Shown: piece after piece, positions 1-64,000 of the stretch
How the letters are laid out: each line of letters begins with the position of its first letter
How positions within the stretch are numbered: position 1 is the first letter of the stretch
Origin: Candidatus Muiribacterium halophilum
Lineage (GTDB): Bacteria > Muiribacteriota > Muiribacteriia > Muiribacteriales > Muiribacteriaceae
Assembly (NCBI GenBank): GCA_023228995.1
Contig: JALOAD010000010.1
Span: 11,688 to 75,687 of the forward strand
Length of the DNA stretch: 64,000 bases
Reading direction: 5' to 3'
Made by a program: the position numbers and the translations under genes
The notes under the pieces: model-generated
What the model was told of the DNA's origin: nothing
The model's database searches: none
What the model saw: the letters and a program-made list of their open reading frames with translations, nothing else

Positions 1-769
1 TAAAGAAATTGAAGGTAATTCTTTTTTGGCAGATAACAGAATAAATGATATAGAAAAAATTTCTGATAAATATTATATTGCAACAGATGGTGGATTAAAT
101 ATATTTGAATATATTTCTAGTAATTGGAGCACAATTCATAAAGAAAACTCTCGTTTAGGTTCAAATTTAATTAAAGCTATTGCAAAAGAACATACTATTT
201 TATGGATAGGCACTCAAAACAAAGGACTTTATACTTATAATACAGTTTCAGGAGAATCAAAAATAGCTGGTTTAGATATAGAAGGAAAAGAAATTGTCAA
301 TTCTAAAAGAATAAGTACAATTAATTATATTGAAAATGAAGGTCTTCTTATTGTTGGAACTTATGATAAAGGTATATTTATAAAAAAAGATAATGAATGG
401 GCAAATATAACAACAAAATATCCTTTAAAATCAAGATTACCATCTGATAGGATTTTATGTACTGAATATGGAAACGGAGAGCTTTGGGTTGGTACAAATA
501 AAGGATTAGTTGGTATAAGAAGTGGAAAATACAGGCTTATGAATGAAAAACATGGGTTTGAATATCCTGTTATATTGTCAATGCTATACTTTAAAGATAA
601 TTTATATATAGGAACTGCTAGAGGACTATATGTGCTTGATAGCGAAGATGAACTTTCAAAGATGGAACTTGACAAATCATATAGAATACTTGATATTAAA
701 TCTATTAATGATAATAAAATTATTATAGCTACTCAAAATAATGGAATGCTAGAAATCGATATTCCATGA
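1..769 (+). CDS. Two-component-regulator-propeller (Reg_prop)-repeat protein, 5'-truncated at window edge
   Basis: Frame open from nt 2; repeated LW(I/V)GTxxKGL(Y/V) propeller-blade motifs (LWIGTQNKGLYTY, LWVGTNKGLVGI, LYIGTARGLYVL). Confidence 0.6.
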   Translation, partial: KEIEGNSFLADNRINDIEKISDKYYIATDGGLNIFEYISSNWSTIHKENSRLGSNLIKAIAKEHTILWIGTQNKGLYTYNTVSGESKIAGLDIEGKEIVNSKRISTINYIENEGLLIVGTYDKGIFIKKDNEWANITTKYPLKSRLPSDRILCTEYGNGELWVGTNKGLVGIRSGKYRLMNEKHGFEYPVILSMLYFKDNLYIGTARGLYVLDSEDELSKMELDKSYRILDIKSINDNKIIIATQNNGMLEIDIP

Positions 770-772
770 GTG

Positions 773-801
773 TTGACTTTGATTTAAATATGATTTATAC
801 T
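773..801 (+). promoter_or_regulatory. Sigma70-like promoter upstream of ffh (TTGACT-N17-TATACT)
   Basis: TTGACT at 773-778, 17-nt spacer, TATACT at 796-801, about 30 nt upstream of the ffh ATG. Confidence 0.45.
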
Positions 802-832
802 TTTAAAACTTTAATTTTAATATAGGATTATT

Positions 833-2164
833 ATGTTTGAAAATTTGACAGAAAAACTTGGTGATATATTTGATAAGCTTAAAGGTAAAGGTAAGCTTAC
901 TGAAAAAGACCTTGATATTACTTTAAGAGAAGTTAAATTAGTTCTTTTAGGAGCTGATGTTAATTTTAAAGTAGTAAAAGATTTTATAAAAAATGTTAAA
1001 GAAAAATCACTTGGGTCTGAAATATTAAAAAGTCTTTCTCCAGGACATCAAGTAATTAAAATTGTTAATGAAGAGCTTGTTGATATACTTGGTGGAGAGA
1101 ATGAAAAAATAATTTTTAATTCCAATAGAGTTACAAAAATTATGCTAGTTGGACTTCAGGGTTCAGGAAAAACCACTACATGCGCAAAAATTGCTTATAA
1201 TTATAAAGCCCAAAATAAAAAGATACTTCTTGTTGCTGCTGATATATATAGACCTGCTGCTATTAAACAGCTTAAAGTTCTTGGAGATAGTATTGGTGTT
1301 GAAGTGTTTTCTATGGGAGATAAAGAAGAACCATGGAAAATATTGAAAGCTGCTGAAGAATATGCTGTTCCAAAAGGTATTGACCTTATAATACTTGATA
1401 CTGCTGGACGACTTCATATTGATGAAAATCTTATGGAAGAGCTTAGTCTTATAAAACAAAATAACATTGTTGATGAGACTCTACTTGTTGTAGATGCAAT
1501 GACTGGTCAGGATGCTGTCAATGTTGCAGATAAGTTTAATGAAAAAATTGGACTTTCAGGTCTTATACTTACAAAACTAGATGGTGATGCAAGAGGTGGA
1601 GCTGCACTTTCAATAAAGAAGGTTACCGGTAAACCTATTAAGTATATCGGTGTTGGAGAAAAGATAAATCAACTTGAATCTTTTTATCCAGACAGAATGG
1701 CTTCAAGAATACTTGGTATGGGCGATGTGCTTACTCTTATAGAAAAAGCACAATCAGCTTTTAATGAGGAAGAAGCTAAAGAACTTGAAAAAAAATTCAG
1801 AAAAGCTGAATTTACTTTTGAAGATTTTTATAAACAGCTTCAACAAATTAAAAAAATGGGATCTATTTCTGATATAATGAATATGATTCCTGGAATGGGC
1901 AAGTTAAAAAAAATGCAAGATGTTCAAGTTGATGAAAAAGAACTTGTATATGTTGAAGCTATAATTAATTCTATGACAAAAGAAGAAAGAATAAGACCAA
2001 ATGTAATTGATGGTTCAAGAAAAAAACGAATTGCTTCAGGAGCAGGCAGAAATGTTCAAGAAGTTAATAGACTTTTAAAACAGTTTGAAGATATGAAAAA
2101 AATGATGAAAAACATGGGAAAAATGCAAAAAATGATGGGTAAAATGCCAGGTTTCCCTTTTTAA
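833..2164 (+). CDS. ffh: Signal recognition particle protein Ffh
   Basis: NG-domain P-loop GLQGSGKTTTCAKIA, DTAGR, TKLDGDARGG; Met/Lys-rich M-domain C-terminus. Confidence 0.95.
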   Translation: MFENLTEKLGDIFDKLKGKGKLTEKDLDITLREVKLVLLGADVNFKVVKDFIKNVKEKSLGSEILKSLSPGHQVIKIVNEELVDILGGENEKIIFNSNRVTKIMLVGLQGSGKTTTCAKIAYNYKAQNKKILLVAADIYRPAAIKQLKVLGDSIGVEVFSMGDKEEPWKILKAAEEYAVPKGIDLIILDTAGRLHIDENLMEELSLIKQNNIVDETLLVVDAMTGQDAVNVADKFNEKIGLSGLILTKLDGDARGGAALSIKKVTGKPIKYIGVGEKINQLESFYPDRMASRILGMGDVLTLIEKAQSAFNEEEAKELEKKFRKAEFTFEDFYKQLQQIKKMGSISDIMNMIPGMGKLKKMQDVQVDEKELVYVEAIINSMTKEERIRPNVIDGSRKKRIASGAGRNVQEVNRLLKQFEDMKKMMKNMGKMQKMMGKMPGFPF

Positions 2165-2201
2165 AAAATAAACTTTGATTAATCTCATTTAGGAGGAAAG
2201 A

Positions 2202-2471
2202 ATGTTAAAGATTAGATTGAAAAGACTAGGAACAAAAAAGAAACCTTATTACAGAATTGTGGTTGCAGATGCAAGAACGCAGAGAGATGGAAAAGTAGTT
2301 GAGGAAATAGGAATGTATGATCCTTTAACTGAACCAGCTACTGTTGAAGTAAACGAACAGGCTGTTATGAAATATATCAGCGAAGGTGCTCAGCCAACTC
2401 ATACTGTAAAATCAATATTGAAAAAGCAGGGTATATTAAATAAGATTCACACTGAAAAGCTTTCTAAATAA
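2202..2471 (+). CDS. rpsP: 30S ribosomal protein S16
   Basis: MLKIRLKRLGTKKKPYYRIVVADARTQRDGK N-terminus; RBS AGGAGG upstream; follows ffh. Confidence 0.93.
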   Translation: MLKIRLKRLGTKKKPYYRIVVADARTQRDGKVVEEIGMYDPLTEPATVEVNEQAVMKYISEGAQPTHTVKSILKKQGILNKIHTEKLSK

Positions 2472-2508
2472 TTAGCTTTGGTATTTTGCATTAAGTCAGG
2501 AGGATTCA

Positions 2509-2739
2509 GTGAAAAATCTATTAAGATATATTATTGAAGCAGTTGTTGATGAAAAAGAAGATATTAACATTAATGAAGTTGATGGAGAAAAAACTACAAT
2601 ATTTGAAGTTAAAGTTTCTGATTCAGATGTTGGAAAACTTATTGGTAAAAAAGGAAGAACTATTAATGCTATAAGAACTATTACTAAAGCTGCTCAAAAT
2701 AAGCAGGATAAAAAAGTAATGGTTGAAGTTCTTCAGTAA
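2509..2739 (+). CDS. KH-domain RNA-binding protein (YlqC/UPF0109-like)
   Basis: GKLIGKKGRTINAIR KH GXXG motif; position between rpsP and rimM. Confidence 0.8.
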   Translation: MKNLLRYIIEAVVDEKEDININEVDGEKTTIFEVKVSDSDVGKLIGKKGRTINAIRTITKAAQNKQDKKVMVEVLQ

Positions 2740-2748
2740 AAAGGAGTT

Positions 2749-3132
2749 GTGATGTCTATTAAAGTCACCAGAAAAATAGTTGTAAAATCTTTAGTTACAC
2801 CTGAACTTAAAGAAGAGATTGGAAAACAGGTTGAAGATGCAGAAGTCAATTTGAATAATAATATATCTCTTTTAAATGAAAGACTTCTAGATGAACGATA
2901 TAAACATCTTGAAGGTCAGATACATTCTGAAATTGGAAGATTAAATGTACAACTTGGCGAATTAGCCAAAAAAAAAGAAGAGATGACAAAACTGGAATTT
3001 GGCCAGGAATTTTATCAGGGAACTATAGATTCTCCTGTTGATATTGAACTTGGTGATAATCTCTTTGAAAAAATATCAAGAGCAGAGATAATAGTCAATA
3101 ATGGCGAAGTTACTGAATTTAGAAACATCTGA
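2749..3132 (+). CDS. YlqD-like small protein
   Basis: About 127 aa; coiled-coil-like; sits between the KH gene and rimM as in the Bacillus/Thermotoga rpsP operon. Confidence 0.5.
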   Translation: MMSIKVTRKIVVKSLVTPELKEEIGKQVEDAEVNLNNNISLLNERLLDERYKHLEGQIHSEIGRLNVQLGELAKKKEEMTKLEFGQEFYQGTIDSPVDIELGDNLFEKISRAEIIVNNGEVTEFRNI

Positions 3133-3616
3133 GGATGTAAATAGCCTGTTTGTCATAGGAAGAATATTAAAAGTCCATGGAATAAAAGGAAAGCTCAAGG
3201 TCAATATAATCCCTGAGCTTTTGCCTTTTATTGATGATATTTCCAGTGTATATATTGTTAAAAAAAAATATGACATAGTTTCTGTATCTTTATTTAAAAA
3301 AAATAGTATTATATTATCAGTTGAAAATATAACTGATATTTCCCAAGCTCAAAAATTAGTTGGTAATGATATTGAAGTTGATAAAAAGTTTGTTATAGAA
3401 AAAAAAGGTAAAAATATATTTGAATTAGAAGATCTTTTAGATTTTCAGGTAATTGATCAAAACGAAATTTCACTTGGAAAAGTAAAGGATTTTTATAAAA
3501 CTCCACATTTTTCGTATATTGAGCTTAATAATCAAAAACTTATTCCTTTTATTAAAGAATATATTATTAAAATTGATAATAAAAATAAAAAAATCTATGT
3601 TGATTGGAATGAATAA
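3101..3616 (+). CDS. rimM: 16S rRNA processing protein RimM
   Basis: LFVIGRILKVHGIKGKLKV PRC-barrel N-terminal motif; C-terminal domain; overlaps ylqD-like by 32 nt. Confidence 0.88.
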   Translation: MAKLLNLETSEDVNSLFVIGRILKVHGIKGKLKVNIIPELLPFIDDISSVYIVKKKYDIVSVSLFKKNSIILSVENITDISQAQKLVGNDIEVDKKFVIEKKGKNIFELEDLLDFQVIDQNEISLGKVKDFYKTPHFSYIELNNQKLIPFIKEYIIKIDNKNKKIYVDWNE

Positions 3617-4346
3617 AATAAATATTATTACTATATTTCCAGATTTTTTTAATTCTTTTATAAATTCAGGCCTTATTGGTAAAGCATGTGAAAAAGGTAT
3701 ATTAAATATTAATATTGTTGATTTAAGGGAATTTGGAAAAGGTAATTATTCTCCAGTTGATGATTATTGTTATGGAACAGGTAAAAGCATGGTTATGAAA
3801 TATGATGTATTTTACAATTGTTTAAAATCATTTGATTCTGGATATAAAGTTATTCTTTCTCCTAAAGGTAGGAAATTTAATCAAAAAATAGCAGAAGAGT
3901 TTTCATTAAAAGAAAATATAACTTTATTTTGTGGAAGATATGAAGGGTTTGATGGTAGGATATTTGAGGATGTAGATGATGTTATATCAGTTGGAGATTA
4001 TGTTCTTAATGGCGGTGAAACAGCAAGTTTATGTGTAATCGAAAGTATGGCAAGGCTTATAGATGGGTTTTCAAAAACTGATATATTAAAAGAAGATTCT
4101 TTTAATGATAATTTACTGGAAGGTTATTCATATACTAGACCTGATGAATTTAATGAAAAAAAAGTTCCTGATATTCTATTAAATGGTAATCATAATATGA
4201 TAAATAGATATATTAGAAAAAACTCGCTTGAATTAACAATGAAAATTAGAAAAGATCTTTTCAATGATATTATTTTAAAAGATGATGATATTCAAATGCT
4301 TACGGAGATTATAAATGAAAAATGTCACATTAATACTTCTTCATAA
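3597..4346 (+). CDS. trmD: tRNA (guanine37-N1)-methyltransferase TrmD
   Basis: MLIGMNKINIITIFPDFF start matches TrmD N-terminus; SPOUT motifs (LSPKGRKFNQ, GRYEGFD); ORF-track start at 3519 lies inside rimM and is rejected. Confidence 0.9.
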   Translation: MLIGMNKINIITIFPDFFNSFINSGLIGKACEKGILNINIVDLREFGKGNYSPVDDYCYGTGKSMVMKYDVFYNCLKSFDSGYKVILSPKGRKFNQKIAEEFSLKENITLFCGRYEGFDGRIFEDVDDVISVGDYVLNGGETASLCVIESMARLIDGFSKTDILKEDSFNDNLLEGYSYTRPDEFNEKKVPDILLNGNHNMINRYIRKNSLELTMKIRKDLFNDIILKDDDIQMLTEIINEKCHINTSS

Positions 4347-4866
4347 TAATATTGTAAATAAACATGGAAATGTTGTTGAAACTTCTATTACAAATATTGA
4401 TATTCATGATATTGCTCGTACTTGTAAAACTTATGGAATAACAGAATATGCAGTTGTAACAAGACTACAGAGTCAAAAAAGACTTCTTGAAGAAGTTATA
4501 GATTATTGGGTTGATGGGAAGGGTGGAAAAATCAATCCTGATAGAAGATTAGCACTTGAGATTATAAATCATTATAATGATATTAATGCTATAATTGAAA
4601 AATATGAGAATTGCTCTATTATAATAACTGACGCAAAAAAACATGATAGAAATATTAGTTATTTAGATATGAGAAATATTATTAAATCTCAAAAAGATAA
4701 GCATTTTCTACTTGTATTTGGTACAGGTTGGGGACTTGACAGTCTTATTACATCTAAGTCAGAATATGTTCTTGAACCTATTGAAGGTGATTCTTCATAT
4801 AATCATCTTTCAGTTAGAGCAGCTTGTGCTATAATATGTGATAGACTTTTTGGGAATAATTTTTAA
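4315..4866 (+). CDS. SPOUT-fold putative RNA methyltransferase (TM1570-like), trmD-adjacent
   Basis: FLLVFGTGWGLD motif resembles the SPOUT SAM-binding knot; the same trmD-downstream position as the Thermotoga SPOUT gene; rplS does not follow. Confidence 0.4.
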   Translation: MKNVTLILLHNNIVNKHGNVVETSITNIDIHDIARTCKTYGITEYAVVTRLQSQKRLLEEVIDYWVDGKGGKINPDRRLALEIINHYNDINAIIEKYENCSIIITDAKKHDRNISYLDMRNIIKSQKDKHFLLVFGTGWGLDSLITSKSEYVLEPIEGDSSYNHLSVRAACAIICDRLFGNNF

Positions 4867-4908
4867 CTAAACTTTATTTTTAGGAGAATTATTATTATAA
4901 TTAATTAT

Positions 4909-5616
4909 ATGATGAAAAAAATATCTTTTTTAATTTTTTCTTTAGCAATTGTTTTTAATATTTATGCTATTGATCTTAATAATGCCTCTCTTGATGAACT
5001 TCTTAATGGTACAAATATAGATTTAATTGATGCAATGAAAATACTTGATTACAGAAAAGATAAAAAGATTAAAGATATTGATCAGCTTGTTAATGAAAAC
5101 ATAATTTCTTCTCAGGTTGGAAAACGATTTAAAGATTCTATAAAAAAAAATACAAGAGTTGAACCTGTTCAAGATTTAAGAATAAGAGAGGTTTTTTCTG
5201 GACCAAGAACAGATGTTCGTAGCAGAGCTAATAATGAACAACTTTTTTCAGAAAACGAGACTTTTCAAAAAATCCTTGAAAAAATGTCTGCAAAAGATTA
5301 TCCGGTAGCTGCAAAATATATATCATATTTTAGAAAAAACTTTAGAGAATCTATTTATACAGATGATATTATTTACTTTGCTGCTGCAATATATGAAGAA
5401 AATAATCAAACAGAAAAAGCAATTAGTAATTATTCTATAATATATGAAAGATTTCCTAATTCAGATATTTCTGTAATTGCTTTATTTAGAATTGCAATTT
5501 GTTATGAAAAATCGGATATTATGAGTAAGGCGGAGGAATACTATAGAAGAATTGTTCTCGAATATTCAAACACTCTGTGGGCTGGAAAAGCTAGACAAAG
5601 ATTAGAAGAAATATAA
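4909..5616 (+). CDS. Secreted ComEA-like helix-hairpin-helix plus TPR-like protein
   Basis: Signal peptide; IDLNNASLDELL...AMKILDYRKDKKIKDIDQL matches the ComEA HhH motif; C-terminal YbgF-like TPR helices. Confidence 0.55.
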   Translation: MMKKISFLIFSLAIVFNIYAIDLNNASLDELLNGTNIDLIDAMKILDYRKDKKIKDIDQLVNENIISSQVGKRFKDSIKKNTRVEPVQDLRIREVFSGPRTDVRSRANNEQLFSENETFQKILEKMSAKDYPVAAKYISYFRKNFRESIYTDDIIYFAAAIYEENNQTEKAISNYSIIYERFPNSDISVIALFRIAICYEKSDIMSKAEEYYRRIVLEYSNTLWAGKARQRLEEI

Positions 5617-5911
5617 TTTTTTTTATTACACTAACGCAAAAAAATCATTCAATACTATTCTATATTTTAATTTTAATTCGACATTGAAAATTTCACATTC
5701 CTCATTAATAAACGTTCACTTATAATACAACTGTGTATTATATGCTTCGAAACATTCACTCAAGTTATCGAGTAGATTTTTAAAAAACCTTTTTTTTGAA
5801 TATTTTTTTTACAGAATTTACATGGCTTTTCGCTTTGAATTTAACTTTGAGACTTATTTTTCCGATATATTACATAACAATATAAAATCCTAGAAAAGGA
5901 AGTGATGAAAA

Positions 5912-6079
5912 ATGTTGTGTAGTAAACATCTATGTACTTTTATTGAAGAAATATTCATCATAAATCTTTATGGAACTGATGAACAAAAAAAAATACTAGA
6001 TGATTTTATAAAAACAAGAGATGGTAAATCTCTAAAAAAAATTGTTTCAATAGCTAATTTATTGAAAAAGAGAGGATAA
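5912..6079 (+). CDS. Small conserved protein (55 aa), LYGTD family, paralog of the gene at 41276
   Basis: Below the ORF-track size cutoff; ATG with a GGA-rich RBS; aligns over about 50 aa with the product of 41276-41629 (LCTFIEEIFIINLYGTDEQ vs PLFLEELFIVHLYGTDAE). Confidence 0.5.
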   Translation: MLCSKHLCTFIEEIFIINLYGTDEQKKILDDFIKTRDGKSLKKIVSIANLLKKRG

Positions 6080-6080
6080 A

Positions 6081-6539
6081 ATGAAAAAAGTTAAATTCTT
6101 GGTTTTAATATCTATTCTTTTATTTGGAACATTTGCTGTAAATGCTAATTCTTTGAATTCTGATGAAGTTTTAAAGCAAGTTGTTGAAAAACCTTATGAT
6201 TCTGAGCTTTTATTTATGGCTTCTGTTGTTAATTATTTTAAAGGTGATTATGATAATTCGTTAAAATATTTTGTTAGAGCTTCTGTTTTTGACCGAGCGA
6301 TTCTTGTTAGAAAAGACTATGGCATGATTGATGCTTTGACTAATTATACAAAAGAAATATTGAATAATTCCCAAAAAACAGAGTTGAAGATTTACTCATG
6401 TATATTTTTAGATAAATTGGGTGAAAAAAAATACTCTTATGCACATTTACAAAATCTATATAATAACGTAAAAGATGAAAGTCAAAAAATTACTATTTCA
6501 AGGATATTAAATAGTATAAGATTCATGAATACTCTATAA
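6081..6539 (+). CDS. Secreted hypothetical protein
   Basis: N-terminal signal peptide (LVLISILLFGTFAVNA); starts 1 nt after the small ORF stop. Confidence 0.6.
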   Translation: MKKVKFLVLISILLFGTFAVNANSLNSDEVLKQVVEKPYDSELLFMASVVNYFKGDYDNSLKYFVRASVFDRAILVRKDYGMIDALTNYTKEILNNSQKTELKIYSCIFLDKLGEKKYSYAHLQNLYNNVKDESQKITISRILNSIRFMNTL

Positions 6540-6707
6540 CTATTTCTAAATTTATTCGTATATTATTTTCTGTTATTTTTGCATTTTTCTTTATTCTTTT
6601 TTTCTCTTGACTAAAGTTTAGGTCAAATGTAATATTATTCTATTAGAAACCATTGTTTAATTATAGAGATATATTTAAAGATTAAACATTTAAAAAAAAT
6701 GTGTTAA

Positions 6708-7535
6708 TTGGAGTTGTGTATGAAGAAAAATGAAATTATGGAAAAAAAGAAATTAAGTGATGGAAGTTATTTATTTAAAATATATAACCCGGAAGTTGCT
6801 AAGAATTCTTATGCGGGTAATTTTGTTATTGTAATTGCTAAAGATGGCTCAGAGAGAATTCCTCTTACAATAATGGAATATACTGATGAATGGATTAGTA
6901 TTGTTATTCAGCCAATAGGTTTTTCTACTAAAGAAATTTGCTTTTTGGAAGAAAAAGATTGTTTTTCTGGTATTATGGGTCCTCTTGGTAAAAAAATCGA
7001 AAATAAAAAATATGGAACTATACTTTTTGTTGCGGGTGGTATTGGTATAGCTCCGGTAATTCCTCAGATGATGGAATTCAAAAAAACTGATAATAAAATA
7101 ATTCTTATACATGGTGCTAGAGATGGTGAACATATAATTCTCGAGAAAGAGTCTAAAAAATATACTGATAATTATATTATTTGTACAGATGATGGTTCTA
7201 TGGGTAAAAAAGGTCTTGTGACCAATGCTATGAAAGAGCTTATAGAAAGTGGTGAAAAAATAGATCATATTGTAACTATTGGTCCTCTTATAATGATGAA
7301 ATTTGTATCAGATCTTTCTAAAAATTATAGTATTCCAACGACTGCAAGTCTTAATACTATAATGCTTGACGGTACCGGAATGTGCGGTAGTTGTAGAGTA
7401 GAATATGATGGTGAAGTTAAATTTGCATGTGTTGATGGTCCTGATATGGATGCTCATAAAATAAATTTCGATGTTCTTTTAAGAAGAAATGCTAGATTTA
7501 AAAGTCTTGAATTAGTTAATGGAGAAAAAAAATGA
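6708..7535 (+). CDS. nfnA: Ferredoxin-NADP+ reductase-like FAD/[2Fe-2S] subunit (NfnA/SudB/PyrK family)
   Basis: FAD/NAD-binding fold; C-terminal CGSCRVEYDGEVKFACVDGP 2Fe-2S motif; paired with the GltD-like subunit. Confidence 0.75.
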   Translation: MELCMKKNEIMEKKKLSDGSYLFKIYNPEVAKNSYAGNFVIVIAKDGSERIPLTIMEYTDEWISIVIQPIGFSTKEICFLEEKDCFSGIMGPLGKKIENKKYGTILFVAGGIGIAPVIPQMMEFKKTDNKIILIHGARDGEHIILEKESKKYTDNYIICTDDGSMGKKGLVTNAMKELIESGEKIDHIVTIGPLIMMKFVSDLSKNYSIPTTASLNTIMLDGTGMCGSCRVEYDGEVKFACVDGPDMDAHKINFDVLLRRNARFKSLELVNGEKK

Positions 7536-8905
7536 AAGAAAGAATGAAAATGAGAGAACAGAATCCTTTAGAGAGAAAAAATAATTTTGAAGAAGTAACT
7601 TTGGGTTACAATGAACAGGAAGCTTTACATGAAGCTTCAAGATGTCTTGAATGTAAAACTGCTCCATGTAAAACAGGTTGTCCAGCTAATGTTCTTATTC
7701 CTGAGTTTATAAAAGAGATAAAAAATAAAGATTTTAAAAAAGCTCACTATATTCTTAAACTAAAAAATAATCTTCCAGCAGTTTGTGGCAGAGTTTGTCC
7801 TCAAGAAGTACAATGTGAGGCAAAATGTGTTCTTGCAAAAAAAGGAAATGCTGTTGCAATTGGTAGACTTGAAAGGTTTATTGCGGATTTTGGTATAAAA
7901 AATAATCTTTCTCTTGATATTGAAAGTAAATCTAATAGTATTAAAGTTGCTGTAATTGGAAGTGGTCCTGCTGGCATAACATGTGCAGCTGATCTTGCTA
8001 AAGAAGGTTTTGAAGTTTATCTTTATGAAGCACTTCATAAAGCTGGTGGAGTTATGGTTTATGGGATTCCAGAGTTTAGACTTCCAAAAAGTATTGTTGA
8101 GCATGAGATTAATAAGATTCAGGAGCTTGGTGTTAAGCTTGAGACAAACATGGTATTTGGCAAAAATATTAATCTCTCAGATCTTAAAGAAAAAGGATTT
8201 AAGGCTGTTTTTATAGGTAGCGGAGCTGGTCTTCCTAAGTTTATGAATATACAGGGAGAAGAACTTAATACATGTTATTCGGCTAATGAATTCCTTACTC
8301 GGATTAATCTTCTTAAAGCTTATAAATTTCCTGAATTTAAAACTCCTGTTATTGTTGGCAAAAAAACTGTTGTGGTTGGTGGTGGTAATGTTGCTATGGA
8401 TGCTGCAAGATGTGCATTAAGACTTGGAGCTGATGTAACTTTGATTTATAGAAGAACTCAAAAGGAAATGCCAGCAAGAGTTGAAGAAGTTCATCATGCT
8501 ATGGAAGAAGGTATTAAGTTTGAATTTCTTAATAATCCTGTAAGATATGAAGGTGATGAAAAGGGATTTGTTAAAAAAGTTTTTGTTGAGAGGATGAAAC
8601 TTGGTGAACCTGACGCTTCTGGGAGAAGAAGACCTGAAAAAACAGGTGAAATTAGAGAATTTGAAGCTGATAGCGTTGTTGTTGCTATAGGAAATAGTCC
8701 GAATCCTGTTATTCAGCAGAATCTTAAAGATCTTAAGACTACAAAATGGGGAACAATTGAAGTTGATGAAAATAATAATACAAGCATTCCTGGAATATTT
8801 GCAGGTGGAGATATTACAACAGGTGCTGCAACTGTTATTGAAGCTATTGGAGCTGGTAAAAAAGCAGCAATGTCAATTGTAAATTATATTAAAAATAATA
8901 AATAA
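7532..8905 (+). CDS. nfnB: Glutamate-synthase-small-subunit-like NADPH oxidoreductase (NfnB/SudA family)
   Basis: N-terminal Cys-rich Fe-S motifs; two dinucleotide-binding motifs (VAVIGSGPAG, VVVGGGNVAMD); 4-nt overlap with upstream gene. Confidence 0.8.
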   Translation: MKERMKMREQNPLERKNNFEEVTLGYNEQEALHEASRCLECKTAPCKTGCPANVLIPEFIKEIKNKDFKKAHYILKLKNNLPAVCGRVCPQEVQCEAKCVLAKKGNAVAIGRLERFIADFGIKNNLSLDIESKSNSIKVAVIGSGPAGITCAADLAKEGFEVYLYEALHKAGGVMVYGIPEFRLPKSIVEHEINKIQELGVKLETNMVFGKNINLSDLKEKGFKAVFIGSGAGLPKFMNIQGEELNTCYSANEFLTRINLLKAYKFPEFKTPVIVGKKTVVVGGGNVAMDAARCALRLGADVTLIYRRTQKEMPARVEEVHHAMEEGIKFEFLNNPVRYEGDEKGFVKKVFVERMKLGEPDASGRRRPEKTGEIREFEADSVVVAIGNSPNPVIQQNLKDLKTTKWGTIEVDENNNTSIPGIFAGGDITTGAATVIEAIGAGKKAAMSIVNYIKNNK

Positions 8906-8985
8906 TATGATATGCTGTTTTTAATAATATATTTTTTATTACAGAGGATTTAAAAAAATTAATAAAAAAACGGGAGGATTTGTTA

Positions 8986-10227
8986 ATGCTTACTCACATT
9001 AAAGGGAAAGATAAGGAAGTTTACGATGCTATAATTTTGGAAGCTGGAAGACAAGAAGATAAACTAGAGATGATAGCTAGTGAAAATTTTGTATCGCAGG
9101 CTGTAATGGAAGCAAATGGCTGTGTTATGACAAATAAATATGCTGAAGGATATCCTGGAAAAAGATATTATGGTGGTTGTGAAAATGTTGATATAGTTGA
9201 AAATCTTGCTATTGATAGAGCTAAAAAACTTTTTAATGCTCCTTATGCAAATGTTCAACCTCATTCAGGATCTCAGGCTAATATGGGTGTTTATTTTGCT
9301 TTTCTTAAACCAGGTGATACGATTTTGGGTATGAATCTTTCTCATGGTGGACATCTTACTCATGGGTCTCCTGTAAATTTTTCTGGTATATTTTATAATG
9401 TTATTCCCTATGGAGTAAAAGAAGGTGTTGAAACTATAGATTATGAAGAAGTAGAAAGACTTGCTTTAGAAAATAAACCTAAGATGATTGTTGTTGGAGC
9501 TTCAGCTTATCCAAGAATAATAGATTTTAAAAAATTTAGAGAAATTGCTGATAAAATTGGAGCTTATATATTAGCTGATATTGCACATATAGCAGGACTT
9601 GTAGTAGCAGGTCTTCATCCTTCTCCGTTTCCTCATTGTCATTTTGTTACAACAACTACTCATAAAACTCTAAGAGGTCCAAGAGGTGGTATGATAATGT
9701 GCTCAGATGAAGAACATGCTGCTAATATAAATAAAATTATATTTCCTGGAATTCAGGGTGGTCCTTTAATGCATACAATAGCTGCAAAAGCTGTAGCTTT
9801 TGGTGAAGCTTTAGAACCTAATTTTAGAGATTATCAAAAACAAGTTATTAAAAATGCAAGTTTTCTTGCTGATGAATTAAAGAAAAAAGGATTTAAGATT
9901 GTTTCAGATGGTACAGATAATCATCTTCTTTTAATTGATGTCCTTACTTCTAGAGGAATTTCAGGTAAAAAAGCTGAAAGACTTCTTGATGAAGCTGGTA
10001 TAACATCAAATAAAAACACTATTCCTTTTGACAAAAAAAGTCCTTTCATAACAAGTGGAGTAAGAATTGGAACTCCAGCTCTTACAACAAGAGGAATGAA
10101 AGAAAAAGAAATGAGTGTTATAGCTTCATTTATTGATAGAGTTTTAACATCTCAGGATGAAGAAACTATTAAACAGGTTAAAGAAGAGGTAAAAACTCTT
10201 ACAAGTAAGTTTCCATTATATAAATAA
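8986..10227 (+). CDS. glyA: Serine hydroxymethyltransferase
   Basis: PLP-site motif [15 protein letters not shown]; GGGAGG RBS 8 nt before ATG 8986; the track's TTG at 8980 is rejected. Confidence 0.95.
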
Positions 10228-10940
10228 TGAAAAAAGCATTTTTTATAGATTATAATCAATATTCAGCAGCCTTTAATATGGCTGCTGATTTTTTTATTCA
10301 TAAAAAATGTGAATTAGAAAATTGTTGTTTTTTAAGGTTTTATGGTTTTATTAATAAAACTATAACATTGGGGAGATTTCAAAAAGCTGATTTTTTAAAT
10401 AATAATGAATACAATGATTATGATAAAGCTTTTAGAATGAGTGGTGGAAGAGCTGTTTTTCATGAAAATGATTTTACATATTGTTTTACATCATCGTTTG
10501 ATTTCTTTGAAGACAAGTCTATAAAAGCTAGTTATAATAAAATATCAAAACCATTTATAAATGTATTAAGCCAAAAAGGAATTGAAGTAGATGTTTATAA
10601 AAAAGCAAGTAAAGATTATTTTTCAAAAGAATTGTGTTTTTCATCTGTTTCTTTATATGAAATAAAATCAAATGGCAAAAAGTTATTGGGAAGTGCACAA
10701 TATAGAACTGATAAAGCATTATCACAGCATGGAACTATGTATTATGAAATACCTTCATTTTATAAAAATAATAGATTTAGCGAAGATATTGAAATGTGTT
10801 CTTTAGTTAAAGAAAAGGATTTTATAATGCTTTTAAAAAACGAATTTGAAAAAGTTTTTAATGTTAAATTTGAAAATTATATTTTTTCTAGTCAGGATAA
10901 ACAGAATATTCTTAATTTAGGTGAGAAGTTTGAAATATAA
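10227..10940 (+). CDS. BPL/LplA/LipB catalytic-domain protein (lipoate-protein ligase / octanoyltransferase-like)
   Basis: SGGRAVFHENDFTY and the Lys-containing GKKLLGSAQYR motif typical of lipoyl/octanoyl transferases. Confidence 0.5.
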   Translation: MKKAFFIDYNQYSAAFNMAADFFIHKKCELENCCFLRFYGFINKTITLGRFQKADFLNNNEYNDYDKAFRMSGGRAVFHENDFTYCFTSSFDFFEDKSIKASYNKISKPFINVLSQKGIEVDVYKKASKDYFSKELCFSSVSLYEIKSNGKKLLGSAQYRTDKALSQHGTMYYEIPSFYKNNRFSEDIEMCSLVKEKDFIMLLKNEFEKVFNVKFENYIFSSQDKQNILNLGEKFEI

Positions 10941-10968
10941 AAAAAGCCACCATAAAGGTGGCTTTTTT
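10941..10968. terminator. Bidirectional rho-independent terminator
   Basis: AAAAAGCCACC-ATAAA-GGTGGCTTTTTT hairpin with A/T tracts on both sides, between convergent genes. Confidence 0.8.
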
Positions 10969-10979
10969 GTTATAGCATA

Positions 10980-12449
10980 TTATCTTAATATATTTTTCAT
11001 TTCATTTGCTTCAGAAGTTCCTGGGAATTCTTTTATAAGTTTTTCTGCAACTTTTTTAGCCATTTCCATATTTCCCATTTCAATATAACAGTTAGCTATG
11101 CCATAATACACTTTATTTAAAGGTGCATTTTCGGTTTTTACTAATGTTTTGTAAACATTTAAAGCTTCAGTGTAATTACCTTGTTCAATATAACTTTCTG
11201 CAAGCATTATTGATGCAGTAACACCAAGTTCTTTGTTATCTGTCAATGTCTGTAATCTTTCTTGTGCAAGATCACTATCTCTAAAATCATACTGTGCTTC
11301 AATAGCATTTTTCATCTGTACTCTAGCAGATATTACATTAAACTTAAATGCTGGAGAATAATCAGACCATGTCGAACCTATTCTTTGTTTTACTTTCCAT
11401 CTATAAGTTTTATTTGCTGCTAGTCTTGAAGCAGGAAGTGAATAATTTTTTGTATTCAAATTCTGTTGTACAATGTTATTATTGTTTATTTCATAAATTA
11501 TTATTTCAAATTCTTGACCAGAACCTGTCCATGAAAAATTTATATTACCATTAGAAGTAACATTAGTATCTCTTGCTGGATTAACAAGGTCAGGAGCATA
11601 TACTGCATTTGGATTAGCTCCAGCATTAGGATTGTTATTGCCTGTATTTGGAGATGGAGAAGGCTGATAAGGAATCTGATTAGGATCATTATAAAGATCT
11701 CTTCTTTCAACTCTGAATATAATAGGTTGACTATAATTAGACCAATCAGCAAAAGCTGAACCTACTAAAGGTATATCTGTTACAAATCCTGCTCGATTAT
11801 TTCTGGCTATTTGCCATTTATACTCACCTGATCTAAAATCATCAGCTTCCATAGTATAGCTTTTACTATTTACAATTTTTTCTTTGATTTTTCTGCCATT
11901 TCCTTCATATATTCTAATCTGAAACTGTTTTCCGTTAAGTTCGTCAGACCAGTTAAAAGTTATTCTATCTCTTTTATTGTGAAATAAAACTCTTGTGCCT
12001 GACTGGGGATAACCAGGGTTTGGAGGATTATTTGCATCAATATTACCCCAATTTGTTCCAACACCAGGAGTTCCAGGAGCTGGATATGGATTTGGATTAT
12101 TTACATAACCAGGATTTCCACCTTTTTCTGCAAAAAGTGTTACAATTACCTCTCCTTTTGCACTTTCCATAAGCGATTTACTTATGTGCATAGTGAAAGA
12201 ATAGCTATTAGCAGTTAATCCTTCATTTCTAACAGAAGCATCTCCTCTAGGTACAATAGATCTGCTTATAAATACATAACCTTGATTTAAAAGATTAAAA
12301 GGCATGTTTACTACATGATCAAAATCTTTTGAACTCTCAAAAGGTCCAACCTTATGAGAAAATTTTTCAGTTATTTGAGTTGTTGCTGCAAATGAAGTAA
12401 AAGAGAGCACAAATAACATAATAATTAGAAAGCTTAAATTTTTTTTCAT
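10980..12449 (-). CDS. Secreted protein with two Fn3-like repeats, Pro/Asn-rich linkers and a C-terminal TPR region
   Basis: Signal peptide; two internal repeats of about 90 aa (…EYKWQIARNN… / …YRWKVKQRIG…); TPR-like C-terminus. Confidence 0.6.
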   Translation of the reverse strand: MKKNLSFLIIMLFVLSFTSFAATTQITEKFSHKVGPFESSKDFDHVVNMPFNLLNQGYVFISRSIVPRGDASVRNEGLTANSYSFTMHISKSLMESAKGEVIVTLFAEKGGNPGYVNNPNPYPAPGTPGVGTNWGNIDANNPPNPGYPQSGTRVLFHNKRDRITFNWSDELNGKQFQIRIYEGNGRKIKEKIVNSKSYTMEADDFRSGEYKWQIARNNRAGFVTDIPLVGSAFADWSNYSQPIIFRVERRDLYNDPNQIPYQPSPSPNTGNNNPNAGANPNAVYAPDLVNPARDTNVTSNGNINFSWTGSGQEFEIIIYEINNNNIVQQNLNTKNYSLPASRLAANKTYRWKVKQRIGSTWSDYSPAFKFNVISARVQMKNAIEAQYDFRDSDLAQERLQTLTDNKELGVTASIMLAESYIEQGNYTEALNVYKTLVKTENAPLNKVYYGIANCYIEMGNMEMAKKVAEKLIKEFPGTSEANEMKNILR

Positions 12450-12614
12450 ATATTCCTCCGCATTTATTACTTTCCTTAATTATAAGGAGTAATTTATACA
12501 TTGGTCAAGTGATTTTTTTTATTGATTTTAAAATTTCTATTATGTAATATAAAAGTTTAGAGTTTAATGTTGTTTATAGGTTTTATAAATTTTAATTTAT
12601 TATGGGGATATACA

Positions 12615-14393
12615 ATGAAAAGAACAGAATATTGTGGCAGGATAAACAAAGATAATATAGATGAACAAGTTGTTCTTAAAGGCTGGGTTCATAGAAGAAG
12701 AGATCTTGGAAATCTTATTTTTATACAGTTAAGAGATCGTGAAGGAATAATACAACTTGTTTTTGATCCTGAAAAATGTTCAAAAGAAGTTATGGAATGT
12801 GCAAAATTATTAAGAAGTGAATTTGTAATTGAAGTTTTGGGTAAAGTAATTGCAAGAACTATAGAAAATATTAATCCTGAAATGAGTACTGGGGAATTTG
12901 AAGTATTGGCTGAAAATCTTGAAATATTAAATTCTTCAGAATTAATTCCATTTCATATTGATGATAATGTAAATGTTTCTGAAAATTTAAGACTAAAATA
13001 TAGATATTTGGATTTAAGACGGGATTTTATGAAAGATACAATATGGTTTAGATATAAAGTTCTTGATTGTATAAGAAAATTTATGGGTGAAAAAGAGTTT
13101 ATTGAAATTGAAACTCCATTTTTAATAAAATCAACACCTGAAGGTGCTAGAGATTTTGTTGTTCCTTCAAGAATGCATACTGGTAAATTTTATGCACTTC
13201 CTCAATCTCCACAGCTTTTTAAACAGCTTCTTATGGTTGCAGCATTTGATAAGTATTTTCAAATTGCAAGATGTTTTAGAGATGAAGATGCTCGAGCTGA
13301 TAGACAAACTGATTTTACTCAGCTTGATATTGAAATGAGTTTTGTATCTCAGGATGAAATATTTACATTGATGGAAGATTTATTTAAAAAAGTTTTTAAA
13401 GAAACAATGAATATTGATATAAAAACTCCTTTTGATAGGATAGATTATGATATATCTATGGATAAATATGGTTCTGACAAGCCTGAAAGAAGATATAATA
13501 TGTTTCTTAATGATATTACCAGTCTTTTTGAAAAAAGTGAATTTAAGGTTTTTAAAGAAAATATAGAAAATGGTGGAGTTATAAAAGCTATTGTACTTAA
13601 AGGGAAAAGTACGGATATATCCAGGAAAAAAGTTGGAGAATATGAAGAATTTGTAAAAAAATTCAAAGCAAAAGGGCTTGCTTTTGTTAAGTATGAAAAC
13701 AATTCTTTTAGTGGTGGAATAGCTAAGTTTGTTGAACCTATAAAACAAAAATTTATAGAAATGCTTAATCTTGAGGATAAAGATATTGTGTTTTTTGGAA
13801 GCGATTCTAAAAAAATAGTAAACAATGTTCTTGGTAATTTAAGACTTAAACTTATTAAAGAATTTGATTTAATTGAAGATAAATCGGTTTTTGATTTTTG
13901 TTGGGTTACAAGATTTCCTCTTTTTGAAAAAGATGATAATGGAAATTGGATTGCTATGCATCATCTTTTTAGTATGCCAACACATGATACTGTTGAATTT
14001 GTAGATACAGATCCTGGTAAAGTATATGGTCAACTTTATGACCTTGTTATAAATGGCAATGAAGCTGCAAGCGGAAGTATTAGAATACATAATGCGAAAT
14101 TACAGAAAAAAATAATTGGTATTACTGGAATGAGTGAAAAAGAAATGGAACAGAAATTTGGATTTCTTTTGGAAGCATTTAAATATGGAGCTCCGCCTCA
14201 TGGTGGAATTGCTCCCGGTATAGATAGACTTATTATGATTATGAAAGGGCTTGATAATATTAAAGATGTTATAGCTTTTCCTAAAACAAATAATCAGCTT
14301 TGTCTTCTTACGGGTGCTCCAGATTTTTTATCCATAGAGCAGTTGAATGAGATCGGAATAAAAATGGAGGAAAAAAATAATGGACAAGAATGA
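12615..14393 (+). CDS. aspS: Aspartate--tRNA ligase
   Basis: Class II aaRS motifs (FQIARCFRDEDARADRQ, GGIAPGIDRLIM); N-terminal OB fold; start MKRTEYCG at 12615. Confidence 0.95.
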   Translation: MKRTEYCGRINKDNIDEQVVLKGWVHRRRDLGNLIFIQLRDREGIIQLVFDPEKCSKEVMECAKLLRSEFVIEVLGKVIARTIENINPEMSTGEFEVLAENLEILNSSELIPFHIDDNVNVSENLRLKYRYLDLRRDFMKDTIWFRYKVLDCIRKFMGEKEFIEIETPFLIKSTPEGARDFVVPSRMHTGKFYALPQSPQLFKQLLMVAAFDKYFQIARCFRDEDARADRQTDFTQLDIEMSFVSQDEIFTLMEDLFKKVFKETMNIDIKTPFDRIDYDISMDKYGSDKPERRYNMFLNDITSLFEKSEFKVFKENIENGGVIKAIVLKGKSTDISRKKVGEYEEFVKKFKAKGLAFVKYENNSFSGGIAKFVEPIKQKFIEMLNLEDKDIVFFGSDSKKIVNNVLGNLRLKLIKEFDLIEDKSVFDFCWVTRFPLFEKDDNGNWIAMHHLFSMPTHDTVEFVDTDPGKVYGQLYDLVINGNEAASGSIRIHNAKLQKKIIGITGMSEKEMEQKFGFLLEAFKYGAPPHGGIAPGIDRLIMIMKGLDNIKDVIAFPKTNNQLCLLTGAPDFLSIEQLNEIGIKMEEKNNGQE

Positions 14394-15045
14394 AATCGCT
14401 GATATTGTTAGAAGTGTTGTTGGTGAATACAGGGGAGATGAAAATGAAAAATACAATAATAATAATAAAAAAGTTTCTTTAAATTCTTTTCCTGTATCTG
14501 TTTCAAACAGACATATTCATATTTGTAAATCTGATTTAGAATGTATTTTTGGAAAAGGATATGAATTAAAAAGGATGAAAGAGCTTTCTCAGCCTGGCCA
14601 ATTTGCATGTGAAGAAAAAGTTATTATTGTTGGACCTAAAGGAAGTATTGAAAATGTTAGAATACTTGGACCTGAAAGAAAAGAAACTCAGGTAGAAATA
14701 AGTGTTACTGATACTTTCAAATTAGGAATTCCTGTTTTTGTAAGAGATTCTGGAGATCTTTCAGGAACTCCTGGTCTTACAGTATGCGGCCCTAAAGGCA
14801 GTGTTTATATTGAAAAAGGTGCAATAGTAGCTAAAAGACATATACATTTTTCTGAAAATGATGCAAAAAAATTTAATGTTAAAGATAAAGAAAAAGTTAA
14901 TGTTTTAATAGAAGGCGAAAAAGGCGGAATTTTCTCTGATGTTCTTGTTAGAGTATCAAACTCATACGCACTTGATATGCATATTGATACAGATGAAGGA
15001 AATGCTTTTGGAATAGGGAGAAATACTAAAGGTCAGATTAGTTAA
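14380..15045 (+). CDS. pduL: Phosphate acyltransferase PduL/EutD-like (PTAC) with N-terminal encapsulation-peptide-like helix
   Basis: Duplicated PduL half-domains (VSNRHIHI... and AKRHIHFSEND); N-terminal amphipathic NEIADIVRSVVGEY; overlaps aspS stop by 14 nt. Confidence 0.85.
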   Translation: MDKNEIADIVRSVVGEYRGDENEKYNNNNKKVSLNSFPVSVSNRHIHICKSDLECIFGKGYELKRMKELSQPGQFACEEKVIIVGPKGSIENVRILGPERKETQVEISVTDTFKLGIPVFVRDSGDLSGTPGLTVCGPKGSVYIEKGAIVAKRHIHFSENDAKKFNVKDKEKVNVLIEGEKGGIFSDVLVRVSNSYALDMHIDTDEGNAFGIGRNTKGQIS

Positions 15046-15163
15046 AAAATAATATAAATCAAGTTTAATTGAAAAAACTGAATTTTTGTTTTAAACTTTA
15101 AAAAGTGAAAAAATTATAGTTCTTTTTTTAATTTAGTAAAAAACATATTGTGGAGGATTTATA

Positions 15164-15445
15164 ATGAACAATGCTTTAGGTATGATTGAAACTAAAGGTT
15201 TGGTTGCAATGATTGATGCTGCTGACGCTATGGTTAAAGCAGCTAATGTAAAACTTGTAGGATATGAAAAAATTGGTGGTGGTTATGTGACAGCTCTTGT
15301 AAGAGGAGATGTTGCTGCTGTTAAAGCTGCTACAGAAGCTGGAGCTCAGGCTGCTTCAAAAATCGGTGAACTTGTATCAGTACATGTAATCCCAAGACCA
15401 CATGAAAATCTCGAAGATATTCTTCCTATTGGAAAAGCTGAATAA
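15164..15445 (+). CDS. BMC-H hexameric shell protein (PduA/EutM type)
   Basis: Canonical BMC domain [53 protein letters not shown]. Confidence 0.95.
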
Positions 15446-15449
15446 TTAG

Positions 15450-15722
15450 ATGATTTTAGGAAAAGTTATAGGGACAATTGTCTCTACTAAAAAAGACGAG
15501 AGACTTGTTGGGTTTAAACTTCTTGTTGTAAGAGAATATGATGTTAAAATGAATCCGACAAGTTCTACTGTCGTTGCAGTAGATACAGTGGGTGCAGGTT
15601 TTGATGAGTTAGTTCTAGTGGTCAGCGGTTCATCTGCTAGACAAACTGCTAAGACTGATAAAAAACCTGTTGATGCTGCAATTGTAGGAATTGTCGATTC
15701 TGTAAGTCTTAAAGAGGAGTAA
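15450..15722 (+). CDS. BMC-P pentameric vertex protein (EutN/PduN/CcmL family), copy 1
   Basis: MILGKVIGTIVSTKKDERLVGFKLLVV ... AVDTVGAG motif. Confidence 0.9.
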   Translation: MILGKVIGTIVSTKKDERLVGFKLLVVREYDVKMNPTSSTVVAVDTVGAGFDELVLVVSGSSARQTAKTDKKPVDAAIVGIVDSVSLKEE

Positions 15723-15725
15723 AGT

Positions 15726-17150
15726 ATGAGTCTTGATCATAATGAAATAAAAAATATTGTTGAAGAAATAGTAAAAAAAATTGCTGTTGATAATTATGCG
15801 ACAAAATCCGCATCAACTGGATTAAATACTGGAAAGGTTCTCGGAAAAGGTATTTTTTCAAATATGGAAGATGCTGTTAATGCTGCATATTATGCTCAAA
15901 AAGATTTAATAAAATTAAGTGTTGAAAAAAGAAAAGAGATAATTACAGAAATACGTAAGATAATGCTTGAGAATGCAGAAAAATTATCTGTAGAAGCAAT
16001 TAAAGAAACTGGTATAGGTAGAGTGAAAGATAGGCTTTTAAAAACACTTCTTTCAATAAATAAAACTCCTGGAGTAGAAGATATACAATCGAAAGTTTAT
16101 ACTGGTGATAAAGGTATGACGCTTGAAGAGTATGCTCCTTATGGACTTATTGGAGCAATTACACCGACTACTAATCCAGTAGAATCTATAATTAATAATT
16201 CAATAAGTATGATATCCGCTGGAAACTCTGTTGTATTCAATACACATCCAAGAGCTAAAAATGTTTCAAGAAAGACAATTGAATTAATAAATGAAGCGAT
16301 TATAAGTGTTGGTGGACCAAATAATACAGTAACAACAGTTGCAGAACCAACTATAGAAACTGGGACTTTTATGATGAAACATCCTAAGGTTAAACTTATT
16401 ACTGTAACTGGTGGACCTGGAGTTGTAAAAGCTGCTTTTGCATGTGGTAAAAAAGTAATTGCAGCAGGACCCGGAAATCCTCCTGTTGTTGTTGATGAAA
16501 CTGCTGATATAAAACAGGCAGCTAAAGATATTGTTGATGGAGCTTCATTTGATAATAATGTTTTATGTATTGCAGAAAAAGAAATTATTGCTGTTAAAGA
16601 AATTTATAGAGAATTAATTGATGAAATGCAAAAACATGGTGCTGTGCTTGTAAGTTCAGATGTAGTTGCAAAATTAGCTCAAGTTGCTTTATTGCCTGAT
16701 GGCAGAGTTAATTCTGCCCTTGTTGGCAAAGATGCAAAATTTATACTTTCTCAGATTGATATGCATGTTGGCGATGATATTAGACTTATAATGTGCGAGA
16801 CAGATAGAAATCATCCTTTTGCAGTAGAAGAACTTCTAATGCCTATAATTCCTGTTATAAGGGCTGATAATGTTGATGAAGCAATTGAAATGGCTTATGA
16901 GCTTGAACATAATTTTTTCCATACTGCTATGATGCATTCAAAAAATGTTGAAAATCTTCATAAAATGGCGAGAAAATCTAATGTTTCAATATTTGTAAAA
17001 AATGCACCTTCTTATGCTGGTCTTGGCTTTAATGGAGAAGGAGTAACTACATTTACTATAGCTTCTCCAACTGGTGAAGGTATTACAACTGCTAAAACTT
17101 TTACAAGAATGAGAAGATGTGTTCTGGCTGGATATTTTAGAATTGTCTGA
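15726..17150 (+). CDS. CoA-acylating aldehyde dehydrogenase (EutE/PduP-like) with N-terminal encapsulation-peptide-like helix
   Basis: ALDH fold about 470 aa with a catalytic Cys region (NVLCIAEKE); N-terminal amphipathic EIKNIVEEIVKKI. Confidence 0.88.
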   Translation: MSLDHNEIKNIVEEIVKKIAVDNYATKSASTGLNTGKVLGKGIFSNMEDAVNAAYYAQKDLIKLSVEKRKEIITEIRKIMLENAEKLSVEAIKETGIGRVKDRLLKTLLSINKTPGVEDIQSKVYTGDKGMTLEEYAPYGLIGAITPTTNPVESIINNSISMISAGNSVVFNTHPRAKNVSRKTIELINEAIISVGGPNNTVTTVAEPTIETGTFMMKHPKVKLITVTGGPGVVKAAFACGKKVIAAGPGNPPVVVDETADIKQAAKDIVDGASFDNNVLCIAEKEIIAVKEIYRELIDEMQKHGAVLVSSDVVAKLAQVALLPDGRVNSALVGKDAKFILSQIDMHVGDDIRLIMCETDRNHPFAVEELLMPIIPVIRADNVDEAIEMAYELEHNFFHTAMMHSKNVENLHKMARKSNVSIFVKNAPSYAGLGFNGEGVTTFTIASPTGEGITTAKTFTRMRRCVLAGYFRIV

Positions 17151-17161
17151 GGTGTTTTTTA

Positions 17162-18475
17162 ATGATTGATAAAATAGAAAAAGCCGGTATTTCCGGAGCT
17201 GGTGGAGCTGGATTTCCTACTTTTTTTAAATTGGGAGCAAAAGCTGAATATTATATTATAAATGCAGCTGAATGTGAACCATTACTTGAATCTGACAGAA
17301 ATATAATGCTTCGTAATGCTGAAAAAATAATATCAGGTATTAAAAAAGTAAAAAAAATAATTGATTTTAAAAAAGCATATATTGGAATTAAACAAAAAAA
17401 TACTGATTGTGGTGAATTGTTAAAGAAATTTATTGATGTTGATTATATTGAAGTGAAAATTCTTAAAAATATTTATCCTTCCGGTGATGAACAGGTAATG
17501 ATATATGAAATACTTGGTAAAATTGTTCCTGAAGGTGGCATACCACTTAATATTGGTGTAATTGTAAATAATGTTGAAACTGTATATAGGATTGAAAAAG
17601 CAATTTCCGAAAATGAGGTTTTTAATAAAAGATATGTTACTGTAAATGGTGAAATAGAAAAACCTTGTGTTATGGAATTACCTTTAGGTATAAGTTTTTC
17701 AGATATTCTTGAATTTGCTGGCAAAAAAAAAGGTATTAATTATATCGCTATTGACGGCGGTCCTATGATGGGAAAAATTACTGATATAAAAGATGGTGTC
17801 GTCAAAAAAACTACAAGTGGTATTTTATTTCTTTCAGAAAATCATGAACTTATATTAAGAAAAACTCAGTCTATAAAAAATATATTTGCACAGGCACAGG
17901 CAAGTTGTTGTAATTGTATGACATGTACAGAATTGTGTTCAAGATATCTTATAGGTCATAGAATGGAACCGCATAAAATAATGAGAGCTTTGTGTTCTCA
18001 GAATTTTGATGAAAAGATTTTTGAATATGCTACTTTATGTAGTGAATGTAATATATGTGAGCTTTATGCTTGTCCAATAAATCTTTCTCCAAAGACTGTA
18101 AATCAGTTTCTTAAAGAAAAATTCAGAAAAGAAGGCAAAAAAATAAATATAAAAAAAGATAGTTATGAAGCTCCTGAAGAAAGAAGTGGAAGACAAATTC
18201 CTTCAGATAGAATTATAAACAGACTTGATATAAAAAAATATTATAAAAAACTTGAGTTTAAAGATGAAATTCCTGAATTTACCAAGGTTTTTTTAAAACT
18301 TTCTCAACATATAGGTGCTCCATCTAAACCTATTGTAAGTGTTGGTCAGAATGTTAAAAAAGGTGATATTATAGCAGAGAAAAACGGTAATTTATCAATG
18401 CCTCTACATTCAAGTGTTGATGGCAAGGTAGTGGAAGTTGGTTCTGATACTATAATAATAGAGGTTTCAATATGA
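17162..18475 (+). CDS. PduS/RnfC-like Fe-S flavoprotein
   Basis: RnfC-type N-terminus (GISGAGGAGFPTFFKL, INAAECEP); two Cys clusters (CCNCMTCTELC, CSECNICELYACP); C-terminal barrel-sandwich-like domain. Confidence 0.8.
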   Translation: MIDKIEKAGISGAGGAGFPTFFKLGAKAEYYIINAAECEPLLESDRNIMLRNAEKIISGIKKVKKIIDFKKAYIGIKQKNTDCGELLKKFIDVDYIEVKILKNIYPSGDEQVMIYEILGKIVPEGGIPLNIGVIVNNVETVYRIEKAISENEVFNKRYVTVNGEIEKPCVMELPLGISFSDILEFAGKKKGINYIAIDGGPMMGKITDIKDGVVKKTTSGILFLSENHELILRKTQSIKNIFAQAQASCCNCMTCTELCSRYLIGHRMEPHKIMRALCSQNFDEKIFEYATLCSECNICELYACPINLSPKTVNQFLKEKFRKEGKKINIKKDSYEAPEERSGRQIPSDRIINRLDIKKYYKKLEFKDEIPEFTKVFLKLSQHIGAPSKPIVSVGQNVKKGDIIAEKNGNLSMPLHSSVDGKVVEVGSDTIIIEVSI

Positions 18476-19017
18476 ATTGTTTAGGTATGCTTGAATATAA
18501 AAGTGTTTCAGCCGGAATTAAAAGCTGTGATACTGTTTTAAAAGCTGCTAATGTAAAATTATTATACAGTATGCCTGTATGTGCTGGAAAATATATTATA
18601 ATTGTAAGAGGAGATACTGGAGCTGTATATGCTGCAATTGATGCAGGTAAACAGGTTTCTGTATTTAATCTTGTAGATTCAATAATAATACCTAATCTTC
18701 ATAAAGATATTTTTCCTGCTTTAACAGCATCAGGTAATGTAGGAAAAATTGAAGCTCTTGGTTCGGTTGAAAGCTATTCTATTGCTGCAACTATAATAGC
18801 TGCTGATATAGCTCTTAAAACTGCTGATATTAGAATGATTGAGATTAGAATAGCAAAAGGACTTGGGGGAAAATCCTATTTTAATTTTACAGGGGAAGTT
18901 GGTGCAGTAAGAGAAAGTGAAAAAACTTGTATAAAATATCTTGAGGATAATGGATGGCTTGTATATTCATGTGTAATACCTAATCCACATCCTTCACTTG
19001 CGGAGAAATTGTATTGA
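18472..19017 (+). CDS. BMC-T tandem-domain shell protein (PduT-like)
   Basis: Two BMC domains in 181 aa; Cys at the pore-loop position (SMPVCAGKY) as in PduT. Confidence 0.85.
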   Translation: MNCLGMLEYKSVSAGIKSCDTVLKAANVKLLYSMPVCAGKYIIIVRGDTGAVYAAIDAGKQVSVFNLVDSIIIPNLHKDIFPALTASGNVGKIEALGSVESYSIAATIIAADIALKTADIRMIEIRIAKGLGGKSYFNFTGEVGAVRESEKTCIKYLEDNGWLVYSCVIPNPHPSLAEKLY

Positions 19018-19169
19018 AAAAATTGATATTATATTTTTTTCTATTTATCATTGGATTGATTTTATTATATTTTGTGGATGCAAAAGCAGAGAATATTTTT
19101 GGAATAATTGCCCCATTGTTTATTGTTTTTGTGATAATTTTTATTTTTTATGATAATAGAGTTGTCTGA
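19014..19169 (+). CDS. Putative small two-TM membrane protein (51 aa), TTG start overlapping the BMC-T stop
   Basis: TTGA start/stop overlap; GGAG 8 nt upstream; product MKKLILYFFLFIIGLILLYFVDAKAENIFGIIAPLFIVFVIIFIFYDNRVV has two hydrophobic helices. Confidence 0.35.
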   Translation: MKKLILYFFLFIIGLILLYFVDAKAENIFGIIAPLFIVFVIIFIFYDNRVV

Positions 19170-19195
19170 ATTTATACTAACTTAGGGGAACTATA

Positions 19196-20272
19196 ATGGA
19201 CCGAGAAATTATGGGTGAAAAAGAATTAAAAGAAAATAGCGTTAATGAAAACATTGCTCCTCAGGAGAATACTTCAGATACAAATAATAATACACCTAAA
19301 AACAATGGCGAAAAACATGCTCATTATGTATTTAAAATCTCTTTTAATGAAATTCATAATGAATTTAATGGTGCAATGGTACTTATGGGTGATACTCAGG
19401 AAAGTAATTTTTCTTCAATAGATGTTGTTATGGATAAAAGTTTTACTCTTTCTATTGATACAGACTGGAATGCTTATCTTGAATTTATACGAAAAAAAAG
19501 AAAAGATGTTCAGGATAGCGGTTCTAATTTTCTTATATTTATTAGAAAGTTAGAAAGTTATTTTAAAAAATCTATTTCAAATGTAAAAATTGATAAGATA
19601 AACAAAATAATCGTAACTACAGAAGATGATATGCTGAGAAATGTTCTTATTAAGAATATAATTGAATCTGAGCTTTCTTCGCTTATAGGGCATGGATTTG
19701 AGGTTGAAACAATCTTAAAAGATGAAATAAAATATTATTTTAAAGAAAATACTAGTAATTTAGCATCTGAAAACTCAGAAGAATCAAATTCATCAGATCA
19801 GAATTTATCTAAAGAAATTATACTTGATGCAATTCCAATGATTGATCCAAATGAAGGTATTAAAGCAAGTGATATAAAAGTAGGTGATAGAATATTTGTA
19901 AGAATTACTGATGATTCAACTGTTGGAAAACATATAGCAAGATCTATTACAAAAACCGATAATCCCGAAGAAATTCCTGTAAGAACTCCAGTTTTTAGTG
20001 CAAAGAAAAATATTATTTCAAAATTTAGAGCATCTTCAGAGGTAATGGAGTTAATGGTTAAGTTTGATGAGGGTGTTTTTGGAAAGGTTGTTGTTCAAAC
20101 TGAAGTTAGATTAAGATCTAAACTTGATGATGAAAAGGAAATAAAAAAAGAAGATGATATACAAGAATCTGAGTATGATGAAAACGAAAAATCTGATTTT
20201 ATTCCTTATATAATTTTAATTGGTGTTGTTTTTATGATATTATATGGAATAATAACATTTCTGGGGAATTGA
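19196..20272 (+). CDS. Hypothetical acidic protein with a C-terminal transmembrane helix, inside the BMC locus
   Basis: No recognisable domain; Asn/Glu/Ser-rich N-terminus and linker; C-terminal FIPYIILIGVVFMILYGIITFLGN helix. Confidence 0.6.
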   Translation: MDREIMGEKELKENSVNENIAPQENTSDTNNNTPKNNGEKHAHYVFKISFNEIHNEFNGAMVLMGDTQESNFSSIDVVMDKSFTLSIDTDWNAYLEFIRKKRKDVQDSGSNFLIFIRKLESYFKKSISNVKIDKINKIIVTTEDDMLRNVLIKNIIESELSSLIGHGFEVETILKDEIKYYFKENTSNLASENSEESNSSDQNLSKEIILDAIPMIDPNEGIKASDIKVGDRIFVRITDDSTVGKHIARSITKTDNPEEIPVRTPVFSAKKNIISKFRASSEVMELMVKFDEGVFGKVVVQTEVRLRSKLDDEKEIKKEDDIQESEYDENEKSDFIPYIILIGVVFMILYGIITFLGN

Positions 20273-20274
20273 TT

Positions 20275-20964
20275 ATGAAAATTGCTATAGCGTCAGATCA
20301 TGGTGGATTTTTTTTAAAAGATCATTTAATTAAATTTTTAAGAGAAAAACATGAAATTATTGATCTTGGTTGTAAATCAGCTGATGATAAAGTCGATTAT
20401 CCTGATTTTGCTGTAAAGGCAGCAGAAAATGTAAGAGATAAAAAAGTTGATTATTCTATTATGATAGATGGAGCAGGTGTAGGTTCTACAATGGTAGCTA
20501 ACAAAGTTCAGAATGTTAGGGCTGCATTATGCAATGATCTTTATTGTGCTAATAATTCTAAAGAGCATAATAATGCAAATATGCTAATAATGGGTTCAAT
20601 GGTAGTTGGTTTAGGTTTAGCAGAAAAAATAGTTAATACTTTTTTAGAAGTTGAATTTGCTGGCGGAAGGCATGAAGCTAGGGTTGAAAAAATAAATTTG
20701 CTTGATAAAGTCAGGAGTATGTTTATGAATAATGATAATATTAAAGAAATGATTAAGGATATTGTTGTGAAAGTATTAAAAATGGATGTGAATTCTAATT
20801 TAAAAATAAATAATGATGATTTACCTGAATTTAGTGAAAAAGTACTTACAGAAGAATATCTTAAAAAAAATAATATAAAAAAAATCAGAATATCTTCAAA
20901 AACAATAATACTTCCTCTGGCAAATGATTATATTCTTGCTAATAAAGTCGAAGTTATAAGATGA
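20275..20964 (+). CDS. rpiB: Ribose-5-phosphate isomerase B with a C-terminal extension of about 85 aa
   Basis: MKIAIASDHGGFFLKDHL ... GGRHEARVEKI RpiB/LacAB core of about 143 aa, then an extension containing amphipathic IKEMIKDIVVKVLKM. Confidence 0.85.
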   Translation: MKIAIASDHGGFFLKDHLIKFLREKHEIIDLGCKSADDKVDYPDFAVKAAENVRDKKVDYSIMIDGAGVGSTMVANKVQNVRAALCNDLYCANNSKEHNNANMLIMGSMVVGLGLAEKIVNTFLEVEFAGGRHEARVEKINLLDKVRSMFMNNDNIKEMIKDIVVKVLKMDVNSNLKINNDDLPEFSEKVLTEEYLKKNNIKKIRISSKTIILPLANDYILANKVEVIR

Positions 20965-21242
20965 ATATTGGAAAAGTTACCGGGAATATAGTATCATCTC
21001 ATAAATATCCTGGGTTTACTGGAACAAAATTAATGCTATTGCAACCTGTTGATTCTATGTATAAAAATGCAGGTAATATAATAATTGCTACAGATAGTGT
21101 AGGAGCAGGAAATGGCGAGTATGTGATTTATATCACAAGTTCAGAAGCTTGTATTCCTTTTGTGGATGTTGTAAAATATATACCGACAGATGCAACAATT
21201 GTTGGTATAATTGATAAAATAGATATAATGCAGGAAAGTTAA
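20961..21242 (+). CDS. BMC-P vertex protein, copy 2
   Basis: MNIGKVTGNIVSSHKYPGFTGTKLMLLQPV ... ATDSVGAG. Confidence 0.88.
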   Translation: MNIGKVTGNIVSSHKYPGFTGTKLMLLQPVDSMYKNAGNIIIATDSVGAGNGEYVIYITSSEACIPFVDVVKYIPTDATIVGIIDKIDIMQES

Positions 21243-21244
21243 TA

Positions 21245-21529
21245 ATGTTTTTAGCAAAAGTTATTGGAAATGTTGTTTCATCGCATAAAAACATTGAGCT
21301 TAACGGCAAAAAACTTCTTGTTGTAAAGAAGATTAATCCTGTAGATTATAAGACTTTTGGTAAGGATATAATTGCAATAGATACAGTTGGAGCTGGGAAT
21401 GGTGAGATTGTATTTCTTGTTAAAGAAGGATCAGTTGCACAACAGCTTCTTGATAATAAAAATGTACCAGTACATACAGTTATTCTAGGAATAGTTGATA
21501 AAATTGATATTACGGAGGAGAAAGTATGA
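21245..21529 (+). CDS. BMC-P vertex protein, copy 3
   Basis: [27 protein letters not shown] ... AIDTVGAG. Confidence 0.88.
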
Positions 21530-21792
21530 GGAGAGCTCTGGGAATGGTTGAAACTAAAGGGCTTATTAGCATGATTGAAGCATCAGATGCTATGGTGAAA
21601 GCTGCTAATGTTGAACTTGTAGGATATGAAAAGATAGGAAGTGGTTATGTTACTACAATGGTCAGAGGAGATGTTGGAGCTGTAAAAGCTGCTGTTGAAG
21701 CTGGAGCTACTGCTGCTGCAAGAGTTGGAGAATTGGTTTCTACTCATGTTATTCCTTCTCCACATGAAGATGTTGAAAAAATCCTTGGCTGA
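21526..21792 (+). CDS. BMC-H hexameric shell protein, copy 2
   Basis: [53 protein letters not shown]. Confidence 0.95.
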
Positions 21793-21804
21793 TAAGAGGT
21801 TGTC

Positions 21805-22611
21805 ATGAATAATTATAATGAACTTGTTGAACTTATCACAAGAGAAGTTCTAAATGAAATTGGAAAAAAAGGAGAATCAGTATTTTTAAAGTCTAATATT
21901 AAAAATATTGTAAACTCTGAAATTTCTAATTTAGAAAAAAAAGATAATAATGAAATAGCATCTTATATAGATCATACGCTTTTAAAACCAGAAGCTTCAG
22001 AAGAAGAAATAATTAAAATTTGTAAAGAAGCTATGGAATATAATTTTTGGTCTGTATGTGTTAATCCAACATGGGTGAAGACTGCTTACAGTATTCTTAA
22101 AGATTCTAAAGTAAAAGTTTGTACTGTTGTAGGATTTCCTCTTGGAGCAACACCAGGTGAAGTAAAAGCATTTGAAGCTGATAGAGCTATTAAAGATGGT
22201 GCTTCTGAAGTTGATATGGTTATAAATATTGGTTATATAAAGAGTAAAAAATTTGATGAAGTAAAAGAAGATATAAAAAAAGTAAAACAAGCTTGTGGAA
22301 ATACTTTGCTTAAAGTTATACTTGAAACTTGTCTTTTAACTTCTAATGAAAAGATAAAAGCATGTGAAATCTGTAAATCAGCAGGTGCTGATTATGTGAA
22401 AACATCAACAGGTTTTAGCGTATCAGGAGCAACAGCTGAAGATATTGCACTTATGAGAAGAATTGTAGGTGAAGATATGGGTGTAAAAGCTTCTGGTGGT
22501 GTGAGAGATTCAGAAGGTGCATTAAAAATGATAAAATCAGGTGCAAGCAGAGTTGGTGCTTCAGCATCTATTGCCATAGTAAAAGGACAATATGATCATA
22601 CTGGTTATTGA
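21805..22611 (+). CDS. deoC: Deoxyribose-phosphate aldolase with N-terminal encapsulation-peptide-like helix and linker
   Basis: DERA core from [10 protein letters not shown] with Schiff-base motif [10 protein letters not shown] and KASGGV; first 50 aa form an amphipathic helix ([15 protein letters not shown]) plus an Asn/Ser-rich linker. Confidence 0.9.
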
Positions 22612-22630
22612 TCTTTTGGATAATTAAGTA

Positions 22631-24790
22631 ATGAAATTAACTAAAACTCAGATATTAAGTCTTTTTGATACATTAATATCAAAAACTTTATATCTGGGTT
22701 CTTCTTTTTTTAAGAGAATTGATGAAGCTCAAAGATATAATCAGGATACAATCGAAATTTTACCCTTTCAACTTGAAAATATAAGTCAAATAAAAAACTC
22801 TGATAATTTTAAATGGAGTCTTCTTATAGGTTATCCATTAGGTATTGAAAGTACTAATGCCAAATTATATGAAATTGAGAAAAGCCTTGAATTTGCAATT
22901 GACGAAATAGTACTAATGCCAAATTTATGCTGGCTTAAAGATGGTGAATATGAAAAAATCAGAAAAGAATTAAGTATAATAAAAGAAAAAGTTAGAATTC
23001 CAGTAAAAGTTATACTCAACAATATTCTTATTACTAGAGAAGAATTTGAAAAGCTCGCACAGATTACCGAAAATATGGGAATAATACTTATTCATTCTTA
23101 TGAAAATCTAAATGTAGAAAAAGAAAAGACCAAATCAAAATTTATTAGACAAACAAATTTTAATGGACAACTTGTAAGGGTAAAACTCAGAAATAAAGAA
23201 ATAATAACAGAAAAAATATCTGGATTTGATACTATTTTTAGAGGAAGAAATATAAATTCAGGTTATTTATGGAAAAATAATATATTTCAGTATAATTCTT
23301 TTGATTTTTTAAATAAAATAATAATAACACCAGGTACTTTAGCTGGAAGCGGCATTTCAGCCTCGTCTGTTTTATCAGTTGGATTTAAATCTCCTATGAA
23401 TGAGGGAATAAAAAATCTTGAATTAGAGTGTTTGTTTAGTGATAGGCTTATGGCATGCGGTATCAAATCATTAGTTATTGATGAAATTGCTGACGAACTT
23501 TCTATAATATATATTGCAAAAGATAGAATTGAGATAATACCTACTCCTGAATATGAAAAAATGGATATTTCAATTTTGTTTGAAAATATCAGACAAGAGT
23601 ATGGAGATGTTTCTATAATAGGCATTGGACCTTGTGGAGAAGAAAAATTTATATCATCAACAATAGTTGCAACAGATCATGAAGGAAATCCAGCTATAAT
23701 GCCATCCAGAGGTTCTGGTATTGGTGCAATATTTGGTTCTAAAAAAATAAAAGCTGTAATAATAGAAAATATTAAACAAAATAGCTTTTTTTCAGAAAAA
23801 GAAAATAAACTTATAAATTCTTTTGAAGAACATCTTATAGAAAATACAATATCTGGAAGAATGCTTCCAAGACATTCTACAATGGGTTTTTTTGAAGTTA
23901 ATAATATGCTTTCTTGTCTTCCATGCGAAAATTATAGGAAATCTTCGCTTGATAACAGCATTATAAAAAATATAATGGATGATTTTAAATCTAAATTTGA
24001 TTTGACAAGATCAGAAAACAATATTGTTCGTTTTTTTAATAAACAAAAAAATAAATTTAGAAATATTAATTATATTGATTTTGCAGGTCTGGCATTGGTA
24101 AACGGAATATACGATATAGATATTTTTTTAGATTTATATGAGTGGTGTTTTGAAAAAGGTGTTGATCCGATTGAAATCGGAGGAGCTTTTGCAGTTGCAA
24201 ATGAAGCTGGTATAATAACAAGTAATGGATTAAATTCTGATTTTTTGGATAATATTTTTGAAAACGATGATTGGAGAACAAAAGTTATACTTCAAGGTGG
24301 AGCAATTGCATCTAAAACTTTAGGAATAGGAAGAGCTCCTGTAATAAATGGCGAAGTAATGCTTCCTTATGATATAAGATCTATGGTACTTTCGGGTATT
24401 GCTCAAAAAAACGGTATATCAAATGATGAAAGTAATAATTTTTCTCAATCTTATTATTATTCATTTAGAGATATATCTAATATTGAGGATAAATTGGAAG
24501 AAATTAATATTAATATGGAACATCTTAGTACAGCATTGAATGTTCTTGGGCTTTCAAGATATTGTATATTTGCTTTTCTTAAAAATACAAAAATGTTCAA
24601 TCTTGTGATTGATACTATAAATTCGCTTTATAATTCAAAATTATTAAGCGGTGATATACTTAAAATTTCAAGGCAAGTTTTAAAATCAGAACAAAAATTT
24701 AACAATAAATGCGGTTTGTATTATAATTATAATATTCCGTCCTTTTTTAGAGAAGAGCAAAATAGCAAAGGAAATATATTTAAATATTAA
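22631..24790 (+). CDS. Fusion of a degenerate DeoC-like TIM-barrel domain with an aldehyde:ferredoxin oxidoreductase (AOR/GAPOR-family)-like protein lacking cofactor ligands
   Basis: aa 60-190 align to the DeoC of this locus (LLIGYPLGIESTNAKLYEIEKSLEFAIDEIVLM vs [32 protein letters not shown]) but lack KTSTGF; aa about 200-380 match the AOR N-domain (KSPMNEG..., IGIGPCGEEKF..., RGSGIGAIFGSKKIKAVII); C-terminal domains align but the CxxCxxxC cluster ligands are absent. Confidence 0.6.
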   Translation: MKLTKTQILSLFDTLISKTLYLGSSFFKRIDEAQRYNQDTIEILPFQLENISQIKNSDNFKWSLLIGYPLGIESTNAKLYEIEKSLEFAIDEIVLMPNLCWLKDGEYEKIRKELSIIKEKVRIPVKVILNNILITREEFEKLAQITENMGIILIHSYENLNVEKEKTKSKFIRQTNFNGQLVRVKLRNKEIITEKISGFDTIFRGRNINSGYLWKNNIFQYNSFDFLNKIIITPGTLAGSGISASSVLSVGFKSPMNEGIKNLELECLFSDRLMACGIKSLVIDEIADELSIIYIAKDRIEIIPTPEYEKMDISILFENIRQEYGDVSIIGIGPCGEEKFISSTIVATDHEGNPAIMPSRGSGIGAIFGSKKIKAVIIENIKQNSFFSEKENKLINSFEEHLIENTISGRMLPRHSTMGFFEVNNMLSCLPCENYRKSSLDNSIIKNIMDDFKSKFDLTRSENNIVRFFNKQKNKFRNINYIDFAGLALVNGIYDIDIFLDLYEWCFEKGVDPIEIGGAFAVANEAGIITSNGLNSDFLDNIFENDDWRTKVILQGGAIASKTLGIGRAPVINGEVMLPYDIRSMVLSGIAQKNGISNDESNNFSQSYYYSFRDISNIEDKLEEININMEHLSTALNVLGLSRYCIFAFLKNTKMFNLVIDTINSLYNSKLLSGDILKISRQVLKSEQKFNNKCGLYYNYNIPSFFREEQNSKGNIFKY

Positions 24791-24811
24791 AATTTTTTAT
24801 AGGGAGGAGAT

Positions 24812-25978
24812 TTGAAAAGAATTTGTATTGTAGTACTTGATAGTGTTGGGGTTGGTTATCTTCCTGATGCTCATGAATATAATGATTTTGGAGCTAATAC
24901 TCTTTTACATATAGATGAAAATACAAAGATGAATTTACCTAATATGGAAAAACTTGGTCTTGGTAATATTATAGATTTTAAAAATATAAAAAAAGAAGAA
25001 AATCCAACAGCATGCTATGGTAAAATGGCTGAACTTTCAAAAGGTAAAGATACAATTACCGGACATTGGGAAATTGCTGGTATTGTACTTGAAAAACCTT
25101 TTCCAGTTTATGAAAACGGATTTCCAGAAGATATTATTAAAAAATTTGAAAAATTGACTGGAAAAAAAGTTATTGGAAATAAACCCGCAAGTGGTACAGA
25201 AATATTAAAAGAACTTGGAGAAAAACATTTAAGTACAGGTGCTCTTATAGTTTATACATCAGCTGATAGTGTTTTTCAAATTGCAGCACATGAGAGTTTG
25301 ATTCCTGTTGATGAACTTTATGATATTTGCATTAAAGCAAGAAAGCTTCTTACTGGTGAACATAGTGTTGGAAGAGTTATAGCAAGACCTTTTAATGGAA
25401 ATAACAAAGATGATTTTAAAAGAACACAAAATAGAAAAGATTTTCCTTTAAGACCTTATGAAAATATGCTTGAAAAATTAAAAGAAAACGGTCTTGATGT
25501 AATGGCTGTTGGCAAAATAGAAGATATATTTGCTGGTTACGGAATTACTTTATCATCTGGACATAATGATAATAATAAACATGGTGTAGATAATACTATT
25601 AAATTTTTAAAAGAAAAAAATAATGGTTTAATATTTACCAATCTTGTTGATTTTGACATGGTATATGGTCATAGAAATGATTTTAAAGGATATGCAAAAG
25701 CATTGGAAGAATTTGACTCTATGCTTCCAAAATTAATGAATAGTATGAAAGAAGACGATATTTTAATTATAACAGCAGATCATGGATGTGATCCTTTGTT
25801 TCCTGGAACAGATCATACAAGAGAATATGTACCACTTATTGTTTATGGCAAAAATATAAAAAAAGGTGTAAATCTAGGAATTAGAAAAGGATTTAACGAT
25901 ATATCTGCAACTGTATTAGAATATTTTAATATTGAAAAAATTACCGGTGAGTCATTTCTCGGGGAGATAAATGTCTAA
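24812..25978 (+). CDS. deoB: Phosphopentomutase
   Basis: [16 protein letters not shown]-terminus and ITADHGCDP metal-site motif; TTG start 4 nt after GGGAGG. Confidence 0.9.
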
Positions 25979-28088
25979 ATTTGATGAAGTTATCTTTAAA
26001 TTAAATAGCCGAAATATTAAAGAAAGAATTGAAGCAGTTACTGAACTTGGTGATTTAGGTGATCCTAGAGGTGTTGAATATCTTATAAATAATCTTCCTG
26101 AACTTCATTCAGAATTGAGATTAAATATAATAAGAGCATTAAAAAAAATAAAAGATCCGTCAGCAAGTGGTCCACTTATAGTAGTTTATGATGAAACTCC
26201 TTCTCAGATAATAAGGCATGAGATAATAAATGCATTGCTTGCAATATGTGATGATCATTCTATAAACAAACTTATGCAGATTGTAAATGATATTACAGAA
26301 GAAATATATCTTCGTGTAACTATACTTAAAGAAATAACAAAATTTAGATTAAAAGATTCTTCTGATATAATTAATACTTCGGTTTCTTTGTTAAAAGATA
26401 AAAATGTAGAGATTAGAAAAAATGCTCTTAATCTAATAAATGAGTATAGAGTTAGAAATATTCAAAATTATCTTTTCCCTCTTTTAAAAGAAGATGATAT
26501 AGAAGTTAGAAATAAAGCTCTTGTATATCTTTATAAAACCGAAGGCGAGGTAGTGATTAACAAAGTTATAAATATTCTTTCATCCAATCAAGTTGATAAT
26601 AATGATAAAGCAAAGATAGTTGAGGTGCTTGGAAGTATTAGAGTTGAAAAAGTTGTTAATCTTCTTAAAAAACTAATTATATGTAATATTGAAATAATCA
26701 GAAAAAATGCTATTTTTTCTCTAGTCCATACAGGCGAGAAGGGAATACATGAAGAAATTTCCAAAAGATTAAAAGATAATTCAGCAGAAGTTAGAAAAGC
26801 TGCACTTACAGCACTTACTAATATCAAAGCTTCTATGTATGTAAAAAATATTATTCCATTAATAATGGATAAAGATGAAGGTGTTAGAACAGATGCAGTT
26901 TATGCTCTTAAAAATCTTATCAATACAGTTGATCTTATTAAACTTGAACCTTTGATGAAAAATCCAAATCTAAATGTTGTAAGAGCTGTTCTTGAAGTAT
27001 TTGCAGATAAAAAATATGTACCAGCGGGTTTTTATGATTTAATTAATTCTCTTTATACTTCAGATGATGATATAATAAAAAAAGTTGTAATTCGTATTCT
27101 TGGTATTAATAAAGATAAAAAAGCTTTTGATAAACTACTTTTGCTTTTTTCAGGCGGAAGTGAAAATATAAAAATAGATATACTCTATAATCTCAAAGAG
27201 TTTAAAAGTCTTTACACTGTGCTTATTCCATCACTTTTTGAAAAATATAAAGATGAGGATTCAGAAAAAATCAGAGCTGTTATGACTGATATAATTGCAC
27301 TTGGTAATGATAGAGAAAGTGGTAAAATATTACTTTATATTGTTAAAAACGAGACAGATGGCCGAACCAAAAGTAATGCTGTTGAAGCATTAGAAAATTA
27401 TGTTGATATAATTGATGAGGTAGATTTGGTAAATACAATAATGCCTTGTCTTAAAGATAGTAACAATAGGGTTAAAGCTAATGCTGCTAAAGCATTGTGG
27501 ACACTTGGCGGGCTTAGAATGGTATCAATGCTTGAAGATATGCTTAGAAGCGAGGATAGATGGCAGAGAGCGAGTGCATGCTTTGTGCTTGGTGAGATTG
27601 CAGCTATTCAGGTTGTACCTGTGCTTAAAAGATGTCTTGATGATTCTGAGGATGTTGTAAGAGGAAATGCTGTAAAAGCACTTGCAAAATGTGGTGAATT
27701 TGATGTAGTGCATGATTATATATCAAAATATAATTCAGAAACAGATGTTGTTAGGCAGGCTATTGTTTTTTCATGTAGATTTTTTAATAATGATGAAACT
27801 AAAGAATTTCTTGTTAATATGCTTGAAGAAAAAAATGCTAATATTTCAAAAGAAGCTGCTTATTCAATAAAATTCCTAATAAAAGAAGATATATATCTTG
27901 TTGAGAAAGTATCTTATAAGATTGAAAAACTTGATAAAGAAATTATAAAAATACTTGTTGACCCTATAGGAGACTCTCAGAGTTCATTTGCACTTGAACT
28001 ACTCGAAAGATTAAGTTATTATGATGATATTGAGATATCTTCAAAAGCATCAAATATATTAAAAAAGGTAAATAAAGTTGCATTATAA
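25971..28088 (+). CDS. HEAT-repeat (PBS-lyase HEAT-like) protein, 705 aa, translationally coupled to deoB
   Basis: About 20 repeats of the ...D(p)xxRVRxxAxxALgxig form ([38 protein letters not shown]); ATG overlaps the deoB stop by 8 nt. Confidence 0.75.
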
Positions 28089-28851
28089 AAAAAATTTAAT
28101 AATTAGTCTTGTATTGATTGCCTCTGTAATTTCTATATCGTGTAAAAGAATTCCAGCACCATCAGGAAGAAACAGAGCTGTTGTATCAAAGACATCATCA
28201 GAATATTACACAATATCAAAAGGAGATACTCTTTTTTCTATATCCAAGCAATTTAATGCGAGTATAGATTATCTTCAAAAAGTTAATAATATTAAAAATC
28301 CTAATTTCCTTCATATAGGACAAAAAATTTATGTTGGAAAAAAAGAGATAAAGCTTGATAGCAGTGGAGATATAAAAAAAGATAAAAAAATAGTTTCTAA
28401 TAATAAAAATACAAAAGTAACAAAAATAAATAAAGATAAACCTAATTCTAATGTTAATATAAAAAACTATAATGTAAAAGCATTTATAATAATGCCGTCC
28501 AACGGAGAAATTCTTTATAAATTCAATGATATGAAAAACGGTATAAGAGTTGAAGGTATTGAGATAAAAAATAACAAAGATACTTTTGTAAAAGCAACAG
28601 CTTCAGGTGATATTGTTTATGTTGATGAAGATGAAAAAAATAAAATATTAATAATTGATCATAAAAATAATTTTTATACAGTTTATTCAGATTTAAAAAA
28701 AGTTACTGTTAAAATGGGAGATATAGTTAAGGGTGGGGAAGTAATTGGAAGTACAGAACAGGGAAAAAGCTTTTATTTTGAGCTAAAAAGATTTCAAAAT
28801 GAAAACAATCCTGTCGCTGTAAATCCTGATTTTTATATTTTGCAGAAATAA
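28078..28851 (+). CDS. LysM / peptidase-M23-like (LytM-domain) lipoprotein
   Basis: Signal peptide/lipobox-like ISISCK; LysM (YYTISKGDTLFSISKQFN...IGQKIYV); C-terminal M23 fold that may be degenerate; overlaps the HEAT gene stop. Confidence 0.7.
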   Translation: MHYKKNLIISLVLIASVISISCKRIPAPSGRNRAVVSKTSSEYYTISKGDTLFSISKQFNASIDYLQKVNNIKNPNFLHIGQKIYVGKKEIKLDSSGDIKKDKKIVSNNKNTKVTKINKDKPNSNVNIKNYNVKAFIIMPSNGEILYKFNDMKNGIRVEGIEIKNNKDTFVKATASGDIVYVDEDEKNKILIIDHKNNFYTVYSDLKKVTVKMGDIVKGGEVIGSTEQGKSFYFELKRFQNENNPVAVNPDFYILQK

Positions 28852-28924
28852 AACGCATTATATTTTGACTAATATATGTTATTTTATTAATATATATTAC
28901 AACAAATCCCGCAGGAGGTTACAA

Positions 28925-29152
28925 ATGTATAACATCGGTGAAATCTCAGGAGCTATATGGAAATATCTTTCTGAAAATGGAAAAGTACAGTATAAGAAGA
29001 TGAGAGATGATGTAATGTCTTCATTTGATACTTTGCCAATGAAAGATAATAAATTTTCAATGGCTATTGGTTGGCTTGCAAAAGAAGGAAAGCTTAATTT
29101 TATCGAAGAAGGCGAAGGTAGAAGATACAGACTTTTTATTGAGTTGAGGTAA
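28925..29152 (+). CDS. Small winged-helix domain protein (DUF2582-like)
   Basis: AGGAGG RBS before ATG 28925; GEISGAIWKYLSENGKV...AIGWLAKEGKL pattern. Confidence 0.4.
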   Translation: MYNIGEISGAIWKYLSENGKVQYKKMRDDVMSSFDTLPMKDNKFSMAIGWLAKEGKLNFIEEGEGRRYRLFIELR

Positions 29153-29153
29153 A

Positions 29154-29915
29154 ATGAATTTTTTATTAGTTAACGATGATGGTATTAAAAGTAAGGGAAT
29201 TGAATCGCTTGCATGGGAATTATCAAAAAGAGGGAAAGTTTTTATTTTTTCTCCAGAAACGGAAAAAAGTGCAAGCGGTAGTGCTATGACTATCAATAAT
29301 AGTATAATTATAAAAGAAAGTCATAATTTTCCTGTTAAAGTAGAAAAAGCATTTGTACTTGAGAATGGGTTTCCTGTTGATTGTGCAAAGACTGGAATTT
29401 TTGCTTTAAAAAATAAATTTAATATTACTATCGACCTAATTGTATCGGGGATTAATCGGGGAGAAAATACTGGTATAGATCTTAGATATTCTGGAACTGT
29501 AGGTGCTGCATTTGATGGTATTGAAAAAAAAATTCCATCAATAGCTGTTTCGCTTGCATCTTATGATTTTGAAAATCCTAGATTTTTGAATGCTGCTGCT
29601 TTCACAGGGGACTTTATTGATAAAAACTATAATAAAATAAAGCACGGAAAATGGAAAGATTATTTGTTTAACATTAATTATCCAGATTGTGATAATGTCA
29701 CAGAATATGAATTTACAAAACCAGCTGATTTTTATTATGAGGAATATTATGAAATCGAGGAATATTCCGAACATTTTAGGATGATGCTTAGAGGTAAAAG
29801 AATCTTTGATAGAGATTTTAACAAAGGAACTGATCTTTATGCTATTGAAAATGGAAAAGTCAGTATTTCTTTGATTAGACCGGAATATAAATATGACATA
29901 CCTGAAAAATTTTAA
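29154..29915 (+). CDS. surE: 5'/3'-nucleotidase SurE
   Basis: LLVNDDGIKSKGIESLA N-terminal DDG motif; GINRGEN; about 250 aa. Confidence 0.88.
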   Translation: MNFLLVNDDGIKSKGIESLAWELSKRGKVFIFSPETEKSASGSAMTINNSIIIKESHNFPVKVEKAFVLENGFPVDCAKTGIFALKNKFNITIDLIVSGINRGENTGIDLRYSGTVGAAFDGIEKKIPSIAVSLASYDFENPRFLNAAAFTGDFIDKNYNKIKHGKWKDYLFNINYPDCDNVTEYEFTKPADFYYEEYYEIEEYSEHFRMMLRGKRIFDRDFNKGTDLYAIENGKVSISLIRPEYKYDIPEKF

Positions 29916-30249
29916 AGGTTTTACTATAACTGAAATACTTTTAGTGATAGCTATAATATCAATTTTAGTGTTTTTTGCTATGATTGAATATAGTGGAAGT
30001 AAGTCACAGTTTGAAAAGAAAAAAGTTGAATCAGATCTTGCAAATATAAAAAAAGCAATGTCAATGTATGCAATTCAAAATGAAGGTGTTTTACCGACTG
30101 ATTTTGTTACATTAAAAAATTCCGGTATAATCGAAAAAATCCCTGTAGACCCATGGGGTAAAAGATATCAGATTACAATAAAAAGCAATATAATTTATGT
30201 TGGTTCATATACTAATGGAACTGTCGAAGTTAATGTAGGAGCAAGATGA
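29893..30249 (+). CDS. GspG-like pseudopilin / type IV pilin-fold protein
   Basis: Prepilin leader MTYLKNFKG/FTITEILLVIAIISIL; DPWGKRYQ motif typical of the T2SS major pseudopilin. Confidence 0.75.
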   Translation: MTYLKNFKGFTITEILLVIAIISILVFFAMIEYSGSKSQFEKKKVESDLANIKKAMSMYAIQNEGVLPTDFVTLKNSGIIEKIPVDPWGKRYQITIKSNIIYVGSYTNGTVEVNVGAR

Positions 30250-30689
30250 AAAATAAAGGTTTTACATTTATTGAATTAATGGTATCAATGGCAATAATAG
30301 CTGTTATTGTTTCTTTTGCTTTGCCATATTATACAGATTATGTAGATGAAGCTAAAACTAAAAAAACCTATATGAATCTTGATGCTTTTAAAAAGACTTT
30401 GGATTTATATAAAATTGATGCTAATAATACTAGAAAACTTGAAAATAAGATGAGATATGATAATTGGCAAAATTATCCATATTCAAATAAAGATTTTAAT
30501 TTAATAGATGTTGTTGAGTATAATTATGCAAGAGATCTTTCTAGATTTGTAAATGGTTGGGGTGAACCGTTTTCTATTATAAAAAGATATTCAGGTCCTA
30601 AATATTATTCTATGTATGTAATTACTAATATTTATACAAACAATATTAAAATGACAAGAGAGGTGTTTATTGGTGTACAGGACAGATAA
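30246..30689 (+). CDS. Prepilin-type N-terminal cleavage/methylation domain protein
   Basis: MKNKG/FTFIELMVSMAIIAV. Confidence 0.75.
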   Translation: MKNKGFTFIELMVSMAIIAVIVSFALPYYTDYVDEAKTKKTYMNLDAFKKTLDLYKIDANNTRKLENKMRYDNWQNYPYSNKDFNLIDVVEYNYARDLSRFVNGWGEPFSIIKRYSGPKYYSMYVITNIYTNNIKMTREVFIGVQDR

Positions 30690-31032
30690 AGGTTTTACTC
30701 TTGTTGAAGTTCTTACTGTTTTACTTGTTGTTTCTATTTTAATAGCAGTTATGCTTCCATTTTTTGGTAATATTTCTGATAAAGTTAGAGCTTATAAAAT
30801 GAAAATACAAATGGAAGATTTAAAAAAACAAGTTATTAAATACAATATGAAATACAATGAATTTCCAGATTCTCTTTCACAACTTCAGGGTGAATTTATT
30901 ATTAAAGTACCTTTAAATCCTAGTGGGAAATTATTTTTTATTGAAAAAGATATTAACGGAGATTTTTTTATAAAAAGCGAATCCAATAATCCAGAATTTA
31001 CATTTAAATTATTTATAGCTTCTGAAAATTAG
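30670..31032 (+). CDS. Prepilin-type N-terminal cleavage/methylation domain protein
   Basis: MVYRTDKG/FTLVEVLTVLLVVSIL. Confidence 0.75.
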   Translation: MVYRTDKGFTLVEVLTVLLVVSILIAVMLPFFGNISDKVRAYKMKIQMEDLKKQVIKYNMKYNEFPDSLSQLQGEFIIKVPLNPSGKLFFIEKDINGDFFIKSESNNPEFTFKLFIASEN

Positions 31033-31099
31033 TTTTTTAAATCTATATTGCTTTTAGCAAGATTTTGCCTAGTCATGTTATGATTTCGCCAAGATATAT

Positions 31100-31420
31100 G
31101 CTTTGGGATATTATGACTTCAGCATAGATTGCTGACAAGTCAGCATTTTTGAGCTTCGCTCAAGTCTTAAACCTAGTTTTACTTGTAAAACTATATAGTG
31201 AGCAAAGCAAACCAGGCTGTTGAAAAACTAAAAAAATCAAAGATTGATACAAAATAGGGTCTGTGCCGAACTCTAAATTTAGCTTACATAGATCGGCCTG
31301 ACCATGCTGTTTATTTTTAAAGTTAATTTTGAAAAAAGAAAACTGCATTTTTCAACAGCCTCGAACTATGATGTCAGACTGATATTATCAGTTTCTGACA
31401 TCATAGTGCATTTATGCACT
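31100..31420. other. Intergenic island with raised GC and many hairpins (candidate structured ncRNA or MITE-like element)
   Basis: About 400 nt between convergent genes; 13-bp perfect inverted repeat GGCTGTTGAAAAA (31214-31226) / TTTTTCAACAGCC (31350-31362); 14-bp stem ACTATGATGTCAGA/TCTGACATCATAGT (31365-31406); smaller hairpins at 31131-31144, 31149-31163, 31176-31193. Confidence 0.3.
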
Positions 31421-31436
31421 TATAAACTATTTTTAT

Positions 31437-32087
31437 TTATTCTTTAATTTCAAATTCTTCTACGATATTTTTACCACTTTCATATATATTTTCAAGAAAT
31501 TCTTCAATTAGAGGATTAGCTTTGAATAAAATTTTTTTCTCAAATAAATCAAGTCTGCTATAATAATCTTCTTCAGGTTCAGACCAAAATTCATAATATA
31601 ATTTTAAACTCTCATAAAAATCTCTATTAAAAAAATGATAAAGATTACTTTGAGTAAAATCACTATTTTCTTGTAATATTATTTTAGCATCTTCAAGTGA
31701 ACTAGCATTCCTTGTTAATAAAAGGCATGTAGCAATCCCAATTTCGCCTTCAATAAGAGGAAGACTATTTGAAAAATATTCTTTAGCCACAGATATATTT
31801 TTTTTTCTAAGATTAATTATACCAAATGCAAGATTTAACATTTTTTCATAAGTAGTATCAAGTTCTAAGGTTTTAAAAATATTTGTAATTTCTTCAGCCT
31901 TTTCATATTTATCATCTTTTAAAAAGGAAAAAATTAAGTCAAGATTAGTTTCAATATAGTTTTTATCAATATAAACAGAAGAAACATCAGGTTTTTCATT
32001 TAATACATCACTTTTGTAAAAACAACCATGAAGCATTGAAAATAACATAATACAAATTATTAATATATCTCTTTTAATATTCCTCAT
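31437..32087 (-). CDS. Putative lipoprotein/secreted hypothetical protein
   Basis: Internal Met followed by ILIICIMLFSMLHGC signal/lipobox-like segment; the open frame extends to 32249 but would then overlap the divergent gene's start. Confidence 0.5.
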   Translation of the reverse strand: MRNIKRDILIICIMLFSMLHGCFYKSDVLNEKPDVSSVYIDKNYIETNLDLIFSFLKDDKYEKAEEITNIFKTLELDTTYEKMLNLAFGIINLRKKNISVAKEYFSNSLPLIEGEIGIATCLLLTRNASSLEDAKIILQENSDFTQSNLYHFFNRDFYESLKLYYEFWSEPEEDYYSRLDLFEKKILFKANPLIEEFLENIYESGKNIVEEFEIKE

Positions 32088-32126
32088 ACTATATTTTTCG
32101 GAATATGTATTTAATTTGTTTAAGTT

Positions 32127-32657
32127 TTGTGGTATTATGAACCTATGTTTCAGTTTATAAAATACCTTATACATAGAAAGACCATGGTCAGAGCTTTTGA
32201 TATGCTCGATGAGCACAGGTTCAAAAAAGCTTATGATATTTTTATACATCTTATTGAAAATAAAAAAATGGATAATTTTTTTATTAATCTTAATATTGGT
32301 AGAGCTTTAACTGGTATGAAAAAATATGAAGAAGCAAGGAAATATTTTTTAAAATCTTATAATCAGTTTTCTCTTAATCCAGTTCCATTAAATGGAATAG
32401 CTCTTACTTATATAAAACAAAAAAAATATGCTCATGCTTATAAATATATAAAAAAAGCAATTAATATCGATAAAATTCATCCTATATCAAATTATTATAT
32501 GGGAATTGTTCTTATCGGACTTGGTCATGCTGAAAGATCTCAGATTTATTTTGAAAAAGTGCTATCTGAAAAAAAAGATTTTCTCTATGCAAGAATGGCT
32601 TTATTTATTGAAAAAAACCTTAATCTTGAGACAGGAACGGATTTAGGTGAGTTCTAA
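32127..32657 (+). CDS. TPR-repeat protein
   Basis: TPR-like Y/A/L helical repeats (ARKYFLKSY, AYKYIKKAINID). Confidence 0.6.
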   Translation: MWYYEPMFQFIKYLIHRKTMVRAFDMLDEHRFKKAYDIFIHLIENKKMDNFFINLNIGRALTGMKKYEEARKYFLKSYNQFSLNPVPLNGIALTYIKQKKYAHAYKYIKKAINIDKIHPISNYYMGIVLIGLGHAERSQIYFEKVLSEKKDFLYARMALFIEKNLNLETGTDLGEF

Positions 32658-35600
32658 AGATAGTAGAGAAAATCTTATATTAGCCCAAAAGCTGATAGAA
32701 GTTGGTGATGAAAAAAAAGCTCTTTTTTTTATTGAGAAAGTAATATCAGAAAATAATAGTTTTTTAAATCGGTTTTTTTCAAACTCACTGCTTTGTAATG
32801 CTGTTTTTCTAAAGCTTAAAATTCTAAATGATTTTAATGATAAAGAAAAATTAAAAAGTCTTTTTTCTTTTTTTTCTGAGCTTACTATTGAAAATTCCGA
32901 AGCTTTACTTATATATAAAAAAATAGCTATTTCAGATGATTTTTTTAGCGAAAAACATGCTTATAATTATCTTTTAAAATACCCTAATGATAGGGAAATG
33001 ATAAGTTTTTTTGTAAATAAGATAATTAACCTTTCTTTATTTAAAAAAAAATATATAAATATTTTTAAAAGATATTGTCTACAGAGAAAAAAAGATTATA
33101 AAGTTCTTGAATTTACTATTGATAAAATATTTGAATTCAAAGAATTTGATTTGAAATTTATTACTATAATGCTTAATTATTTTTATTATTTTGATAATAA
33201 AAATATTGAATTTGAAAAGAATATATTTAGATTTGTTGATGTTTTTATAAAAAAATACAGATTTTTTCACAGAAAAGTATTTTATCCAGTTTTTAAGTTT
33301 TATTATGAAAAACAAAATGATAAAGAAATTCTTCCTTATATTTTTAAAATTATCAAAAAAAATATGATTCATGATGATTTTGCACAGAATATATGTGAGA
33401 GTATGCTTGATTCTAATAAAAAAGATACAGAGCTTATAAGTGTTTTATCTGGAATATATCGAGCTAAAAACAGAGTTGATAAGGAAGCTTTGAGTATATA
33501 TTCAAGACTTTATGATATTGAACCTAAAAATTTTCAAAACACAAAGTATCTTGCAAAAGTTCTAAGAGATAATAATGATATTTCTTCTCAAAACATCGAT
33601 ATTTTTTTAAAAGCTCAGGTTTTATTTGAAGAAAAAGAAAAAGCTTCTGAAGAATATAAAAATCTTATAGAATTTCTTGGAAATTATCTTTCAAGAGAAA
33701 AAAATTATAATAAGAAGTATAGAACTTTAGTTGAAGATATTCTTAGAATATGTCAAAAAAACGAAGTTTTTTTATATTCAGTTAGTTTTTTTAAATATAA
33801 TAAAGAGTATGATAAAGCTTTTTTCCTTCTTAAATTACTTGACCATGAAAAGCTTGATGAATTAAGAAAACTCGAGTTTTATGAATTATATGCTGAAATA
33901 TTTTTTTCAGTTAGTTATACAAAGAATTTTTTAGATTATAATTGGAAAAAAGTTTTTAATTTTTTAAAAATACTCAAAAAATCGTCAAAACATAAAGCTT
34001 CATTTTTAATTTCACAATATTATATATTAAGGAAAAATAAAAACCGTCTTCCAATATGTTTTTTTACTCCTGGAGAATGTGAAATATGGTCAGAAAAATG
34101 TCTTTTTATGAATAAATTATCTTTTTTAAAAAAAAGTCTTTTACCTAGAGAGTTAAATGTTATAAAAGAATATTGTAAATTATCAGACCATCCTTCTGCT
34201 GAATTGTTTAGGAAGATTTTTATTGAGGATAATCTTTATATACCAATTGATTATAATATTCCACTTAGTGTTTGTGCAAATATACAAAAACTTATATCAA
34301 AAGACAAATTTGAAGAAATATTTTCTTTGTTTCGCAATAATGAATTTCTAATTGATTATAAAGGATTTGTATTTTGGGCAGGAATAACTTTTTTTAATTT
34401 AAAAAAATATAATGATTCTATTATTTTTTTTACAAAAGTTATTGATGAAAATCCTTCTAATTTCTATGCTTATTATTATAGAGGAATGTCTTTTTATAAA
34501 AAAGGAAGTTTAAGAGTTTGTGTATTGGATTTTGAAAAAGTAATTGAACTTAAAATTTATAATGAAAGAATTATAGAAGAAATTTTGCAGATTTATATTA
34601 AACATAAATATATAAAAGAAGCTAATAAAGTTTGTGATATTCTATATTCAAATGAAATTTCCAAAGATAAATCCCAATATTATAGAGCTGAAATTTTATT
34701 TATCAAAAAAAAATATCAAGAAAGTAAAAAACTTATAGAAGAGCTTGCAGAAACAGATTTTTCTCAGGAAAAAATTAGACTTCTTGAAATAAAAATATTA
34801 TATGAATTAAAAGAATTTGAAAGTGCTCTTCATAAAAGCAATAGATTTGTTGAAAAGTTTTCTGATAATAAAGAAATTTATTTTCAACGGGCACTTATTA
34901 ATATTGAATTAAAAAATTATAGATTAGTAAAAAAAGATCTTGAAAAATTTGACGATGATATTCCTGAAAAATATTATTATATAATGGCTAATGCAAGTTT
35001 TAACTCAGGTGATATTGATGAATCTTTTCATTATATAAAAAAATATCGAGAAAAAGCTTTTTTTGAAATTAAATCAAATCTCCTTTTATCTAAAATTTAT
35101 TTAAAGAAAAACTTAGGCAGTGAAGCTTTAAAGATTTTAAAATTTACATGGTTTTTTTCAAAAAACAGAAATGTTCTTAAAGAACTTGCTGTTACAAACA
35201 AAATTTTAGGTAATGATAAAATATCTTTTGAATATTCCAAAAAATATATAGATGAAAAAGGTTTTGATAGTGAATTGCTTGAAATTGTTTTAAAAAATCT
35301 TCTTAATATAAATAGTTTACATTCAATTTATGATCTTGTTGAAAAATATAAAGATGAGGAAGAAATATACATAAATGATAATTTAAAAGATATTTTTAAA
35401 AAATGTTGTTTTATAACAGGAAGATTTGATGTTTTAATAGATAAATACAATGAAAAAGAAGAAATTTACTTGAAAAATAAAAATGCTGGTAAATTTTATT
35501 TCATTAACAGGAGTTCTCATGATAAATATAATATTTTTATAACAAAAGGAAATATTAAAATTTTTGAAATAAAAGATTTCTTCTTTTCAGCCGAATTTTT

Positions 35601-37506
35601 TGATGATGATATTGATTATATTTTTTATTGCAATGCTCCAAAAGATATTATAGGAAGATTAAGATATTTTTCAGAAAAAGTATATTCAATTGATTTATTA
35701 TTTCTTATATTTGACCCTGAATTTAATTCAGATAAAAGATTTTATGAAATTTCAGAAGTTTTTTTTAAAACAGTTGAAAATGTAAGAAAAATGACTCCAT
35801 TTCAAAAAAACTTAGTTTTTCTTACTGGAATATTTGATGATATTCTATTAAATTTTCTTGAAATTTATCCTGTTAGAAAGGATTATGAAATAAAAAATGA
35901 AGAATTAAATATAGAAATAGATAAAAAATTGTATTTAGAAATAAATCCTGAAAGTTATAATAAAAGAAAAATATTATGTCGAATGAAACTTAAATTCTGG
36001 GAAGATAATCTTAAAATAATTTCCAATTCAACTAGAAAGGAATTTTATACTGTTTGTTTATGGGAAAATTTGAATTATACATATAATTCTGAAATAAAAA
36101 GATATAAGAAAAAATGTAATTTGAATTTTAACACTATACAATTTTTTTATGAAAATATAGATTGTAATTATTGTGATAAATGTCATTATAATTGTCAGCT
36201 TAATAAAATGACTGATTTTGTTAAAAATTCTTTTTATATTATAGATGCTTTAAAATTAAAAAATATCGATTTTAAGATTAATTCATTTAATGAAGATTTT
36301 AAAATGTTTTATACTTTTTTTAAAGATTTTTTTGATTTATCTGAATATATAGAATTAACAGATATATATGTTGATATTCTTTCCAAAAATGAAGTTTTTT
36401 ATAAATATGATAGAATTCTTTTTGTTTCATACAGGGAATGTATTGATAAAATTGAGGATTTTAGTAAAAACATAAAAAAATTAACAGATTATTTTAATAT
36501 ACACCGCGAAATAAAATTTTCTTTTAACAAAGATATTAGAAAATTATTAGATTTTTTAAAAATTATTATAAAAAACACTCGTGACAGTATAAAAGATATA
36601 ATAAATAGAATTGAAGATAATAATATTAGAGTTGTTTTAATTGAATTTATAATAAGACATATTGATAGATTCGAGGTTTTCATTGATAGATTACAAACAA
36701 CACCGTTCACAATTACCGAAAATATAGAAGATAATATTAAAATATATGCAAAGAAAAAACCAGATTATATCAATTTGCTTGAATTAAAAGAATTAGATAA
36801 AGATAAAATAACTTTATTTAATAAAATTAATTCGCTTGAAAGGATTATGTATTATGCAGAACCTTTGAATTATCCGCAAAATTCTTATAAACATGATTAT
36901 TTTATAAATAAAAGTGAAATTTTAAAATTTTTATATATTATAAAAAACAGTAAATATTATTTTACAAATATAGATATTAGATTAATTCTTAATGTTAATT
37001 TATATTTAAAAGAATTAAATAAAAAAAGTTCAATAATTGTTTGGAAATACTTTAAAAACTTTGAAAACATGTTTTATTCCGCAGGAATGTTTAATAAGGA
37101 AGAAGATTTTGCAAGTTTTTTTACAGATGATATTAATAAAATTGCAATAAATAAAAAGTATAATAATATATTTTTTATGGATAATAAGAATTTCATTAAA
37201 ATCCCTAGAGGTTTGAAATTTGAAAAGTTATTTATATATTCAAAAAAAGAAAAAAATAAAAATGATGAATTTGCATATCTTAAACTTGAAAAAAATGATT
37301 TTAATATAATTAAATCTGATAAGGAAAATTCCGAAAAGAAAGAAAACAGTGTAGAATTAAATAAAATCGATGATGCTATTATTACAAAATTTTATAATGA
37401 CTACCTAAATGGTAAGATTAATGATATAATTATCAAGAATAATTTAAATTTATGGGAAATAATAAAATTTACAGATATGAATTTTAATGTCTATATAAAA
37501 GAGTGA
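32647..37506 (+). CDS. Giant (1619 aa) Lys/Asn/Phe/Ile-rich helical-repeat (TPR-like) hypothetical protein
   Basis: Uninterrupted 4.86-kb ORF in an AT-rich genome; overlaps the upstream TPR gene by 11 nt; no enzymatic motifs recognised. Confidence 0.65.
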   Translation: MSSKDSRENLILAQKLIEVGDEKKALFFIEKVISENNSFLNRFFSNSLLCNAVFLKLKILNDFNDKEKLKSLFSFFSELTIENSEALLIYKKIAISDDFFSEKHAYNYLLKYPNDREMISFFVNKIINLSLFKKKYINIFKRYCLQRKKDYKVLEFTIDKIFEFKEFDLKFITIMLNYFYYFDNKNIEFEKNIFRFVDVFIKKYRFFHRKVFYPVFKFYYEKQNDKEILPYIFKIIKKNMIHDDFAQNICESMLDSNKKDTELISVLSGIYRAKNRVDKEALSIYSRLYDIEPKNFQNTKYLAKVLRDNNDISSQNIDIFLKAQVLFEEKEKASEEYKNLIEFLGNYLSREKNYNKKYRTLVEDILRICQKNEVFLYSVSFFKYNKEYDKAFFLLKLLDHEKLDELRKLEFYELYAEIFFSVSYTKNFLDYNWKKVFNFLKILKKSSKHKASFLISQYYILRKNKNRLPICFFTPGECEIWSEKCLFMNKLSFLKKSLLPRELNVIKEYCKLSDHPSAELFRKIFIEDNLYIPIDYNIPLSVCANIQKLISKDKFEEIFSLFRNNEFLIDYKGFVFWAGITFFNLKKYNDSIIFFTKVIDENPSNFYAYYYRGMSFYKKGSLRVCVLDFEKVIELKIYNERIIEEILQIYIKHKYIKEANKVCDILYSNEISKDKSQYYRAEILFIKKKYQESKKLIEELAETDFSQEKIRLLEIKILYELKEFESALHKSNRFVEKFSDNKEIYFQRALINIELKNYRLVKKDLEKFDDDIPEKYYYIMANASFNSGDIDESFHYIKKYREKAFFEIKSNLLLSKIYLKKNLGSEALKILKFTWFFSKNRNVLKELAVTNKILGNDKISFEYSKKYIDEKGFDSELLEIVLKNLLNINSLHSIYDLVEKYKDEEEIYINDNLKDIFKKCCFITGRFDVLIDKYNEKEEIYLKNKNAGKFYFINRSSHDKYNIFITKGNIKIFEIKDFFFSAEFFDDDIDYIFYCNAPKDIIGRLRYFSEKVYSIDLLFLIFDPEFNSDKRFYEISEVFFKTVENVRKMTPFQKNLVFLTGIFDDILLNFLEIYPVRKDYEIKNEELNIEIDKKLYLEINPESYNKRKILCRMKLKFWEDNLKIISNSTRKEFYTVCLWENLNYTYNSEIKRYKKKCNLNFNTIQFFYENIDCNYCDKCHYNCQLNKMTDFVKNSFYIIDALKLKNIDFKINSFNEDFKMFYTFFKDFFDLSEYIELTDIYVDILSKNEVFYKYDRILFVSYRECIDKIEDFSKNIKKLTDYFNIHREIKFSFNKDIRKLLDFLKIIIKNTRDSIKDIINRIEDNNIRVVLIEFIIRHIDRFEVFIDRLQTTPFTITENIEDNIKIYAKKKPDYINLLELKELDKDKITLFNKINSLERIMYYAEPLNYPQNSYKHDYFINKSEILKFLYIIKNSKYYFTNIDIRLILNVNLYLKELNKKSSIIVWKYFKNFENMFYSAGMFNKEEDFASFFTDDINKIAINKKYNNIFFMDNKNFIKIPRGLKFEKLFIYSKKEKNKNDEFAYLKLEKNDFNIIKSDKENSEKKENSVELNKIDDAIITKFYNDYLNGKINDIIIKNNLNLWEIIKFTDMNFNVYIKE

Positions 37507-37512
37507 GAAAAA

Positions 37513-38268
37513 ATGGAAGAAAATACGTTTTTAAATCTTATTAAGAGAAAGTCAAAAGATGATAAGCAGAAGATAATTGAAGAATATGCTTATTTAGTAA
37601 AGAGAGTAGCTGGAAGAATAGCTATTAATTTACCGTCAAGCGTAGAATTTGACGATCTTGTAAGCTATGGTTTATATGGACTTATGGATGCTGTGGACAA
37701 ATTCAATCCTGATTTAGGAGTTAAGTTTGAATATTATGCAAGAACCAGAATAAACGGTTCTATATATGATAATTTAAGAAAAATTGATTGGGCTCCAAGA
37801 AGTATAAGGTCTCAGTCAAAAGAGATTGTTAAAGTAATATCTGATCTTGAGCAGGAATTGGGAAGAAGTGTTAATGATATTGAAATTGCTGAAAAAATGG
37901 GAATTTCAATGGAAGAACTTGAAAAAATGTTTGTTCAGGGTAAAAAAGCACTTATGCTTTCTTTAGAAGATTTTTTTATGAATGATTCTGATGATATGGA
38001 TAAAGCTTCATTTTTAAAAGATAATGATGCTCAATCTCCAGAAGATAAAGCAGAAACAGATGCAATTAAAAAAATTCTTACAGATTCTATAAATAATTTG
38101 CAGTATAATGAAAAACTAGTAGTTACATTATATTATTATAATGAATTTACCCTTAAAGAAATCGCTTCAACACTTGATTTAACAGAGTCAAGAGTATGTC
38201 AAATACATTCAAGAGCTATTCAAAAGTTAAAAGGGAGTCTGACTAGATTTAAAAAGAATATTTTATGA
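37513..38268 (+). CDS. fliA: Sigma-28 family RNA polymerase sigma factor (FliA/WhiG-like)
   Basis: Sigma-70 regions 2 (FEYYARTRINGSIYDNLRK), 3 and 4 (TLKEIASTLDLTESRVCQIHSRAIQKLK). Confidence 0.8.
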   Translation: MEENTFLNLIKRKSKDDKQKIIEEYAYLVKRVAGRIAINLPSSVEFDDLVSYGLYGLMDAVDKFNPDLGVKFEYYARTRINGSIYDNLRKIDWAPRSIRSQSKEIVKVISDLEQELGRSVNDIEIAEKMGISMEELEKMFVQGKKALMLSLEDFFMNDSDDMDKASFLKDNDAQSPEDKAETDAIKKILTDSINNLQYNEKLVVTLYYYNEFTLKEIASTLDLTESRVCQIHSRAIQKLKGSLTRFKKNIL

Positions 38269-40127
38269 CAAATAAAAGATTGATAATACAGGCTTTAAAA
38301 GAATATCACTTAACCGAAGTAGTAGCTTTTTATAAAGATTGGTATGCAAAATCTGATGTAGATGATAAAATATATTTTCTTGAAACAATATACAATACCC
38401 CATTAAGCGATACAATTGACACAGTTTTTTTTCAAAATATCATTAATACTGAGCTTGATAATATTGTAAGAGTATTAGCTATTAAAAATTTATATTCAAA
38501 AGACAAAGCTTTGTTTAAAAAAATATTTCTATATAATTTTAATGTTTTAGAATGGGATGAAAGAGCTATAAAAATTATATTACCAGTTTTAGATGATAAA
38601 GAATATGTATTAAATCTTAGAAGTTTTTTAGCTACAAAAGATATAATACTGAAGGCTAATATTATCGAAAGTATGGTTAGATTTCCAGTTGATGAAGTAA
38701 TTCAGATTATTAGAGAAGTAATGAAATCAGGTAATGACCTCTTGCAACTTTCTGCAATAAAAGGTTTTGATAATGAAAAATTTTTTGAGTTTTTATATTC
38801 AAAAGTTTTTAGTGGAAATTCTACAATTGAGATTGCGTGTATATCAAAATTTGGTAAATTACTCAGTTCAGACAATGTAAATATAAAAATTAAAAAAACC
38901 ATTTTAAGTATAATTAATGAAAAACTTGATAGTGAAGAGGAAATTGTCCGAATCGCTTCAATCAAATGTGTTTCATTTTTTGAAAAGAAGATTTTTAGAA
39001 AATTGACAGAATTATGGGAAAAACTTCATCCAATTTATTTTCCAGTTTTAAAAGATGCATTAATGAATAATATAATAATGGATAAAGATAATAATGCAGA
39101 AAAACTTCTTTTTGAAGAACTTAATATTTTTAAGATAAAAAACTTTATGAACTTTTTATATAAGATAAATCATAAGGAACTTATGCTTTTTTTATTTCAG
39201 AATTTCAGAAAAAAAGATGATTTTGAGGTATTTTCTTCAAGGATTGTAGATTTTTTACTTCAAAACAAAATATTTATAGATCAAAGATTTATATTAAGTT
39301 TTTTTAGAGATCTTGATGAAGCTCAAATAATGTATTTTAGATCAAATCTTGAAAAAGTTTTTATGAGAGAATTTGTTCCTTTTAGATTTAGAGAGATTGA
39401 TATAAAAATTATATCTGAATATCTTGATATAGCTGGAATTCTTTCTCTTGATTATTCAAGACATTTTAATTATATAAATTATGATTATATAAAAATAGCA
39501 ATTTTGAAATTTATCGAAAAGACTGATGAAAATTTTTCATTTCTTGTAGAATGTGCAAAATATAAATCTGATGCAGTAAAAGAAGCTGCAATTTTTTCTC
39601 TAGGAGAATTTATTAATGCTACAAATTTTTTAATTGGTTTATATAAAAATGCAAGCGAAGCTCAAAAAATAAATATAATAAAAGCAGTATCTTTAAAAAA
39701 ATCAGAAAATAGAAAAACTTTTCTTCTTAAAGAGTTTTTTTTAGATAATATATCAGATGATTTAAAAAATGAGCTGATGGAAGCTTTGAATTCATATTAT
39801 GATGATAATATTATTGTTGAATTGAGTGAAAAGATTTTTCTAGAAGAAAGTTCTCTTAAATTAAGATTGAAAGCTCTTAGAATTCTTATTAATAGTAAAA
39901 ATGAAGTTATAAAATATATTCAATCGCTTATAGATCCGGGTATTATAACAAATAAAAAGGATTTTCTTAATCTATGTGATTCGATTAAATTCATTGATAA
40001 AGAAAAAGCTGTTGATATTTATATAATAATGTTAGATAAATTTCCTCAATTTGGAAATGAGATTATTAAATTTTTATATTTTTATAGAAATTCTGAAACA
40101 GCTAGTAAATTAATCAATTTAATGTAA
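38265..40127 (+). CDS. Hypothetical 620-aa helical-repeat (HEAT/ARM-like) protein coupled to fliA
   Basis: ATGA overlap with the fliA stop; alpha-helical repeat composition; no known motif. Confidence 0.6.
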   Translation: MTNKRLIIQALKEYHLTEVVAFYKDWYAKSDVDDKIYFLETIYNTPLSDTIDTVFFQNIINTELDNIVRVLAIKNLYSKDKALFKKIFLYNFNVLEWDERAIKIILPVLDDKEYVLNLRSFLATKDIILKANIIESMVRFPVDEVIQIIREVMKSGNDLLQLSAIKGFDNEKFFEFLYSKVFSGNSTIEIACISKFGKLLSSDNVNIKIKKTILSIINEKLDSEEEIVRIASIKCVSFFEKKIFRKLTELWEKLHPIYFPVLKDALMNNIIMDKDNNAEKLLFEELNIFKIKNFMNFLYKINHKELMLFLFQNFRKKDDFEVFSSRIVDFLLQNKIFIDQRFILSFFRDLDEAQIMYFRSNLEKVFMREFVPFRFREIDIKIISEYLDIAGILSLDYSRHFNYINYDYIKIAILKFIEKTDENFSFLVECAKYKSDAVKEAAIFSLGEFINATNFLIGLYKNASEAQKINIIKAVSLKKSENRKTFLLKEFFLDNISDDLKNELMEALNSYYDDNIIVELSEKIFLEESSLKLRLKALRILINSKNEVIKYIQSLIDPGIITNKKDFLNLCDSIKFIDKEKAVDIYIIMLDKFPQFGNEIIKFLYFYRNSETASKLINLM

Positions 40128-40378
40128 TTTTGTAAATAAAAAAAGGTTAAAGGGTTAGTGTGACCTCGGCACAGTTAGCGACTAATTCGTAGTCTAGTTA
40201 AGAGTTAAAAAATCAAAAACAAATCTTGGCTCAGAATAGTACCGGGATGACAGATTTTTAATGTTGAATGTCGAATTAAAAGAAAAAACTGTGAAGCTGT
40301 GACAGATAAAGCGTGACATGTCACTTTGTGACATTAGTAACAAAAACAACGTTATGCCGGAATGAAAATGTTCAATTG

Positions 40379-41095
40379 CTATTGATTTATTGTTGCAAAA
40401 TCATAAAAATCATTTTTATTTTTAAAAAAATCATTTTCCCAATTTATATTATTCGGAGAATACTCTTTATCTATATTTAATATTGAATCAATATCAAAAT
40501 TTTCATTAAATTTCATATTATAACTAATTAAAGCTAAAATTCGGTCATAATCACTTGTTATATCACCTATTAAATTGTTTTCAAAATTATTTAAAATAGT
40601 TTCAATTTTATCTTTTTCATAAATTTCTGGAATATAAATATTATTAGAATCTTTATTTATATCTTTAATAAGTACATTACCATCTTTAAAAACAATTTTT
40701 AATGTAAAAGAAATATTTGAATAAATATTAGCAATTAAATTTTTAGGTATTTTGGCATCGCAAATATAAATTTTTTCAATATTTTCCAAAGAAGTAAAAA
40801 TAGTATTTATTTTTTTAGGATTTAAAATTGAATTATTAGAAAAAATTTTTATACTATCGCTTAAAGCAATAAACTTTTCAACAATAAAATCAGTATTTAT
40901 TTTGGAATTTTTGTCTACTTTACTAAAGAAAGAAATAGAATCCTTACCAATTGCGTAAATATCTGACTGTTTTTCGATAAAAGAAATTTCCCAAATAGAA
41001 AAACTACTATCTTTATCATTTATACTTGTACTTTTACATGATATAATTAGAAAAGAACTTAGCAAAATAATACTTATAATATAAAAATATTTCAT
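40379..41095 (-). CDS. Secreted hypothetical protein
   Basis: Signal peptide MKYFYIISIILLSSFLIISC (possible lipobox). Confidence 0.6.
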   Translation of the reverse strand: MKYFYIISIILLSSFLIISCKSTSINDKDSSFSIWEISFIEKQSDIYAIGKDSISFFSKVDKNSKINTDFIVEKFIALSDSIKIFSNNSILNPKKINTIFTSLENIEKIYICDAKIPKNLIANIYSNISFTLKIVFKDGNVLIKDINKDSNNIYIPEIYEKDKIETILNNFENNLIGDITSDYDRILALISYNMKFNENFDIDSILNIDKEYSPNNINWENDFFKNKNDFYDFATINQ

Positions 41096-41275
41096 ATTAT
41101 GTTAATCGGTTGACATAGAAAAAAATTTTATATAATCTATTAATCTAAGTGATATAATTATTATTATATTTATTTTTTGCTAAATTAAAAATTTGACTAA
41201 ACTGTAATCTAAAAATGCCCCGATTAGTTTGTAATATTTATAAAAAATAATTTAGTGTGTTATATGGAGCTAAAA

Positions 41276-41629
41276 ATGCCACTAGGTAAATATTATCCTT
41301 TGTTTTTAGAGGAATTGTTTATAGTCCATTTATATGGCACAGATGCTGAAGTTAAACAATTTTATGAATTTATGGAACCTGAAAAGCGAAATAAATCAGA
41401 AAATATAGTTGTTTTAGCAACTCTTATAGAAGATATAAAAAGAAGAAATCTCACTAAAATGAATTGGTTTTGCTGTTCAAGATGTGAAAACTTTAAATTA
41501 TGTCGAATAAATTGGTATAGAGGTGAGAGTAATCTTGAAAGAAACTGTTGTACATATTGTCAAAATTTTGAAAAATGCTATGAAACATATAAAAAATTAG
41601 AAAATAAAACGGATAAGTGTAAAAAATAA
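41276..41629 (+). CDS. Small LYGTD-family protein with a duplicated Cys-rich CCxxCxNFxxC C-terminal extension
   Basis: GGAG RBS before ATG 41276; the N-terminal 50 aa are paralogous to the ORF at 5912; C-terminus CCSRCENFKLC ... CCTYCQNFEKC. Confidence 0.55.
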   Translation: MPLGKYYPLFLEELFIVHLYGTDAEVKQFYEFMEPEKRNKSENIVVLATLIEDIKRRNLTKMNWFCCSRCENFKLCRINWYRGESNLERNCCTYCQNFEKCYETYKKLENKTDKCKK

Positions 41630-42135
41630 TGTTTGAAAGATACTTGTTTCCACCTGAAAAAAAAGATTATATAATGAAAAAAAGAAAAGGTCTTCTTGAT
41701 AAAGAATGTATATTATGTAAAATTGCACAAAAAAACAAAGATTTTGATCAACTCGAGATATTAAGAAGTCAATTTAATATAGTTACTGTTAATCTTTTTC
41801 CTTATAATCCCGGGCATATAATGATATTTCCAATACGACACCTAGTGAGTTTTGAAGAAATGACAAAAGAAGAATATTTAGATCTTCAGTTTATGACAAA
41901 TTTATCATTAAAAATATTAAGGAAAATATATAATCCTGGTGGATTTAATATTGGTTATAATATAGGAAAAGCAGGTGGAGCAAGTATTTCACATATTCAT
42001 CAACATATTGTTCCAAGATATGAGCATGAACTTGGTTTTGTTGATATTTTTTCAGGTTCAAAAATTATAATAGAAACACCATGGCAGATATACGAAAGAC
42101 TTGTAGATGAATTTAAAGAAGAGTTTAAAAAGTAA
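41629..42135 (+). CDS. HIT-family nucleotide hydrolase/transferase
   Basis: Histidine-triad motif SHIHQHIVPR; about 150-aa core; start ambiguous (41629 or 41674). Confidence 0.8.
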   Translation: MFERYLFPPEKKDYIMKKRKGLLDKECILCKIAQKNKDFDQLEILRSQFNIVTVNLFPYNPGHIMIFPIRHLVSFEEMTKEEYLDLQFMTNLSLKILRKIYNPGGFNIGYNIGKAGGASISHIHQHIVPRYEHELGFVDIFSGSKIIIETPWQIYERLVDEFKEEFKK

Positions 42136-42168
42136 AATATAATAAAGTTTAATAGATGAGGGGGATTT

Positions 42169-42909
42169 TTGAAAAAATCAATTTTTTTATTATTTATTTT
42201 TGCTATGATAAATGGAGTTTACAGTTATCAGATTGAATTTAAAAAAAGCTTTTCTGATATTTCAGGAATAAATTCAGGGGTTGTAAATTCATCTAAACTC
42301 AATGTTAGAAGTGGACCATCTACCGTATATCCAAGAATTGAAACGCTTAAAATTGGTGATGTAGTTACATTAAAAAAAACAGTTTCAGATTCATGGCTTG
42401 AAATTGTCATGGAACCTATTAAAGGTTATATATTTCATGAATTTCTTGATACAGAAGGAAAAAATACTGAAGAAGTACTTATATTTGATTTTGATACAAG
42501 TGAGATATATACAGATTATAATGCTGAAGAAAAAGAAGATTTTGGGGTTGTAAATGCAAATTCTGTAAATGTAAGATTATCATCAGATGAAAAATCTGAA
42601 AGATTAGCAATTGTAAATAAAAAAGTAAGATTAAGAGTGCTTTCTCGCGAAGGTGATTGGTATTATGTTAGTTTTTTATCAAAAAGGACAGGATTTGTTT
42701 ATGCAAAATATATAAGTAAAGAAAGAAAGGGTAAAATAACAAAAAACTTTACACCGGTATTTTCAGGTTCTGATGGTAAAAAAATATTAAAACATGTAGC
42801 AGAAAATCTTGAAATACTTATATTTGATAAAGTTGGCGAGTTTTTTAAAGTATATATAAAAGATATAGATTTAGTTGGATGGATTCCTGAACAAAGTGTT
42901 TTTGAATAA
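42169..42909 (+). CDS. Secreted protein with three bacterial SH3 (SH3b) domains
   Basis: Signal peptide; three repeats of the ...LNVRSGPS...GDVV...W..V form. Confidence 0.7.
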   Translation: MKKSIFLLFIFAMINGVYSYQIEFKKSFSDISGINSGVVNSSKLNVRSGPSTVYPRIETLKIGDVVTLKKTVSDSWLEIVMEPIKGYIFHEFLDTEGKNTEEVLIFDFDTSEIYTDYNAEEKEDFGVVNANSVNVRLSSDEKSERLAIVNKKVRLRVLSREGDWYYVSFLSKRTGFVYAKYISKERKGKITKNFTPVFSGSDGKKILKHVAENLEILIFDKVGEFFKVYIKDIDLVGWIPEQSVFE

Positions 42910-42943
42910 TAATTTTTAAAAGATTTAAGCGAGGATTTTAATT

Positions 42944-43372
42944 TTGAAAATAGATATAATAAGTGTAGGAAAACTAAAAAAAGAATTTAAAGATATATTT
43001 GAAATTTATAAATCAAGGGTTGATAAAACCTGTATTTTTAACATTATTGAATTAAAAGAAAAAAATATAAATAAAGAAAGTGATGATATAATAAAATTAA
43101 TTAAAAATGATTTTTTTAAAATTCTTTTAAGTCCACAAGGGAAATTTATAAAATCAAATGATTTTTTTGGCAATTTACTTTCTATTAATACAAAAATACA
43201 ATTTATTATTGGTGGAGCTGAAGGAGTTAATGAAAAATTATTTAAAAATGTTGATGAAGCTATTTCTTTTTCAAATCTTATATTTCCGCATCAGCTTTTT
43301 AGAATAATGCTTATGGAGCAGATATATAGAGGAATTTGTATAATAAATAATCATCCATATCATAAAGTATAA
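42944..43372 (+). CDS. rlmH: 23S rRNA (pseudouridine1915-N3)-methyltransferase RlmH
   Basis: MKIDIISVGKLK ... FIIGGAEGVNE ... FPHQLFRIMLMEQIYRGICIINNHPYHK (SPOUT YbeA family); TTG start with GAGGA RBS. Confidence 0.85.
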   Translation: MKIDIISVGKLKKEFKDIFEIYKSRVDKTCIFNIIELKEKNINKESDDIIKLIKNDFFKILLSPQGKFIKSNDFFGNLLSINTKIQFIIGGAEGVNEKLFKNVDEAISFSNLIFPHQLFRIMLMEQIYRGICIINNHPYHKV

Positions 43373-43382
43373 AGGTGAAATA

Positions 43383-46300
43383 ATGTTTTTTAAATTGATA
43401 GATAAGATATTTGGTATAAGATCAGAGTTATTCTTCTTAGATGTTGTTACAGAACATAGATTTAGATTATACGATTATGAAAGATGTATTGAAAATTATA
43501 AAAGATTATTAAAAGAAATTCCTGAACAGAAAGATAAATATAATTTTAAACTAGCAGTATGTTATAGAAATATTGGTAATAACAAAAAAGCTATAAAACA
43601 TATCGATGCAATTATTGAAAAAACTAGAGATATTATATTAGAAAAAGCAAGAGCTTTGCTTGCTGAAAAATCTGAACAATCTTTGAAATATTTTGAAGAG
43701 TGTATATCTGATGAATATCCTGAATCATTAAAAGAAATTGGGTTTGCATATTTAGAATTCTCACAAAATGTAAAAGCTCTTGATTATCTTATTAAATATC
43801 ATGATATAAAAAGCAATGATACTGAGACTATTCTTGAGATTTCACAAATATATTATTTTTTAAGAGATTTTGAAAAATCAATTGAATTTCTTCTTATATA
43901 CGAAAACACTAAAGGTGCAGATAGACTTGTTTTTCTTAAAAATAAAGCATTAAATGAAGAAGCTCTTGGTAGATTTAAAGAAGCTGAAAAAATTTTTTCA
44001 GAAGTGTTAAAATTAAATCCTGAAGATTTAATATCATTTGAACATATTGTTATGCTTTATGAAAATGCTGATAAACAAATTGAACTTCTTGAAATTCTTT
44101 TAAATAGAGAAAAAATATATCCACTTGATCTTGATTTGAAAAAAAAGATAGGAAAAATATATCTTGAAATAAATGAATTAAAAAAAGCAAGAGTATATTT
44201 TGGTATATTAGTAGAAAACAATTATTATGACAGGGATTTTATACAGGATTATCTTGAGTTAAGTGTTCAGTATAAAGATTATGAAAAAGCTGAAACCATA
44301 GCTTTAAAGCTTATTGATTCAGGAAGTTTTAGAAAAGATGAATTAGCATTATTTTTTACAAAATTGTATTTTAAAACAGGAAGAATAAATCTCGCTCAAA
44401 AATATGCAGGTTATATTGAGCATAAACAATCAGCAGATAAATGGAAAAATACTCTTAAAACATTGAATACAGATAATATATTTACTTTATATTTTCAAAA
44501 TGATGATAAATATAGTTTAAAAACAATGTGTTCAGGAGTTGTTATAGATAAAGTTGATACAGAAGAAATTGAAATTGTTAAAAATTATTTAAAAGATAAA
44601 GAACAAAGCATAGTTATATATGCAAATTACGAGGATATTTTAATTTCTATACATAATAAATTTGATATTGAAGATTTTATAAAACTAATACATTTAAAAA
44701 AGACTAAAATGCAAAATATAGATGATATGCTTGATATAATTAAACAAATTACTTCTTATTTTGAAAAAAGAAACGAAGTTTTCAGAGCTTTTTTAAGTGC
44801 AGCTGATGATAAAACTGTAAAAATTCTTTTATTTTTTAATAAATTTTTAAATATATCGCTTTCTTCTTTTTCGATGAAGGATTTTCTCTTAAAAGAATGG
44901 AAACTTTATGAAAAAGAAACAAAAATAAATCTCAATATATCAAAAAGTGAAAACTCTGTTTTTAGAGAAAAAAACATTTGGTATAATTATTTAGATTCAA
45001 GAGCTTTATTAAGTTTTTTTGAAAGTCATTCTGAAAGTTATACTGGTAAATCAGTTATTTTTGTTGAAAATATGTCTATTGCTAACAAAAATTTATCTTT
45101 TACAAAAGATTATGAAGAATTTTCTTTTTATTATGGAAATTATATATGTCTTAATCATTTTGAAAAATATGCAGAAAAAGAACCTGAAAAGACAAAAAAA
45201 ATAATATTTTGGCTTCCATATACAGAAACCGGTTCACTTAATGAAATAAATATAAAAGATAGTTCGATTGAAGCAGATGAAAGAAATTGTATGCAGCTTG
45301 AATGTCCTTATTATGAAAAATGTTTTTTTCAAAGAGTAAGAAAAGATATATTTAATAGAAAATATGTTGTATCGGATTTTTGTAATAAAGATTATTTCAA
45401 AGAAAAATTTGAAAGGGCTTTTTATTTTATAACCCCTAATATTATCGAAGATATTGTTCAAGGAGATATTTATAGTTTTTCAAAAAATACATGTAATATA
45501 AATCAACTTGATTCTTTTTTAGAAAATATACTTGTTAATTCACAGGAATCTTTTAATTTTTACAGAAAGATTAAAGAAAGTATTATCAAAATAATAAGAC
45601 TTGAGGAAAGAATAATAAAAATATTCAAAGATTCAGAAATTTCTTCTTCATTAAGATATTCAATTGTGGACAATTTATTTTCTGATTTTTCTGTATTTTT
45701 AAAAAGATATATAAATTCAATTGATACATTATCAGAAGATCTTTATGATATTGAAAAATTTGTAAATCCTGTGAAAGCTAATATAGTTGAAATAAATTTT
45801 CAGAGAAATAGATTAAATAATCAAAAAAAATTATTTCATAATATAACAGAAGAAAACTCAGATTATTGGGTAAGTGTTACTGATAAAAGTATTTTTTTAA
45901 TTTCAAATATATGGAATAAAGATGTATTTAAATCAAATATTTATGTAAATTGTTATGAAAACATCAGAAAAATATCAACTTTTATATCAGCGCTTTTTGA
46001 TGTAAATAAAATAATTGATATTGAGTGTGAAATGGAAAAAAGAAAAGAATTTAGTGTTAATCCGGTGTTTATTGATAGAATCGGTAAATATTCACCATTT
46101 ATAATTAATTATCTTTATTCTGAAATAGAAGAAAAAACAGATAATACCTATATATCAAAACTTCTTTCTGATAATTCAAAAGTTAGAGATAATATAAAAG
46201 ATCTTTTTAATCAAAGTGAAATATGTATTAAAGAAGAAGAGTTTTTAAAACTTCTTTTTGCTATGGCTTTTTCAGGAAAAACAACTGTGTTATATACAGA

Positions 46301-47390
46301 TAATGAAATGTTAAAACAAAAAGTTTTTGAATGTGGTATTTCTTGTGTTGAAATTTATAAAACAGATACAGATATGGAAAAAAAATTAAAAGAAAACCTT
46401 ATAAAGAACAAAATATACAATATTGTTATAGTTAATGAAATAGAAGATATTAATGATGAAACAGCTTATGTATTTACAGATAAACAAAATATTAATATAA
46501 ATGAAATATTTATAATATATTTACATAATGAAGTAAAAAAACAACAAAAAAAGATTAATTTCAATATTAGTAATTTTATTTTAAAAAAATATAAAAAAGA
46601 TTTGTATGTGTCGGAAGATCAGATGAAAAATATATTTTTTGAAGATTCAGAAATCGTTATAGATTATTTAAAAGAAAAAAATTTAATAAAAAAGAAAGTT
46701 TCAAAAAAACCAGAATTAAATACAACTGGAATGCAGCAGAATATAAAAGATGTTATTTTTAGAAATTATATAGGAATACTAAATAAAAACTCTTTTAAAC
46801 CTATTTATTCAATAAATAATTCCGATATATTTGAAATGCTATATTTTATAAATAAAAATGGATTTCCTGTTAGTCAGGAATATTTATTTATGTTAAAAAA
46901 AGAAATTTCATCATCTACCGATACAATATATAGAAATCTTTTAAATGTAGTAGAAGGATTAGAATTTTTTAATTCATTTGATGAAATAAGAGTATTTGGA
47001 AAAAAAGATTTTCCACTTGATACATTTAATCTTGAAGATAATTTTTTCTTTTGGTTATTTTATCTTAAAAGGTATGGTTTTTTAAGAATTGATTTTAAAG
47101 ATAATAATATATCAGTTCAATTTGTTAAAAAGATTGAAATGGTAATAAAATTTGTAAAAAAAGAATTTGAGAATTTTTCTTATGTTCTTAAAATACTTAA
47201 TGGAGCTTATGGTGTCGATATAAATACAAGTACTGATGTAAATATTTTTAAGTTATATGCCGAATTTGAAGATATAGGAATAGAATCTTTATCAATAATG
47301 TTAAATGCTTTAAATTTTATGGATATAATTGAATCTGAACCTTTGAGAAATTATTTTGAGCGGATTTATCAAATAAAAACAGATTTATGA
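43383..47390 (+). CDS. Giant (1335 aa) TPR-rich hypothetical protein with a possible degenerate P-loop
   Basis: TPR-like N-terminal half; AMAFSGKTT (Walker-A-like) near aa 955 followed by a hydrophobic stretch NIVIVNEIED; coupled to rlmH (10-nt gap) and the vWA gene. Confidence 0.6.
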   Translation: MFFKLIDKIFGIRSELFFLDVVTEHRFRLYDYERCIENYKRLLKEIPEQKDKYNFKLAVCYRNIGNNKKAIKHIDAIIEKTRDIILEKARALLAEKSEQSLKYFEECISDEYPESLKEIGFAYLEFSQNVKALDYLIKYHDIKSNDTETILEISQIYYFLRDFEKSIEFLLIYENTKGADRLVFLKNKALNEEALGRFKEAEKIFSEVLKLNPEDLISFEHIVMLYENADKQIELLEILLNREKIYPLDLDLKKKIGKIYLEINELKKARVYFGILVENNYYDRDFIQDYLELSVQYKDYEKAETIALKLIDSGSFRKDELALFFTKLYFKTGRINLAQKYAGYIEHKQSADKWKNTLKTLNTDNIFTLYFQNDDKYSLKTMCSGVVIDKVDTEEIEIVKNYLKDKEQSIVIYANYEDILISIHNKFDIEDFIKLIHLKKTKMQNIDDMLDIIKQITSYFEKRNEVFRAFLSAADDKTVKILLFFNKFLNISLSSFSMKDFLLKEWKLYEKETKINLNISKSENSVFREKNIWYNYLDSRALLSFFESHSESYTGKSVIFVENMSIANKNLSFTKDYEEFSFYYGNYICLNHFEKYAEKEPEKTKKIIFWLPYTETGSLNEINIKDSSIEADERNCMQLECPYYEKCFFQRVRKDIFNRKYVVSDFCNKDYFKEKFERAFYFITPNIIEDIVQGDIYSFSKNTCNINQLDSFLENILVNSQESFNFYRKIKESIIKIIRLEERIIKIFKDSEISSSLRYSIVDNLFSDFSVFLKRYINSIDTLSEDLYDIEKFVNPVKANIVEINFQRNRLNNQKKLFHNITEENSDYWVSVTDKSIFLISNIWNKDVFKSNIYVNCYENIRKISTFISALFDVNKIIDIECEMEKRKEFSVNPVFIDRIGKYSPFIINYLYSEIEEKTDNTYISKLLSDNSKVRDNIKDLFNQSEICIKEEEFLKLLFAMAFSGKTTVLYTDNEMLKQKVFECGISCVEIYKTDTDMEKKLKENLIKNKIYNIVIVNEIEDINDETAYVFTDKQNININEIFIIYLHNEVKKQQKKINFNISNFILKKYKKDLYVSEDQMKNIFFEDSEIVIDYLKEKNLIKKKVSKKPELNTTGMQQNIKDVIFRNYIGILNKNSFKPIYSINNSDIFEMLYFINKNGFPVSQEYLFMLKKEISSSTDTIYRNLLNVVEGLEFFNSFDEIRVFGKKDFPLDTFNLEDNFFFWLFYLKRYGFLRIDFKDNNISVQFVKKIEMVIKFVKKEFENFSYVLKILNGAYGVDINTSTDVNIFKLYAEFEDIGIESLSIMLNALNFMDIIESEPLRNYFERIYQIKTDL

Positions 47391-47400
47391 GGATTGTTAT

Positions 47401-49095
47401 ATGAAAAAAACTCTTTTAACTGTCATGATTTTTATGATATTAGCTATATTTAGTTTTTCATTAGATTTAAAAATGGAAAAACTTAAAACAGAAAGATATC
47501 CACTTATAAATCCAGTTGTAAATGTAAGTGAAGATGGAATATCACTTAAAGATGTACAAGCAGAAGATTTAGAAGTGTGGGTAAAAACACAAGTACCTTT
47601 TTCAATGGAAAATATGCAACTTCCTCTTTCAATAATAATGATACTCGATAAATCAGGTTCAATGGAACAGGATATAAAAAGATTAAAAGCAGCATCAGGA
47701 AGGTTTCTTGAAATATTAAAACCAGTTGATGAAATAGCTTTAGTTGCTTTTGATAGAAAAACCTATTTTTTACAGGATTTTACAACTAATAGAGAACTTA
47801 TAAAAAAAAGTTATGAAAATATAAATGCAAAAGGTGCAACAAGATTATATGATACAATAGTAGATTCAATAAATAAATACGCAAAACCTGGAGCTTATAC
47901 AACTGTTGTATTATTTACAGATGGTAAGGATGAAGCTTATGAAGGTTCACTTCCAATATCAAAAAATGTTCCTGAAGATATAATTAGTTTATGTGAAAAA
48001 AATGAAATACCTTTACATATTATAGGTTTTGGAGATAGAATAAATAAAGATGTATTAAAATTATTAGCAGATAAAACACATGGCAATTTTTATCATGCTC
48101 CAAAATCCAAAGAATTTGCTAGAATTTATGAAAACATCGCAAGAAGTTTTAATGGACTTGTAAATATAACTTATACAACACCATTTAAAGATTGGTATGC
48201 AGGTAAGAGATTTGTTGAAGTTAAAGTTAATAAAGACAATAAGCAAGCTAATGACGAAAAACATTATATAAGAAGTGAAAGTCAGCATATTGTAAGTAAT
48301 GTAGCCGATAATAAAGATGTATTATCTCTTCTTGAAAAAGTTCCAAGAGTTACAATTGTAGCATCAGATAGACAAAATAGACTGATTGATGGAAGTTTTA
48401 AAATACTTGTAAATGGTAAAGTGGTTGATAATGGAAGTATTGAAAAAGGTACAGCAGTATTTAATCTAAAAAATTACTTTTTTGATGAAAATTTCAGGAG
48501 AATTCCTGAAAATTATGAAAAACTTCATAAAAAAACAGTTCTTTTTACACCTGATCTAAAAATGAGGGTGTTTACAACAGAAGCTGATAATCAATTTGTT
48601 CCAATGAAAATTGAACTAATAAGTTTTGATAATAAAAAAGAATATAGTTTTACTACTACATTTGATGGTATTGGTAATGAATTAGTAACTCAAGATATTG
48701 TTGAAGGAGTATACAACCTTAGGGTTTTTAATAATTCAAATATTATCCATAAAGATATTATAAAAATAAACAAAGATTATCGTTTGACCAAAGATTATAG
48801 ATTTGGTAGAATTACTTTGAAATCAGATGGAAGTCTTTTTGGAGACAGAGAAAACACTTCATTGAGCATTAGTATTTTAAACGAACATACAGGTGAATTT
48901 GTTTATAAAAATGAAAAACTTTATAAGGTAACTGGTGGTAAAAGCTATTTATTTCTACCTCCGGGAAGATATGCTGTGAGTTTAGAAAACTCAAAAAAAG
49001 AAGATCAATATTTAAAAGGTAGTCTTGAATTTGAAGCAGTTATATTAGGTGGGGAAAATATAAGAACTAATATAAAAAGAGAAGATATAAATTAA
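47401..49095 (+). CDS. Secreted von Willebrand factor A (vWA) domain protein
   Basis: Signal peptide; MIDAS motif ILDKSGSM, ...TRLYD..., LFTDGKD; beta-rich C-terminal region. Confidence 0.8.
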   Translation: MKKTLLTVMIFMILAIFSFSLDLKMEKLKTERYPLINPVVNVSEDGISLKDVQAEDLEVWVKTQVPFSMENMQLPLSIIMILDKSGSMEQDIKRLKAASGRFLEILKPVDEIALVAFDRKTYFLQDFTTNRELIKKSYENINAKGATRLYDTIVDSINKYAKPGAYTTVVLFTDGKDEAYEGSLPISKNVPEDIISLCEKNEIPLHIIGFGDRINKDVLKLLADKTHGNFYHAPKSKEFARIYENIARSFNGLVNITYTTPFKDWYAGKRFVEVKVNKDNKQANDEKHYIRSESQHIVSNVADNKDVLSLLEKVPRVTIVASDRQNRLIDGSFKILVNGKVVDNGSIEKGTAVFNLKNYFFDENFRRIPENYEKLHKKTVLFTPDLKMRVFTTEADNQFVPMKIELISFDNKKEYSFTTTFDGIGNELVTQDIVEGVYNLRVFNNSNIIHKDIIKINKDYRLTKDYRFGRITLKSDGSLFGDRENTSLSISILNEHTGEFVYKNEKLYKVTGGKSYLFLPPGRYAVSLENSKKEDQYLKGSLEFEAVILGGENIRTNIKREDIN

Positions 49096-49247
49096 GAACA
49101 GTTAAACGTGAGATAGTGAAATAGTGAATCAAAATGTTCAGTGAACATTTTTTCGTGAAATGGGAAAAGCTTAAAATCCATTCATTGTTTGGTAATTAGC
49201 ATAAAAAATAAAAATTTAAATATTAAATGAGTTTTGGAGGAAAGGAA

Positions 49248-50198
49248 ATGAGATTAACAAAAAAGGGATTTTCTCTTGTCGAACTTATGATTGTTGTTGC
49301 AATTATAGGTATATTGGTTGCAGCATTGCTTCCACAATTGCAAGGAATGATATTAAATGCTAGGGTATCAAATGCAAAGCAGAGTTTAAAAGCTTTGTCT
49401 GATGCAATTGTCAGATTTAATGCAGTTGAACCAAGAGAATGTGAAAAACTTCAATGGCTTGTACCAAATTATATGCAGGAAATTAAAAGAGATCCTTGGG
49501 GTTCAATGTATTCACTTTCTCCCGAAGATGGAGTTATAATTTCTTTTGGACCTGATAAAAAACCTGGAGATTTAACAAATCCTAATTCTATTGAAAGAAG
49601 AGATAATATTGAATTTTATTATAAAGCAAAACTTGGTATTTCACAGGCAAAAGTATCTTTAGATATTGACGGTAATGGTAAACTTAATAATGGTGATAGA
49701 ATAACAATATTTTTTACAAGAGTAGCTGAAACTACAAGCGGATATGAAACTGCTGATTTTATTTTTTGTAACATTTTTGAAGAAGACTCTACCAATGAAC
49801 GTTGGTTATATGATAATGCACCAACTGGTGCTGGTGCAACACCTCCACTTATGTTTAATGATTTTAGTTATGTAACTAATCTCACTGTTCCAAATGGTGC
49901 ATTTAATCATACATCGGCATTTACTACACAAGGTTCATTTGGTTTTTTCCCTTTAGATAGTTCAGGCGTGGCAGGTTTAGGAAATGGATATACTTTATTG
50001 GGCGGTGCTAATATAAATCAAGACGATACTTATGTTACCTTTGAGATTTCAGCTGATCCAAACTGGGAATTAGATGCTGAACTTTTTGTAAGGTTTTCTC
50101 CTGGTTCTACAGCTCCTCAAGTAGGTAAATATAAAGATTCTAGGGGTAATACAGCTATTCAAAATGGTTATAATGTTAAAGTAGAAACTTATTTTTAA
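49248..50198 (+). CDS. Large (316 aa) prepilin-type N-terminal domain protein
   Basis: GGAGG RBS; leader MRLTKKG/FSLVELMIVVAIIGILVAA; ORF-track start at 49227 rejected. Confidence 0.75.
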   Translation: MRLTKKGFSLVELMIVVAIIGILVAALLPQLQGMILNARVSNAKQSLKALSDAIVRFNAVEPRECEKLQWLVPNYMQEIKRDPWGSMYSLSPEDGVIISFGPDKKPGDLTNPNSIERRDNIEFYYKAKLGISQAKVSLDIDGNGKLNNGDRITIFFTRVAETTSGYETADFIFCNIFEEDSTNERWLYDNAPTGAGATPPLMFNDFSYVTNLTVPNGAFNHTSAFTTQGSFGFFPLDSSGVAGLGNGYTLLGGANINQDDTYVTFEISADPNWELDAELFVRFSPGSTAPQVGKYKDSRGNTAIQNGYNVKVETYF

Positions 50199-50210
50199 TA
50201 GAAATTATAA

Positions 50211-50243
50211 AAAAAGCTGCCTTTATGGCAGCTTTTTTTTTTT
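50211..50243 (+). terminator. Rho-independent terminator
   Basis: AGCTGCC-TTTAT-GGCAGCT hairpin followed by an 11-T run. Confidence 0.8.
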
Positions 50244-50247
50244 AGAT

Positions 50248-50988
50248 TTGACCCTTAAGCTATGTTTTATGTATAATCGTTTGATGAAGACAAAGACAAA
50301 GTATAGATTTAATTTTAAAAAATTTGCATTAAATGTTTTTATATTAATTGTTTTTATAATAATATCTTTTTTTTTAAAATTACATATTTCTGATATAATT
50401 ACTCATAGAGAAAGTGAAAAATATAATATTGTAATTCTAAAAAGAGCGGTACAGAGTGCTGGAAATATTAATACTTATAAAATTGCACAGGATTTTTTAA
50501 ATAAATTTCCAAAGTCAGATTATAAAGGTTATGCATATTTTATAACTGGTAAATATTATTATGAAAAAGGTGATTATAAAAAAGCAATAGCTGATTTTCA
50601 AAAAGCTTCTGATAATTATCTTGAAGAGGAACTTAAAATAATATTATATCTTCATATTTCATATAATTATATGTGTATAAATGATATAGTATCATCAAGT
50701 GAATATGCTAATAAAGTATATGAACTTCTTGAAAAAGGTAAACTTAAATCGCTTGCAGCTTTTCAGCTTGGTCTTTGTTATAGTGCATTTAAACTTTTTG
50801 ATGAAGCTATATTAAAGTTTGAAGAAGTAAGTGAAAAATCCGAGGATGATGAGCTTATAAGGCAGGCTGAAGAAGAAAAACTTAAAATATTAAAAAAACT
50901 GGATTTGCAGAAAGCTGAAAAATTCGAAAAAATAATAATTAATAAATATAATCAGGACAATTATAATGAAAAAAAAATATCTCCTTGA
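50248..50988 (+). CDS. Membrane-anchored TPR protein
   Basis: N-terminal TM helix (LNVFILIVFIIISFFL); TPR-like repeats; start ambiguous (50248 or 50284). Confidence 0.6.
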   Translation: MTLKLCFMYNRLMKTKTKYRFNFKKFALNVFILIVFIIISFFLKLHISDIITHRESEKYNIVILKRAVQSAGNINTYKIAQDFLNKFPKSDYKGYAYFITGKYYYEKGDYKKAIADFQKASDNYLEEELKIILYLHISYNYMCINDIVSSSEYANKVYELLEKGKLKSLAAFQLGLCYSAFKLFDEAILKFEEVSEKSEDDELIRQAEEEKLKILKKLDLQKAEKFEKIIINKYNQDNYNEKKISP

Positions 50989-52300
50989 ATTAATTAACTA
51001 TCTTGAAGAATATGTTTATCATAATAATGAAATGGCAGAAGGATTTCTTACACTTGCTCATTTTTATTATTTATCTAAAGATAATGATAATTTTTTAAAG
51101 AATTTAGATATATTTTTAAAAAAATCTAAAGATAAAAATCTTTATGAACTTGAAAAACTTGCTTTTTTTGATGAATCTTTTGATATTGTATTAAGAGAAG
51201 AATTATATTATTTTCTTGAAAATTCATATTCAGCTTGCTCTTGGGATAATCGTTTTATTGAGAAAAGTCTTGATTTTATAGAAAGTGTTTCTAAAGATGT
51301 ATTTCTTAAACCTTATTTTTTATGTGAACTTTTAAAAAATTCATTTGAAAAATCTGATTATATTATAGCAGGTAATCTTCTCAAGAATATTCTTTCAAAT
51401 TATTCAAATTCTAAATGGGAAATTTTAGCTATGACTTTTTATGCTGATATTATGAAAAAAACTGGAACTCAAAAGCTTGATGATATTAAAGATAAAGATG
51501 AATTTTTAAATGATTTTAGAGAACATGTTCTTTATTTTGCTCAAAAATATCCGCAAGAAGAAAAAGCATGTGAATATCTTTTTTGTTTAGGAGAAATTCT
51601 TAAAACTAATAATGAATATGAAAAAGCTGTGAAACTTTATTCAAGAATATCAGATATATATAATGATGAAATTATTAAAGTAAAAGTTTTATTTGAACTT
51701 GGTAAAATATATCATAAACAAGGTAATTCTGATAAAACTATTGAAATTTATACTGAACTTTTTAATAATTTTGAGACTAAAAAAGAAATTATTGAAATAA
51801 AATTTGAGTCGGCAGGATTTTTGGCAAAACAGGGTTTTTATAAAAATGCTTTTCTTATATTTAGAGAAATTGCAGAAAAGTTTAAAAATACCCGTTGGGC
51901 TGAAAGTTCATCAAATAAAATACTTGAAATTGGTAAAAAACTTTTTGATAATAATAGATATGAAGATAGTGAGTATATGTTTGAACAAGTTATTAAATTA
52001 AAAAATAATCGAGATGATGTTTCTTGGGCTTTATATTATGTTGGCAGAATTAATGAATTTTACGCTAAAAACTCGTTTTCTTGTGATAAAAGAGAAAAAT
52101 CTAAATTAAAAGCTTTTGATATTTTTTCAAGAATTGCTCAAAATTATAATGATAATAAAGAGATTTTAGGTAAAATTGATCCGGTTTTTTTTGAAGAAAT
52201 ACCAAGAACAGAAAAACTTAAAAGTTTTGATTTTAATTATATAATATTAATTGTATCTATATTACTTCTTGCAGTAATTGTGTTTCTTAAAATCAGCTAA
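50966..52300 (+). CDS. TPR-repeat protein with a C-terminal TM anchor
   Basis: Multiple TPR-like repeats; C-terminal IILIVSILLLAVIVFL helix; 23-nt overlap with the upstream gene. Confidence 0.6.
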   Translation: MKKKYLLELINYLEEYVYHNNEMAEGFLTLAHFYYLSKDNDNFLKNLDIFLKKSKDKNLYELEKLAFFDESFDIVLREELYYFLENSYSACSWDNRFIEKSLDFIESVSKDVFLKPYFLCELLKNSFEKSDYIIAGNLLKNILSNYSNSKWEILAMTFYADIMKKTGTQKLDDIKDKDEFLNDFREHVLYFAQKYPQEEKACEYLFCLGEILKTNNEYEKAVKLYSRISDIYNDEIIKVKVLFELGKIYHKQGNSDKTIEIYTELFNNFETKKEIIEIKFESAGFLAKQGFYKNAFLIFREIAEKFKNTRWAESSSNKILEIGKKLFDNNRYEDSEYMFEQVIKLKNNRDDVSWALYYVGRINEFYAKNSFSCDKREKSKLKAFDIFSRIAQNYNDNKEILGKIDPVFFEEIPRTEKLKSFDFNYIILIVSILLLAVIVFLKIS

Positions 52301-52310
52301 GGAGTTTATT

Positions 52311-52817
52311 ATGAAAAAAGGATTTTCAGTTGTAGAAGTACTTATTGCTATGGGTTTTTTTCTTGCATTAGTTATTCCTTATATTGCAATGTTTATAACT
52401 TCTGCTAAAGATGTTAGAAGAATTGGTAATATGAATGTTGCTATTCTTTTTGCTCAGGAAGCTATTGAAGCATGTAAAGGTTATCCTTATGAACTTTTAG
52501 ATTCTGATGATGCAGGTTCTCATGATAAAGCACTTTTTCTTGAAGAAGCATTTAAATCAGGTGAAAGAAAAAGCGTTATAATTGGCGAAAGAGACGAGGA
52601 TGAAGATGATTTGCAACATGATTTTTATTGGCATAAAGCTACAGTTAATGGTATTGAATATACTAGAGATGTTGATATTGCAAAAGTTGATACAAAAGCT
52701 GATAAAAATGGTGATCCTATAAATCTTAAACTCAAACTTATAAAAGTAAATGTAAGTTGGGAAATGGATAAGAGAACTCTAGTTTATACTGCTTCAGCAG
52801 TTGTGAGAGGTAAATGA
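52311..52817 (+). CDS. Prepilin-type N-terminal cleavage/methylation domain protein
   Basis: AAGGAG RBS; MKKG/FSVVEVLIAMGFFLALV. Confidence 0.75.
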   Translation: MKKGFSVVEVLIAMGFFLALVIPYIAMFITSAKDVRRIGNMNVAILFAQEAIEACKGYPYELLDSDDAGSHDKALFLEEAFKSGERKSVIIGERDEDEDDLQHDFYWHKATVNGIEYTRDVDIAKVDTKADKNGDPINLKLKLIKVNVSWEMDKRTLVYTASAVVRGK

Positions 52818-53524
52818 TGAATAAAAAAGCTTTCACTTTAATTGAAGTTACGGTTGCAATTGCTGTATTTGCTATGCTTTCTGTTTTAATATCAAATATT
52901 TTTTTTTCAGGCTCAAGAGCTTATAGAAAAGAAATTAGAAACTTTACTATTCTTGATAGAGGAAGATTTCTGTTTATAAAAATTAGAAATGATATTAGAA
53001 ATGCTAATTCAATATTATATCCTGATGATAATGGTAAAGAATCTGAAAAACTTGTACTTTTAAAACATAAATTTGACTTTAATAAAAAACCGGAAGATAC
53101 TCCTGGTTTTAATGAAGCTTCGATTTATTTTGATAATATAAAAATTGAATATTCACTTGAAGAACATACAGATAAAGATGAAAAAGATCTTTATAGAGAT
53201 CTAAAAAAACTTATTAGAAAAGAATATACTGCTAAAATTAGTGGAGATAATGTTATATATAATCTTGAGTCAGAAGATATTATAAGTCATAATATTGAAA
53301 AATTGATTTTTTTAAGAAAAAAGCTTGTTGCAAAAATTCCAGGTGATAAAATTGAACCTGAAGAGGGTGGCATTGCACCTGAAAATGTTAAAATAGAAGT
53401 TTTATTTAAAAGTTATAGAGATGAAGATTATAGTCTTTCTTTAGATCAGATAAAAAAATATTATTCAGTGAGATTTTCTACATATATTAATTCCAGAGGA
53501 AATTTTTTAGGAGGTAGTATATGA
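52814..53524 (+). CDS. Prepilin-type N-terminal domain protein (minor pilin-like)
   Basis: MMNKKA/FTLIEVTVAIAVFAMLSVL. Confidence 0.7.
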   Translation: MMNKKAFTLIEVTVAIAVFAMLSVLISNIFFSGSRAYRKEIRNFTILDRGRFLFIKIRNDIRNANSILYPDDNGKESEKLVLLKHKFDFNKKPEDTPGFNEASIYFDNIKIEYSLEEHTDKDEKDLYRDLKKLIRKEYTAKISGDNVIYNLESEDIISHNIEKLIFLRKKLVAKIPGDKIEPEEGGIAPENVKIEVLFKSYRDEDYSLSLDQIKKYYSVRFSTYINSRGNFLGGSI

Positions 53525-56256
53525 GAAATTTTAAAAAAGGTTTTGCTTATTTTGCAGCTATTCTTTTTGGTCTTCTTATAATACAGTTTTCTTATTGTGT
53601 GAAAATATATAAAGAGCAGAGTGCTCATCTTGTGGATTATGAATCTGAGAGTTATATAGCTTATATGGTTGCTGAATCAGGTTTAAATTGTGCAATTGCT
53701 GAACTTGAAGCTAATTTTGAATGGAGAACTGATTCATGTGAAATAGATTCAACAACTGGTGATATTATTTTTAAATCACTAGGAAAAACTCCTGAGTTTA
53801 TTGTTACTGGTAATTCTAGTGAAAAATTTACTGTTTCTTTTGATAAAAATTGTTATACAGGAAAAATGTCTATTTTTGATGATGGTGATGCTTTATTCAA
53901 AGTTAGGGCTGGAATTATAAAGTCAAAGGATAATTCTCTAACATCTATTGATGAAAGCAGTATTTTTTATGCAATAAGGTCATTAGGAAAATTCGGTGAA
54001 GAATATAAACAAATAGAAGCTATAGTTGAAATTTCTTATGTAAATCGATTTATTTTATTTGACGGTGATTCTGCTGTTGTTTGTTATGGAGGTAGTGGAA
54101 GATCTTCTGAAGATACAATACTTGCAAAAGGTGATATATATTCTAAAAACCATCTTATGATTGGTACAACACAAGGGTCTGGCCTTGGAATTAATCTTTT
54201 GGCTAATCCTCATATATTGACTGGGAAAGATGGTTATATTAGCTTTCCTCAATTATCATCTGAACAAAATAATATTCATATAACTACAAAAAGCGGTTCA
54301 AATTATGTAACTAAAAAACTCGGTGAGCTTACGCATAAAGAAACTGGTGATACAGGATATAAAGCTAGTTCTACAAGGGTAAGAGAAGTTTTGTATGGTG
54401 ATAGAGATGATGATTCTAATAAGAAAAAAGTTTCAATATATACTCATAACGGTCTTTTTAAGGATAAAAATACTGGAGGAAAAGATCTTGATATATCTTA
54501 TGAAAGTACAAAGAGTCTTTATAAAAAGCTAGCCGATGGCTCACTTTCTTCAACTCATGGTAGAGGTGTTTATCTTGGAAGAAATGATACAAAAATACAT
54601 AGAGAATATTATGTAAATAACAAATATAGTGGTTTTGCTTCTGTAGATGGTGGTAAAATACCAGGTTCTCTTGAAGTTATGATAATTGATTTTGGAGATA
54701 TGTTAACTACAGGAACTGGTGATGATTTTGGAACTTCTAAAGATTGGAAAATACCTGGTTCAAAACCGTCTGACTATAATGGAGTTATTTATGCTGAAGT
54801 TCCTCTCGTAATATTTGGAAATCCTGATAGAGATACTATTATTTACTCAGAGTATGATATTTATGTAGCAGGAGATTTTAATCAAAGACAAAAACAAGAT
54901 GGTTCTTTTGAGCCGGTTAGACAAAATTATAATACAGCTGTAGATGATGAATTTGGATGGAATTTGTTTTATGATGATTATCTTAAATATAGAGATGAAA
55001 ATTCCATATATAGGCAAACCCATGATGATACAGGAGCTTATTGGAATAATGTTGATCTTATTTCAGAAACAAGAATATTTTATGATCTTACTGATCCTAA
55101 AAAAGCTTTTAAAAATGAACTTATACCATTTTTAGTATATGAAATATATGAAAGATTATTTTTTCCAGTTGATATTGATTTAGATGAAGTTTCACTTGAA
55201 AATACAAAACCTGAAGCAATTAACATAGATGGTGGTAATAATATATGTGAAGAAGCTAGAAAGTTTTCTGTTATGTATAGTGTTGAAACTGCATATAGTG
55301 AATTAAACAGTACAAAAAACATTTCATTTCCGACAAAAAAAAGTGTTATTGGTAGAATATATGAGGAAGGAATTCCTTCTGTAAAAAACAATCCTTTTAT
55401 TAACAATCTTAATAATTCAACATTATATGATTATTTTCAGAATGTTCTATATTTTTCAGCAGGTTCTACTGAAATATTTGTTGATGAAATATTAGATTCT
55501 ATTTTTTCTGACGGGAAATTACAAAGAGATGAGATATTTGATATTGTTGAAAATAAAATATGGCCATCTATTGGTAATAAAGCTTTTGTTTATGTTATAA
55601 AATCAGGTGGTGGAAAAAAACTCGGTCTTGCTGCAAGACTTTATGAAAAGACTGGTATAAAGACTCTTGATGGTAATAAAGGGATTTTTCATCAAAGCAT
55701 TAATGCTTCTATGAAGGAAGATATGCTTTATATACCTGAAATGACTGTTAATGCAAAGAGAATATCAATGGGAGTTCTAGTTCCTTATATTCCATCGGGA
55801 AATCCTCCTGATAATCAGATTGCAGGAAAAACAAATATGTGGGATTGTGATTCAAAAGCAATTATTGATATGGACAATGCAACTGATTTTGCAAAATTAG
55901 ATCAAATTAGAAATATAAAAACAATTAGAGAAGTTATTGGTAATAATAACAATCAGCATTCAGCTACAAATAATGATGATGGTATGGAAGATAGTGAAGC
56001 TGATATAGAGATTTTGGATAATTATTATAGATATATTTCTACAGATACTTTTTATCTTAGAACATTTGGTAGTGAGGTTTATTTAAGAAATATGAGTGAT
56101 ATAAGTAGACTTCCTTATATTGGCGGAGGATATGGTCCTCATATTAGAAAAAAAGTGTTTGATCCAGAAAACAGAACAAGATATGAATTAAGAAGTTATA
56201 ATCTTGTTAATATTGAATATTATAATATAAAAGAAAAAGATTTTAAGGATTTTTAG
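53521..56256 (+). CDS. Large (911 aa) GspK-like or tip-adhesin-like pseudopilin-associated protein
   Basis: Prepilin-like N-terminus MRNFKKG/FAYFAAILFGLLII that lacks Glu5, as in GspK-type minor pseudopilins; long extracellular region; coupled to the upstream pilin gene. Confidence 0.5.
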   Translation: MRNFKKGFAYFAAILFGLLIIQFSYCVKIYKEQSAHLVDYESESYIAYMVAESGLNCAIAELEANFEWRTDSCEIDSTTGDIIFKSLGKTPEFIVTGNSSEKFTVSFDKNCYTGKMSIFDDGDALFKVRAGIIKSKDNSLTSIDESSIFYAIRSLGKFGEEYKQIEAIVEISYVNRFILFDGDSAVVCYGGSGRSSEDTILAKGDIYSKNHLMIGTTQGSGLGINLLANPHILTGKDGYISFPQLSSEQNNIHITTKSGSNYVTKKLGELTHKETGDTGYKASSTRVREVLYGDRDDDSNKKKVSIYTHNGLFKDKNTGGKDLDISYESTKSLYKKLADGSLSSTHGRGVYLGRNDTKIHREYYVNNKYSGFASVDGGKIPGSLEVMIIDFGDMLTTGTGDDFGTSKDWKIPGSKPSDYNGVIYAEVPLVIFGNPDRDTIIYSEYDIYVAGDFNQRQKQDGSFEPVRQNYNTAVDDEFGWNLFYDDYLKYRDENSIYRQTHDDTGAYWNNVDLISETRIFYDLTDPKKAFKNELIPFLVYEIYERLFFPVDIDLDEVSLENTKPEAINIDGGNNICEEARKFSVMYSVETAYSELNSTKNISFPTKKSVIGRIYEEGIPSVKNNPFINNLNNSTLYDYFQNVLYFSAGSTEIFVDEILDSIFSDGKLQRDEIFDIVENKIWPSIGNKAFVYVIKSGGGKKLGLAARLYEKTGIKTLDGNKGIFHQSINASMKEDMLYIPEMTVNAKRISMGVLVPYIPSGNPPDNQIAGKTNMWDCDSKAIIDMDNATDFAKLDQIRNIKTIREVIGNNNNQHSATNNDDGMEDSEADIEILDNYYRYISTDTFYLRTFGSEVYLRNMSDISRLPYIGGGYGPHIRKKVFDPENRTRYELRSYNLVNIEYYNIKEKDFKDF

Positions 56257-56271
56257 ATTTTGGGAGGAATT

Positions 56272-58575
56272 TTGAAAAAGGCTATACTTGTACCATTAAA
56301 AGAAATGGTTATATTTCCAGATATAATAATGCCACTTTATATAGGAAGAGAATTTTCTTTAAATGCATTAAAAGAAGTTATGAAAAGTAAAAACAGGGAT
56401 TTTGCAGTATGTTGTCAAAAAGAAACAGCAAATGATGATAATATTGAAAAAACTCTATTTAACACAGGTGTATTGGTTACACTTCTTCAATTTGTAAAAT
56501 TACCTGATGATTCATATAAAATTCTTGTAGAAGGTAAAAAAAGAATTTCTATAAAAAATATTGAAATGAAAAAAGATAATTTTATCGAATGCTCATATTT
56601 AGAAATAAAACCAGGTAAACTTAATGAAAAAATAATTGTTATTATGAATTACACAAGGGAACTTTTTGTTGAGTATTCAAAATATGAAAAAAAAATTCCT
56701 CAAGAACTTGTAAAAGCAATAATGTCTAATAATGAACCTGAAAAATTATGTAATCTTATAGGATCTCATATATTAATAGATTCTTATTCAAAACAAAGTA
56801 TATTAGAGGAGAAAAGTCTTTATAAAAGATATGAAAAAGAAGCTTATTATCTGCAAAGTGAGATTGAAGTTTTAAAGATTGAATATAAAATCGATAAAGA
56901 TGTAAAAAAAAGATTAAGCAAGCAACAAAAAGAATATTTTCTTAGAGAACAGATTAAAATTATACAAGAAGAACTTGGTTTAGGTAATAAATCTGAAATT
57001 CAAAATATAGAAGAAAAGCTAAAAAAAGGTAATTATCCTCTAAATGTTATTGAAAAATTAGAAGAAGAAATAAGCAAATTACAAAGATCAGGACCTTATA
57101 ATCATGATTATAGTCAGATTTTGAATTATATAGAATGGCTTCTTGAACTTCCTTGGGAAAAAATGTCAGAAGATGAGAATGATATTTTTAAATGTGAAGA
57201 AATCCTTGATAAAAGTCATTATGGTATGAAAAAAATAAAAGAAAGAATAATTGAATTTATCGCAGTAAAAAGACTTTCAGAAAATTCAAAAACTCCTATT
57301 CTGTGTCTTTCAGGACCACCAGGTGTTGGTAAAACATCTTTAGGAAAAGCAATAGCTGAATCTTTAAATAGAGAGTTTGTGCATTATTCATTAGGTGGTG
57401 TAAATGATGAAGCAGAGATTAGAGGACATAGACAAACTTATATTGGTGCAATGCCTGGTAGGATTATTTCACTTATAAAAGAAGCGAAAGTAAAAAATCC
57501 TGTTTTTATGCTTGATGAAATAGATAAAATAGACTCATCATTTAAAGGAGATCCAGCAAGTGCTTTGCTTGAAATATTAGATCCAGATCACAATAAAGAA
57601 TTTTCTGATAATTATATAAATATACCTTTTGATCTTTCAAAAGTATTTTTTATAACAACAGCAAATTATGTTTATGATATACCTCAACCTTTATTTGATA
57701 GAATGGAGATAATTAATATAACAGGATATACTTTAAGTGAAAAAATAGAATTAGCAAGTCAGTTTTTAATTCCAAAACTACTTAAAGAACATGGACTTAC
57801 AAAAAAAAATATTTTAATATCAAAAAGTGTTTTAAAAATAATAATTGAAAATTATACAATGGAAGCTGGAGTTAGAAAATTATCTCAAACATTATCAAAA
57901 ATAATGAGAAAAGCTGCATTAATGATACTTAAAGAAAAAGATAGAGATTATAGTTTTAAAATTGATAAAAACACAATAAATGATATTTTAGGACCAGCAG
58001 AATTTTGTGAAAGCCAAAAAAATAAAAAAAATGAAAAAGGAATTGCAAATGGTCTTGCCTGGACAGCATTTGGAGGAGATATATTGACAATTGAGGTATT
58101 GCTTATAGAGGGTGAAGGAAGACTTATACTTACAGGTTCTCTTGGAGAAGTTATGAAAGAATCTGCTCAAACTGCTTTTACTTATATAAAATCGATTTAT
58201 AGAAAAGCTAATATAAAAAAAGAAAGTTTTAGAAAATATGATGTACATATACATGTTCCTGAAGGAGCAACACCAAAAGATGGACCATCTGCTGGCATAA
58301 CAATTATGAGTGCTATGGTTTCTGCGTTTTCAGGTAAAAAATTCAATAAAGATTATGCAATGACAGGAGAAATTACTTTAAGAGGAAATGTTCTACCTAT
58401 AGGCGGGCTTAAAGAAAAAGCTCTTGCAGCATATATGCATGGTATAAAAAATATAATTATTCCAGAAGAAAATATTAAAGATCTTATTGAAATACCTGAA
58501 GAAGTTAAAAATAAAATTAAATTTATTCCTGTAAAAAATGCATTGGAAGTATTAAAAGAGGTATTAATTAAATGA
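56272..58575 (+). CDS. lon: ATP-dependent Lon protease
   Basis: Lon N-domain (ILVPLKEMVIFPD), AAA+ Walker A GPPGVGKTS, protease-domain Ser motif PKDGPSAGIT; TTG start 4 nt after GGGAGG. Confidence 0.93.
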   Translation: MKKAILVPLKEMVIFPDIIMPLYIGREFSLNALKEVMKSKNRDFAVCCQKETANDDNIEKTLFNTGVLVTLLQFVKLPDDSYKILVEGKKRISIKNIEMKKDNFIECSYLEIKPGKLNEKIIVIMNYTRELFVEYSKYEKKIPQELVKAIMSNNEPEKLCNLIGSHILIDSYSKQSILEEKSLYKRYEKEAYYLQSEIEVLKIEYKIDKDVKKRLSKQQKEYFLREQIKIIQEELGLGNKSEIQNIEEKLKKGNYPLNVIEKLEEEISKLQRSGPYNHDYSQILNYIEWLLELPWEKMSEDENDIFKCEEILDKSHYGMKKIKERIIEFIAVKRLSENSKTPILCLSGPPGVGKTSLGKAIAESLNREFVHYSLGGVNDEAEIRGHRQTYIGAMPGRIISLIKEAKVKNPVFMLDEIDKIDSSFKGDPASALLEILDPDHNKEFSDNYINIPFDLSKVFFITTANYVYDIPQPLFDRMEIINITGYTLSEKIELASQFLIPKLLKEHGLTKKNILISKSVLKIIIENYTMEAGVRKLSQTLSKIMRKAALMILKEKDRDYSFKIDKNTINDILGPAEFCESQKNKKNEKGIANGLAWTAFGGDILTIEVLLIEGEGRLILTGSLGEVMKESAQTAFTYIKSIYRKANIKKESFRKYDVHIHVPEGATPKDGPSAGITIMSAMVSAFSGKKFNKDYAMTGEITLRGNVLPIGGLKEKALAAYMHGIKNIIIPEENIKDLIEIPEEVKNKIKFIPVKNALEVLKEVLIK

Positions 58576-59132
58576 AAATAAAAGATTTGGAATTTATACA
58601 ACAGGCTAAATATAAAAGAACAGATGATTTACCTGAATATGCTTTTGTAGGAAGATCAAATGCTGGAAAATCCAGCATAATAAATGAAATATTAAATTGG
58701 AAAATAAATAGAGTTAGCAAAAGACCTGGTTGTACAAGACTTATCAATAAAATTAAAATAAATGATAGTTTTTATATTGTAGATCTTCCAGGTTATGGAT
58801 TTGCTAAAGTTGCTTTATCAGCTAAAAAAAAGTTTTCGAAATTAACTGAAAATTATATAAAAGATTCAGATAATTTAAGGCTTGTATTTATTATAATGGA
58901 TATGAAAGTTGCTCCAACTGAGCTTGATATAGTAATGATTCAATGGTTAAAAGATCTTGGACGGAATTTTGTTTTAGTTTTTAATAAAAGTGACAAAATA
59001 CCTAAAAACAAATTGCAATCAAGAAAAAATGAGATATGGAAAATACTAGGTTTTAAATATCCTGAAATAACAGTATCAGTATTGAAAAATGAAAATCTAA
59101 GAAAAATAGAAGATTATTTTTTTAAAAAATAG
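58572..59132 (+). CDS. engB: GTP-binding protein EngB/YihA
   Basis: FVGRSNAGKSSIIN G1 motif, DLPGYG, NKSDK; overlaps the lon stop. Confidence 0.88.
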   Translation: MKIKDLEFIQQAKYKRTDDLPEYAFVGRSNAGKSSIINEILNWKINRVSKRPGCTRLINKIKINDSFYIVDLPGYGFAKVALSAKKKFSKLTENYIKDSDNLRLVFIIMDMKVAPTELDIVMIQWLKDLGRNFVLVFNKSDKIPKNKLQSRKNEIWKILGFKYPEITVSVLKNENLRKIEDYFFKK

Positions 59133-59275
59133 AGTAGTGAAATGGTGAAGTGGGTATAACTTGGAAAAACCGGGACTTCGAATTTTAATTATTCATTTTT
59201 AATTCTTAATTCTTAATTTTTAATTGTTCATCTTTAACTTTAGTTAAAGGGAATCTGGTTACTGGTCATTAGAAT

Positions 59276-59304
59276 TTGAATTATTAAAAACACTCTGTTA
59301 TTAT
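59276..59304 (+). promoter_or_regulatory. Sigma70-like promoter of the rpsB-tsf operon (TTGAAT-N17-TATTAT)
   Basis: Hexamers at 59276-59281 and 59299-59304 with a 17-nt spacer, about 100 nt upstream of the rpsB ATG. Confidence 0.45.
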
Positions 59305-59321
59305 TACGCATACAAAACACA

Positions 59322-59385
59322 CCTGTGTTCATTAAAACAGATGGTTGCCGGAAAATCGGTTTATCTGTATTGAAACACAGGGAGG
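59322..59385 (+). promoter_or_regulatory. Structured rpsB 5' leader (nested hairpin occluding the Shine-Dalgarno)
   Basis: CCTGTGTT (59322-59329) pairs with AACACAGG (59374-59381); inner AACAGAT/ATCTGT stem; SD GGGAGG at 59380-59385 lies partly in the stem. Confidence 0.4.
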
Positions 59386-59407
59386 AATTAAACCAAACGG
59401 AGGTAAC

Positions 59408-60142
59408 ATGGCAATTGTATCAATGAAACATTTACTAGAAGCAGGTGTTCATTTTGGACATCAAACAAAAAGATGGAATCCTAAAATGAAGGATTATATC
59501 TTCACTGAAAGAAACGGTATTCATATCATCGATCTTCAGAAAACTTTAAAACTAACAAAAAATGCTTATAATTTTGTTAGAAATCTAGCAGCTAATGGTG
59601 GAACAGTTCTTTTTGTTGGAACTAAAAAACAGGCTCAAGAAGCTGTTAAATTTGAAGCAGAAAGATGTGGAATGTTTTATATCAATCACAGATGGCTTGG
59701 TGGAACTTTAACTAATTTTGGAGTAATACAGACTAGAATTGCTAGACTTAAAGATATATACAGAATGATGGAAGATGGAACAATTGAAAAATATACTAAA
59801 AAAGAAAGAGTTAAAATTGGAAAAGAAAAAGAAAGACTTGAAAAATTTCTTGGTGGGATTAAAGATATGGACAGATTACCAGATTGTATGTTCATAGTTG
59901 ATATAAAAAGAGAAGAAATTGCTTTTCTTGAAGCTAGAAAACTTGGAATACCTGTTGTTGCAATCGTTGACACAAATGTTGATCCTGAGCATGTTGATGT
60001 GCCAATTCCTGGAAACGATGATGCAATAAGAGCTATTAAATTGTTCTCTTCAATAGCTGCAAATGCTGTTTTGGAAGCAAATCAGAGTGTTGATTCAGAT
60101 GATAATGACGAAAATGAAGATTCTAAATCAGAAGAAAATTAA
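59408..60142 (+). CDS. rpsB: 30S ribosomal protein S2
   Basis: [27 protein letters not shown]; the ORF-track TTG at 59345 is rejected because it lies in the leader. Confidence 0.95.
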
Positions 60143-60157
60143 TTGGAGGCAAATTAT

Positions 60158-60757
60158 ATGGCTATATCCGCAAGTATGGTAAAAGATTTAAGAGAATCAA
60201 CTGGTGTTGGAATGATGGATTGTAAAAATGCTTTGAAAGAAACTAATGGTGATTTTGAAAAAGCTGTTGAATATCTTAGAAAAAAAGGTCTTTCAAAAGC
60301 TGCTAAAAAAGCTGATAGAGATGCTTCGGAAGGATTTATCGGTTCTTATGTTCATCATAATGGCAAACTTGCTGTTCTTGTTGAAGTAAATTGTGAAACT
60401 GACTTTGTTGCAAAAACTGATGATTTTCAGGATCTTGTTAAAAATCTTTCAATGCATATTGCTGCTTCAAATCCTTTATATGTTAAATCTGAGGAAGTTC
60501 CAGCTGAAGTTATAGAAAAAGAAAAAGAAATAATTAAAGCACAGCTTGCTAAAGAAAATAAACCTGAAAATATAATTGAAAAAATAGTAGAAGGAAGAGT
60601 TAATAAGTATTTTTCTGAAAACTGTCTTTTACATCAAGTTTATGTTAAGGATGATAAAAAATCTATTCAGGATATTGTTAATGAAAATATTAGTAAACTT
60701 GGAGAAAATATAGTTGTAAGAAGATTTGTAAGATTTGTGATTGGTGAAAACAAATAA
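60158..60757 (+). CDS. tsf: Elongation factor Ts
   Basis: MAISASMVKDLRESTGVGMMDCKNALKETNGDFEKAVEYLRKKG (UBA-like N-terminus); GGAGG RBS. Confidence 0.93.
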   Translation: MAISASMVKDLRESTGVGMMDCKNALKETNGDFEKAVEYLRKKGLSKAAKKADRDASEGFIGSYVHHNGKLAVLVEVNCETDFVAKTDDFQDLVKNLSMHIAASNPLYVKSEEVPAEVIEKEKEIIKAQLAKENKPENIIEKIVEGRVNKYFSENCLLHQVYVKDDKKSIQDIVNENISKLGENIVVRRFVRFVIGENK

Positions 60758-61474
60758 ATGTTTAAAAGAATACTGCTTAAGTTAAGTGGTGAAGTTCTTG
60801 CGGGTTCTTCAAAACAAGGTATTGAAGAACCTGCTGTTATATTTGTAGCAAATCAGATTAAAAGTTTAAAAGATAAATTTCCTGAATTAGAGTTGGCAAT
60901 TGTTATCGGTGGTGGTAATATTTTTAGAGGAAAGCAAAATCCTTATATTGAAAGGGTAAAAGCTGATTATATAGGTTCTATGGGTACTGTTATAAATTCT
61001 ATGGCTTTATCTTCTGCTCTTGAAAAAATTGAAATTGTAAATACAGTTATGACTCCTTTTAATCTTGATGTTTTTTCTTCAAAATATAATGCTTTTGAAG
61101 GTAGGAGAATTTTAGAAAGAGGAGAAATTGTAATTTTAGGAGGCGGAACAGGTCATCCTTTTTTTACAACAGATACTAATGCTGCACTAAGAGCAAGTGA
61201 ACTTCAATGTGATCTTATTATAAAAGCTACAAAAGTTGATGGCTTATATGATAAAGATCCAAATAAATACAGTGATGCAGTTTTTATTGAAGAAATAACT
61301 TTTGATGAAGTAATTAAAAAAGATCTTCAAGTAATGGATATAACAGCATTTACTCTTTGTCGTGAGAATAATATACCTATTTTTATATGTAATTTAACTA
61401 GAGAAGGACAAATGCTTGAATTTCTTGAAGGAAAAAAAACAGGAAGTATTGTAATTGGAGGAAAAAATGATTAA
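60758..61474 (+). CDS. pyrH: UMP kinase
   Basis: RILLKLSGEVLAG ... IVIGGGNIFRG ... DGLYDKDP. Confidence 0.93.
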   Translation: MFKRILLKLSGEVLAGSSKQGIEEPAVIFVANQIKSLKDKFPELELAIVIGGGNIFRGKQNPYIERVKADYIGSMGTVINSMALSSALEKIEIVNTVMTPFNLDVFSSKYNAFEGRRILERGEIVILGGGTGHPFFTTDTNAALRASELQCDLIIKATKVDGLYDKDPNKYSDAVFIEEITFDEVIKKDLQVMDITAFTLCRENNIPIFICNLTREGQMLEFLEGKKTGSIVIGGKND

Positions 61475-62024
61475 TGCTATATATAAAGATACAAAAGATA
61501 ATATGCAAAAATCGATTGAAAATGTTCAAAAAGAATATTCTTTATTAAGGACAGGAAGAGCGAATCCTCAACTTTTAGATAGAATAAGAGTTGATTATTA
61601 TGGTGCGCCTACTCCTTTGAATCAGCTTGCAAGTATTGGTTCTCCTGAACCAAGAATGCTTATGATAACTCCTTATGACAAGTCTGTTATTGCTGCTGTA
61701 GAAAAAGCAATTCTTGCATCAGAACTTGGAATTACTCCAAATAATGATGGTAATGTTATAAGACTTAGTTTTCCACAACTTACTGAAGAAAGAAGAAAAG
61801 ATCTTGTTAAAATTGTAAAAAAGAGAGAAGAAGAAACTAAAGTTGCAATTAGAAATATTAGAAGAGATAAAATGGATGAGCTTAAAGAAATTCAAAAATC
61901 AGGAGATATTACTGAAGATGAATTAAAAAAAGCTCAAGTTGAAATTCAGAAAATTACTGATGAATATGTAGAAAAAGCTTCTAAAGCTGCAAAAGCTAAA
62001 GAAGAAGATATTATGAAAGTTTAA
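61467..62024 (+). CDS. frr: Ribosome recycling factor
   Basis: MINAIYKDTKDNMQKSIENVQKEYSLLRTGRANPQLLD; GGAGG RBS; 8-nt overlap with pyrH. Confidence 0.93.
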   Translation: MINAIYKDTKDNMQKSIENVQKEYSLLRTGRANPQLLDRIRVDYYGAPTPLNQLASIGSPEPRMLMITPYDKSVIAAVEKAILASELGITPNNDGNVIRLSFPQLTEERRKDLVKIVKKREEETKVAIRNIRRDKMDELKEIQKSGDITEDELKKAQVEIQKITDEYVEKASKAAKAKEEDIMKV

Positions 62025-62036
62025 GTAAATAAAAAA

Positions 62037-62735
62037 ATGACTGAAATTAAAATACCAACCCATATAGCCGTTATCATGGATGGTAACGGCAGATGGGCTA
62101 AATCTCGAAAACTTCCAAGAATATTCGGACACAGACAAGGTGTAAAAAAAGTCAGGCAAGTTTGTGAATTTTGTTTAAAATATAATGTAAAGTATATTAC
62201 ACTTTATGCTTTTTCCACCGAAAATTGGAAAAGACCTTTAACCGAGATAAATGGCCTTATGAAAATATTTAGAGAATTTCTTGGAAGAGAAGCAAGAAAT
62301 CTTATTGAAAAAGGAATTAGACTTGTTGTTTCTGGTAGATATGAGAAATTTCCTGAAGATATTGTAAGTCAAATTGATGAATTGATGATTATGTCGTCTA
62401 AAAACACAGAATTAATACTTAATGTTGCTTTAAATTATGGTGGTAGAACTGAAATTCTTGATTCTATAAATAAAATTCTTTTAGAATATTCTGATAAAGT
62501 TGAAATAACAGAAGAACTTATTTCAAAAAATTTATATAATTCTTTTATACCTGAGCCTGATCTTATAATTCGTACGAGTGGAGAAAAAAGAATAAGTAAT
62601 TTTTTAATATGGCAAGCAGCTTATTCTGAGTTTTATTTTACCGATGTATTATGGCCTGATTTTTCAGAAGAAGAATTCTTATATGCAATTAAAGAATTTA
62701 ACAATCGAGATAGACGATATGGTGGTGTAAAGTGA
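62037..62735 (+). CDS. uppS: Undecaprenyl-diphosphate synthase (cis-prenyltransferase)
   Basis: HIAVIMDGNGRWAK ... YAFSTENWKRP ... RISNFLIWQAAYSE. Confidence 0.93.
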   Translation: MTEIKIPTHIAVIMDGNGRWAKSRKLPRIFGHRQGVKKVRQVCEFCLKYNVKYITLYAFSTENWKRPLTEINGLMKIFREFLGREARNLIEKGIRLVVSGRYEKFPEDIVSQIDELMIMSSKNTELILNVALNYGGRTEILDSINKILLEYSDKVEITEELISKNLYNSFIPEPDLIIRTSGEKRISNFLIWQAAYSEFYFTDVLWPDFSEEEFLYAIKEFNNRDRRYGGVK

Positions 62736-63493
62736 TTAAAAGGATTTTAAGTGGATTAGTTATGATATGTTTGGCTATTTTGTTTTTTAATTATGCTGAT
62801 AAAAATATTTCAAAAATTATATTTTTAATACTTTCAATTTTAAGTGTTATTGAATTTGGAAGAATTCTAAAAATAGGTAAAGCTGAAAATATTGTTATGA
62901 TTTTTTCAGCTTTATTTGTTTTTCTTTATGAAGATTTTTCTTTAGAAAAAAAAGTTCTTATTGTTATATTGTTTGATCTAATTTTGTTTTTTTCGTGGAG
63001 AATATTTAAAGACAAAATAGATAGTAAATTCATTGAATATACTGCGATAACAATGTTTTTTGGAATAATACCCTTTTATATAATGTATATTATATTTAAT
63101 ACTAATAAACTTAGTCTTTTATATGTTATGTTGCTTGTATGGATATATGATATGGCTGCATATTTTACAGGAATTACATTAGGCAAAAATAAACTTGTTC
63201 CTAATATAAGTCCTAAGAAAAGTTGGGAAGGACTTATTGGTGCTACAATCGCTGTATTTGCTTTTTCATTTATATATTACTATAATGATTTATTTATAGC
63301 GAGAGATATAATATTGCTGGCTTTTTTAGTGGTATTTCTTGCTCCAATAGGAGATTTAACTGTTTCGCTATTAAAAAGAAATAATTTAATTAAAGATAGT
63401 GGAAATATTATACCTGGTCATGGTGGTGTTTTAGATAGAATGGATAGTTTTATATTTCTTGTTCCAATAATATTTTATATAGGAGTTTTATAA
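62732..63493 (+). CDS. cdsA: Phosphatidate cytidylyltransferase
   Basis: Polytopic membrane protein; C-terminal PGHGGVLDRMDS signature. Confidence 0.88.
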   Translation: MIKRILSGLVMICLAILFFNYADKNISKIIFLILSILSVIEFGRILKIGKAENIVMIFSALFVFLYEDFSLEKKVLIVILFDLILFFSWRIFKDKIDSKFIEYTAITMFFGIIPFYIMYIIFNTNKLSLLYVMLLVWIYDMAAYFTGITLGKNKLVPNISPKKSWEGLIGATIAVFAFSFIYYYNDLFIARDIILLAFLVVFLAPIGDLTVSLLKRNNLIKDSGNIIPGHGGVLDRMDSFIFLVPIIFYIGVL

Positions 63494-64000
63494 TGTTAAT
63501 GACTTTAGTTTCTTTTTTATTTGTAATATTTGTCATTGTGCTTGTTCATGAGTTTGGTCACTTTACTGTGGCTAAATTATCAGGAATTAAAGTTAATGAA
63601 TTTTCAGTTGGATTTGGTCCAAAATTATTTTCCAAAAAAAAAGGTGAAACTCTTTATGTAATAAGAGGAATTCCACTTGGCGGATTTGTAGATCTTTATG
63701 GTATGGAAGAAGATAGTGTATCACTTGATTCTAAAGATTGGGATAAAAGTTTTGTATCTAAAAAACCCTTACCTAGATTTTTAACTTTAATTGCTGGTTC
63801 ATTTATGAATTTTGTACTTGCATTTTTTATTTTTTTTATAGTAGGAATGACAGCTGGTACAGTTGAACCTTTGTATATTGAAAAACCAGTAATATTTGTT
63901 GCAGAGCTGAATACTGATGTGCCAACAGCTTATTCAATTGGATTTAGAACTGGTGATATAATTAGTTTTGTTAATGGCGAGAAAATAGAAAAATTTAAAC
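63493..64000 (+). CDS. rseP: RIP zinc metalloprotease RseP/site-2 protease, 3'-truncated at window edge
   Basis: HEFGHF zinc-binding motif in the first TM helix; GIPLGGFV. Confidence 0.85.
   Translation, partial: MLMTLVSFLFVIFVIVLVHEFGHFTVAKLSGIKVNEFSVGFGPKLFSKKKGETLYVIRGIPLGGFVDLYGMEEDSVSLDSKDWDKSFVSKKPLPRFLTLIAGSFMNFVLAFFIFFIVGMTAGTVEPLYIEKPVIFVAELNTDVPTAYSIGFRTGDIISFVNGEKIEKFK

Follow-up and report, generated by a model that had tools for sequence, protein, structure and literature searches.

The published catalogue of bacterial microcompartment (BMC) loci (Sutter et al., 2021) contains sugar-phosphate-utilising (SPU) loci close to the one analysed here. An orthologous locus in BM706 (PKTG01000123; 'unclassified bacterium BM706', now Candidatus Muiribacterium halophilum BM706) is SPU1 in that catalogue, which assigns its C0601_11735 and C0601_11720 to SPU1 (main). 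SPU1 loci of Elusimicrobia (Supplementary Data 2 of Sutter et al., 2021) encode a phosphotransacylase (PTAC), an EP-bearing aldehyde dehydrogenase (AldDH), deoxyribose-5-phosphate aldolase (DERA) and RpiB adjoining two BMC-P, together with a BMC-P triplet, two BMC-H and PduT-type BMC-Ts with PduS, and they lack BMC-Tdp. Published SPU7 has one BMC-H and a satellite locus that holds DERA and two BMC-P. Among SPU components, only the DERA-RPI pair of SPU6 from Chloroflexi has been characterised by experiment (Dwyer, Sutter and Kerfeld, 2024); in this pair, an N-extended DERA with conserved catalytic residues is paired with an RPI that has lost its catalytic cysteine and was proposed to serve packaging over catalysis; loss of this RpiB cysteine was tied to near-zero R5P isomerase activity (Dwyer et al.). 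PMC11585597 sets out both the pathway model and the DERA-RPI complex. Pseudoenzyme core organisers are also represented by CcmM of beta-carboxysomes and by the defunct AldDH copies of GRM1 loci.

The window analysed here, a stretch of 64,000 nt from a Muiribacteriota metagenome bin, contains an SPU-type metabolosome locus (Table 1). On the plus strand, profile searches identified PduL, an acylating AldDH, a PduS/RnfC-like flavoprotein, two BMC-H, three BMC-P, one BMC-T, an RpiB-like protein, DERA and the phosphopentomutase DeoB. Every enzyme and shell protein matched above curated cut-offs, so that all component calls of an earlier sequence-only reading hold, although its gene list had omitted or set apart a 719-aa DERA-like/AOR-like fusion and a 358-aa protein. 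The genes form the co-directional, mostly overlapping string that had been described, with overlaps or gaps of at most 21 nt at all junctions except between pduL and the first BMC-H gene (118 nt) and after the BMC-T gene (178 nt). The SPU gene content that had been claimed is indeed present, namely an N-extended DERA, an RpiB-type protein, an AldDH with an EP-like N terminus, a BMC-P triplet (two of them adjacent) and a PduS/PduT pair, to which the locus adds PTAC and DeoB. The shell set is complete, and its single PduT-like BMC-T carries a pore cysteine. The full gene order is kept in at least four Muiribacteriota lineages, and the functional locus most likely extends from pduL (14380) to deoB (25978). 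We consider it probable (roughly 75%) that the region encodes an SPU-type catabolic microcompartment with the deoxyribose-5-P to acetyl-P pathway of the published SPU model; here encapsulation, substrate and flux direction are deduced from sequence. Most likely, the organelle degrades deoxyribose phosphate from DNA while keeping toxic acetaldehyde confined.

Table 1. Features of the SPU-type locus and its flanks (window coordinates)
Feature	Position	Strand	Evidence and remarks
aspS, aspartyl-tRNA synthetase	12567..14393	+	tRNA-synt_2 1.5e-113, GAD, OB domain; upstream context, outside the organelle
PduL-type phosphotransacylase (PTAC)	14380..15045	+	PF06130 2.7e-80; NF011652 273 bits (cut-off 209)
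BMC-H 1 (shell hexamer)	15164..15445	+	PF00936 2.6e-31; interface motifs KAAN / PRPH
BMC-P 1 (shell pentamer), 'third' member of the SPU triplet	15450..15722	+	PF03319 3.6e-32
CoA-acylating aldehyde dehydrogenase (EutE/PduP type)	15726..17150	+	NF011927 657 bits (cut-off 403)
PduS/MNdh-type NADH-oxidising Fe-S flavoprotein (PduS/RnfC-like)	17162..18475	+	Complex1_51K 1.2e-42, SLBB, Fer4_17, RnfC_N; TIGR01945 264 bits (cut-off 246)
PduT-like tandem BMC-T (BMC-Ts)	18472..19017	+	two BMC domains, 1.8e-41
51-aa protein, uncalled before	19014..19169	+	translation of the 178-nt 'gap' after BMC-T; TTG start
358-aa tail-anchored protein	19196..20272	+	C-terminal hydrophobic/TM segment; no cysteine; distantly DUF4899-like
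RpiB-family protein	20269..20964	+	PF02502 2e-50
BMC-P 2, one of the adjacent pair	20961..21242	+	PF03319 3e-25
BMC-P 3, one of the adjacent pair	21245..21529	+	PF03319 1.3e-25
BMC-H 2 (shell hexamer)	21526..21792	+	PF00936 3e-31; motifs KAAN / PSPH
Deoxyribose-5-phosphate aldolase (DERA), SPU signature enzyme	21805..22611	+	TIGR00126 equivalog, 301 bits (cut-off 117)
719-aa DERA-like/AOR-fold fusion	22631..24790	+	AFOR_N 1.3e-32, AFOR_C 9.6e-10; TIGR00126 1.8e-12 on residues 29-152
Phosphopentomutase DeoB	24812..25978	+	NF003766 554 bits (cut-off 256); TIGR01696 507 bits
705-aa HEAT-repeat protein	25971..28088	+	HEAT_2 6e-57; system membership unproven
LysM/M23	28078-28851		follows HEAT
DUF2582 winged-helix ORF	28865-29152		between LysM/M23 and SurE
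SurE	29154-29915		follows the DUF2582 ORF

BM706 has the same gene order from BMC-H 1 to the HEAT gene, and the genes for the small TM protein, the 358-aa protein, the DERA/AOR-like fusion and DeoB are all in place. Its contig breaks off in the stretch that precedes BMC-H 1, so PduL and aspS are unrecorded there. Identities to the window are 76% for AldDH, 87-94% for BMC-H, 81% for BMC-P 1, whose orthologue matches the 90-aa C0601_11735 (P_fadedGreen1 of the SPU1 main locus in the catalogue typing), and 71% for BMC-T, whose orthologue matches the 181-aa C0601_11720 (Ts_brick). BM706 is nevertheless a different species from that of the window, with the 719-aa and 358-aa proteins only 42% and 41% identical, respectively. 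The window shares with the Elusimicrobia SPU1 loci all the components listed above for them, but comes from a different phylum and, unlike SPU1 as published, has only one BMC-Ts (there is no second BMC-T in the locus) and no TPI (pfam00121) in either the locus or the 64-kb window. Its BMC-H motifs are KAAN/PRPH and KAAN/PSPH as against KAAK/PRPH and KAA(N/D)/PQPH; DeoB, the pseudo-DERA/AOR fusion and two membrane proteins are additional to the SPU1 set.

A Wallbacteria SPU locus (L017; GCA_028687545.1) has the same backbone, PTAC-H-P-AldDH-PduS-T-(small TM)-RpiB-P-P-H-DERA. A conserved small TM gene again follows BMC-T, and the RpiB-like protein shares with that of the window the replacement of Cys by Asp, the C-terminal EP-like helix and the PduM/eut_hyp-like module. 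Furthermore, in the catalogue trees the BMC-P and BMC-Ts of BM706 are listed immediately beside Wallbacteria SPU7 proteins. However, the L017 AldDH is only 52% identical to that of the window. In L017, PduS and BMC-T are separated by a GAF/HD/CBM48 protein, the DERA extension contains a Cys-rich insert, and neither the 358-aa protein nor the DERA/AOR fusion, DeoB or HEAT is present. SPU6 resembles the window in its extended DERA and in an RPI without the catalytic cysteine but has BMC-Tdp, no PTAC, no PduS and a C-terminal EP on AldDH; its RPI carries the EP at the N terminus, whereas the EP-like helix of the window protein lies in a C-terminal extension. The locus type is therefore not new, being well known and with a sister locus already catalogued, and only some lineage-specific extra genes are new. 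The sequence-only reading, whose observation is confirmed, is thus supported in part as an interpretation: its suggestion of novelty is weakened by the SPU1 orthologue in BM706 and the backbone order shared with Wallbacteria, and survives for the unusual members, which are not mentioned in the text of the 2021 BMC catalogue or of the published SPU description.

PduL, with both RHIH motifs, has an N-terminal extension of ~37 aa bearing an EP-like amphipathic helix (KNEIADIVRSVVGEY) that is also present in the L009 orthologue, and AldDH, with the Cys motif NNVLCIAEKE, has an N-terminal EP-like helix (HNEIKNIVEEIVKKI) kept in L008 and L009. DERA has intact catalytic residues, the Asp (EVDMV), the Schiff-base Lys (VKTSTGF) and the second Lys (GVKASGG), and an N-terminal extension of ~50 aa that opens with an amphipathic helix and is kept in L004, L008, L009 and L017. 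These helices, like that in the C-terminal extension of the RpiB-like protein, are kept across orthologues 41-76% identical, and are called EP-like from helix pattern and conservation rather than from published EP HMMs. In PduS, the RnfC_N domain is permuted to the C terminus (residues 370-429), which is typical of BMC PduS and has been described for the BMC NADH dehydrogenase MNdh (PMC11626177). The BMC-T matches the PduT structures 3nwg, 3pac and 3n79 (1e-44 to 1e-36) with the cysteine aligned, and this pore cysteine, in PVCAGKY, is the predicted Fe-S site of an electron conduit. BMC-H 1 is 83-94% identical in Muiribacteriota and Wallbacteria loci.

Upstream, the 3' end of aspS runs 14 nt into pduL, exactly as had been noted. 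The aspS gene, which more likely begins at 12615 (592 aa in the output of gene callers) than at 12567, also precedes the locus in L009, L015 and L019. The overlap could allow read-through from aspS into the BMC genes. Alternatively, and at slightly less than even odds, a promoter of their own, situated within the aspS 3' end or in the 118 nt between pduL and BMC-H 1, drives the BMC genes, which would then respond to a separate induction and not to constitutive aspS read-through; the question concerns regulation only. In favour of such a promoter, the overlap is absent from sister loci with a readable junction (a gap of 31 nt in L015, no overlap in L009), the related loci L014 and L017 have different upstream genes, a HisKA/response-regulator pair in L014, and sigma-70-like matches lie at 14381-14408 and 15069-15097. 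However, promoter-like matches occur in this AT-rich DNA at background frequency (134 found, 119 expected), the sole terminator-like hairpin reported is a weak one of 5 bp inside the aspS coding sequence (14028-14043) with none at the aspS/pduL junction, and no riboswitch or other Rfam element was found. As had been stated, the window contains no dedicated regulator, though this is only an absence.

The RpiB-like protein had been read as sugar-phosphate cargo; its family assignment stands, but a catalytic role is doubtful. In alignments to RpiB structures, Asp stands at the position of Cys66 and Ala at that of Thr68, turning ICGTG into IDGAG. The conserved C-terminal EP-like helix is accompanied by a module of ~45 aa that matches the C terminus of TIGR02536 in all five orthologues (1e-5 to 5e-4) and, weakly, that of PduM. 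Since it carries the helix and this PduM/eut_hyp-like module and has lost the catalytic Cys, the protein is probably a structural, non-catalytic core or assembly component.

In the 719-aa fusion, a truncated DERA-like half-barrel (residues ~1-160) precedes an AOR-fold domain, and its AF2 model matches 1aor (E 1.7e-23) and DERA (2e-4). Full-length homologues that carry a label are all from Muiribacteriota in a word-based search of a 5.8-billion-protein database, two more occur in L008 and L009, and the combination of DERA and AOR folds was not found in the BMC literature searched. We regard this lineage-specific protein as a probable pseudoenzyme or scaffold. That the RpiB-like Asp variant and the fusion are instead active on another sugar phosphate or aldehyde, in which case deoxyribose would not be the main, or not the sole, substrate of an SPU-like shell, appears unlikely. 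In its favour, Dwyer et al. allow for an activity of SPU RPIs on rare sugar phosphates and cite the M. tuberculosis RpiB as functional with Glu for Cys; the fusion is also 41-85% identical among orthologues with many invariant non-Cys residues, which indicates purifying selection. However, its AOR-like domain has lost the four Fe-S cysteines of 1AOR and both pterin-binding Asp, its DxxGL(C/D) motifs are degenerate, and no Cys is invariant among six orthologues. In the truncated DERA-like part, Asp is replaced by Val/Ile and the Schiff-base Lys by His/Asn/Ser, and the third-Lys region is deleted. Furthermore, the intact DERA scores as a deoC equivalog and DeoB adjoins. Two or three cargo-like proteins thus appear to be dead enzymes, and our guesses at their roles follow CcmM, the GRM1 copies and the inactive SPU6 RPI: like CcmM and the GRM1 copies, they have cargo-related enzyme folds with lost catalytic residues and are encoded in the BMC locus, but they are unrelated to these in sequence, and binding or scaffolding by the window proteins is putative.

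In the favoured deoxyribose-catabolic organelle, DeoB would convert deoxyribose-1-P, from a nucleoside phosphorylase encoded elsewhere, to deoxyribose-5-P. DeoB, which the loci of Wallbacteria and Ozemobacteraceae lack, has no terminal extension, its N terminus starting straight at the catalytic fold in all orthologues, and it probably acts in the cytosol and supplies the organelle. Deoxyribose-5-P would then enter the shell and be cleaved by DERA to glyceraldehyde-3-P, which leaves, and acetaldehyde, which stays confined; AldDH would yield acetyl-CoA and NADH, and PduL would recycle CoA and release acetyl-phosphate for ATP synthesis outside the shell. PduS would reoxidise NADH, with electrons exiting via the Fe-S centre of the BMC-T pore, while the RpiB-like protein and the dead DERA/AOR fusion would most likely be core-organising partners of DERA. 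The chemistry that had been proposed from deoxyribose-1-P through acetaldehyde and acetyl-CoA to acetyl-P is the current SPU model of the field (PMC11585597). Nucleoside phosphorylase, acetate kinase, transporter and regulator genes are, like TPI, absent from the 64-kb window, so the pathway is locally incomplete. DERA and DeoB are reversible enzymes, and the same organelle could run backwards as an aldehyde sink, essentially the model reportedly put forward by Nobu and colleagues in 2016 for Atribacteria BMCs, with acetaldehyde (from reductive AldDH or from outside) and glyceraldehyde-3-P joined by DERA to deoxyribose-5-P and passed through DeoB and the RpiB-like protein into pentose metabolism; the locus has no alcohol dehydrogenase and no phosphorylase nearby to supply deoxyribose-1-P, but such reverse flux is improbable, as PduL and the NAD+-regenerating PduS/PduT module suit oxidation of acetaldehyde to acetyl-P, the onward pentose step is unsupported for a RpiB-like protein without its catalytic Cys, and catabolism is favoured in the SPU literature.

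A small two-TM protein and the tail-anchored 358-aa protein are encoded beside PduS/PduT; speculatively, they may tether the proposed organelle, or the outlet for its electrons, to the membrane. The start codon of the 51-aa protein overlaps the BMC-T stop by 4 nt, and a Kyte-Doolittle scan gives two hydrophobic TM-like segments; homologues occupy the same position in L004, L008, L009, L019 and L017 and share the motif VxxxAxN(I/L)F, then xxxP(L/F). The window copy of the 358-aa protein has no Pfam or NCBIfam match, and its AF2 model, itself poor, gave no fold match, whereas its orthologue P0011 matches PF16240 at 2.9e-7. The word-based search of the 5.8-billion-protein database returned six relatives (42-100% identical, the labelled ones Muiribacteriota), and an exhaustive HMMER search returned 92, mostly remote.

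Downstream, the HEAT, LysM/M23 and surE genes follow as had been reported, with the DUF2582 ORF between the last two. The HEAT gene begins within the last 8 nt of deoB, and HEAT comes after DeoB in L004, L008 and L009. However, the locus end at 28088, drawn to include HEAT, is functionally unjustified: the protein has no EP-like end, it is absent from the non-Muiribacteriota relatives L017 and L018, and Muiribacteriota synteny reaches far past the BMC genes on both sides. The adjacency of HEAT and LysM/M23 reflects this phylum-wide synteny rather than a demonstrated function; they, aspS and surE are conserved beside the locus but have no demonstrated part in it. A second HEAT protein is encoded elsewhere in the window.

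The plus strand between 12.5 and 31 kb carries a single co-directional string of tightly packed genes, and the enzymes and shell proteins that the sequence-only reading had assigned within it were all borne out by Pfam and NCBIfam profile searches. The component matches lie far above chance and the locus is real; judged by its genes, it represents a complete SPU-type microcompartment locus of a known and catalogued kind. Indeed, it encodes a DERA with an N-terminal extension, an AldDH with an EP-like helix (EP, encapsulation peptide) and a pfam02502 RpiB-type protein, the features by which SPU loci are recognised. Catalytic motifs are intact in DERA, AldDH, PduL, PduS/PduT and DeoB. The DERA extension, ~50 aa long, starts with a conserved amphipathic helix, and the catalytic D, K and K of the enzyme are all kept. 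The N-terminal helix of AldDH, HNEIKNIVEEIVKKI, is kept in the orthologues, and its assignment as an EP comes from the helix and its conservation rather than from published EP HMMs. PduL, AldDH and DERA all carry conserved EP-like amphipathic helices at the N-terminus, and comparison of the termini revealed none on DeoB or the HEAT-repeat protein. PduS contains FMN/NADH and two [4Fe-4S] domains with RnfC_N at its C-terminus, which is the usual arrangement for BMC MNdh (PMC11626177). Furthermore, the BMC-T retains the pore Cys and its gene overlaps pduS by 4 nt, as expected of a PduS/MNdh-PduT electron conduit. Two of the three BMC-P genes are adjacent and one stands apart, the orthologue of the latter being catalogued as fadedGreen1; the scanned ORFs of the window contain no further BMC-domain proteins.

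Components of the microcompartment locus and the accessory genes among them, with supporting profile matches
Feature	Position	Strand	Profile evidence
PduL/PTAC	14380-15045	+	PF06130 2.7e-80
BMC-H (first)	15164-15445	+	PF00936 2.6e-31
BMC-P (separate one)	15450-15722	+	PF03319 3.6e-32
EutE/PduP-type acylating AldDH	15726-17150	+	NF011927 657 bits, cut-off 403
PduS/RnfC-like Fe-S flavoprotein	17162-18475	+	Complex1_51K 1.2e-42; TIGR01945 264 bits
Tandem BMC-T, PduT type	18472-19017	+	two BMC domains, 1.8e-41
51-aa protein	19014-19169	+	
358-aa protein	19196-20272	+	
RpiB-family protein	20269-20964	+	PF02502 2e-50
Adjacent BMC-P pair	20961-21242, 21245-21529	+	PF03319 3e-25 and 1.3e-25
BMC-H (second)	21526-21792	+	PF00936 3e-31
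DERA	21805-22611	+	TIGR00126 301 bits, cut-off 117
719-aa DERA-like/AOR-like fusion	22631-24790	+	
DeoB	24812-25978	+	NF003766 554 bits, cut-off 256

Few bacterial organelles are as widespread as SPU microcompartments, which have scarcely been studied by experiment; the window provides a complete example, on one contig, for a candidate phylum. Following the published SPU model (PMC11585597), DeoB would make dR5P in the cytosol, DERA inside the shell would release G3P and acetaldehyde, and AldDH together with PduL would take the acetaldehyde to acetyl-P with recycling of CoA, while PduS/PduT would regenerate NAD+ via electron export, after the MNdh model (PMC11626177). The presence of the feeder enzyme DeoB in the locus strengthens the proposed link from nucleoside salvage through deoxyribose-5-P to acetaldehyde. 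No nucleoside phosphorylase, acetate kinase or TPI is encoded in the window, where a search for a DeoD-type nucleoside phosphorylase found nothing. SurE, a member of a nucleotidase family encoded seven genes 3' of DERA, would fit nucleotide salvage.

The name SPU dates from 2014 (Axen 2014); by 2021 the loci numbered >280 from 26 phyla in seven subtypes (Sutter 2021), and 2024 brought their curation and a partial characterisation (Dwyer 2024, PMC11585597). In the 2021 tree files, the shell proteins of Ca. Muiribacterium halophilum BM706, which has the orthologous locus, are labelled "unclassified-bacterium BM706, bmcType=SPU1 (main)" (Sutter 2021), and the locus of this lineage is therefore already catalogued; by sequence comparison, the window is a further species with a locus of that kind. 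In the same files, C0601_11735 (90-aa BMC-P, P_fadedGreen1) and C0601_11720 (181-aa BMC-Ts, Ts_brick) stand immediately beside Wallbacteria SPU7 proteins (Sutter 2021). The window shares with SPU1 the presence of PTAC and of PduS/PduT and the absence of BMC-Tdp. In contrast to SPU1, it lacks TPI, with no TIM match in the scanned ORFs of at least 110 aa and no tblastn hit in the window to E. coli TpiA, and it has only one BMC-T, with the pore Cys, whereas SPU1 has two, one with this Cys and one without. It also differs from SPU1 as described in its BMC-H interface motifs and phylum. In SPU7, on the other hand, a satellite locus holds DERA and the grey/orange BMC-P pair, and there is one BMC-H, whereas the locus in the window is contiguous and has two BMC-H. 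The texts of the 2021 and 2024 papers mention no AOR-like protein, phosphopentomutase or HEAT protein as part of SPU loci. Subtyping through AldDH neighbours had no resolving power, since outside Muiribacteriota the identities form a flat plateau of 52-60% across many phyla and SPU subtypes.

Scanning GTDB representative genomes with AldDH returned two loci, those of BM706 (76% identical) and of a Muiribacteriota bin (74%). These and the loci of a second Muiribacteriota species from the same metagenome (L004, L015, L019) have one gene order wherever the contigs reach: aspS-PduL-H-P-AldDH-PduS-T-small ORF-358 aa-RpiB-P-P-H-DERA-719 aa-DeoB-HEAT(-LysM/M23). A Wallbacteria SPU locus (L017, GCA_028687545.1) resembles it, with PTAC-H-P-AldDH-PduS-(GAF/HD protein)-T-small ORF-RpiB-P-P-H-DERA in one contiguous run, and an Ozemobacteraceae locus (L018) reads TIM-like-PTAC-H-P-AldDH-PduS-T-RpiB; the 358-aa and 719-aa proteins, DeoB and HEAT are absent from both. 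The lineage-specific accessory genes comprise those for the apparently dead DERA/AOR fusion, for DeoB, for the DUF4899-like protein with its tail anchor, and for the small transmembrane protein, which is shared with Wallbacteria. In L017, a GAF/HD/CBM48 (AMPK-beta-like) protein (12780-14234) is inserted between PduS and BMC-T, and the N-terminal extension of DERA (16540-17589) carries an insert rich in Cys, CSFCDPGNCTGCGYC; both may serve the SPU organelle as regulatory or metal-binding extras.

Catalytic residues are lost in three domains of the locus, namely the RpiB-like protein and the DERA-like and AOR-like parts of the 719-aa protein. The RpiB-like gene sits directly upstream of the BMC-P pair. 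Its product aligns with RpiB structures at ~1e-39, with the ICGTG motif of 3he8 and 1nn4 changed to IDGAG, and both the catalytic Cys66 and Thr68 (E. coli numbering) are gone, while the remaining active-site motifs DH, HN and GGRH are retained. The same Cys-to-Asp change occurs in L004, L017 and L018. For the SPU6 RPI, in which this Cys is also missing, R5P isomerase activity is slight or absent; the protein binds DERA in a 1:1 complex and may have a role in packaging (Dwyer et al. 2024, PMC11585597). The C-terminal extension of the RpiB-like protein consists of a conserved amphipathic helix, IKEMIKDIVVKVLK, followed by a ~45-aa module that matches the C-terminus of TIGR02536 (eut_hyp) at 1e-5 to 5e-4 in all five orthologues and, weakly, the C-terminus of PduM. 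Residues ~155-231 thus comprise an EP-like helix and a ~45-aa module (KVLTEEYLKK...TIILPLANDYI) common to eut_hyp, an SPU4-associated flavoprotein-like protein, and PduM C-termini. This module may be a reusable one for BMC association.

Profiles and alignment identify the 719-aa protein as a DERA-like N-terminal domain fused to an AOR fold, and its AF2 model (pLDDT 66.6) matches 1aor with E 1.7e-23 and DERA structures with 2e-4. The DERA-like part has about five beta/alpha units in the model; its Asp is replaced by Val/Ile and its Schiff-base Lys by His/Asn/Ser, and the barrel stops before the second Lys. In P. furiosus AOR, the [4Fe-4S] ligands are C288, C291, C295 and C494, and there are two DxxGL(C/D) pterin-binding motifs. 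Aligned to 1aor, the AOR-like part is missing all four Fe-S Cys and both pterin-binding Asp, the motifs reading FEKGVD and NVLGLS, and no Cys is invariant across six orthologues. We considered an active AOR part as a second sink for acetaldehyde and ruled this out because the cofactor ligands are missing. The protein is nevertheless conserved, at 41-85% identity. In a word-based search of a 5.8-billion-protein database, its full-length homologues are Muiribacteriota-labelled or unnamed, and the next matches are ordinary archaeal AORs in non-BMC contexts. Identical copies are carried by two contigs, one from ENA (109 kb) and one from JGI (35 kb); a metagenome scan with the fusion alignment confirmed no locus, and a literature search for an AOR-BMC link gave nothing relevant. 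By analogy with CcmM and the SPU6 RPI, we infer that the RpiB-like protein and the DERA/AOR fusion organise the core.

The 178-nt stretch after BMC-T, an apparent gap, holds the gene for the 51-aa protein. Its TTG start overlaps the BMC-T stop, so that the two genes appear translationally coupled, and its product has two hydrophobic, TM-like segments. The protein keeps its sequence and its place in all Muiribacteriota loci and in L017, where the homologue, at about 14750-14936, is uncalled. It has no Cys or His, and therefore no obvious redox partner role. Scanning with a three-sequence alignment of it retrieved only the known sister species (L019) and one spurious match (L020). The neighbouring 358-aa protein has a C-terminal TM helix, which would be a tail anchor, and no Cys. 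It has no direct Pfam match, and an orthologue matches DUF4899 at 2.9e-7. An exhaustive profile search found 92 relatives, mostly remote and similar in length; the AF2 model is of low confidence (pLDDT 59.6), and no PDB structure came up below E = 0.1 in a Foldseek search. One remote relative (L013, 8001-9080) is encoded in an operon for flagellar export, between flhF/flhG and fliA, which suggests that the family might act as a membrane landmark or in positioning; the contigs of the other remote contexts (L010-L012) are too short for the neighbourhood to be read.

The accessory genes are candidates for two questions, how a metabolosome core is organised and what accepts the electrons leaving the shell: on the one side two or three apparent pseudoenzymes (the Cys-to-Asp RpiB-like protein and the DERA/AOR fusion), on the other the two membrane proteins by the PduS/PduT outlet. 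The latter might, speculatively, tether the shell or its electron outlet. Together, these proteins would form a lineage-specific layer in which the dead fusion and the Cys-less RpiB-like protein order or nucleate the DERA/AldDH core like CcmM, and the 51-aa and 358-aa proteins dock the Fe-S pore to the cytoplasmic membrane, coupling NADH reoxidation to a membrane acceptor or positioning the organelle. We regard this combined arrangement as improbable. The locus would gain weight only if the scaffold and tether reading were true.

Downstream of DeoB follow genes for a HEAT-repeat protein, a LysM/M23 protein, a DUF2582 winged-helix ORF and SurE. The locus had been drawn from 14380 to 28088; the part from pduL to deoB (14380-25978) most probably stands, and the HEAT gene (to 28088) would fall outside, its adjacency being explained by phylum-wide synteny and the gene being absent from L017 and L018. 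LysM/M23 and SurE, also missing from the Wallbacteria and Ozemobacteraceae loci, were rejected as parts of the system on the same grounds. Indeed, the synteny in the phylum runs on through unrelated upstream genes (DHODB-like, GltD-like, glyA, lplA and a minus-strand TPR gene), and the conserved positions of aspS, HEAT and LysM/M23 next to the locus thus say little for a functional link. The functional locus would thus be 14380-25978.

Coordinates and sequence confirm the 14-nt overlap between aspS and pduL, which is not conserved in those sister loci whose junction could be read. The absence of a dedicated regulator from the window also held, and all Rfam families scored below the gathering score over its whole length; neither a riboswitch nor a convincing promoter turned up. 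A promoter scan of 12000-31500 gave 134 sites against 119 expected, which is uninformative in DNA of 28% GC. Terminator-like matches within the string are weak (stems of 5-7 bp, 3 G-C pairs), and the only intergenic plus-strand terminator-like hairpin lies at 31130-31145, after the pilin-like genes. Transcriptional read-through from aspS into the BMC genes is possible.

The window as a whole has a GC content of about 28% and a strongly positive GC skew, and the genes around the locus have housekeeping or surface-related functions (ffh, rimM, trmD, glyA, lplA, lon, rpsB, tsf, frr, uppS, pilin-like genes and TPR giants). Between 32000 and 48000 the G+C content is 21-24%, against 26-33% in the remainder. 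This block holds giant TPR ORFs of 1619 aa (32647-37506) and 1335 aa (43383-47390), a sigma-70 family factor (37513-38268), a second HEAT-repeat protein (38265-40127) and a VWA protein. The stretch 28865-31145, after LysM/M23, contains the DUF2582 ORF, SurE and three short N-methyl (type IV pilin-like) genes. Upstream, at 6708-8905, the gene for a DHODB-type Fe-S/NAD-binding subunit is paired with one for a GltD-like (Fer4_20 + Pyr_redox_2) oxidoreductase, and the pair is syntenic in the sister species; it is an NAD(P)H:ferredoxin-type module that lies near the BMC locus. Finally, the longest aspS ORF starts at 12567, whereas gene callers give 592 aa, and an ATG at 12615 (MKRTEYCG) follows a GGGG-rich ribosome-binding site; the first 16 codons of the longest ORF are probably not translated.

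Follow-up and report, generated by a model that had tools for sequence, protein, structure and literature searches.

In microcompartments of the SPU (sugar phosphate utilization) type, amphipathic helices on DERA, the aldehyde dehydrogenase (AldDH), PTAC and RPI are largely known already. Every SPU DERA has an amphipathic extension at its N-terminus, the AldDH has an N-terminal peptide in all subtypes but SPU6, all PTACs have an encapsulation peptide, and a peptide is found on RPI too (Dwyer, Sutter and Kerfeld, 2024; PMC11585597). RPI, in which the catalytic cysteine is not conserved, was interpreted in the same study as an inactivated packaging factor in complex with DERA; one SPU RPI is almost inactive on ribose 5-phosphate and does form complexes with DERA (Dwyer et al., 2024). 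A second point of reference is EutQ of Salmonella, where helices H1/H2 (aa 9-41) bind the shell, H3/H4 bind cargo peptides, and residues 1-99 suffice for targeting of GFP (Yang et al., 2025; PMC12487888). Pull-down of EutM with EutQ is abolished by deletion of residues 1-100 (Held et al., 2016; PMC4827028).

The window analysed here, a 64,000-nucleotide stretch of DNA from Candidatus Muiribacterium halophilum, contains an SPU-type bacterial microcompartment locus at 14380-25978, and all four peptide-bearing enzymes lie inside it (Table 1). PTAC, AldDH, a PduS-like protein, RpiB and DeoC make up the cargo and accessory genes, while the shell set comprises two BMC-H, three BMC-P (EutN/CcmL-type) and one tandem BMC-T. 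As is required of an SPU locus, shell genes with a BMC-P triplet among them stand beside the genes of DERA and of an acylating aldehyde dehydrogenase. The presence of PTAC and the PduS-like protein, with no BMC-T(dp) seen at the locus, fits the descriptions of SPU1, SPU4 and SPU7, and the gene order matches that of another Muiribacteriota locus, L006.

Table 1. Shell genes, peptide-bearing enzymes and their extensions in the window.
Feature	Position (nt)	Strand	Evidence
PduL-type phosphotransacylase (PTAC), 221 aa	14380-15045	+	Pfam PTAC, E 2.7e-80, aa 38-212
PduL N-terminal amphipathic helix NEIADIVRSVVGEY, aa 4-17	14389-14430	+	Position in translation; hydrophobic moment
BMC-H	15164-15445	+	Pfam BMC, E 2.6e-31
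BMC-P	15450-15722	+	Pfam EutN_CcmL, E 3.6e-32
Aldehyde dehydrogenase (AldDH), 474 aa	15726-17150	+	Pfam Aldedh, E 1e-36, from ~aa 45
AldDH N-terminal amphipathic helix EIKNIVEEIVKKI, aa 7-19	15744-15782	+	Position in translation; hydrophobic moment
BMC-T, tandem-domain	18472-19017	+	Pfam BMC, two stretches, E 1.8e-41
RpiB-family isomerase, 229 aa from ATG	20275-20964	+	Pfam LacAB_rpiB, E 2.1e-50
RpiB tail part 1, amphipathic helix NIKEMIKDIVVKVLKM, aa 157-172 of TTG-start ORF	20737-20784	+	Position in ORF; AlphaFold2
RpiB tail part 2, variable low-complexity linker DVNSNLKINNDDLPEFS	20785-20835	+	AlphaFold2 pLDDT; homolog comparison
RpiB tail part 3, conserved 42-aa domain EKVLTEEYLKKNNIKKIRISSKTIILPLANDYILANKVEVIR, EutQ/EutT N-terminal type	20836-20961	+	Profile; AlphaFold2; hhalign
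BMC-P	20961-21242	+	ORF/translation; syntenic L006 gene annotated EutN_CcmL
BMC-P	21245-21529	+	ORF/translation; syntenic L006 gene annotated EutN_CcmL
BMC-H	21526-21792	+	ORF/translation; syntenic L006 gene annotated BMC
Deoxyribose-phosphate aldolase (DERA/DeoC), 268 aa	21805-22611	+	NCBIfam deoC, E 3.1e-90, aa 51-259
DERA N-terminal amphipathic helix, 15 aa, aa 5-19	21817-21861	+	Position in translation; conserved motif

A first-pass annotation of this DNA had described helices resembling encapsulation peptides on PduL, AldDH, DeoC and RpiB. These helices are indeed present, essentially where it had placed them, and they lie outside the catalytic cores, with PTAC beginning at aa 38, Aldedh at about aa 45 and DeoC at aa 50, and with LacAB_rpiB confined to aa 5-142. 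We scored amphipathicity as the Eisenberg hydrophobic moment over a 14-residue span, with all 14-mers of the window's 63 putative genes as background. The four peptides fall between the 90th and the 99.7th percentile, as expected for short (about 15-20 aa) amphipathic α-helices, and the RpiB segment is also helical in an AlphaFold2 model. The helices of PduL, AldDH and DeoC measure 13-15 aa, have hydrophobic residues at i, i+3/4, i+7/8 and i+11, and are terminal, with a non-conserved linker leading to the enzyme. The PduL helix (moment 0.57, 97th percentile) is separated from the PTAC domain by an N/K-rich linker (aa 18-37), and a Muiribacteriota homolog has EIIEKIVKTVMDEY at the equivalent position. 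In AldDH, where the linker runs from the helix end to about aa 44, the moment reaches 0.70 (99.7th percentile), the highest N-terminal value among the 63 genes, and the helix follows the pattern of the E. coli EutE N-terminus, DIEQVVKAVLLKM.

Amphipathic N-termini occur elsewhere in the window as well, for example in the genes at 833-2164 and 42944-43372, as would be the case if the helices were chance segments in an A+T-rich, Ile/Lys/Asn-rich proteome. We consider this extremely improbable, because the helices sit outside the catalytic domains, recur at equivalent places in homologs with 50-80% identity and in more distant ones, and in all three N-terminal cases rank among the top five of the 63 genes (AldDH first, DeoC fourth, PduL fifth), for which the chance with three named proteins is roughly 2.5e-4.

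The DERA helix lies in a 49-aa N-terminal extension (nt 21805-21951) ahead of a core that begins at about aa 50. Solved DERAs from the PDB align with DeoC only from its aa 50 onward, to aa 4-6 of their chains, and neither the extension nor the helix motif was found in any of them. A single-sequence model does place a helix at aa 4-21, but its confidence is low (pLDDT 45) and too poor for use. The motif LVExITREVL is kept in aldolases of microcompartment-linked loci from many phyla, and (L/I)(V/I)ExITREVL recurs in DERAs adjoining RPI and microcompartment genes, in lineages that include Muiribacteriota and Anaerolineae. Conservation of ITREVL across phyla suggests that this helix does not just present a generic hydrophobic face but has a specific partner that is itself conserved.

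The RpiB reading frame is also open from a TTG at 20269 (231 aa, the numbering used above for LacAB_rpiB), but the ATG at 20275 is the likely start because database homologs begin MKIAIASD. The core comprises aa 1-146, to which alignment with solved RpiBs is confined. It belongs to the LacAB family and fold, but it lacks the catalytic Cys and the Thr: DGAG stands in place of the CGTG of the C. thermocellum and E. coli enzymes, so that Cys/Thr are replaced by Asp/Ala, and the Asp is invariant in the clade. The Cys of CGTG is established as the catalytic base (Dwyer et al., 2024).

The remaining 83 residues (aa 147-229) form a tail of three parts, namely an amphipathic helix, a disordered linker and a folded domain of about 42 aa. 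In the AlphaFold2 model, calculated with an alignment, the helix spans residues 153-169 of the ATG-start protein with only moderate confidence (pLDDT about 70-79). It runs straight on from the last core helix, and might therefore pack on the core instead of being free. Residues 171-180 are disordered (pLDDT < 50), and residues 183-229 are folded (pLDDT 88-92) into two helices and short strands. All 21 C-terminally extended RpiBs retain helix, variable linker and domain; the helix has the amphipathic pattern in every one (moments 0.46-0.72), and the linker varies from 13 to 53 aa, without sequence conservation. The RpiB peptide had been taken for a plain C-terminal one starting at 20731. A helix is there, but the earlier start takes in two further residues, and although a short segment joins it to the core, it is internal rather than terminal, being followed by the 17-aa linker and the 42-aa domain. 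An interpretation as encapsulation peptides, well supported for PduL, AldDH and DeoC, is thus incomplete for RpiB.

By profile comparison, the tail domain shares homology with EutQ (aa ~2-47) and EutT (aa ~3-46) at their N-termini. A module profile scores 53 bits at the RpiB domain, its sole match in the six-frame translation of the window, and also matches two E. coli proteins at the N-terminus, EutQ over aa 2-38 and EutT over aa 3-46, with E-values of 3e-5 and 3e-4 when the search space is set to 1000 sequences. Comparison of the tail domain with the EutQ/EutT N-termini by hhalign gave a probability of 97.7% and an E-value of 1.3e-12 over 45 columns, and positions 150-205 of NCBIfam TIGR02536 match the domain as well (E 5.7e-5). 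No Pfam model was found for this EutQ/EutT N-terminal region. What the present analysis adds to earlier publications is that the RpiB tail is bipartite and that its second part resembles the shell-docking region of EutQ.

We favour, with a fair degree of confidence, a reading in which PduL, AldDH and DERA carry classical encapsulation peptides, while the RpiB tail is a three-part cassette that makes the protein a shell-cargo adaptor. By analogy with their families, the N-terminal helices of PduL, AldDH and DERA would bundle the cargo into a core and tie that core to the shell. The RpiB helix may join this bundle, and the RpiB domain, by homology with EutQ, would dock on the shell proteins of the locus; in Salmonella, the shell partners of the EutQ/EutT N-terminal (H1/H2) domain are EutM and EutL. 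RpiB would in that case link shell and cargo and assist DERA no less than it would serve as an enzyme. What the analysis shows directly is the set of sequence features with their conservation, the relationship of the domain to EutQ/EutT, and its association with shell genes in genomes; that the locus proteins bind the shell, bundle through their helices and become encapsulated is predicted from these. The homology between RpiB and EutQ spans 45 residues, and a shared fold is no proof of a shared partner.

The RpiB helix is like the other three in pattern and amphipathicity, and RPI extensions consisting of the helix without the domain exist (P0061 and several Anaerolineae loci), so the helix can stand alone. 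All four might accordingly be ordinary encapsulation peptides, with the RpiB domain an unrelated appendage (serving, for example, oligomerisation or regulation) that does not dock on the shell. We judge this unlikely, if worth keeping in mind, since the domain is homologous to the very region of EutQ that binds the shell and is found on several microcompartment cargo enzymes with no relationship to one another. The helix-linker-domain order recurs N-terminally on other RPIs, and the domain is found on TIM, C-terminally on PduL and in standalone proteins of 78-140 aa. Moreover, where RPI is without the domain, a separate protein in the locus often carries it: among 13 Anaerolineae SPU loci, 8 have an RPI whose extension is helix-only, and these 8 also encode a separate protein with domain, linker and helices. 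Shell genes also accompany the domain on 51 of 80 metagenome contigs (64%) selected by its motif, 50 of the 80 being shorter than 5 kb.

The extensions were further expected to be specific to microcompartment loci, which is borne out only in part. It holds for DeoC in so far as its extension is absent from solved DERAs, but for RpiB specificity is not strict in the 10-kb neighbourhoods examined, as the same C-terminal tail occurs on RpiBs more than 10 kb from shell genes. At least seven loci (L001, L002, L007, L008, L009, L011 and L012) have a C-terminally extended RpiB with no shell gene within 10 kb, and a genome scan found no shell gene and no DERA within that distance for 7 of 13 RpiBs bearing the domain. 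Extended RpiBs of CSSED10-310 and other lineages stand in conserved neighbourhoods without microcompartment genes, where one finds among others an RND efflux pump, a cNMP-binding protein, DUF72 and ATP synthase. Such cases would fit a tail unrelated to microcompartments, a lineage-specific extension of a housekeeping-type isomerase located here by chance. This too seems improbable to us, and rather more so than the unrelated-appendage explanation, given the strong enrichment of domain-bearing proteins beside shell genes and the finding that 45 of 48 RpiBs without the extension are in loci lacking microcompartment genes. In addition, the TIM adjoining RpiB at L009 bears the same domain, and at L101-L105 and L115 the neighbouring DERA has the N-terminal helix with no shell gene nearby, both of which suggest satellite loci for cargo. 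For Ignavibacteriae, Gemmatimonadetes and candidate phyla, dispersed 'FRAG' shell loci have been described (PMC8217296).

Compared with known systems, the locus has the same enzyme set as the SPU systems of Dwyer et al. (2024), i.e., DERA, RPI, AldDH and PTAC. Most of the first-pass interpretation is supported but already in the literature; with peptides described on DERA and RPI, the suggestion that both sugar-phosphate enzymes are targeted to the lumen had been published before (PMC11585597). In contrast to the RPI of that study, the extension is C-terminal here, although C-terminal cases may stand in its Supplemental Table S2, and what would be taken for a linker includes a folded domain that is conserved. 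The helices of PduL, AldDH and DeoC resemble the classical peptides of PduP, PduD, PduL, EutC and EutE in length, amphipathic pattern and linker (E. coli EutE starts MNQQDIEQVVKAVLLKM, compared with DHNEIKNIVEEIVKKI here), whereas the sequence of the DERA helix (ITREVL) is conserved between phyla to an unusual degree. EutQ and RpiB share an H1/H2-type domain (EutQ aa 2-47), a flexible linker, amphipathic helices and an attached enzyme domain, which is a cupin in EutQ and RpiB itself in the tail-bearing protein. The order differs, being domain, linker, helices H3/H4 and enzyme in EutQ, and enzyme, helix, linker and domain in RpiB. Furthermore, H3/H4 of EutQ binds the peptides of other cargo, whereas the single RpiB helix itself resembles such a peptide. 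Lastly, the linkers CcmN, CsoS2 and PduB(1-37) have the same proposed role, with one region directed to the shell and another to cargo; the RpiB tail has no sequence relationship to them, and in its case the linking parts belong to the same polypeptide as a degenerate enzyme.

Positions 14380-25978 of the window hold a bacterial microcompartment locus on the forward strand, the genes of which are listed in the table together with those at its borders and related genes in comparison loci. The sugar phosphate utilization (SPU) type of microcompartment is defined by the combination of deoxyribose-phosphate aldolase (DERA, or DeoC), aldehyde dehydrogenase (AldDH) and a triplet of BMC-P genes (PMC4207490, PMC8217296, PMC11585597), and the locus is of this type. 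The nearest homologs of the RpiB encoded in the locus are named Candidatus Muiribacteriota, and one contig from this phylum (L006) is syntenic with the locus gene for gene. At the 5' end, the tRNA synthetase gene extends past the start codon of PduL and leaves no intergenic gap before the locus; in L006 a tRNA synthetase likewise stands directly 5' of the gene for the PduL-type phosphotransacylase (PTAC). At the 3' end, the phosphopentomutase-like gene, whose product would supply deoxyribose 5-phosphate, is followed by a gene for a HEAT-repeat protein, in an order identical to that in L006.

Genes of the microcompartment locus and its borders, and related genes in comparison loci
Gene or product	Source	Position	Strand	Remark
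Aspartyl-tRNA synthetase	window	12567-14393		overruns PduL start codon (14380) by 14 nt
PduL-type PTAC	window	14380-15045	+	
BMC-H	window	15164-15445	+	
BMC-P	window	15450-15722	+	
Aldehyde dehydrogenase	window	15726-17150	+	
PduS/RnfC-like flavoprotein	window	17162-18475	+	
Tandem BMC-T	window	18472-19017	+	
358-aa protein	window	19196-20272	+	without family match
RpiB	window	20269/20275-20964	+	
BMC-P	window	20961-21242	+	
BMC-P	window	21245-21529	+	
BMC-H	window	21526-21792	+	
DeoC (DERA)	window	21805-22611	+	
AFOR-like protein	window	22631-24790	+	719 aa
Phosphopentomutase-like gene	window	24812-25978	+	
HEAT-repeat protein	window	25971-28088	+	705 aa
Counterpart of 358-aa protein	L006	6821-7858		345 aa
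PduL-type PTAC with C-terminal EutQ-type domain	L127	4494-5558		also N-terminal amphipathic helix
PduL-type PTAC with C-terminal EutQ-type domain	L118	52-987		
PduL-type PTAC with C-terminal EutQ-type domain	L150	9260-10141		
RpiB-DERA fusion	L046	6003-7397		shell genes in locus
RpiB-DERA fusion	L072	10001-11344		shell genes in locus
EutQ, E. coli K-12	L010	8303-9004		

Two further proteins of the locus deserve mention. The 358-aa protein encoded between BMC-T and RpiB, for which searches of Pfam and NCBIfam gave no match, is of low complexity in its N-terminal region, and its hydrophobic C-terminal segment, FIPYIILIGVVFMILYGIITFLGN, resembles a membrane anchor; the counterpart of this protein in L006 occupies the same position and weakly matches DUF4899. 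A membrane-anchored protein, for which this is a candidate, would be unusual within a microcompartment locus. The AFOR-like protein encoded directly 3' of DeoC starts with a truncated region resembling DeoC (NCBIfam deoC, aa 29-152, E 1.8e-12), followed by the aldehyde:ferredoxin oxidoreductase domains AFOR_N (aa 180-379) and AFOR_C (aa 398-713), and a targeting helix is absent from it.

The first-pass annotation had described short amphipathic helices, set off from the catalytic core, on four enzymes of the locus. Indeed, we found all four peptides, at aa 4-17 of PduL, aa 7-19 of AldDH, aa 5-19 of DeoC and aa 157-172 of RpiB (nt 20737-20784, counted on the TTG-start ORF), and domain searches and alignment to solved enzymes place each of them outside the catalytic domain. 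The PTAC domain of PduL starts at aa 38 and the Aldedh domain at approximately aa 45, DeoC aligns with solved DERAs only from aa 50, opposite their residues 4-6, and the alignment of RpiB with solved RpiBs is confined to aa 1-146. The peptides follow a common pattern, E-[IL]-x-x-[IL]-[VI]-x-x-[VI]-[VL]-x-x-[IYL], of which DeoC carries a heptad variant. Among the 63 putative genes of the window, their 14-residue hydrophobic moments fall between the 90th and 99.7th percentiles, and by N-terminal moment AldDH ranks first, DeoC fourth and PduL fifth. Because a few other N-termini in the window score equally high, amphipathicity alone is not unique, and the case for the helices rests on their position and conservation. 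All four are kept in the Muiribacteriota homologs, and the helix motif (L/I)(V/I)ExITREVL recurs in DERAs encoded beside RpiB-type isomerase (RPI) and shell genes, both in Muiribacteriota and Anaerolineae and in several lineages from metagenomes, a conservation that exceeds what is usual for a generic targeting helix. For DeoC, AlphaFold2 run on the sequence alone gave a poor model (pLDDT 45), which was discarded as evidence. In Anaerolineae DERAs (L086, L014, L024, L064 and others) we also observed a cysteine-rich stretch between the ITREVL helix and the aldolase core, for example YCHEECADGICIKTCFD, whose spacing, near C-x3-C-x4-C-x3-C, hints that it may bind a metal or cluster; the DeoC of the window is without this stretch.

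The annotation had further proposed that both sugar-phosphate enzymes, DERA and RpiB, are targeted to the lumen. This reading is for the most part correct but no longer new, since Dwyer, Sutter and Kerfeld (2024, PMC11585597) report helices on both enzymes of SPU loci: an N-terminal amphipathic-helix extension on all SPU DERAs, absent from other DERAs, and on the SPU RPI "a typical N-terminal EP" with a linker of approximately 75 residues after it. According to the same study, all SPU PTACs carry encapsulation peptides, as do the SPU AldDHs, N-terminally except in SPU6. The helices as originally described thus add one further locus, from a poorly studied phylum.

A C-terminal RPI extension finds no mention in the main text of Dwyer et al. 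(2024, PMC11585597). The RpiB homologs fall into three classes, with no extension (~149 aa), with an N-terminal extension of 39-106 aa, or with a C-terminal extension of 79-131 aa, and the RpiB of the window belongs to the last of these. In the alignment of this class, the core is followed by an amphipathic helix, a variable linker and a conserved block of ~42 aa with the consensus vLTEedl...G...i.i....IiTPLA.D.......I.i. The helix occupies the same place in all 21 C-extended homologs, with moments of 0.46-0.72, while the linker is non-conserved and 13-53 aa long. In the AlphaFold2 model built from the C-terminal-class alignment (mean pLDDT 88), residues 153-169 are helical (pLDDT ~70-79), residues 171-180 are disordered (pLDDT <50), and residues 183-229 fold into an alpha/beta domain with two helices (pLDDT 88-92). 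An exhaustive HMMER search with the 89-aa tail recovered only two relatives (P0009 and P0007), because the tail is too short and too divergent for single-sequence searching. The order helix, linker, block is also found in N-terminal extensions (P0022, P0026, P0095, P0117; L013, L018, L019, L053, L055, L061), among them those of Chloroflexota proteins like the ones that Dwyer et al. examined, so in many RPIs the published "unstructured linker" holds a domain that is conserved; in others, such as P0061, the extension consists of a helix only.

As for the identity of the block, it is recognized by no Pfam model and no PDB sequence in sequence searches; the sole match, a weak one to the E3-binding domain of E2 acyltransferases, was not relied on. 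A profile of the domain, which in the window matches the RpiB tail only, matches E. coli EutT and EutQ at their very N-termini (aa 3-46 and aa 2-38, respectively), as well as the N-terminal extension of a TIM encoded next to a C-extended RpiB in L009. Profile-profile comparison of the block with the EutQ/EutT N-termini gave 97.7% probability (E 1.3e-12, 45 columns), and the C-terminal 55 positions of NCBIfam TIGR02536 ("eut_hyp") match the block. In the EutQ of Salmonella, the shell is bound by H1/H2 and the cargo peptides by H3/H4, and residues 1-99 are enough to target GFP (Yang et al., 2025, PMC12487888), and the EutQ-EutM pull-down is lost once residues 1-100 are deleted (Held et al., 2016, PMC4827028). 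By homology, the RpiB domain is the counterpart of the shell-binding part of EutQ, and the RpiB element is a new variant, being C-terminal, bipartite and EutQ-related. Separately, residues 6-92 of E. coli K-12 EutQ match positions 2-88 of NF007991 (E 1.6e-9), the NCBIfam model for an EutA variant, so some EutA reactivases seem to carry a whole EutQ-like N-terminal region.

Word-indexed searches with 42-49-aa queries or short module profiles returned only proteins below ~90 aa, many of them frameshift fragments, and their lists are therefore no census of full-length hosts. Hosts were instead found by motif scans of metagenome contigs with an 8-sequence subset, the 26-sequence module alignment being too diverse; the scan, skewed by this subset toward IITPLAR[DE]-type domains, gave 80 loci. 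Shell genes were present in 51 of these, and shell genes or AldDH, PduL or PduS in 57, with 50 of the 80 contigs shorter than 5 kb. The domain is found N-terminally on RPIs, on degenerate RpiB-like proteins, C-terminally on PduL, on ~230-aa proteins made of an N-terminal helix, an unassigned domain and a C-terminal block, and on small proteins of helices, linker and block alone. The PduL-type PTACs (L127, L118, L150) indicate that in other loci the docking domain serves a different cargo enzyme. Apparent AldDH-domain fusions (L151, L157) were rejected as stop-to-stop ORF artefacts in high-GC DNA. We also noted two RpiB-DERA fusions with ~300 aa after the RpiB core, which match the SPU3 chimeras of the literature. 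Among 13 Anaerolineae SPU loci with a helix-only extension on the RPI, 8 encode in addition a protein of 115-140 aa in which the block is followed by a linker rich in Pro and by amphipathic helices at the C-terminus, the architecture of EutQ(1-99). Of the comparative evidence, this complementarity argues most strongly that block and helix may form a functional adaptor unit, fused to RpiB in the window.

The expectation that the extensions are specific to microcompartment loci held only in part. In a scan of species-representative genomes, RpiBs without an extension were mostly away from such loci (shell genes near 3 of 48, DERA only near 0, neither near 45), but C-extended RpiBs also occur remote from shell genes. 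Among 13 domain-bearing RpiBs, shell genes were nearby in 3, DERA only in 3 and neither in 7; for the 19 with an extension of at least 30 aa and no domain match, the counts were 13, 1 and 5. No shell gene lies within 10 kb of the C-extended RpiB in L001, L002, L007, L008, L011 and L012 (CSSED10-310 and two other lineages) or in L009. The TIM adjoining RpiB in L009 bears the same domain, the DERA adjoining RpiB in L101-L105 and L115 bears the N-terminal helix, and shell loci of the dispersed "FRAG" type, which lie apart from enzyme genes, are known from Ignavibacteriae, Gemmatimonadetes and candidate phyla (PMC8217296). Together, these point to putative satellite cargo loci for the shell-remote RpiBs.

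Lastly, residues 63-69 of RpiB read IDGAGVG, as against ICGTGxG in solved RpiBs, so that Asp and Ala stand where the catalytic Cys and Thr would be. All 23 aligned relatives share this Asp, the extension-free 149-aa P0023 and P0027 among them. An SPU6 RPI was found in complex with DERA and had almost no activity on ribose 5-phosphate; a role in core packaging has been suggested as possible for it (Dwyer et al., 2024, PMC11585597). A plausible mechanism would be that PduL, AldDH and DERA are loaded via their N-terminal helices, while RpiB docks on the shell via its EutQ-type domain and its own helix joins the cargo helices, RpiB being the linker between shell and core. The ~45-aa EutQ/EutT-N-type domain occurs on EutQ, EutT, TIGR02536 proteins, PduL, TIM, RPI and standalone proteins. 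It is possible, though we would not yet call it probable, that it is a portable shell-docking module of many microcompartment types, and that in SPU a degenerate RPI or an EutQ(1-99)-like protein is the missing shell-cargo linker. If so, the small protein would act as linker where the RPI is without the module, and cassette-bearing RpiB, TIM and DERA genes far from shells would be cargo of the FRAG microcompartments of Ignavibacteriota, Gemmatimonadota and candidate phyla, which would then process sugar phosphates too. The short profile, for a domain that has no Pfam model, can serve to locate adaptors and cargo genes outside shell loci, and helix plus docking domain would make a candidate two-part tag for synthetic biology, at either protein end. 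The make-up of the RpiB tail suggests a concrete explanation for the puzzling presence of an apparently inactive isomerase, and ties the shell-cargo mechanism described for EutQ in 2025 to one of the most widespread microcompartment types.

Follow-up and report, generated by a model that had tools for sequence, protein, structure and literature searches.

A conserved DERA–AOR fusion with features of a double pseudoenzyme is encoded beside deoB and microcompartment genes in a Muiribacterium halophilum-type genome

The gene at positions 22631–24790 (+ strand) of the window, by which is meant the whole 64-kb stretch of DNA that was analysed, encodes a 719-residue protein in which a DERA-like remnant is joined to a cofactor-less AOR-like module. 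The evidence supports the classification of this product as a conserved double pseudoenzyme, judged from the residues that are missing from its two putative former active sites. The term is used operationally, for an enzyme homologue that has lost its catalytic residues and kept purifying selection, and the fusion displays all of these features. Because catalytic and cofactor residues have been lost, neither ancestral reaction of the fusion should proceed by known mechanisms. Moreover, purifying selection on the gene is strong, which argues for a functional pseudoenzyme and against a decaying gene. The initial annotation had described a double pseudoenzyme, and that description holds: the homology to DERA and to AOR is real, and both halves lack the defining catalytic or cofactor residues.

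Results

The DERA-like module is a truncated barrel

The gene was recovered from a Muiribacterium halophilum-type MAG, and its product is 100% identical to the NCBI entry ‘hypothetical protein M0R46_05225’ of Ca. Muirbacterium halophilum. An AlphaFold2 (AF2) model of the fusion was generated with a pLDDT of 90.4. The two modules are joined by a linker (23099–23164, + strand; aa 157–178) that is partly disordered (pLDDT < 50 for aa 157–170) and is the least conserved region of the protein.

The first module is a partial barrel spanning strands β2–β6 of DERA (22706–23098, + strand; aa 26–156), from which the catalytic residues have been lost. The NCBIfam deoC model TIGR00126 aligns aa 29–152 with profile positions 23–147 of 211 (E 1.8e-12), at a score of 47 bits that falls under the 117-bit cut-off for a full-length DERA, and Pfam DeoC (PF01791) gave no match to the fusion at E ≤ 1. 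Compared with the DeoC protein encoded immediately upstream, the fusion showed 21% identity over 157 aa (BLASTP, E 1e-11). A Foldseek search of the model against solved DERAs returned E-values of ~1e-5, with just 125–134 residues of ~220 aligned, and superposition on DERA gave an rmsd of ~2 Å across ~130 residues. In the AF2 model the strands of this module lie at aa 40–43, 61–66, 92–95, 125–129 and 152–155, after which the disordered linker begins. The module thus amounts to roughly 60% of a DERA barrel, and the complete (βα)8 barrel is not formed. The earlier description of a ‘TIM-barrel-like segment’ stands as regards DERA homology, but what is present is five β/α units and an N-terminal helix and not a whole barrel.

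The N-terminal 25 residues (MKLTKTQILSLFDTLISKTLYLGSS; 22631–22705, + strand) are homologous to helix α0 and strand β1 of DERA, but they are not modelled as α0/β1 by AF2, which instead predicts an amphipathic helix at aa 5–23 (pLDDT ~ 60). This segment is the most conserved in group I of the three deep clades of the fusion family (92, 84 and 72% identity, against ~45% elsewhere) and is absent from group II; an MKLT(K/R) N terminus is conserved. A profile search with the N-terminal domains of the family alone recovered a 103-aa fragment only.

Alignments by phmmer to 4xbs, by BLASTP to the neighbouring DeoC and by motif place His155 (codon 23093–23095, + strand) at the position of the Schiff-base lysine of the KTSTGF motif, and Val94 (codon 22910–22912, + strand) at that of the general-acid aspartate. 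The module ends after β6, so that β7–β8, which in DERA bring the second lysine and the phosphate-binding loops, are absent. The N-terminal domain was specifically inspected for a retained catalytic lysine and none was found, in agreement with the reported absence of KTSTGF. The relationship to class I DERA (TIGR00126), the neighbouring DeoC included, is therefore one of homology over β1/β2–β6, in which the fusion keeps GYPLG (GFPLG in DERA), the K..E motif and the N98 motif. As judged from these alignments, the DERA-like module is unable to form a Schiff base or to bind phosphate.

The AOR-like module keeps its fold and has lost its cofactor ligands

AOR domain 1 (23165–23785, + strand; aa 179–385) matches Pfam AFOR_N over aa 180–379 (E 1.3e-32; 113.6 bits, cut-off 29.8), and domains 2–3 (23786–24787, + strand; aa 386–719), supported also by phmmer alignment to 1aor and by family alignments, match AFOR_C over aa 398–713 (E 9.6e-10; 38.6 bits, cut-off 27). 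Both profiles (PF02730 and PF01314) exceed their curated thresholds, as AOR/WOR membership requires, and phmmer aligned the fusion with 1AOR at E 6e-15. The AF2 model has the three-domain AOR fold and superposes on 1aor_A with a target-normalised TM-score of 0.80 over 584 columns (Foldseek, E 2.6e-30). The alignment of some 540 aa with three AOR domains, as proposed at the outset, is thereby borne out, and the motifs then quoted were located at aa 253–259 (KSPMNEG), 330–340 (IGIGPCGEEKF) and 360–378 (RGSGIGAIFGSKKIKAVII). The fusion shares with P. furiosus AOR (1AOR) the three-domain fold and the core motifs KSP, GPxGE and GSKxIKA; it differs in lacking the [4Fe-4S] cysteines and in carrying the extra N-terminal DERA-like module.

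The four cluster ligands of P. furiosus AOR, C288, C291, C295 and C494, correspond in alignment to S461, N464 and F468 (24011–24034, + strand) and to S642 (24554–24556, + strand), positions at which 95–99% of 99 stand-alone relatives have cysteine. The CxxCxxxC motif accordingly has no counterpart in the window protein, as the initial annotation had it. At the pterin, magnesium and second-shell positions the picture is similar. In domain 1, R76, N93 and R182 (P. furiosus AOR numbering) are replaced by V247, E264 and I356, and further substitutions are E313→I, D338→F, T344→P, H448→E/D and D489→N, which confirms the suspected change of the pterin-contacting residues. Among the ten positions examined T243 and Y427 alone are kept, and the equivalents of Y312 and D343 are also retained in the module. 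The substituted positions are 85–99% conserved in the 99 stand-alone relatives (Asp or Asn being counted at 338), and the glycine-rich RG-G loop of the window protein carries a one-residue insertion. According to two recent reviews (PMC13328260; PMC12096430), the residues that bind the cofactor or form the second shell in AOR/WOR proteins, T243, E313, Y427, H448 and the Fe-S ligands among them, are near-invariant over > 4,000 members. Read from sequence and predicted structure, the whole AOR fold is present in the C-terminal module, and the [4Fe-4S] cysteines and most of the residues that hold or flank the tungsten/molybdenum bis-pyranopterin are gone.

The module had also been called GAPOR-like, and this part of the description was abandoned. 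Archaeal GAPOR belongs to the same superfamily, and its pairing with the G3P made by DERA would make metabolic sense, but the GAPOR model NF040818 did not match the window protein at E ≤ 1, and the nearest stand-alone relatives score 20–36 bits against a cut-off of 1300. The module is a generic AOR-family member within an uncharacterised clade of ~570-aa proteins. Two further candidate features were discarded: C429-x-x-C432 as a metal site, since the orthologs P0002 and P0003 have one cysteine of the pair, and the C-terminal FFREE...G..F tail as an encapsulation peptide, since it is an ordinary AOR C-terminal motif.

The fusion family is small, intact and under purifying selection

Among 1.84 billion representatives the fusion family comprises ~7 clusters, found in Muiribacteriota, Walliibacteriota and one further lineage. 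More than 8 independent assemblies, spread over three deep clades, carry an intact frame of 718–768 aa, and the ~720-aa architecture persists down to 15–25% identity. A scan of genome contigs with group II added one locus only, at the end of a Ca. Wallbacteria contig. No further fusions were recovered from metagenome contigs, where the matches were dominated by generic AORs with GSK[KN]IKAI, and a word-indexed profile search seeded with the whole set of fusions yielded nothing beyond group I and generic AORs.

In a tree of 31 sequences built from Kimura distances, the fusions form a long branch nested in the uncharacterised ~570-aa AOR clade, and the deepest split within the family separates groups I and III. 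An earlier 108-sequence neighbour-joining tree from uncorrected distances, in which the fusions were paraphyletic, was superseded by this analysis. The loss of the pterin site extends to every family member, N93, R182, D338, T344 and H448 being substituted throughout. The cysteine quartet is distributed differently: it is retained in P0004 (KCQHCVIRC and LGIC), P0009, P0010 and P0020, and lost from the window subclade, P0012 and P0014, so that the term ‘cofactor-less’ applies to the window subclade but not to these four orthologs, which keep all four cysteines and lack the pterin-site residues. The cysteines have been lost at least three times in the family, and their repeated and independent loss shows that redox chemistry is not required.

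Relative to an 85%-identical ortholog, the dN/dS of the fusion is 0.072, with values of 0.025 for the DERA-like module, 0.07 for AOR domain 1 and 0.10 for domains 2–3; in the same comparison the operon enzymes DeoC, DeoB and AldDH gave 0.09, 0.14 and 0.07. These dN/dS values are approximate, because pS is 0.63 and dS is near saturation. The closest stand-alone AORs are found in archaeal loci, an amino-acid catabolism locus and a TRAP transporter/Fe-ADH locus; these contexts are unrelated to deoxyribose and therefore offer no clue to the ancestral substrate.

deoB is the universal neighbour and SPU genes are a frequent one

The fusion gene is flanked upstream by deoC (21805–22611, + strand; TIGR00126 301 bits, cut-off 117), whose product is a bona fide DERA preceded at its N terminus by an encapsulation peptide and a linker (aa 1–49), and downstream by deoB (24812–25978, + strand; NF003766 554 bits, cut-off 256), which encodes a bona fide phosphopentomutase without an encapsulation peptide. 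The DeoC peptide motif is conserved in four loci (L012, L001, L013 and L011). deoB lies directly 3' of the fusion gene in all 9 of the loci with downstream sequence, and it is the only universal neighbour of the family. In the 8 loci where it is visible, spacing varies between an overlap of 4 nt and a gap of 130 nt, and the overlap in L001 probably reflects a start called too far upstream.

Genes of an SPU-type microcompartment were located by Pfam and NCBIfam scans at 14380–21792 (+ strand), in the order PTAC, BMC-H, BMC-P, AldDH, RnfC/PduS-like, BMC-T, an unknown 358-aa protein, RpiB, BMC-P, BMC-P and BMC-H. SPU genes lie upstream of the fusion in two of the three clades, groups I and III, the window included, and the block RpiB-P-P-H-DeoC-fusion-DeoB-HEAT-M23 is common to both. 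In group II, a clade that includes a Walliibacteriota member, no shell genes were found in the 7.5–10 kb of upstream sequence covered, and the fusion is surrounded by genes for a short RpiB, UPRTase, dCMP deaminase and acetate kinase. Placement ‘inside the BMC operon’ is therefore accurate for the window but not for the family, which in group II lacks nearby shell genes and whose universal neighbour is deoB. Gene-order conservation in the fusion lineages reaches housekeeping genes such as dnaG and rpoD, and part of it may therefore be historical and not functional.

Canonical encapsulation peptides are present on DeoC, AldDH, PTAC and RpiB. No peptide of this type was found on the fusion, whose conserved helix at aa 5–23 has no linker and is the segment homologous to DERA α0/β1; the neighbouring DeoC, in contrast, carries its peptide as an appended element.

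The SPU catalogue (Sutter et al. 2021, PMC8217296) assigns the orthologous MAG BM706 locus to type SPU1 in its supplements. With the SPU1–SPU7 loci of that catalogue the window shares DeoC, RpiB, AldDH, PTAC and the PduS-like protein, together with the BMC-P triplet, BMC-H and BMC-T; to judge from the catalogue text covered, the fusion is a lineage-specific addition. Neither an AOR-like protein nor a phosphopentomutase is listed in its general SPU notes, in the SPU1, SPU2 and SPU7 entries or in a term search of the supplements, and AOR does not figure as cargo of any SPU type in those parts of the catalogue. The catalogue also places SPU7/SPU2 loci elsewhere in the genome in Wallbacteria, and for group II the link to a microcompartment comes solely from this phylum-level statement. 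The catalogue records SPU microcompartments from 26 phyla (PMC8217296), against at most about three lineages for the fusion, which is therefore no general SPU component. No description of a DERA–AOR fusion was found in literature searches or in the catalogue text and supplements searched, and the architecture does appear to be undescribed within that scope, as the initial annotation supposed.

Discussion

To our knowledge, SPU organelles are among the most widespread microcompartment types and are experimentally uncharacterised. The constant phosphopentomutase neighbour and the frequent SPU neighbour of the fusion together point, probably, to a non-catalytic helper in deoxyribose breakdown. 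It is tentatively proposed, at rather less than even confidence, that this conserved double pseudoenzyme serves as a non-catalytic adaptor of a deoxyribose-phosphate catabolic module. As suggested by gene context, the fusion would be made together with the peptide-less DeoB and most likely bind it, while its DERA-like module would mimic a DERA protomer and dock onto the peptide-bearing DERA. Through such docking, the dR1P→dR5P step would take place at the SPU microcompartment or within it, and dR5P and acetaldehyde would be processed there by DERA and AldDH. The Fe-S cluster kept by some orthologs would be dispensable for this role. Counting against the proposal are the missing canonical peptide on the fusion, the group II loci without nearby shell genes, the narrow range of the fusion relative to that of SPU microcompartments and a synteny that may in part be historical.

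A bolder version would make the fusion an adaptor or organiser subunit dedicated to SPU metabolosomes and a counterpart of CcmM, with the half-DERA docking DERA and the AOR body holding DeoB; this seems doubtful. CcmM combines a γ-carbonic-anhydrase-like domain, inactive in some species, with RbcS-like SSUL modules, and a functional analogy is possible because both proteins would use catalytically silent pathway-enzyme folds at microcompartments. It is equally unlikely that the fusion is a lumen scaffold in the strict sense put forward in the initial annotation, a cargo-nucleating protein built of dead pathway enzymes that, by analogy with CcmM, would cross-link DERA and other cargo in the SPU shell. 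In groups I and III the adjacent genes encode shell proteins, RpiB and DeoC, which would suit such a scaffold, as would a module able to mimic a DERA protomer and an N-terminal 25-aa segment that is unusually conserved in group I and predicted to be helical; AOR-family proteins commonly oligomerise, and oligomerisation of this type would give multivalency. However, CcmM is multivalent through SSUL repeats and flexible linkers, and its nucleation of cargo has been shown experimentally, whereas the fusion, known here from sequence, has one DERA-like module, two folded modules with one short linker, and neither the repeats nor the long stretches of disorder that scaffolds typically have. The operon's four cargo enzymes carry a canonical encapsulation peptide and a flexible peptide linker, and the fusion has neither. 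No SPU cargo is known to have an AOR fold, group II keeps the fusion with deoB and without nearby shell genes, and the other SPU types lack it in the catalogue entries covered. Another reading is that of a cytosolic partner or regulator of phosphopentomutase unrelated to the microcompartment, with SPU genes adjacent through lineage history. That reading, possible if on the unlikely side, draws on deoB as sole universal neighbour, with frames often overlapping or nearly abutting, on the shell-less group II loci amid nucleotide-salvage genes, and on the absence of an encapsulation peptide from both DeoB and the fusion. Against it, the shell-DeoC-fusion-DeoB order is retained on both sides of the family's deepest split, every fusion lineage that can be named is reported in the catalogue with SPU loci, and the fused remnant comes from DERA and not from DeoB, which indicates the DERA step.

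It is improbable that the fusion is still an enzyme, whether through non-canonical metal or pterin binding or through a new cofactor-independent activity on aldehydes or sugar phosphates. A complete fold predicted with high confidence, retained equivalents of T243, Y312, Y427 and D343, purifying selection equal to that on real enzymes and Fe-S cysteines in some orthologs could all be explained in this way. The window protein nevertheless lacks all four cluster ligands, has replacements at R76, N93, R182, E313, D338, T344, H448 and D489 and bears the insertion in its RG-G loop; its DERA part is without the Schiff-base lysine and phosphate site, and the cysteines have been lost repeatedly and independently. 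Missing catalytic residues in both halves and a truncated DERA part might equally be expected of a decaying pseudogene, or of an assembly or gene-calling artefact joining a deoC remnant to an AOR gene, but this explanation is effectively refuted by the intact 718–768-aa frames in > 8 independent assemblies across three deep clades and by low dN/dS in every region, and the MKLT(K/R) N terminus is conserved as well.

The adaptor proposal bears on how microcompartments handle enzymes without targeting peptides, for which a pseudoenzyme tying together DeoB, DERA and shell genes would be a concrete hypothesis. If the dedicated-adaptor version were true, Muiribacteriota, Walliibacteriota and relatives would possess the first metabolosome counterpart of the carboxysomal CcmM, deoxyribose-1-P would be both converted and cleaved either at the shell or within it, and the fusion would be the first AOR-family member shown to work without pterin and, in some lineages, without Fe-S. 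A clade under strong selection after loss of its pterin site would show that the large AOR fold can take on a function outside redox chemistry, a case that the later, repeated loss of the Fe-S cluster strengthens. Under their present annotation as ‘hypothetical’ or ‘AOR domain-containing’, members of the family could be credited in metabolic reconstructions with aldehyde:ferredoxin oxidoreductase activity, which, to judge from the residues lost, is almost certainly absent.

Other features of the window

No compositional boundary was detected between the microcompartment genes and the fusion, and neither Rfam families nor tRNAs were found in the window. Genes for pyranopterin biosynthesis or tungstate transport are likewise absent from the 64 kb, an observation that is not informative for the whole genome. 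Scans for promoter and terminator consensus sequences gave counts not above those in shuffled sequence, the DNA being 25–33% GC; the only clean terminator-like site lies at 31130, after the gene array.

A two-module protein with DERA and AOR homology

The fusion, a DERA (DeoC)-like module joined to an AOR-like module, is encoded at 22631-24790 (+) as a product of 719 aa, at the position initially annotated and with all three motifs quoted there. The source MAG is labelled Candidatus Muirbacterium (Muiribacterium) halophilum (Ca. Muiribacteriota in NCBI taxonomy), and an identical NCBI copy is named 'hypothetical protein M0R46_05225'. Profile searches bore out the homology proposed for both halves. 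The Pfam models AFOR_N (aa 180-379, E 1.3e-32) and AFOR_C (aa 398-713, E 9.6e-10) exceed their gathering scores, and the NCBIfam deoC model TIGR00126 aligns aa 29-152 with profile positions 23-147 of 211 at 47 bits, under its 117-bit cut-off. BLASTP with the neighbouring DeoC (21805-22611, +) gave 21% identity over 157 residues (E 1e-11). The Pfam DeoC model misses the fusion, and public annotation is therefore limited to the AOR domains, its wording being 'hypothetical protein' or 'AOR N-/C-terminal domain-containing protein'. A specific GAPOR identity was rejected: the archaeal GAPOR model does not match the fusion, and the nearest stand-alone relatives, at 20-36 bits, fall far short of its cut-off of 1300.

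An AlphaFold2 model built from a 101-sequence alignment was confident (mean pLDDT 90.4, pTM 0.77). The modelled AOR body superposes on Pyrococcus furiosus AOR (1aor_A; 584 columns, E 2.6e-30, target-normalised TM 0.80) and likewise on all other solved AOR-family structures. At the N-terminus, a predicted helix (aa 5-23, pLDDT ~60) is followed by five β/α units (strands 40-43, 61-66, 92-95, 125-129 and 152-155), and a disordered linker (aa 157-170) leads into the AOR body. Because the model has five β/α units, and 125-134 of ~220 residues align with solved DERAs (E ~1e-5), this module is, as modelled, a barrel remnant and no full TIM barrel. The earlier description of a TIM-barrel-like segment is thus upheld as to DERA homology, but not as to a complete barrel.

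Loss of both active sites

DERA residues were assigned with solved DERAs and four microcompartment-associated DeoCs, whose alignments were concordant. The general-acid Asp (EVDMV) is replaced by Val94 and the Schiff-base Lys (VKTSTG) by His155, confirming that the lysine motif is missing; the module has no β7/β8, and so neither the second Lys (GVKASGG) nor the phosphate-binding loops. In every fusion member the module is shortened (last deoC profile position no later than 156), and in none does a Schiff-base Lys align convincingly. The Asp is present in the orthologs P0012 and P0014.

For the AOR-like module, the 1AOR sequence (residues 7-601) was rebuilt from a HMMER alignment, its numbering verified against known ligands, and aligned with nine fusion proteins and 99 stand-alone relatives. 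As had been suspected, the pterin-contacting residues are substituted in the window protein (R76 to V, N93 to E, R182 to I, D338 to F, T344 to P and D489 to N), and E311 and E313 have become N and I. H448 is E, or D by an alternative alignment. The [4Fe-4S] ligands C288, C291 and C295 correspond to S461, N464 and F468, and C494 to S642; T243, Y312, D343 and Y427 are retained. A separate phmmer alignment to 1AOR gave the same calls for R76, N93, the CxxCxxxC block, D338, D489 and C494. Among the 99 relatives, conservation is 85-99% at R76, N93, R182, E313, H448, D489 and each cysteine, position 338 is Asp or Asn in 89%, and E311 and T344 are kept in ~80%; two reviews (PMC13328260, PMC12096430) describe very little family-wide variation in T243, E313, Y427, H448 and the cofactor ligands. 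Every fusion member lacks N93, R182, D338, T344 and H448. The description 'cofactor-less' fits the window protein, without the four cysteines, but not P0004, P0009, P0010 and P0020, which keep them. The fusion is a conserved two-module pseudoenzyme, unable to work by either the known DERA or the known AOR mechanism.

Five stand-alone relatives (P0122, P0135, P0148, P0150 and P0155) align with the four cysteines present and R76, N93 and R182 missing; these could represent additional AOR lineages that are pterin-less or highly divergent, or could reflect misalignment.

Distribution, phylogeny and selection

When 1.84 billion representative proteins were searched exhaustively with an HMM, ~3,700 AOR relatives emerged. 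Only ~7 clusters (50% identity) also span the N-terminal module: P0003 (standing for the window clade), P0009, P0010, P0012, P0014 and P0020, with P0004 added by a word-indexed search. The fusions form three deep groups, with just 15-28% identity between groups. Group I comprises the window protein, P0002, P0003, P0004 and P0009/P0169, from Muiribacterium-type MAGs; Fe-S cysteines are present in P0004 and P0009 and gone in the window subclade. In group II, P0010 has these cysteines and P0012 and P0014 have lost them, and a Ca. Wallbacteria MAG (phylum Ca. Walliibacteriota) encodes a P0010 relative (59% identical). Group III is P0020, the most divergent member, with cysteines present. In a neighbour-joining tree (Kimura distance) the fusions lie on long branches within a clade of ~570-aa stand-alone AORs and are monophyletic in 141/200 bootstraps; its topology, (III,(I,II)), pairs I with II in 182/200 replicates. 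Taken with the residue pattern across groups, the tree implies a single ancient fusion, early loss of the pterin site and then at least three independent losses of Fe-S ligands.

Against the 85% identical ortholog of locus L012, dN/dS was 0.072 for the whole fusion, rising from 0.025 in the DERA-like module through 0.07 in AOR domain 1 to 0.10 in domains 2-3, and parallel comparisons gave 0.09 for DeoC, 0.14 for DeoB and 0.07 for AldDH; the ratios are approximate because dS is near saturation. Strong purifying selection on the fusion is robust.

Genetic context

The window locus reads aspS, PTAC, BMC-H, BMC-P, AldDH, RnfC/PduS-like, BMC-T, an unknown 358-aa protein, RpiB, BMC-P, BMC-P, BMC-H, DeoC, fusion, DeoB, HEAT-repeat protein and LysM-M23 peptidase. 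It is of the sugar-phosphate utilisation (SPU) type, and the ortholog locus in the original MAG, 'bacterium BM706' (C0601_117xx tags), has an SPU1 entry in the catalogue of Sutter et al. (2021; PMC8217296). Loci L012, L001 and L013/L014 share the arrangement, and the P0020 locus L011 reads BMC-H, RpiB, BMC-P, BMC-P, BMC-H, DeoC, fusion, DeoB, HEAT, M23. Placement inside a microcompartment operon, as first described, holds for the window and groups I and III, but not for group II: neither shell genes nor DeoC occur in three of its loci (7.5-10 kb upstream) or on the Wallbacteria contig (3.3 kb upstream). Since the catalogue gives Wallbacteria SPU7/SPU2 loci, with the aldolase at a satellite location, genome-level co-occurrence of group II with SPU organelles is plausible. 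Neither an AOR-like protein nor a phosphopentomutase is mentioned for SPU loci in the catalogue's general SPU notes or under SPU1, SPU2 and SPU7, and term-searching the supplements brought up none.

In all nine loci with downstream sequence, the phosphopentomutase gene deoB (24812-25978, + in the window) directly follows the fusion. Its product is bona fide (554 bits, cut-off 256), and spacing, where readable, varies between a 4-nt overlap and a 130-nt gap; a bigger overlap called in L001 is probably due to a start codon assigned too far upstream. The fusion's primary genetic tie is to deoB; a secondary one, probably ancestral, joins it to the DeoC/RpiB/shell module of an SPU microcompartment.

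Classical amphipathic encapsulation peptides, kept across orthologous loci, were found on DeoC, AldDH (EIKNIVEEIVKKI), PTAC (EIADIVRSVV) and RpiB (internal LKEMIKDIVVKVL), with poorly conserved linkers after the first three. DeoB carries no peptide of this type, and none is appended to the fusion. Fusion residues 1-25 are homologs of DERA helix α0 and strand β1, modelled as helix with modest confidence. They are the best-conserved segment in group I (92/84/72% identity vs ~45% overall) and are absent from group II; as a putative binding element they are suggestive but ambiguous.

Possible functions

The fusion has been selected for some function, and an artefact or pseudogene, which the two eroded active sites might otherwise recall, is hardly credible. 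Residual or new catalysis is favoured by the retained AOR positions and, in some members, by the Fe-S cysteines; it appears improbable beside the pterin-site losses common to all members.

As the best reading we tentatively infer a non-catalytic adaptor coupling DeoB, DERA and the organelle. The fusion would be co-produced with DeoB and bind it, and its DERA-like module would dock on peptide-bearing DERA, so that conversion of dR1P to dR5P would be linked to the organelle in which dR5P is cleaved and acetaldehyde removed.

The strict lumen scaffold of the initial annotation would suit the shell-linked loci; with no appended peptide on the fusion and no shell genes near group II, it is unlikely. 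A DeoB partner acting independently of the microcompartment is possible if doubtful, being consistent with the invariant deoB linkage and with group II, and less readily with the DeoC/RpiB/shell linkage of groups I and III.

Full-text searches found no paper that connects the AOR family, DERA and microcompartments in the way seen here, and none treating an AOR as a pseudoenzyme. A 2026 classification of >4,000 WOR proteins mentions neither aldolase fusion nor microcompartment context, and the Muiribacterium ortholog's UniProt entry is absent from its supplements. The architecture, as supposed at the outset, appears undescribed; it builds on known kinds (AOR family, DERA family, pseudoenzymes), in a narrow, uncultured host range.

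Other features of the locus

PTAC starts at 14380, inside the end of aspS (14393; region 12567-15045, +), and from PTAC to 31032 all genes run in one direction with short gaps or overlaps; the sole clean terminator-like hairpin (31130-31145) follows this array. In L013 the gene upstream of PTAC differs, being a chromate transporter on the opposite strand. The L012 aspS ortholog is in four short ORFs (29-1814, ENA assembly), probably through assembly frameshift errors and not as a real pseudogene.

After deoB come the HEAT-repeat protein (~700 aa, weak NblB/CpcE-like matches) and the LysM-M23 peptidase (25971-28851, +). The deoB-HEAT-M23 frames overlap in groups I, II and III (also L005, L007, L011 and L013), and HEAT/M23 synteny is kept in at least two candidate phyla; L008 has a 118-aa ORF in place of the HEAT gene. 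Further downstream, group II loci carry an LpxL-like acyltransferase, an Elm1-like protein, dnaG and rpoD. Three very large window ORFs (32647-37506, 43383-47390 and 53521-56256, all +; 1619, 1335 and 911 aa) sit among TPR, pilin-like (N_methyl), VWA and SH3 proteins, the 911-aa product having no Pfam match.

The 358-aa protein (19196-20272, +) has no Pfam or NCBIfam match; its N-terminus is acidic and of low complexity, and its C-terminal segment (FIPYIILIGVVFMILYGIITFLGN) is hydrophobic and transmembrane-like. Such a membrane-anchor-like protein is unusual within a microcompartment operon. Its slot between BMC-T and RpiB is conserved (L012 358 aa, L013 350 aa, L001 340 aa with weak DUF4899), with an additional 62-68-aa ORF directly ahead in L001 and L013. 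RpiB (20269-20964, +) has an extension of ~85 aa behind the isomerase domain, containing its encapsulation-peptide-like helix and a second conserved block (KVLTEEYLKKNNIKKI...TIILPLA.DYI.ANK); the extension is kept in L012, L001, L013 and L011 and missing from the 147-aa RpiB of shell-less L008. The group III DeoC (L011 8479-9921, +; 480 aa) begins with an encapsulation peptide, continues with an additional ~230-aa domain whose end is cysteine-rich (CERSCSNVPAASNCDGSNCSQCGQCF) and finishes in a complete DERA barrel with KTSTGF intact, recalling the 'flavoprotein+DERA' fusions reported for Hodarchaeales microcompartments (PMC12747264).
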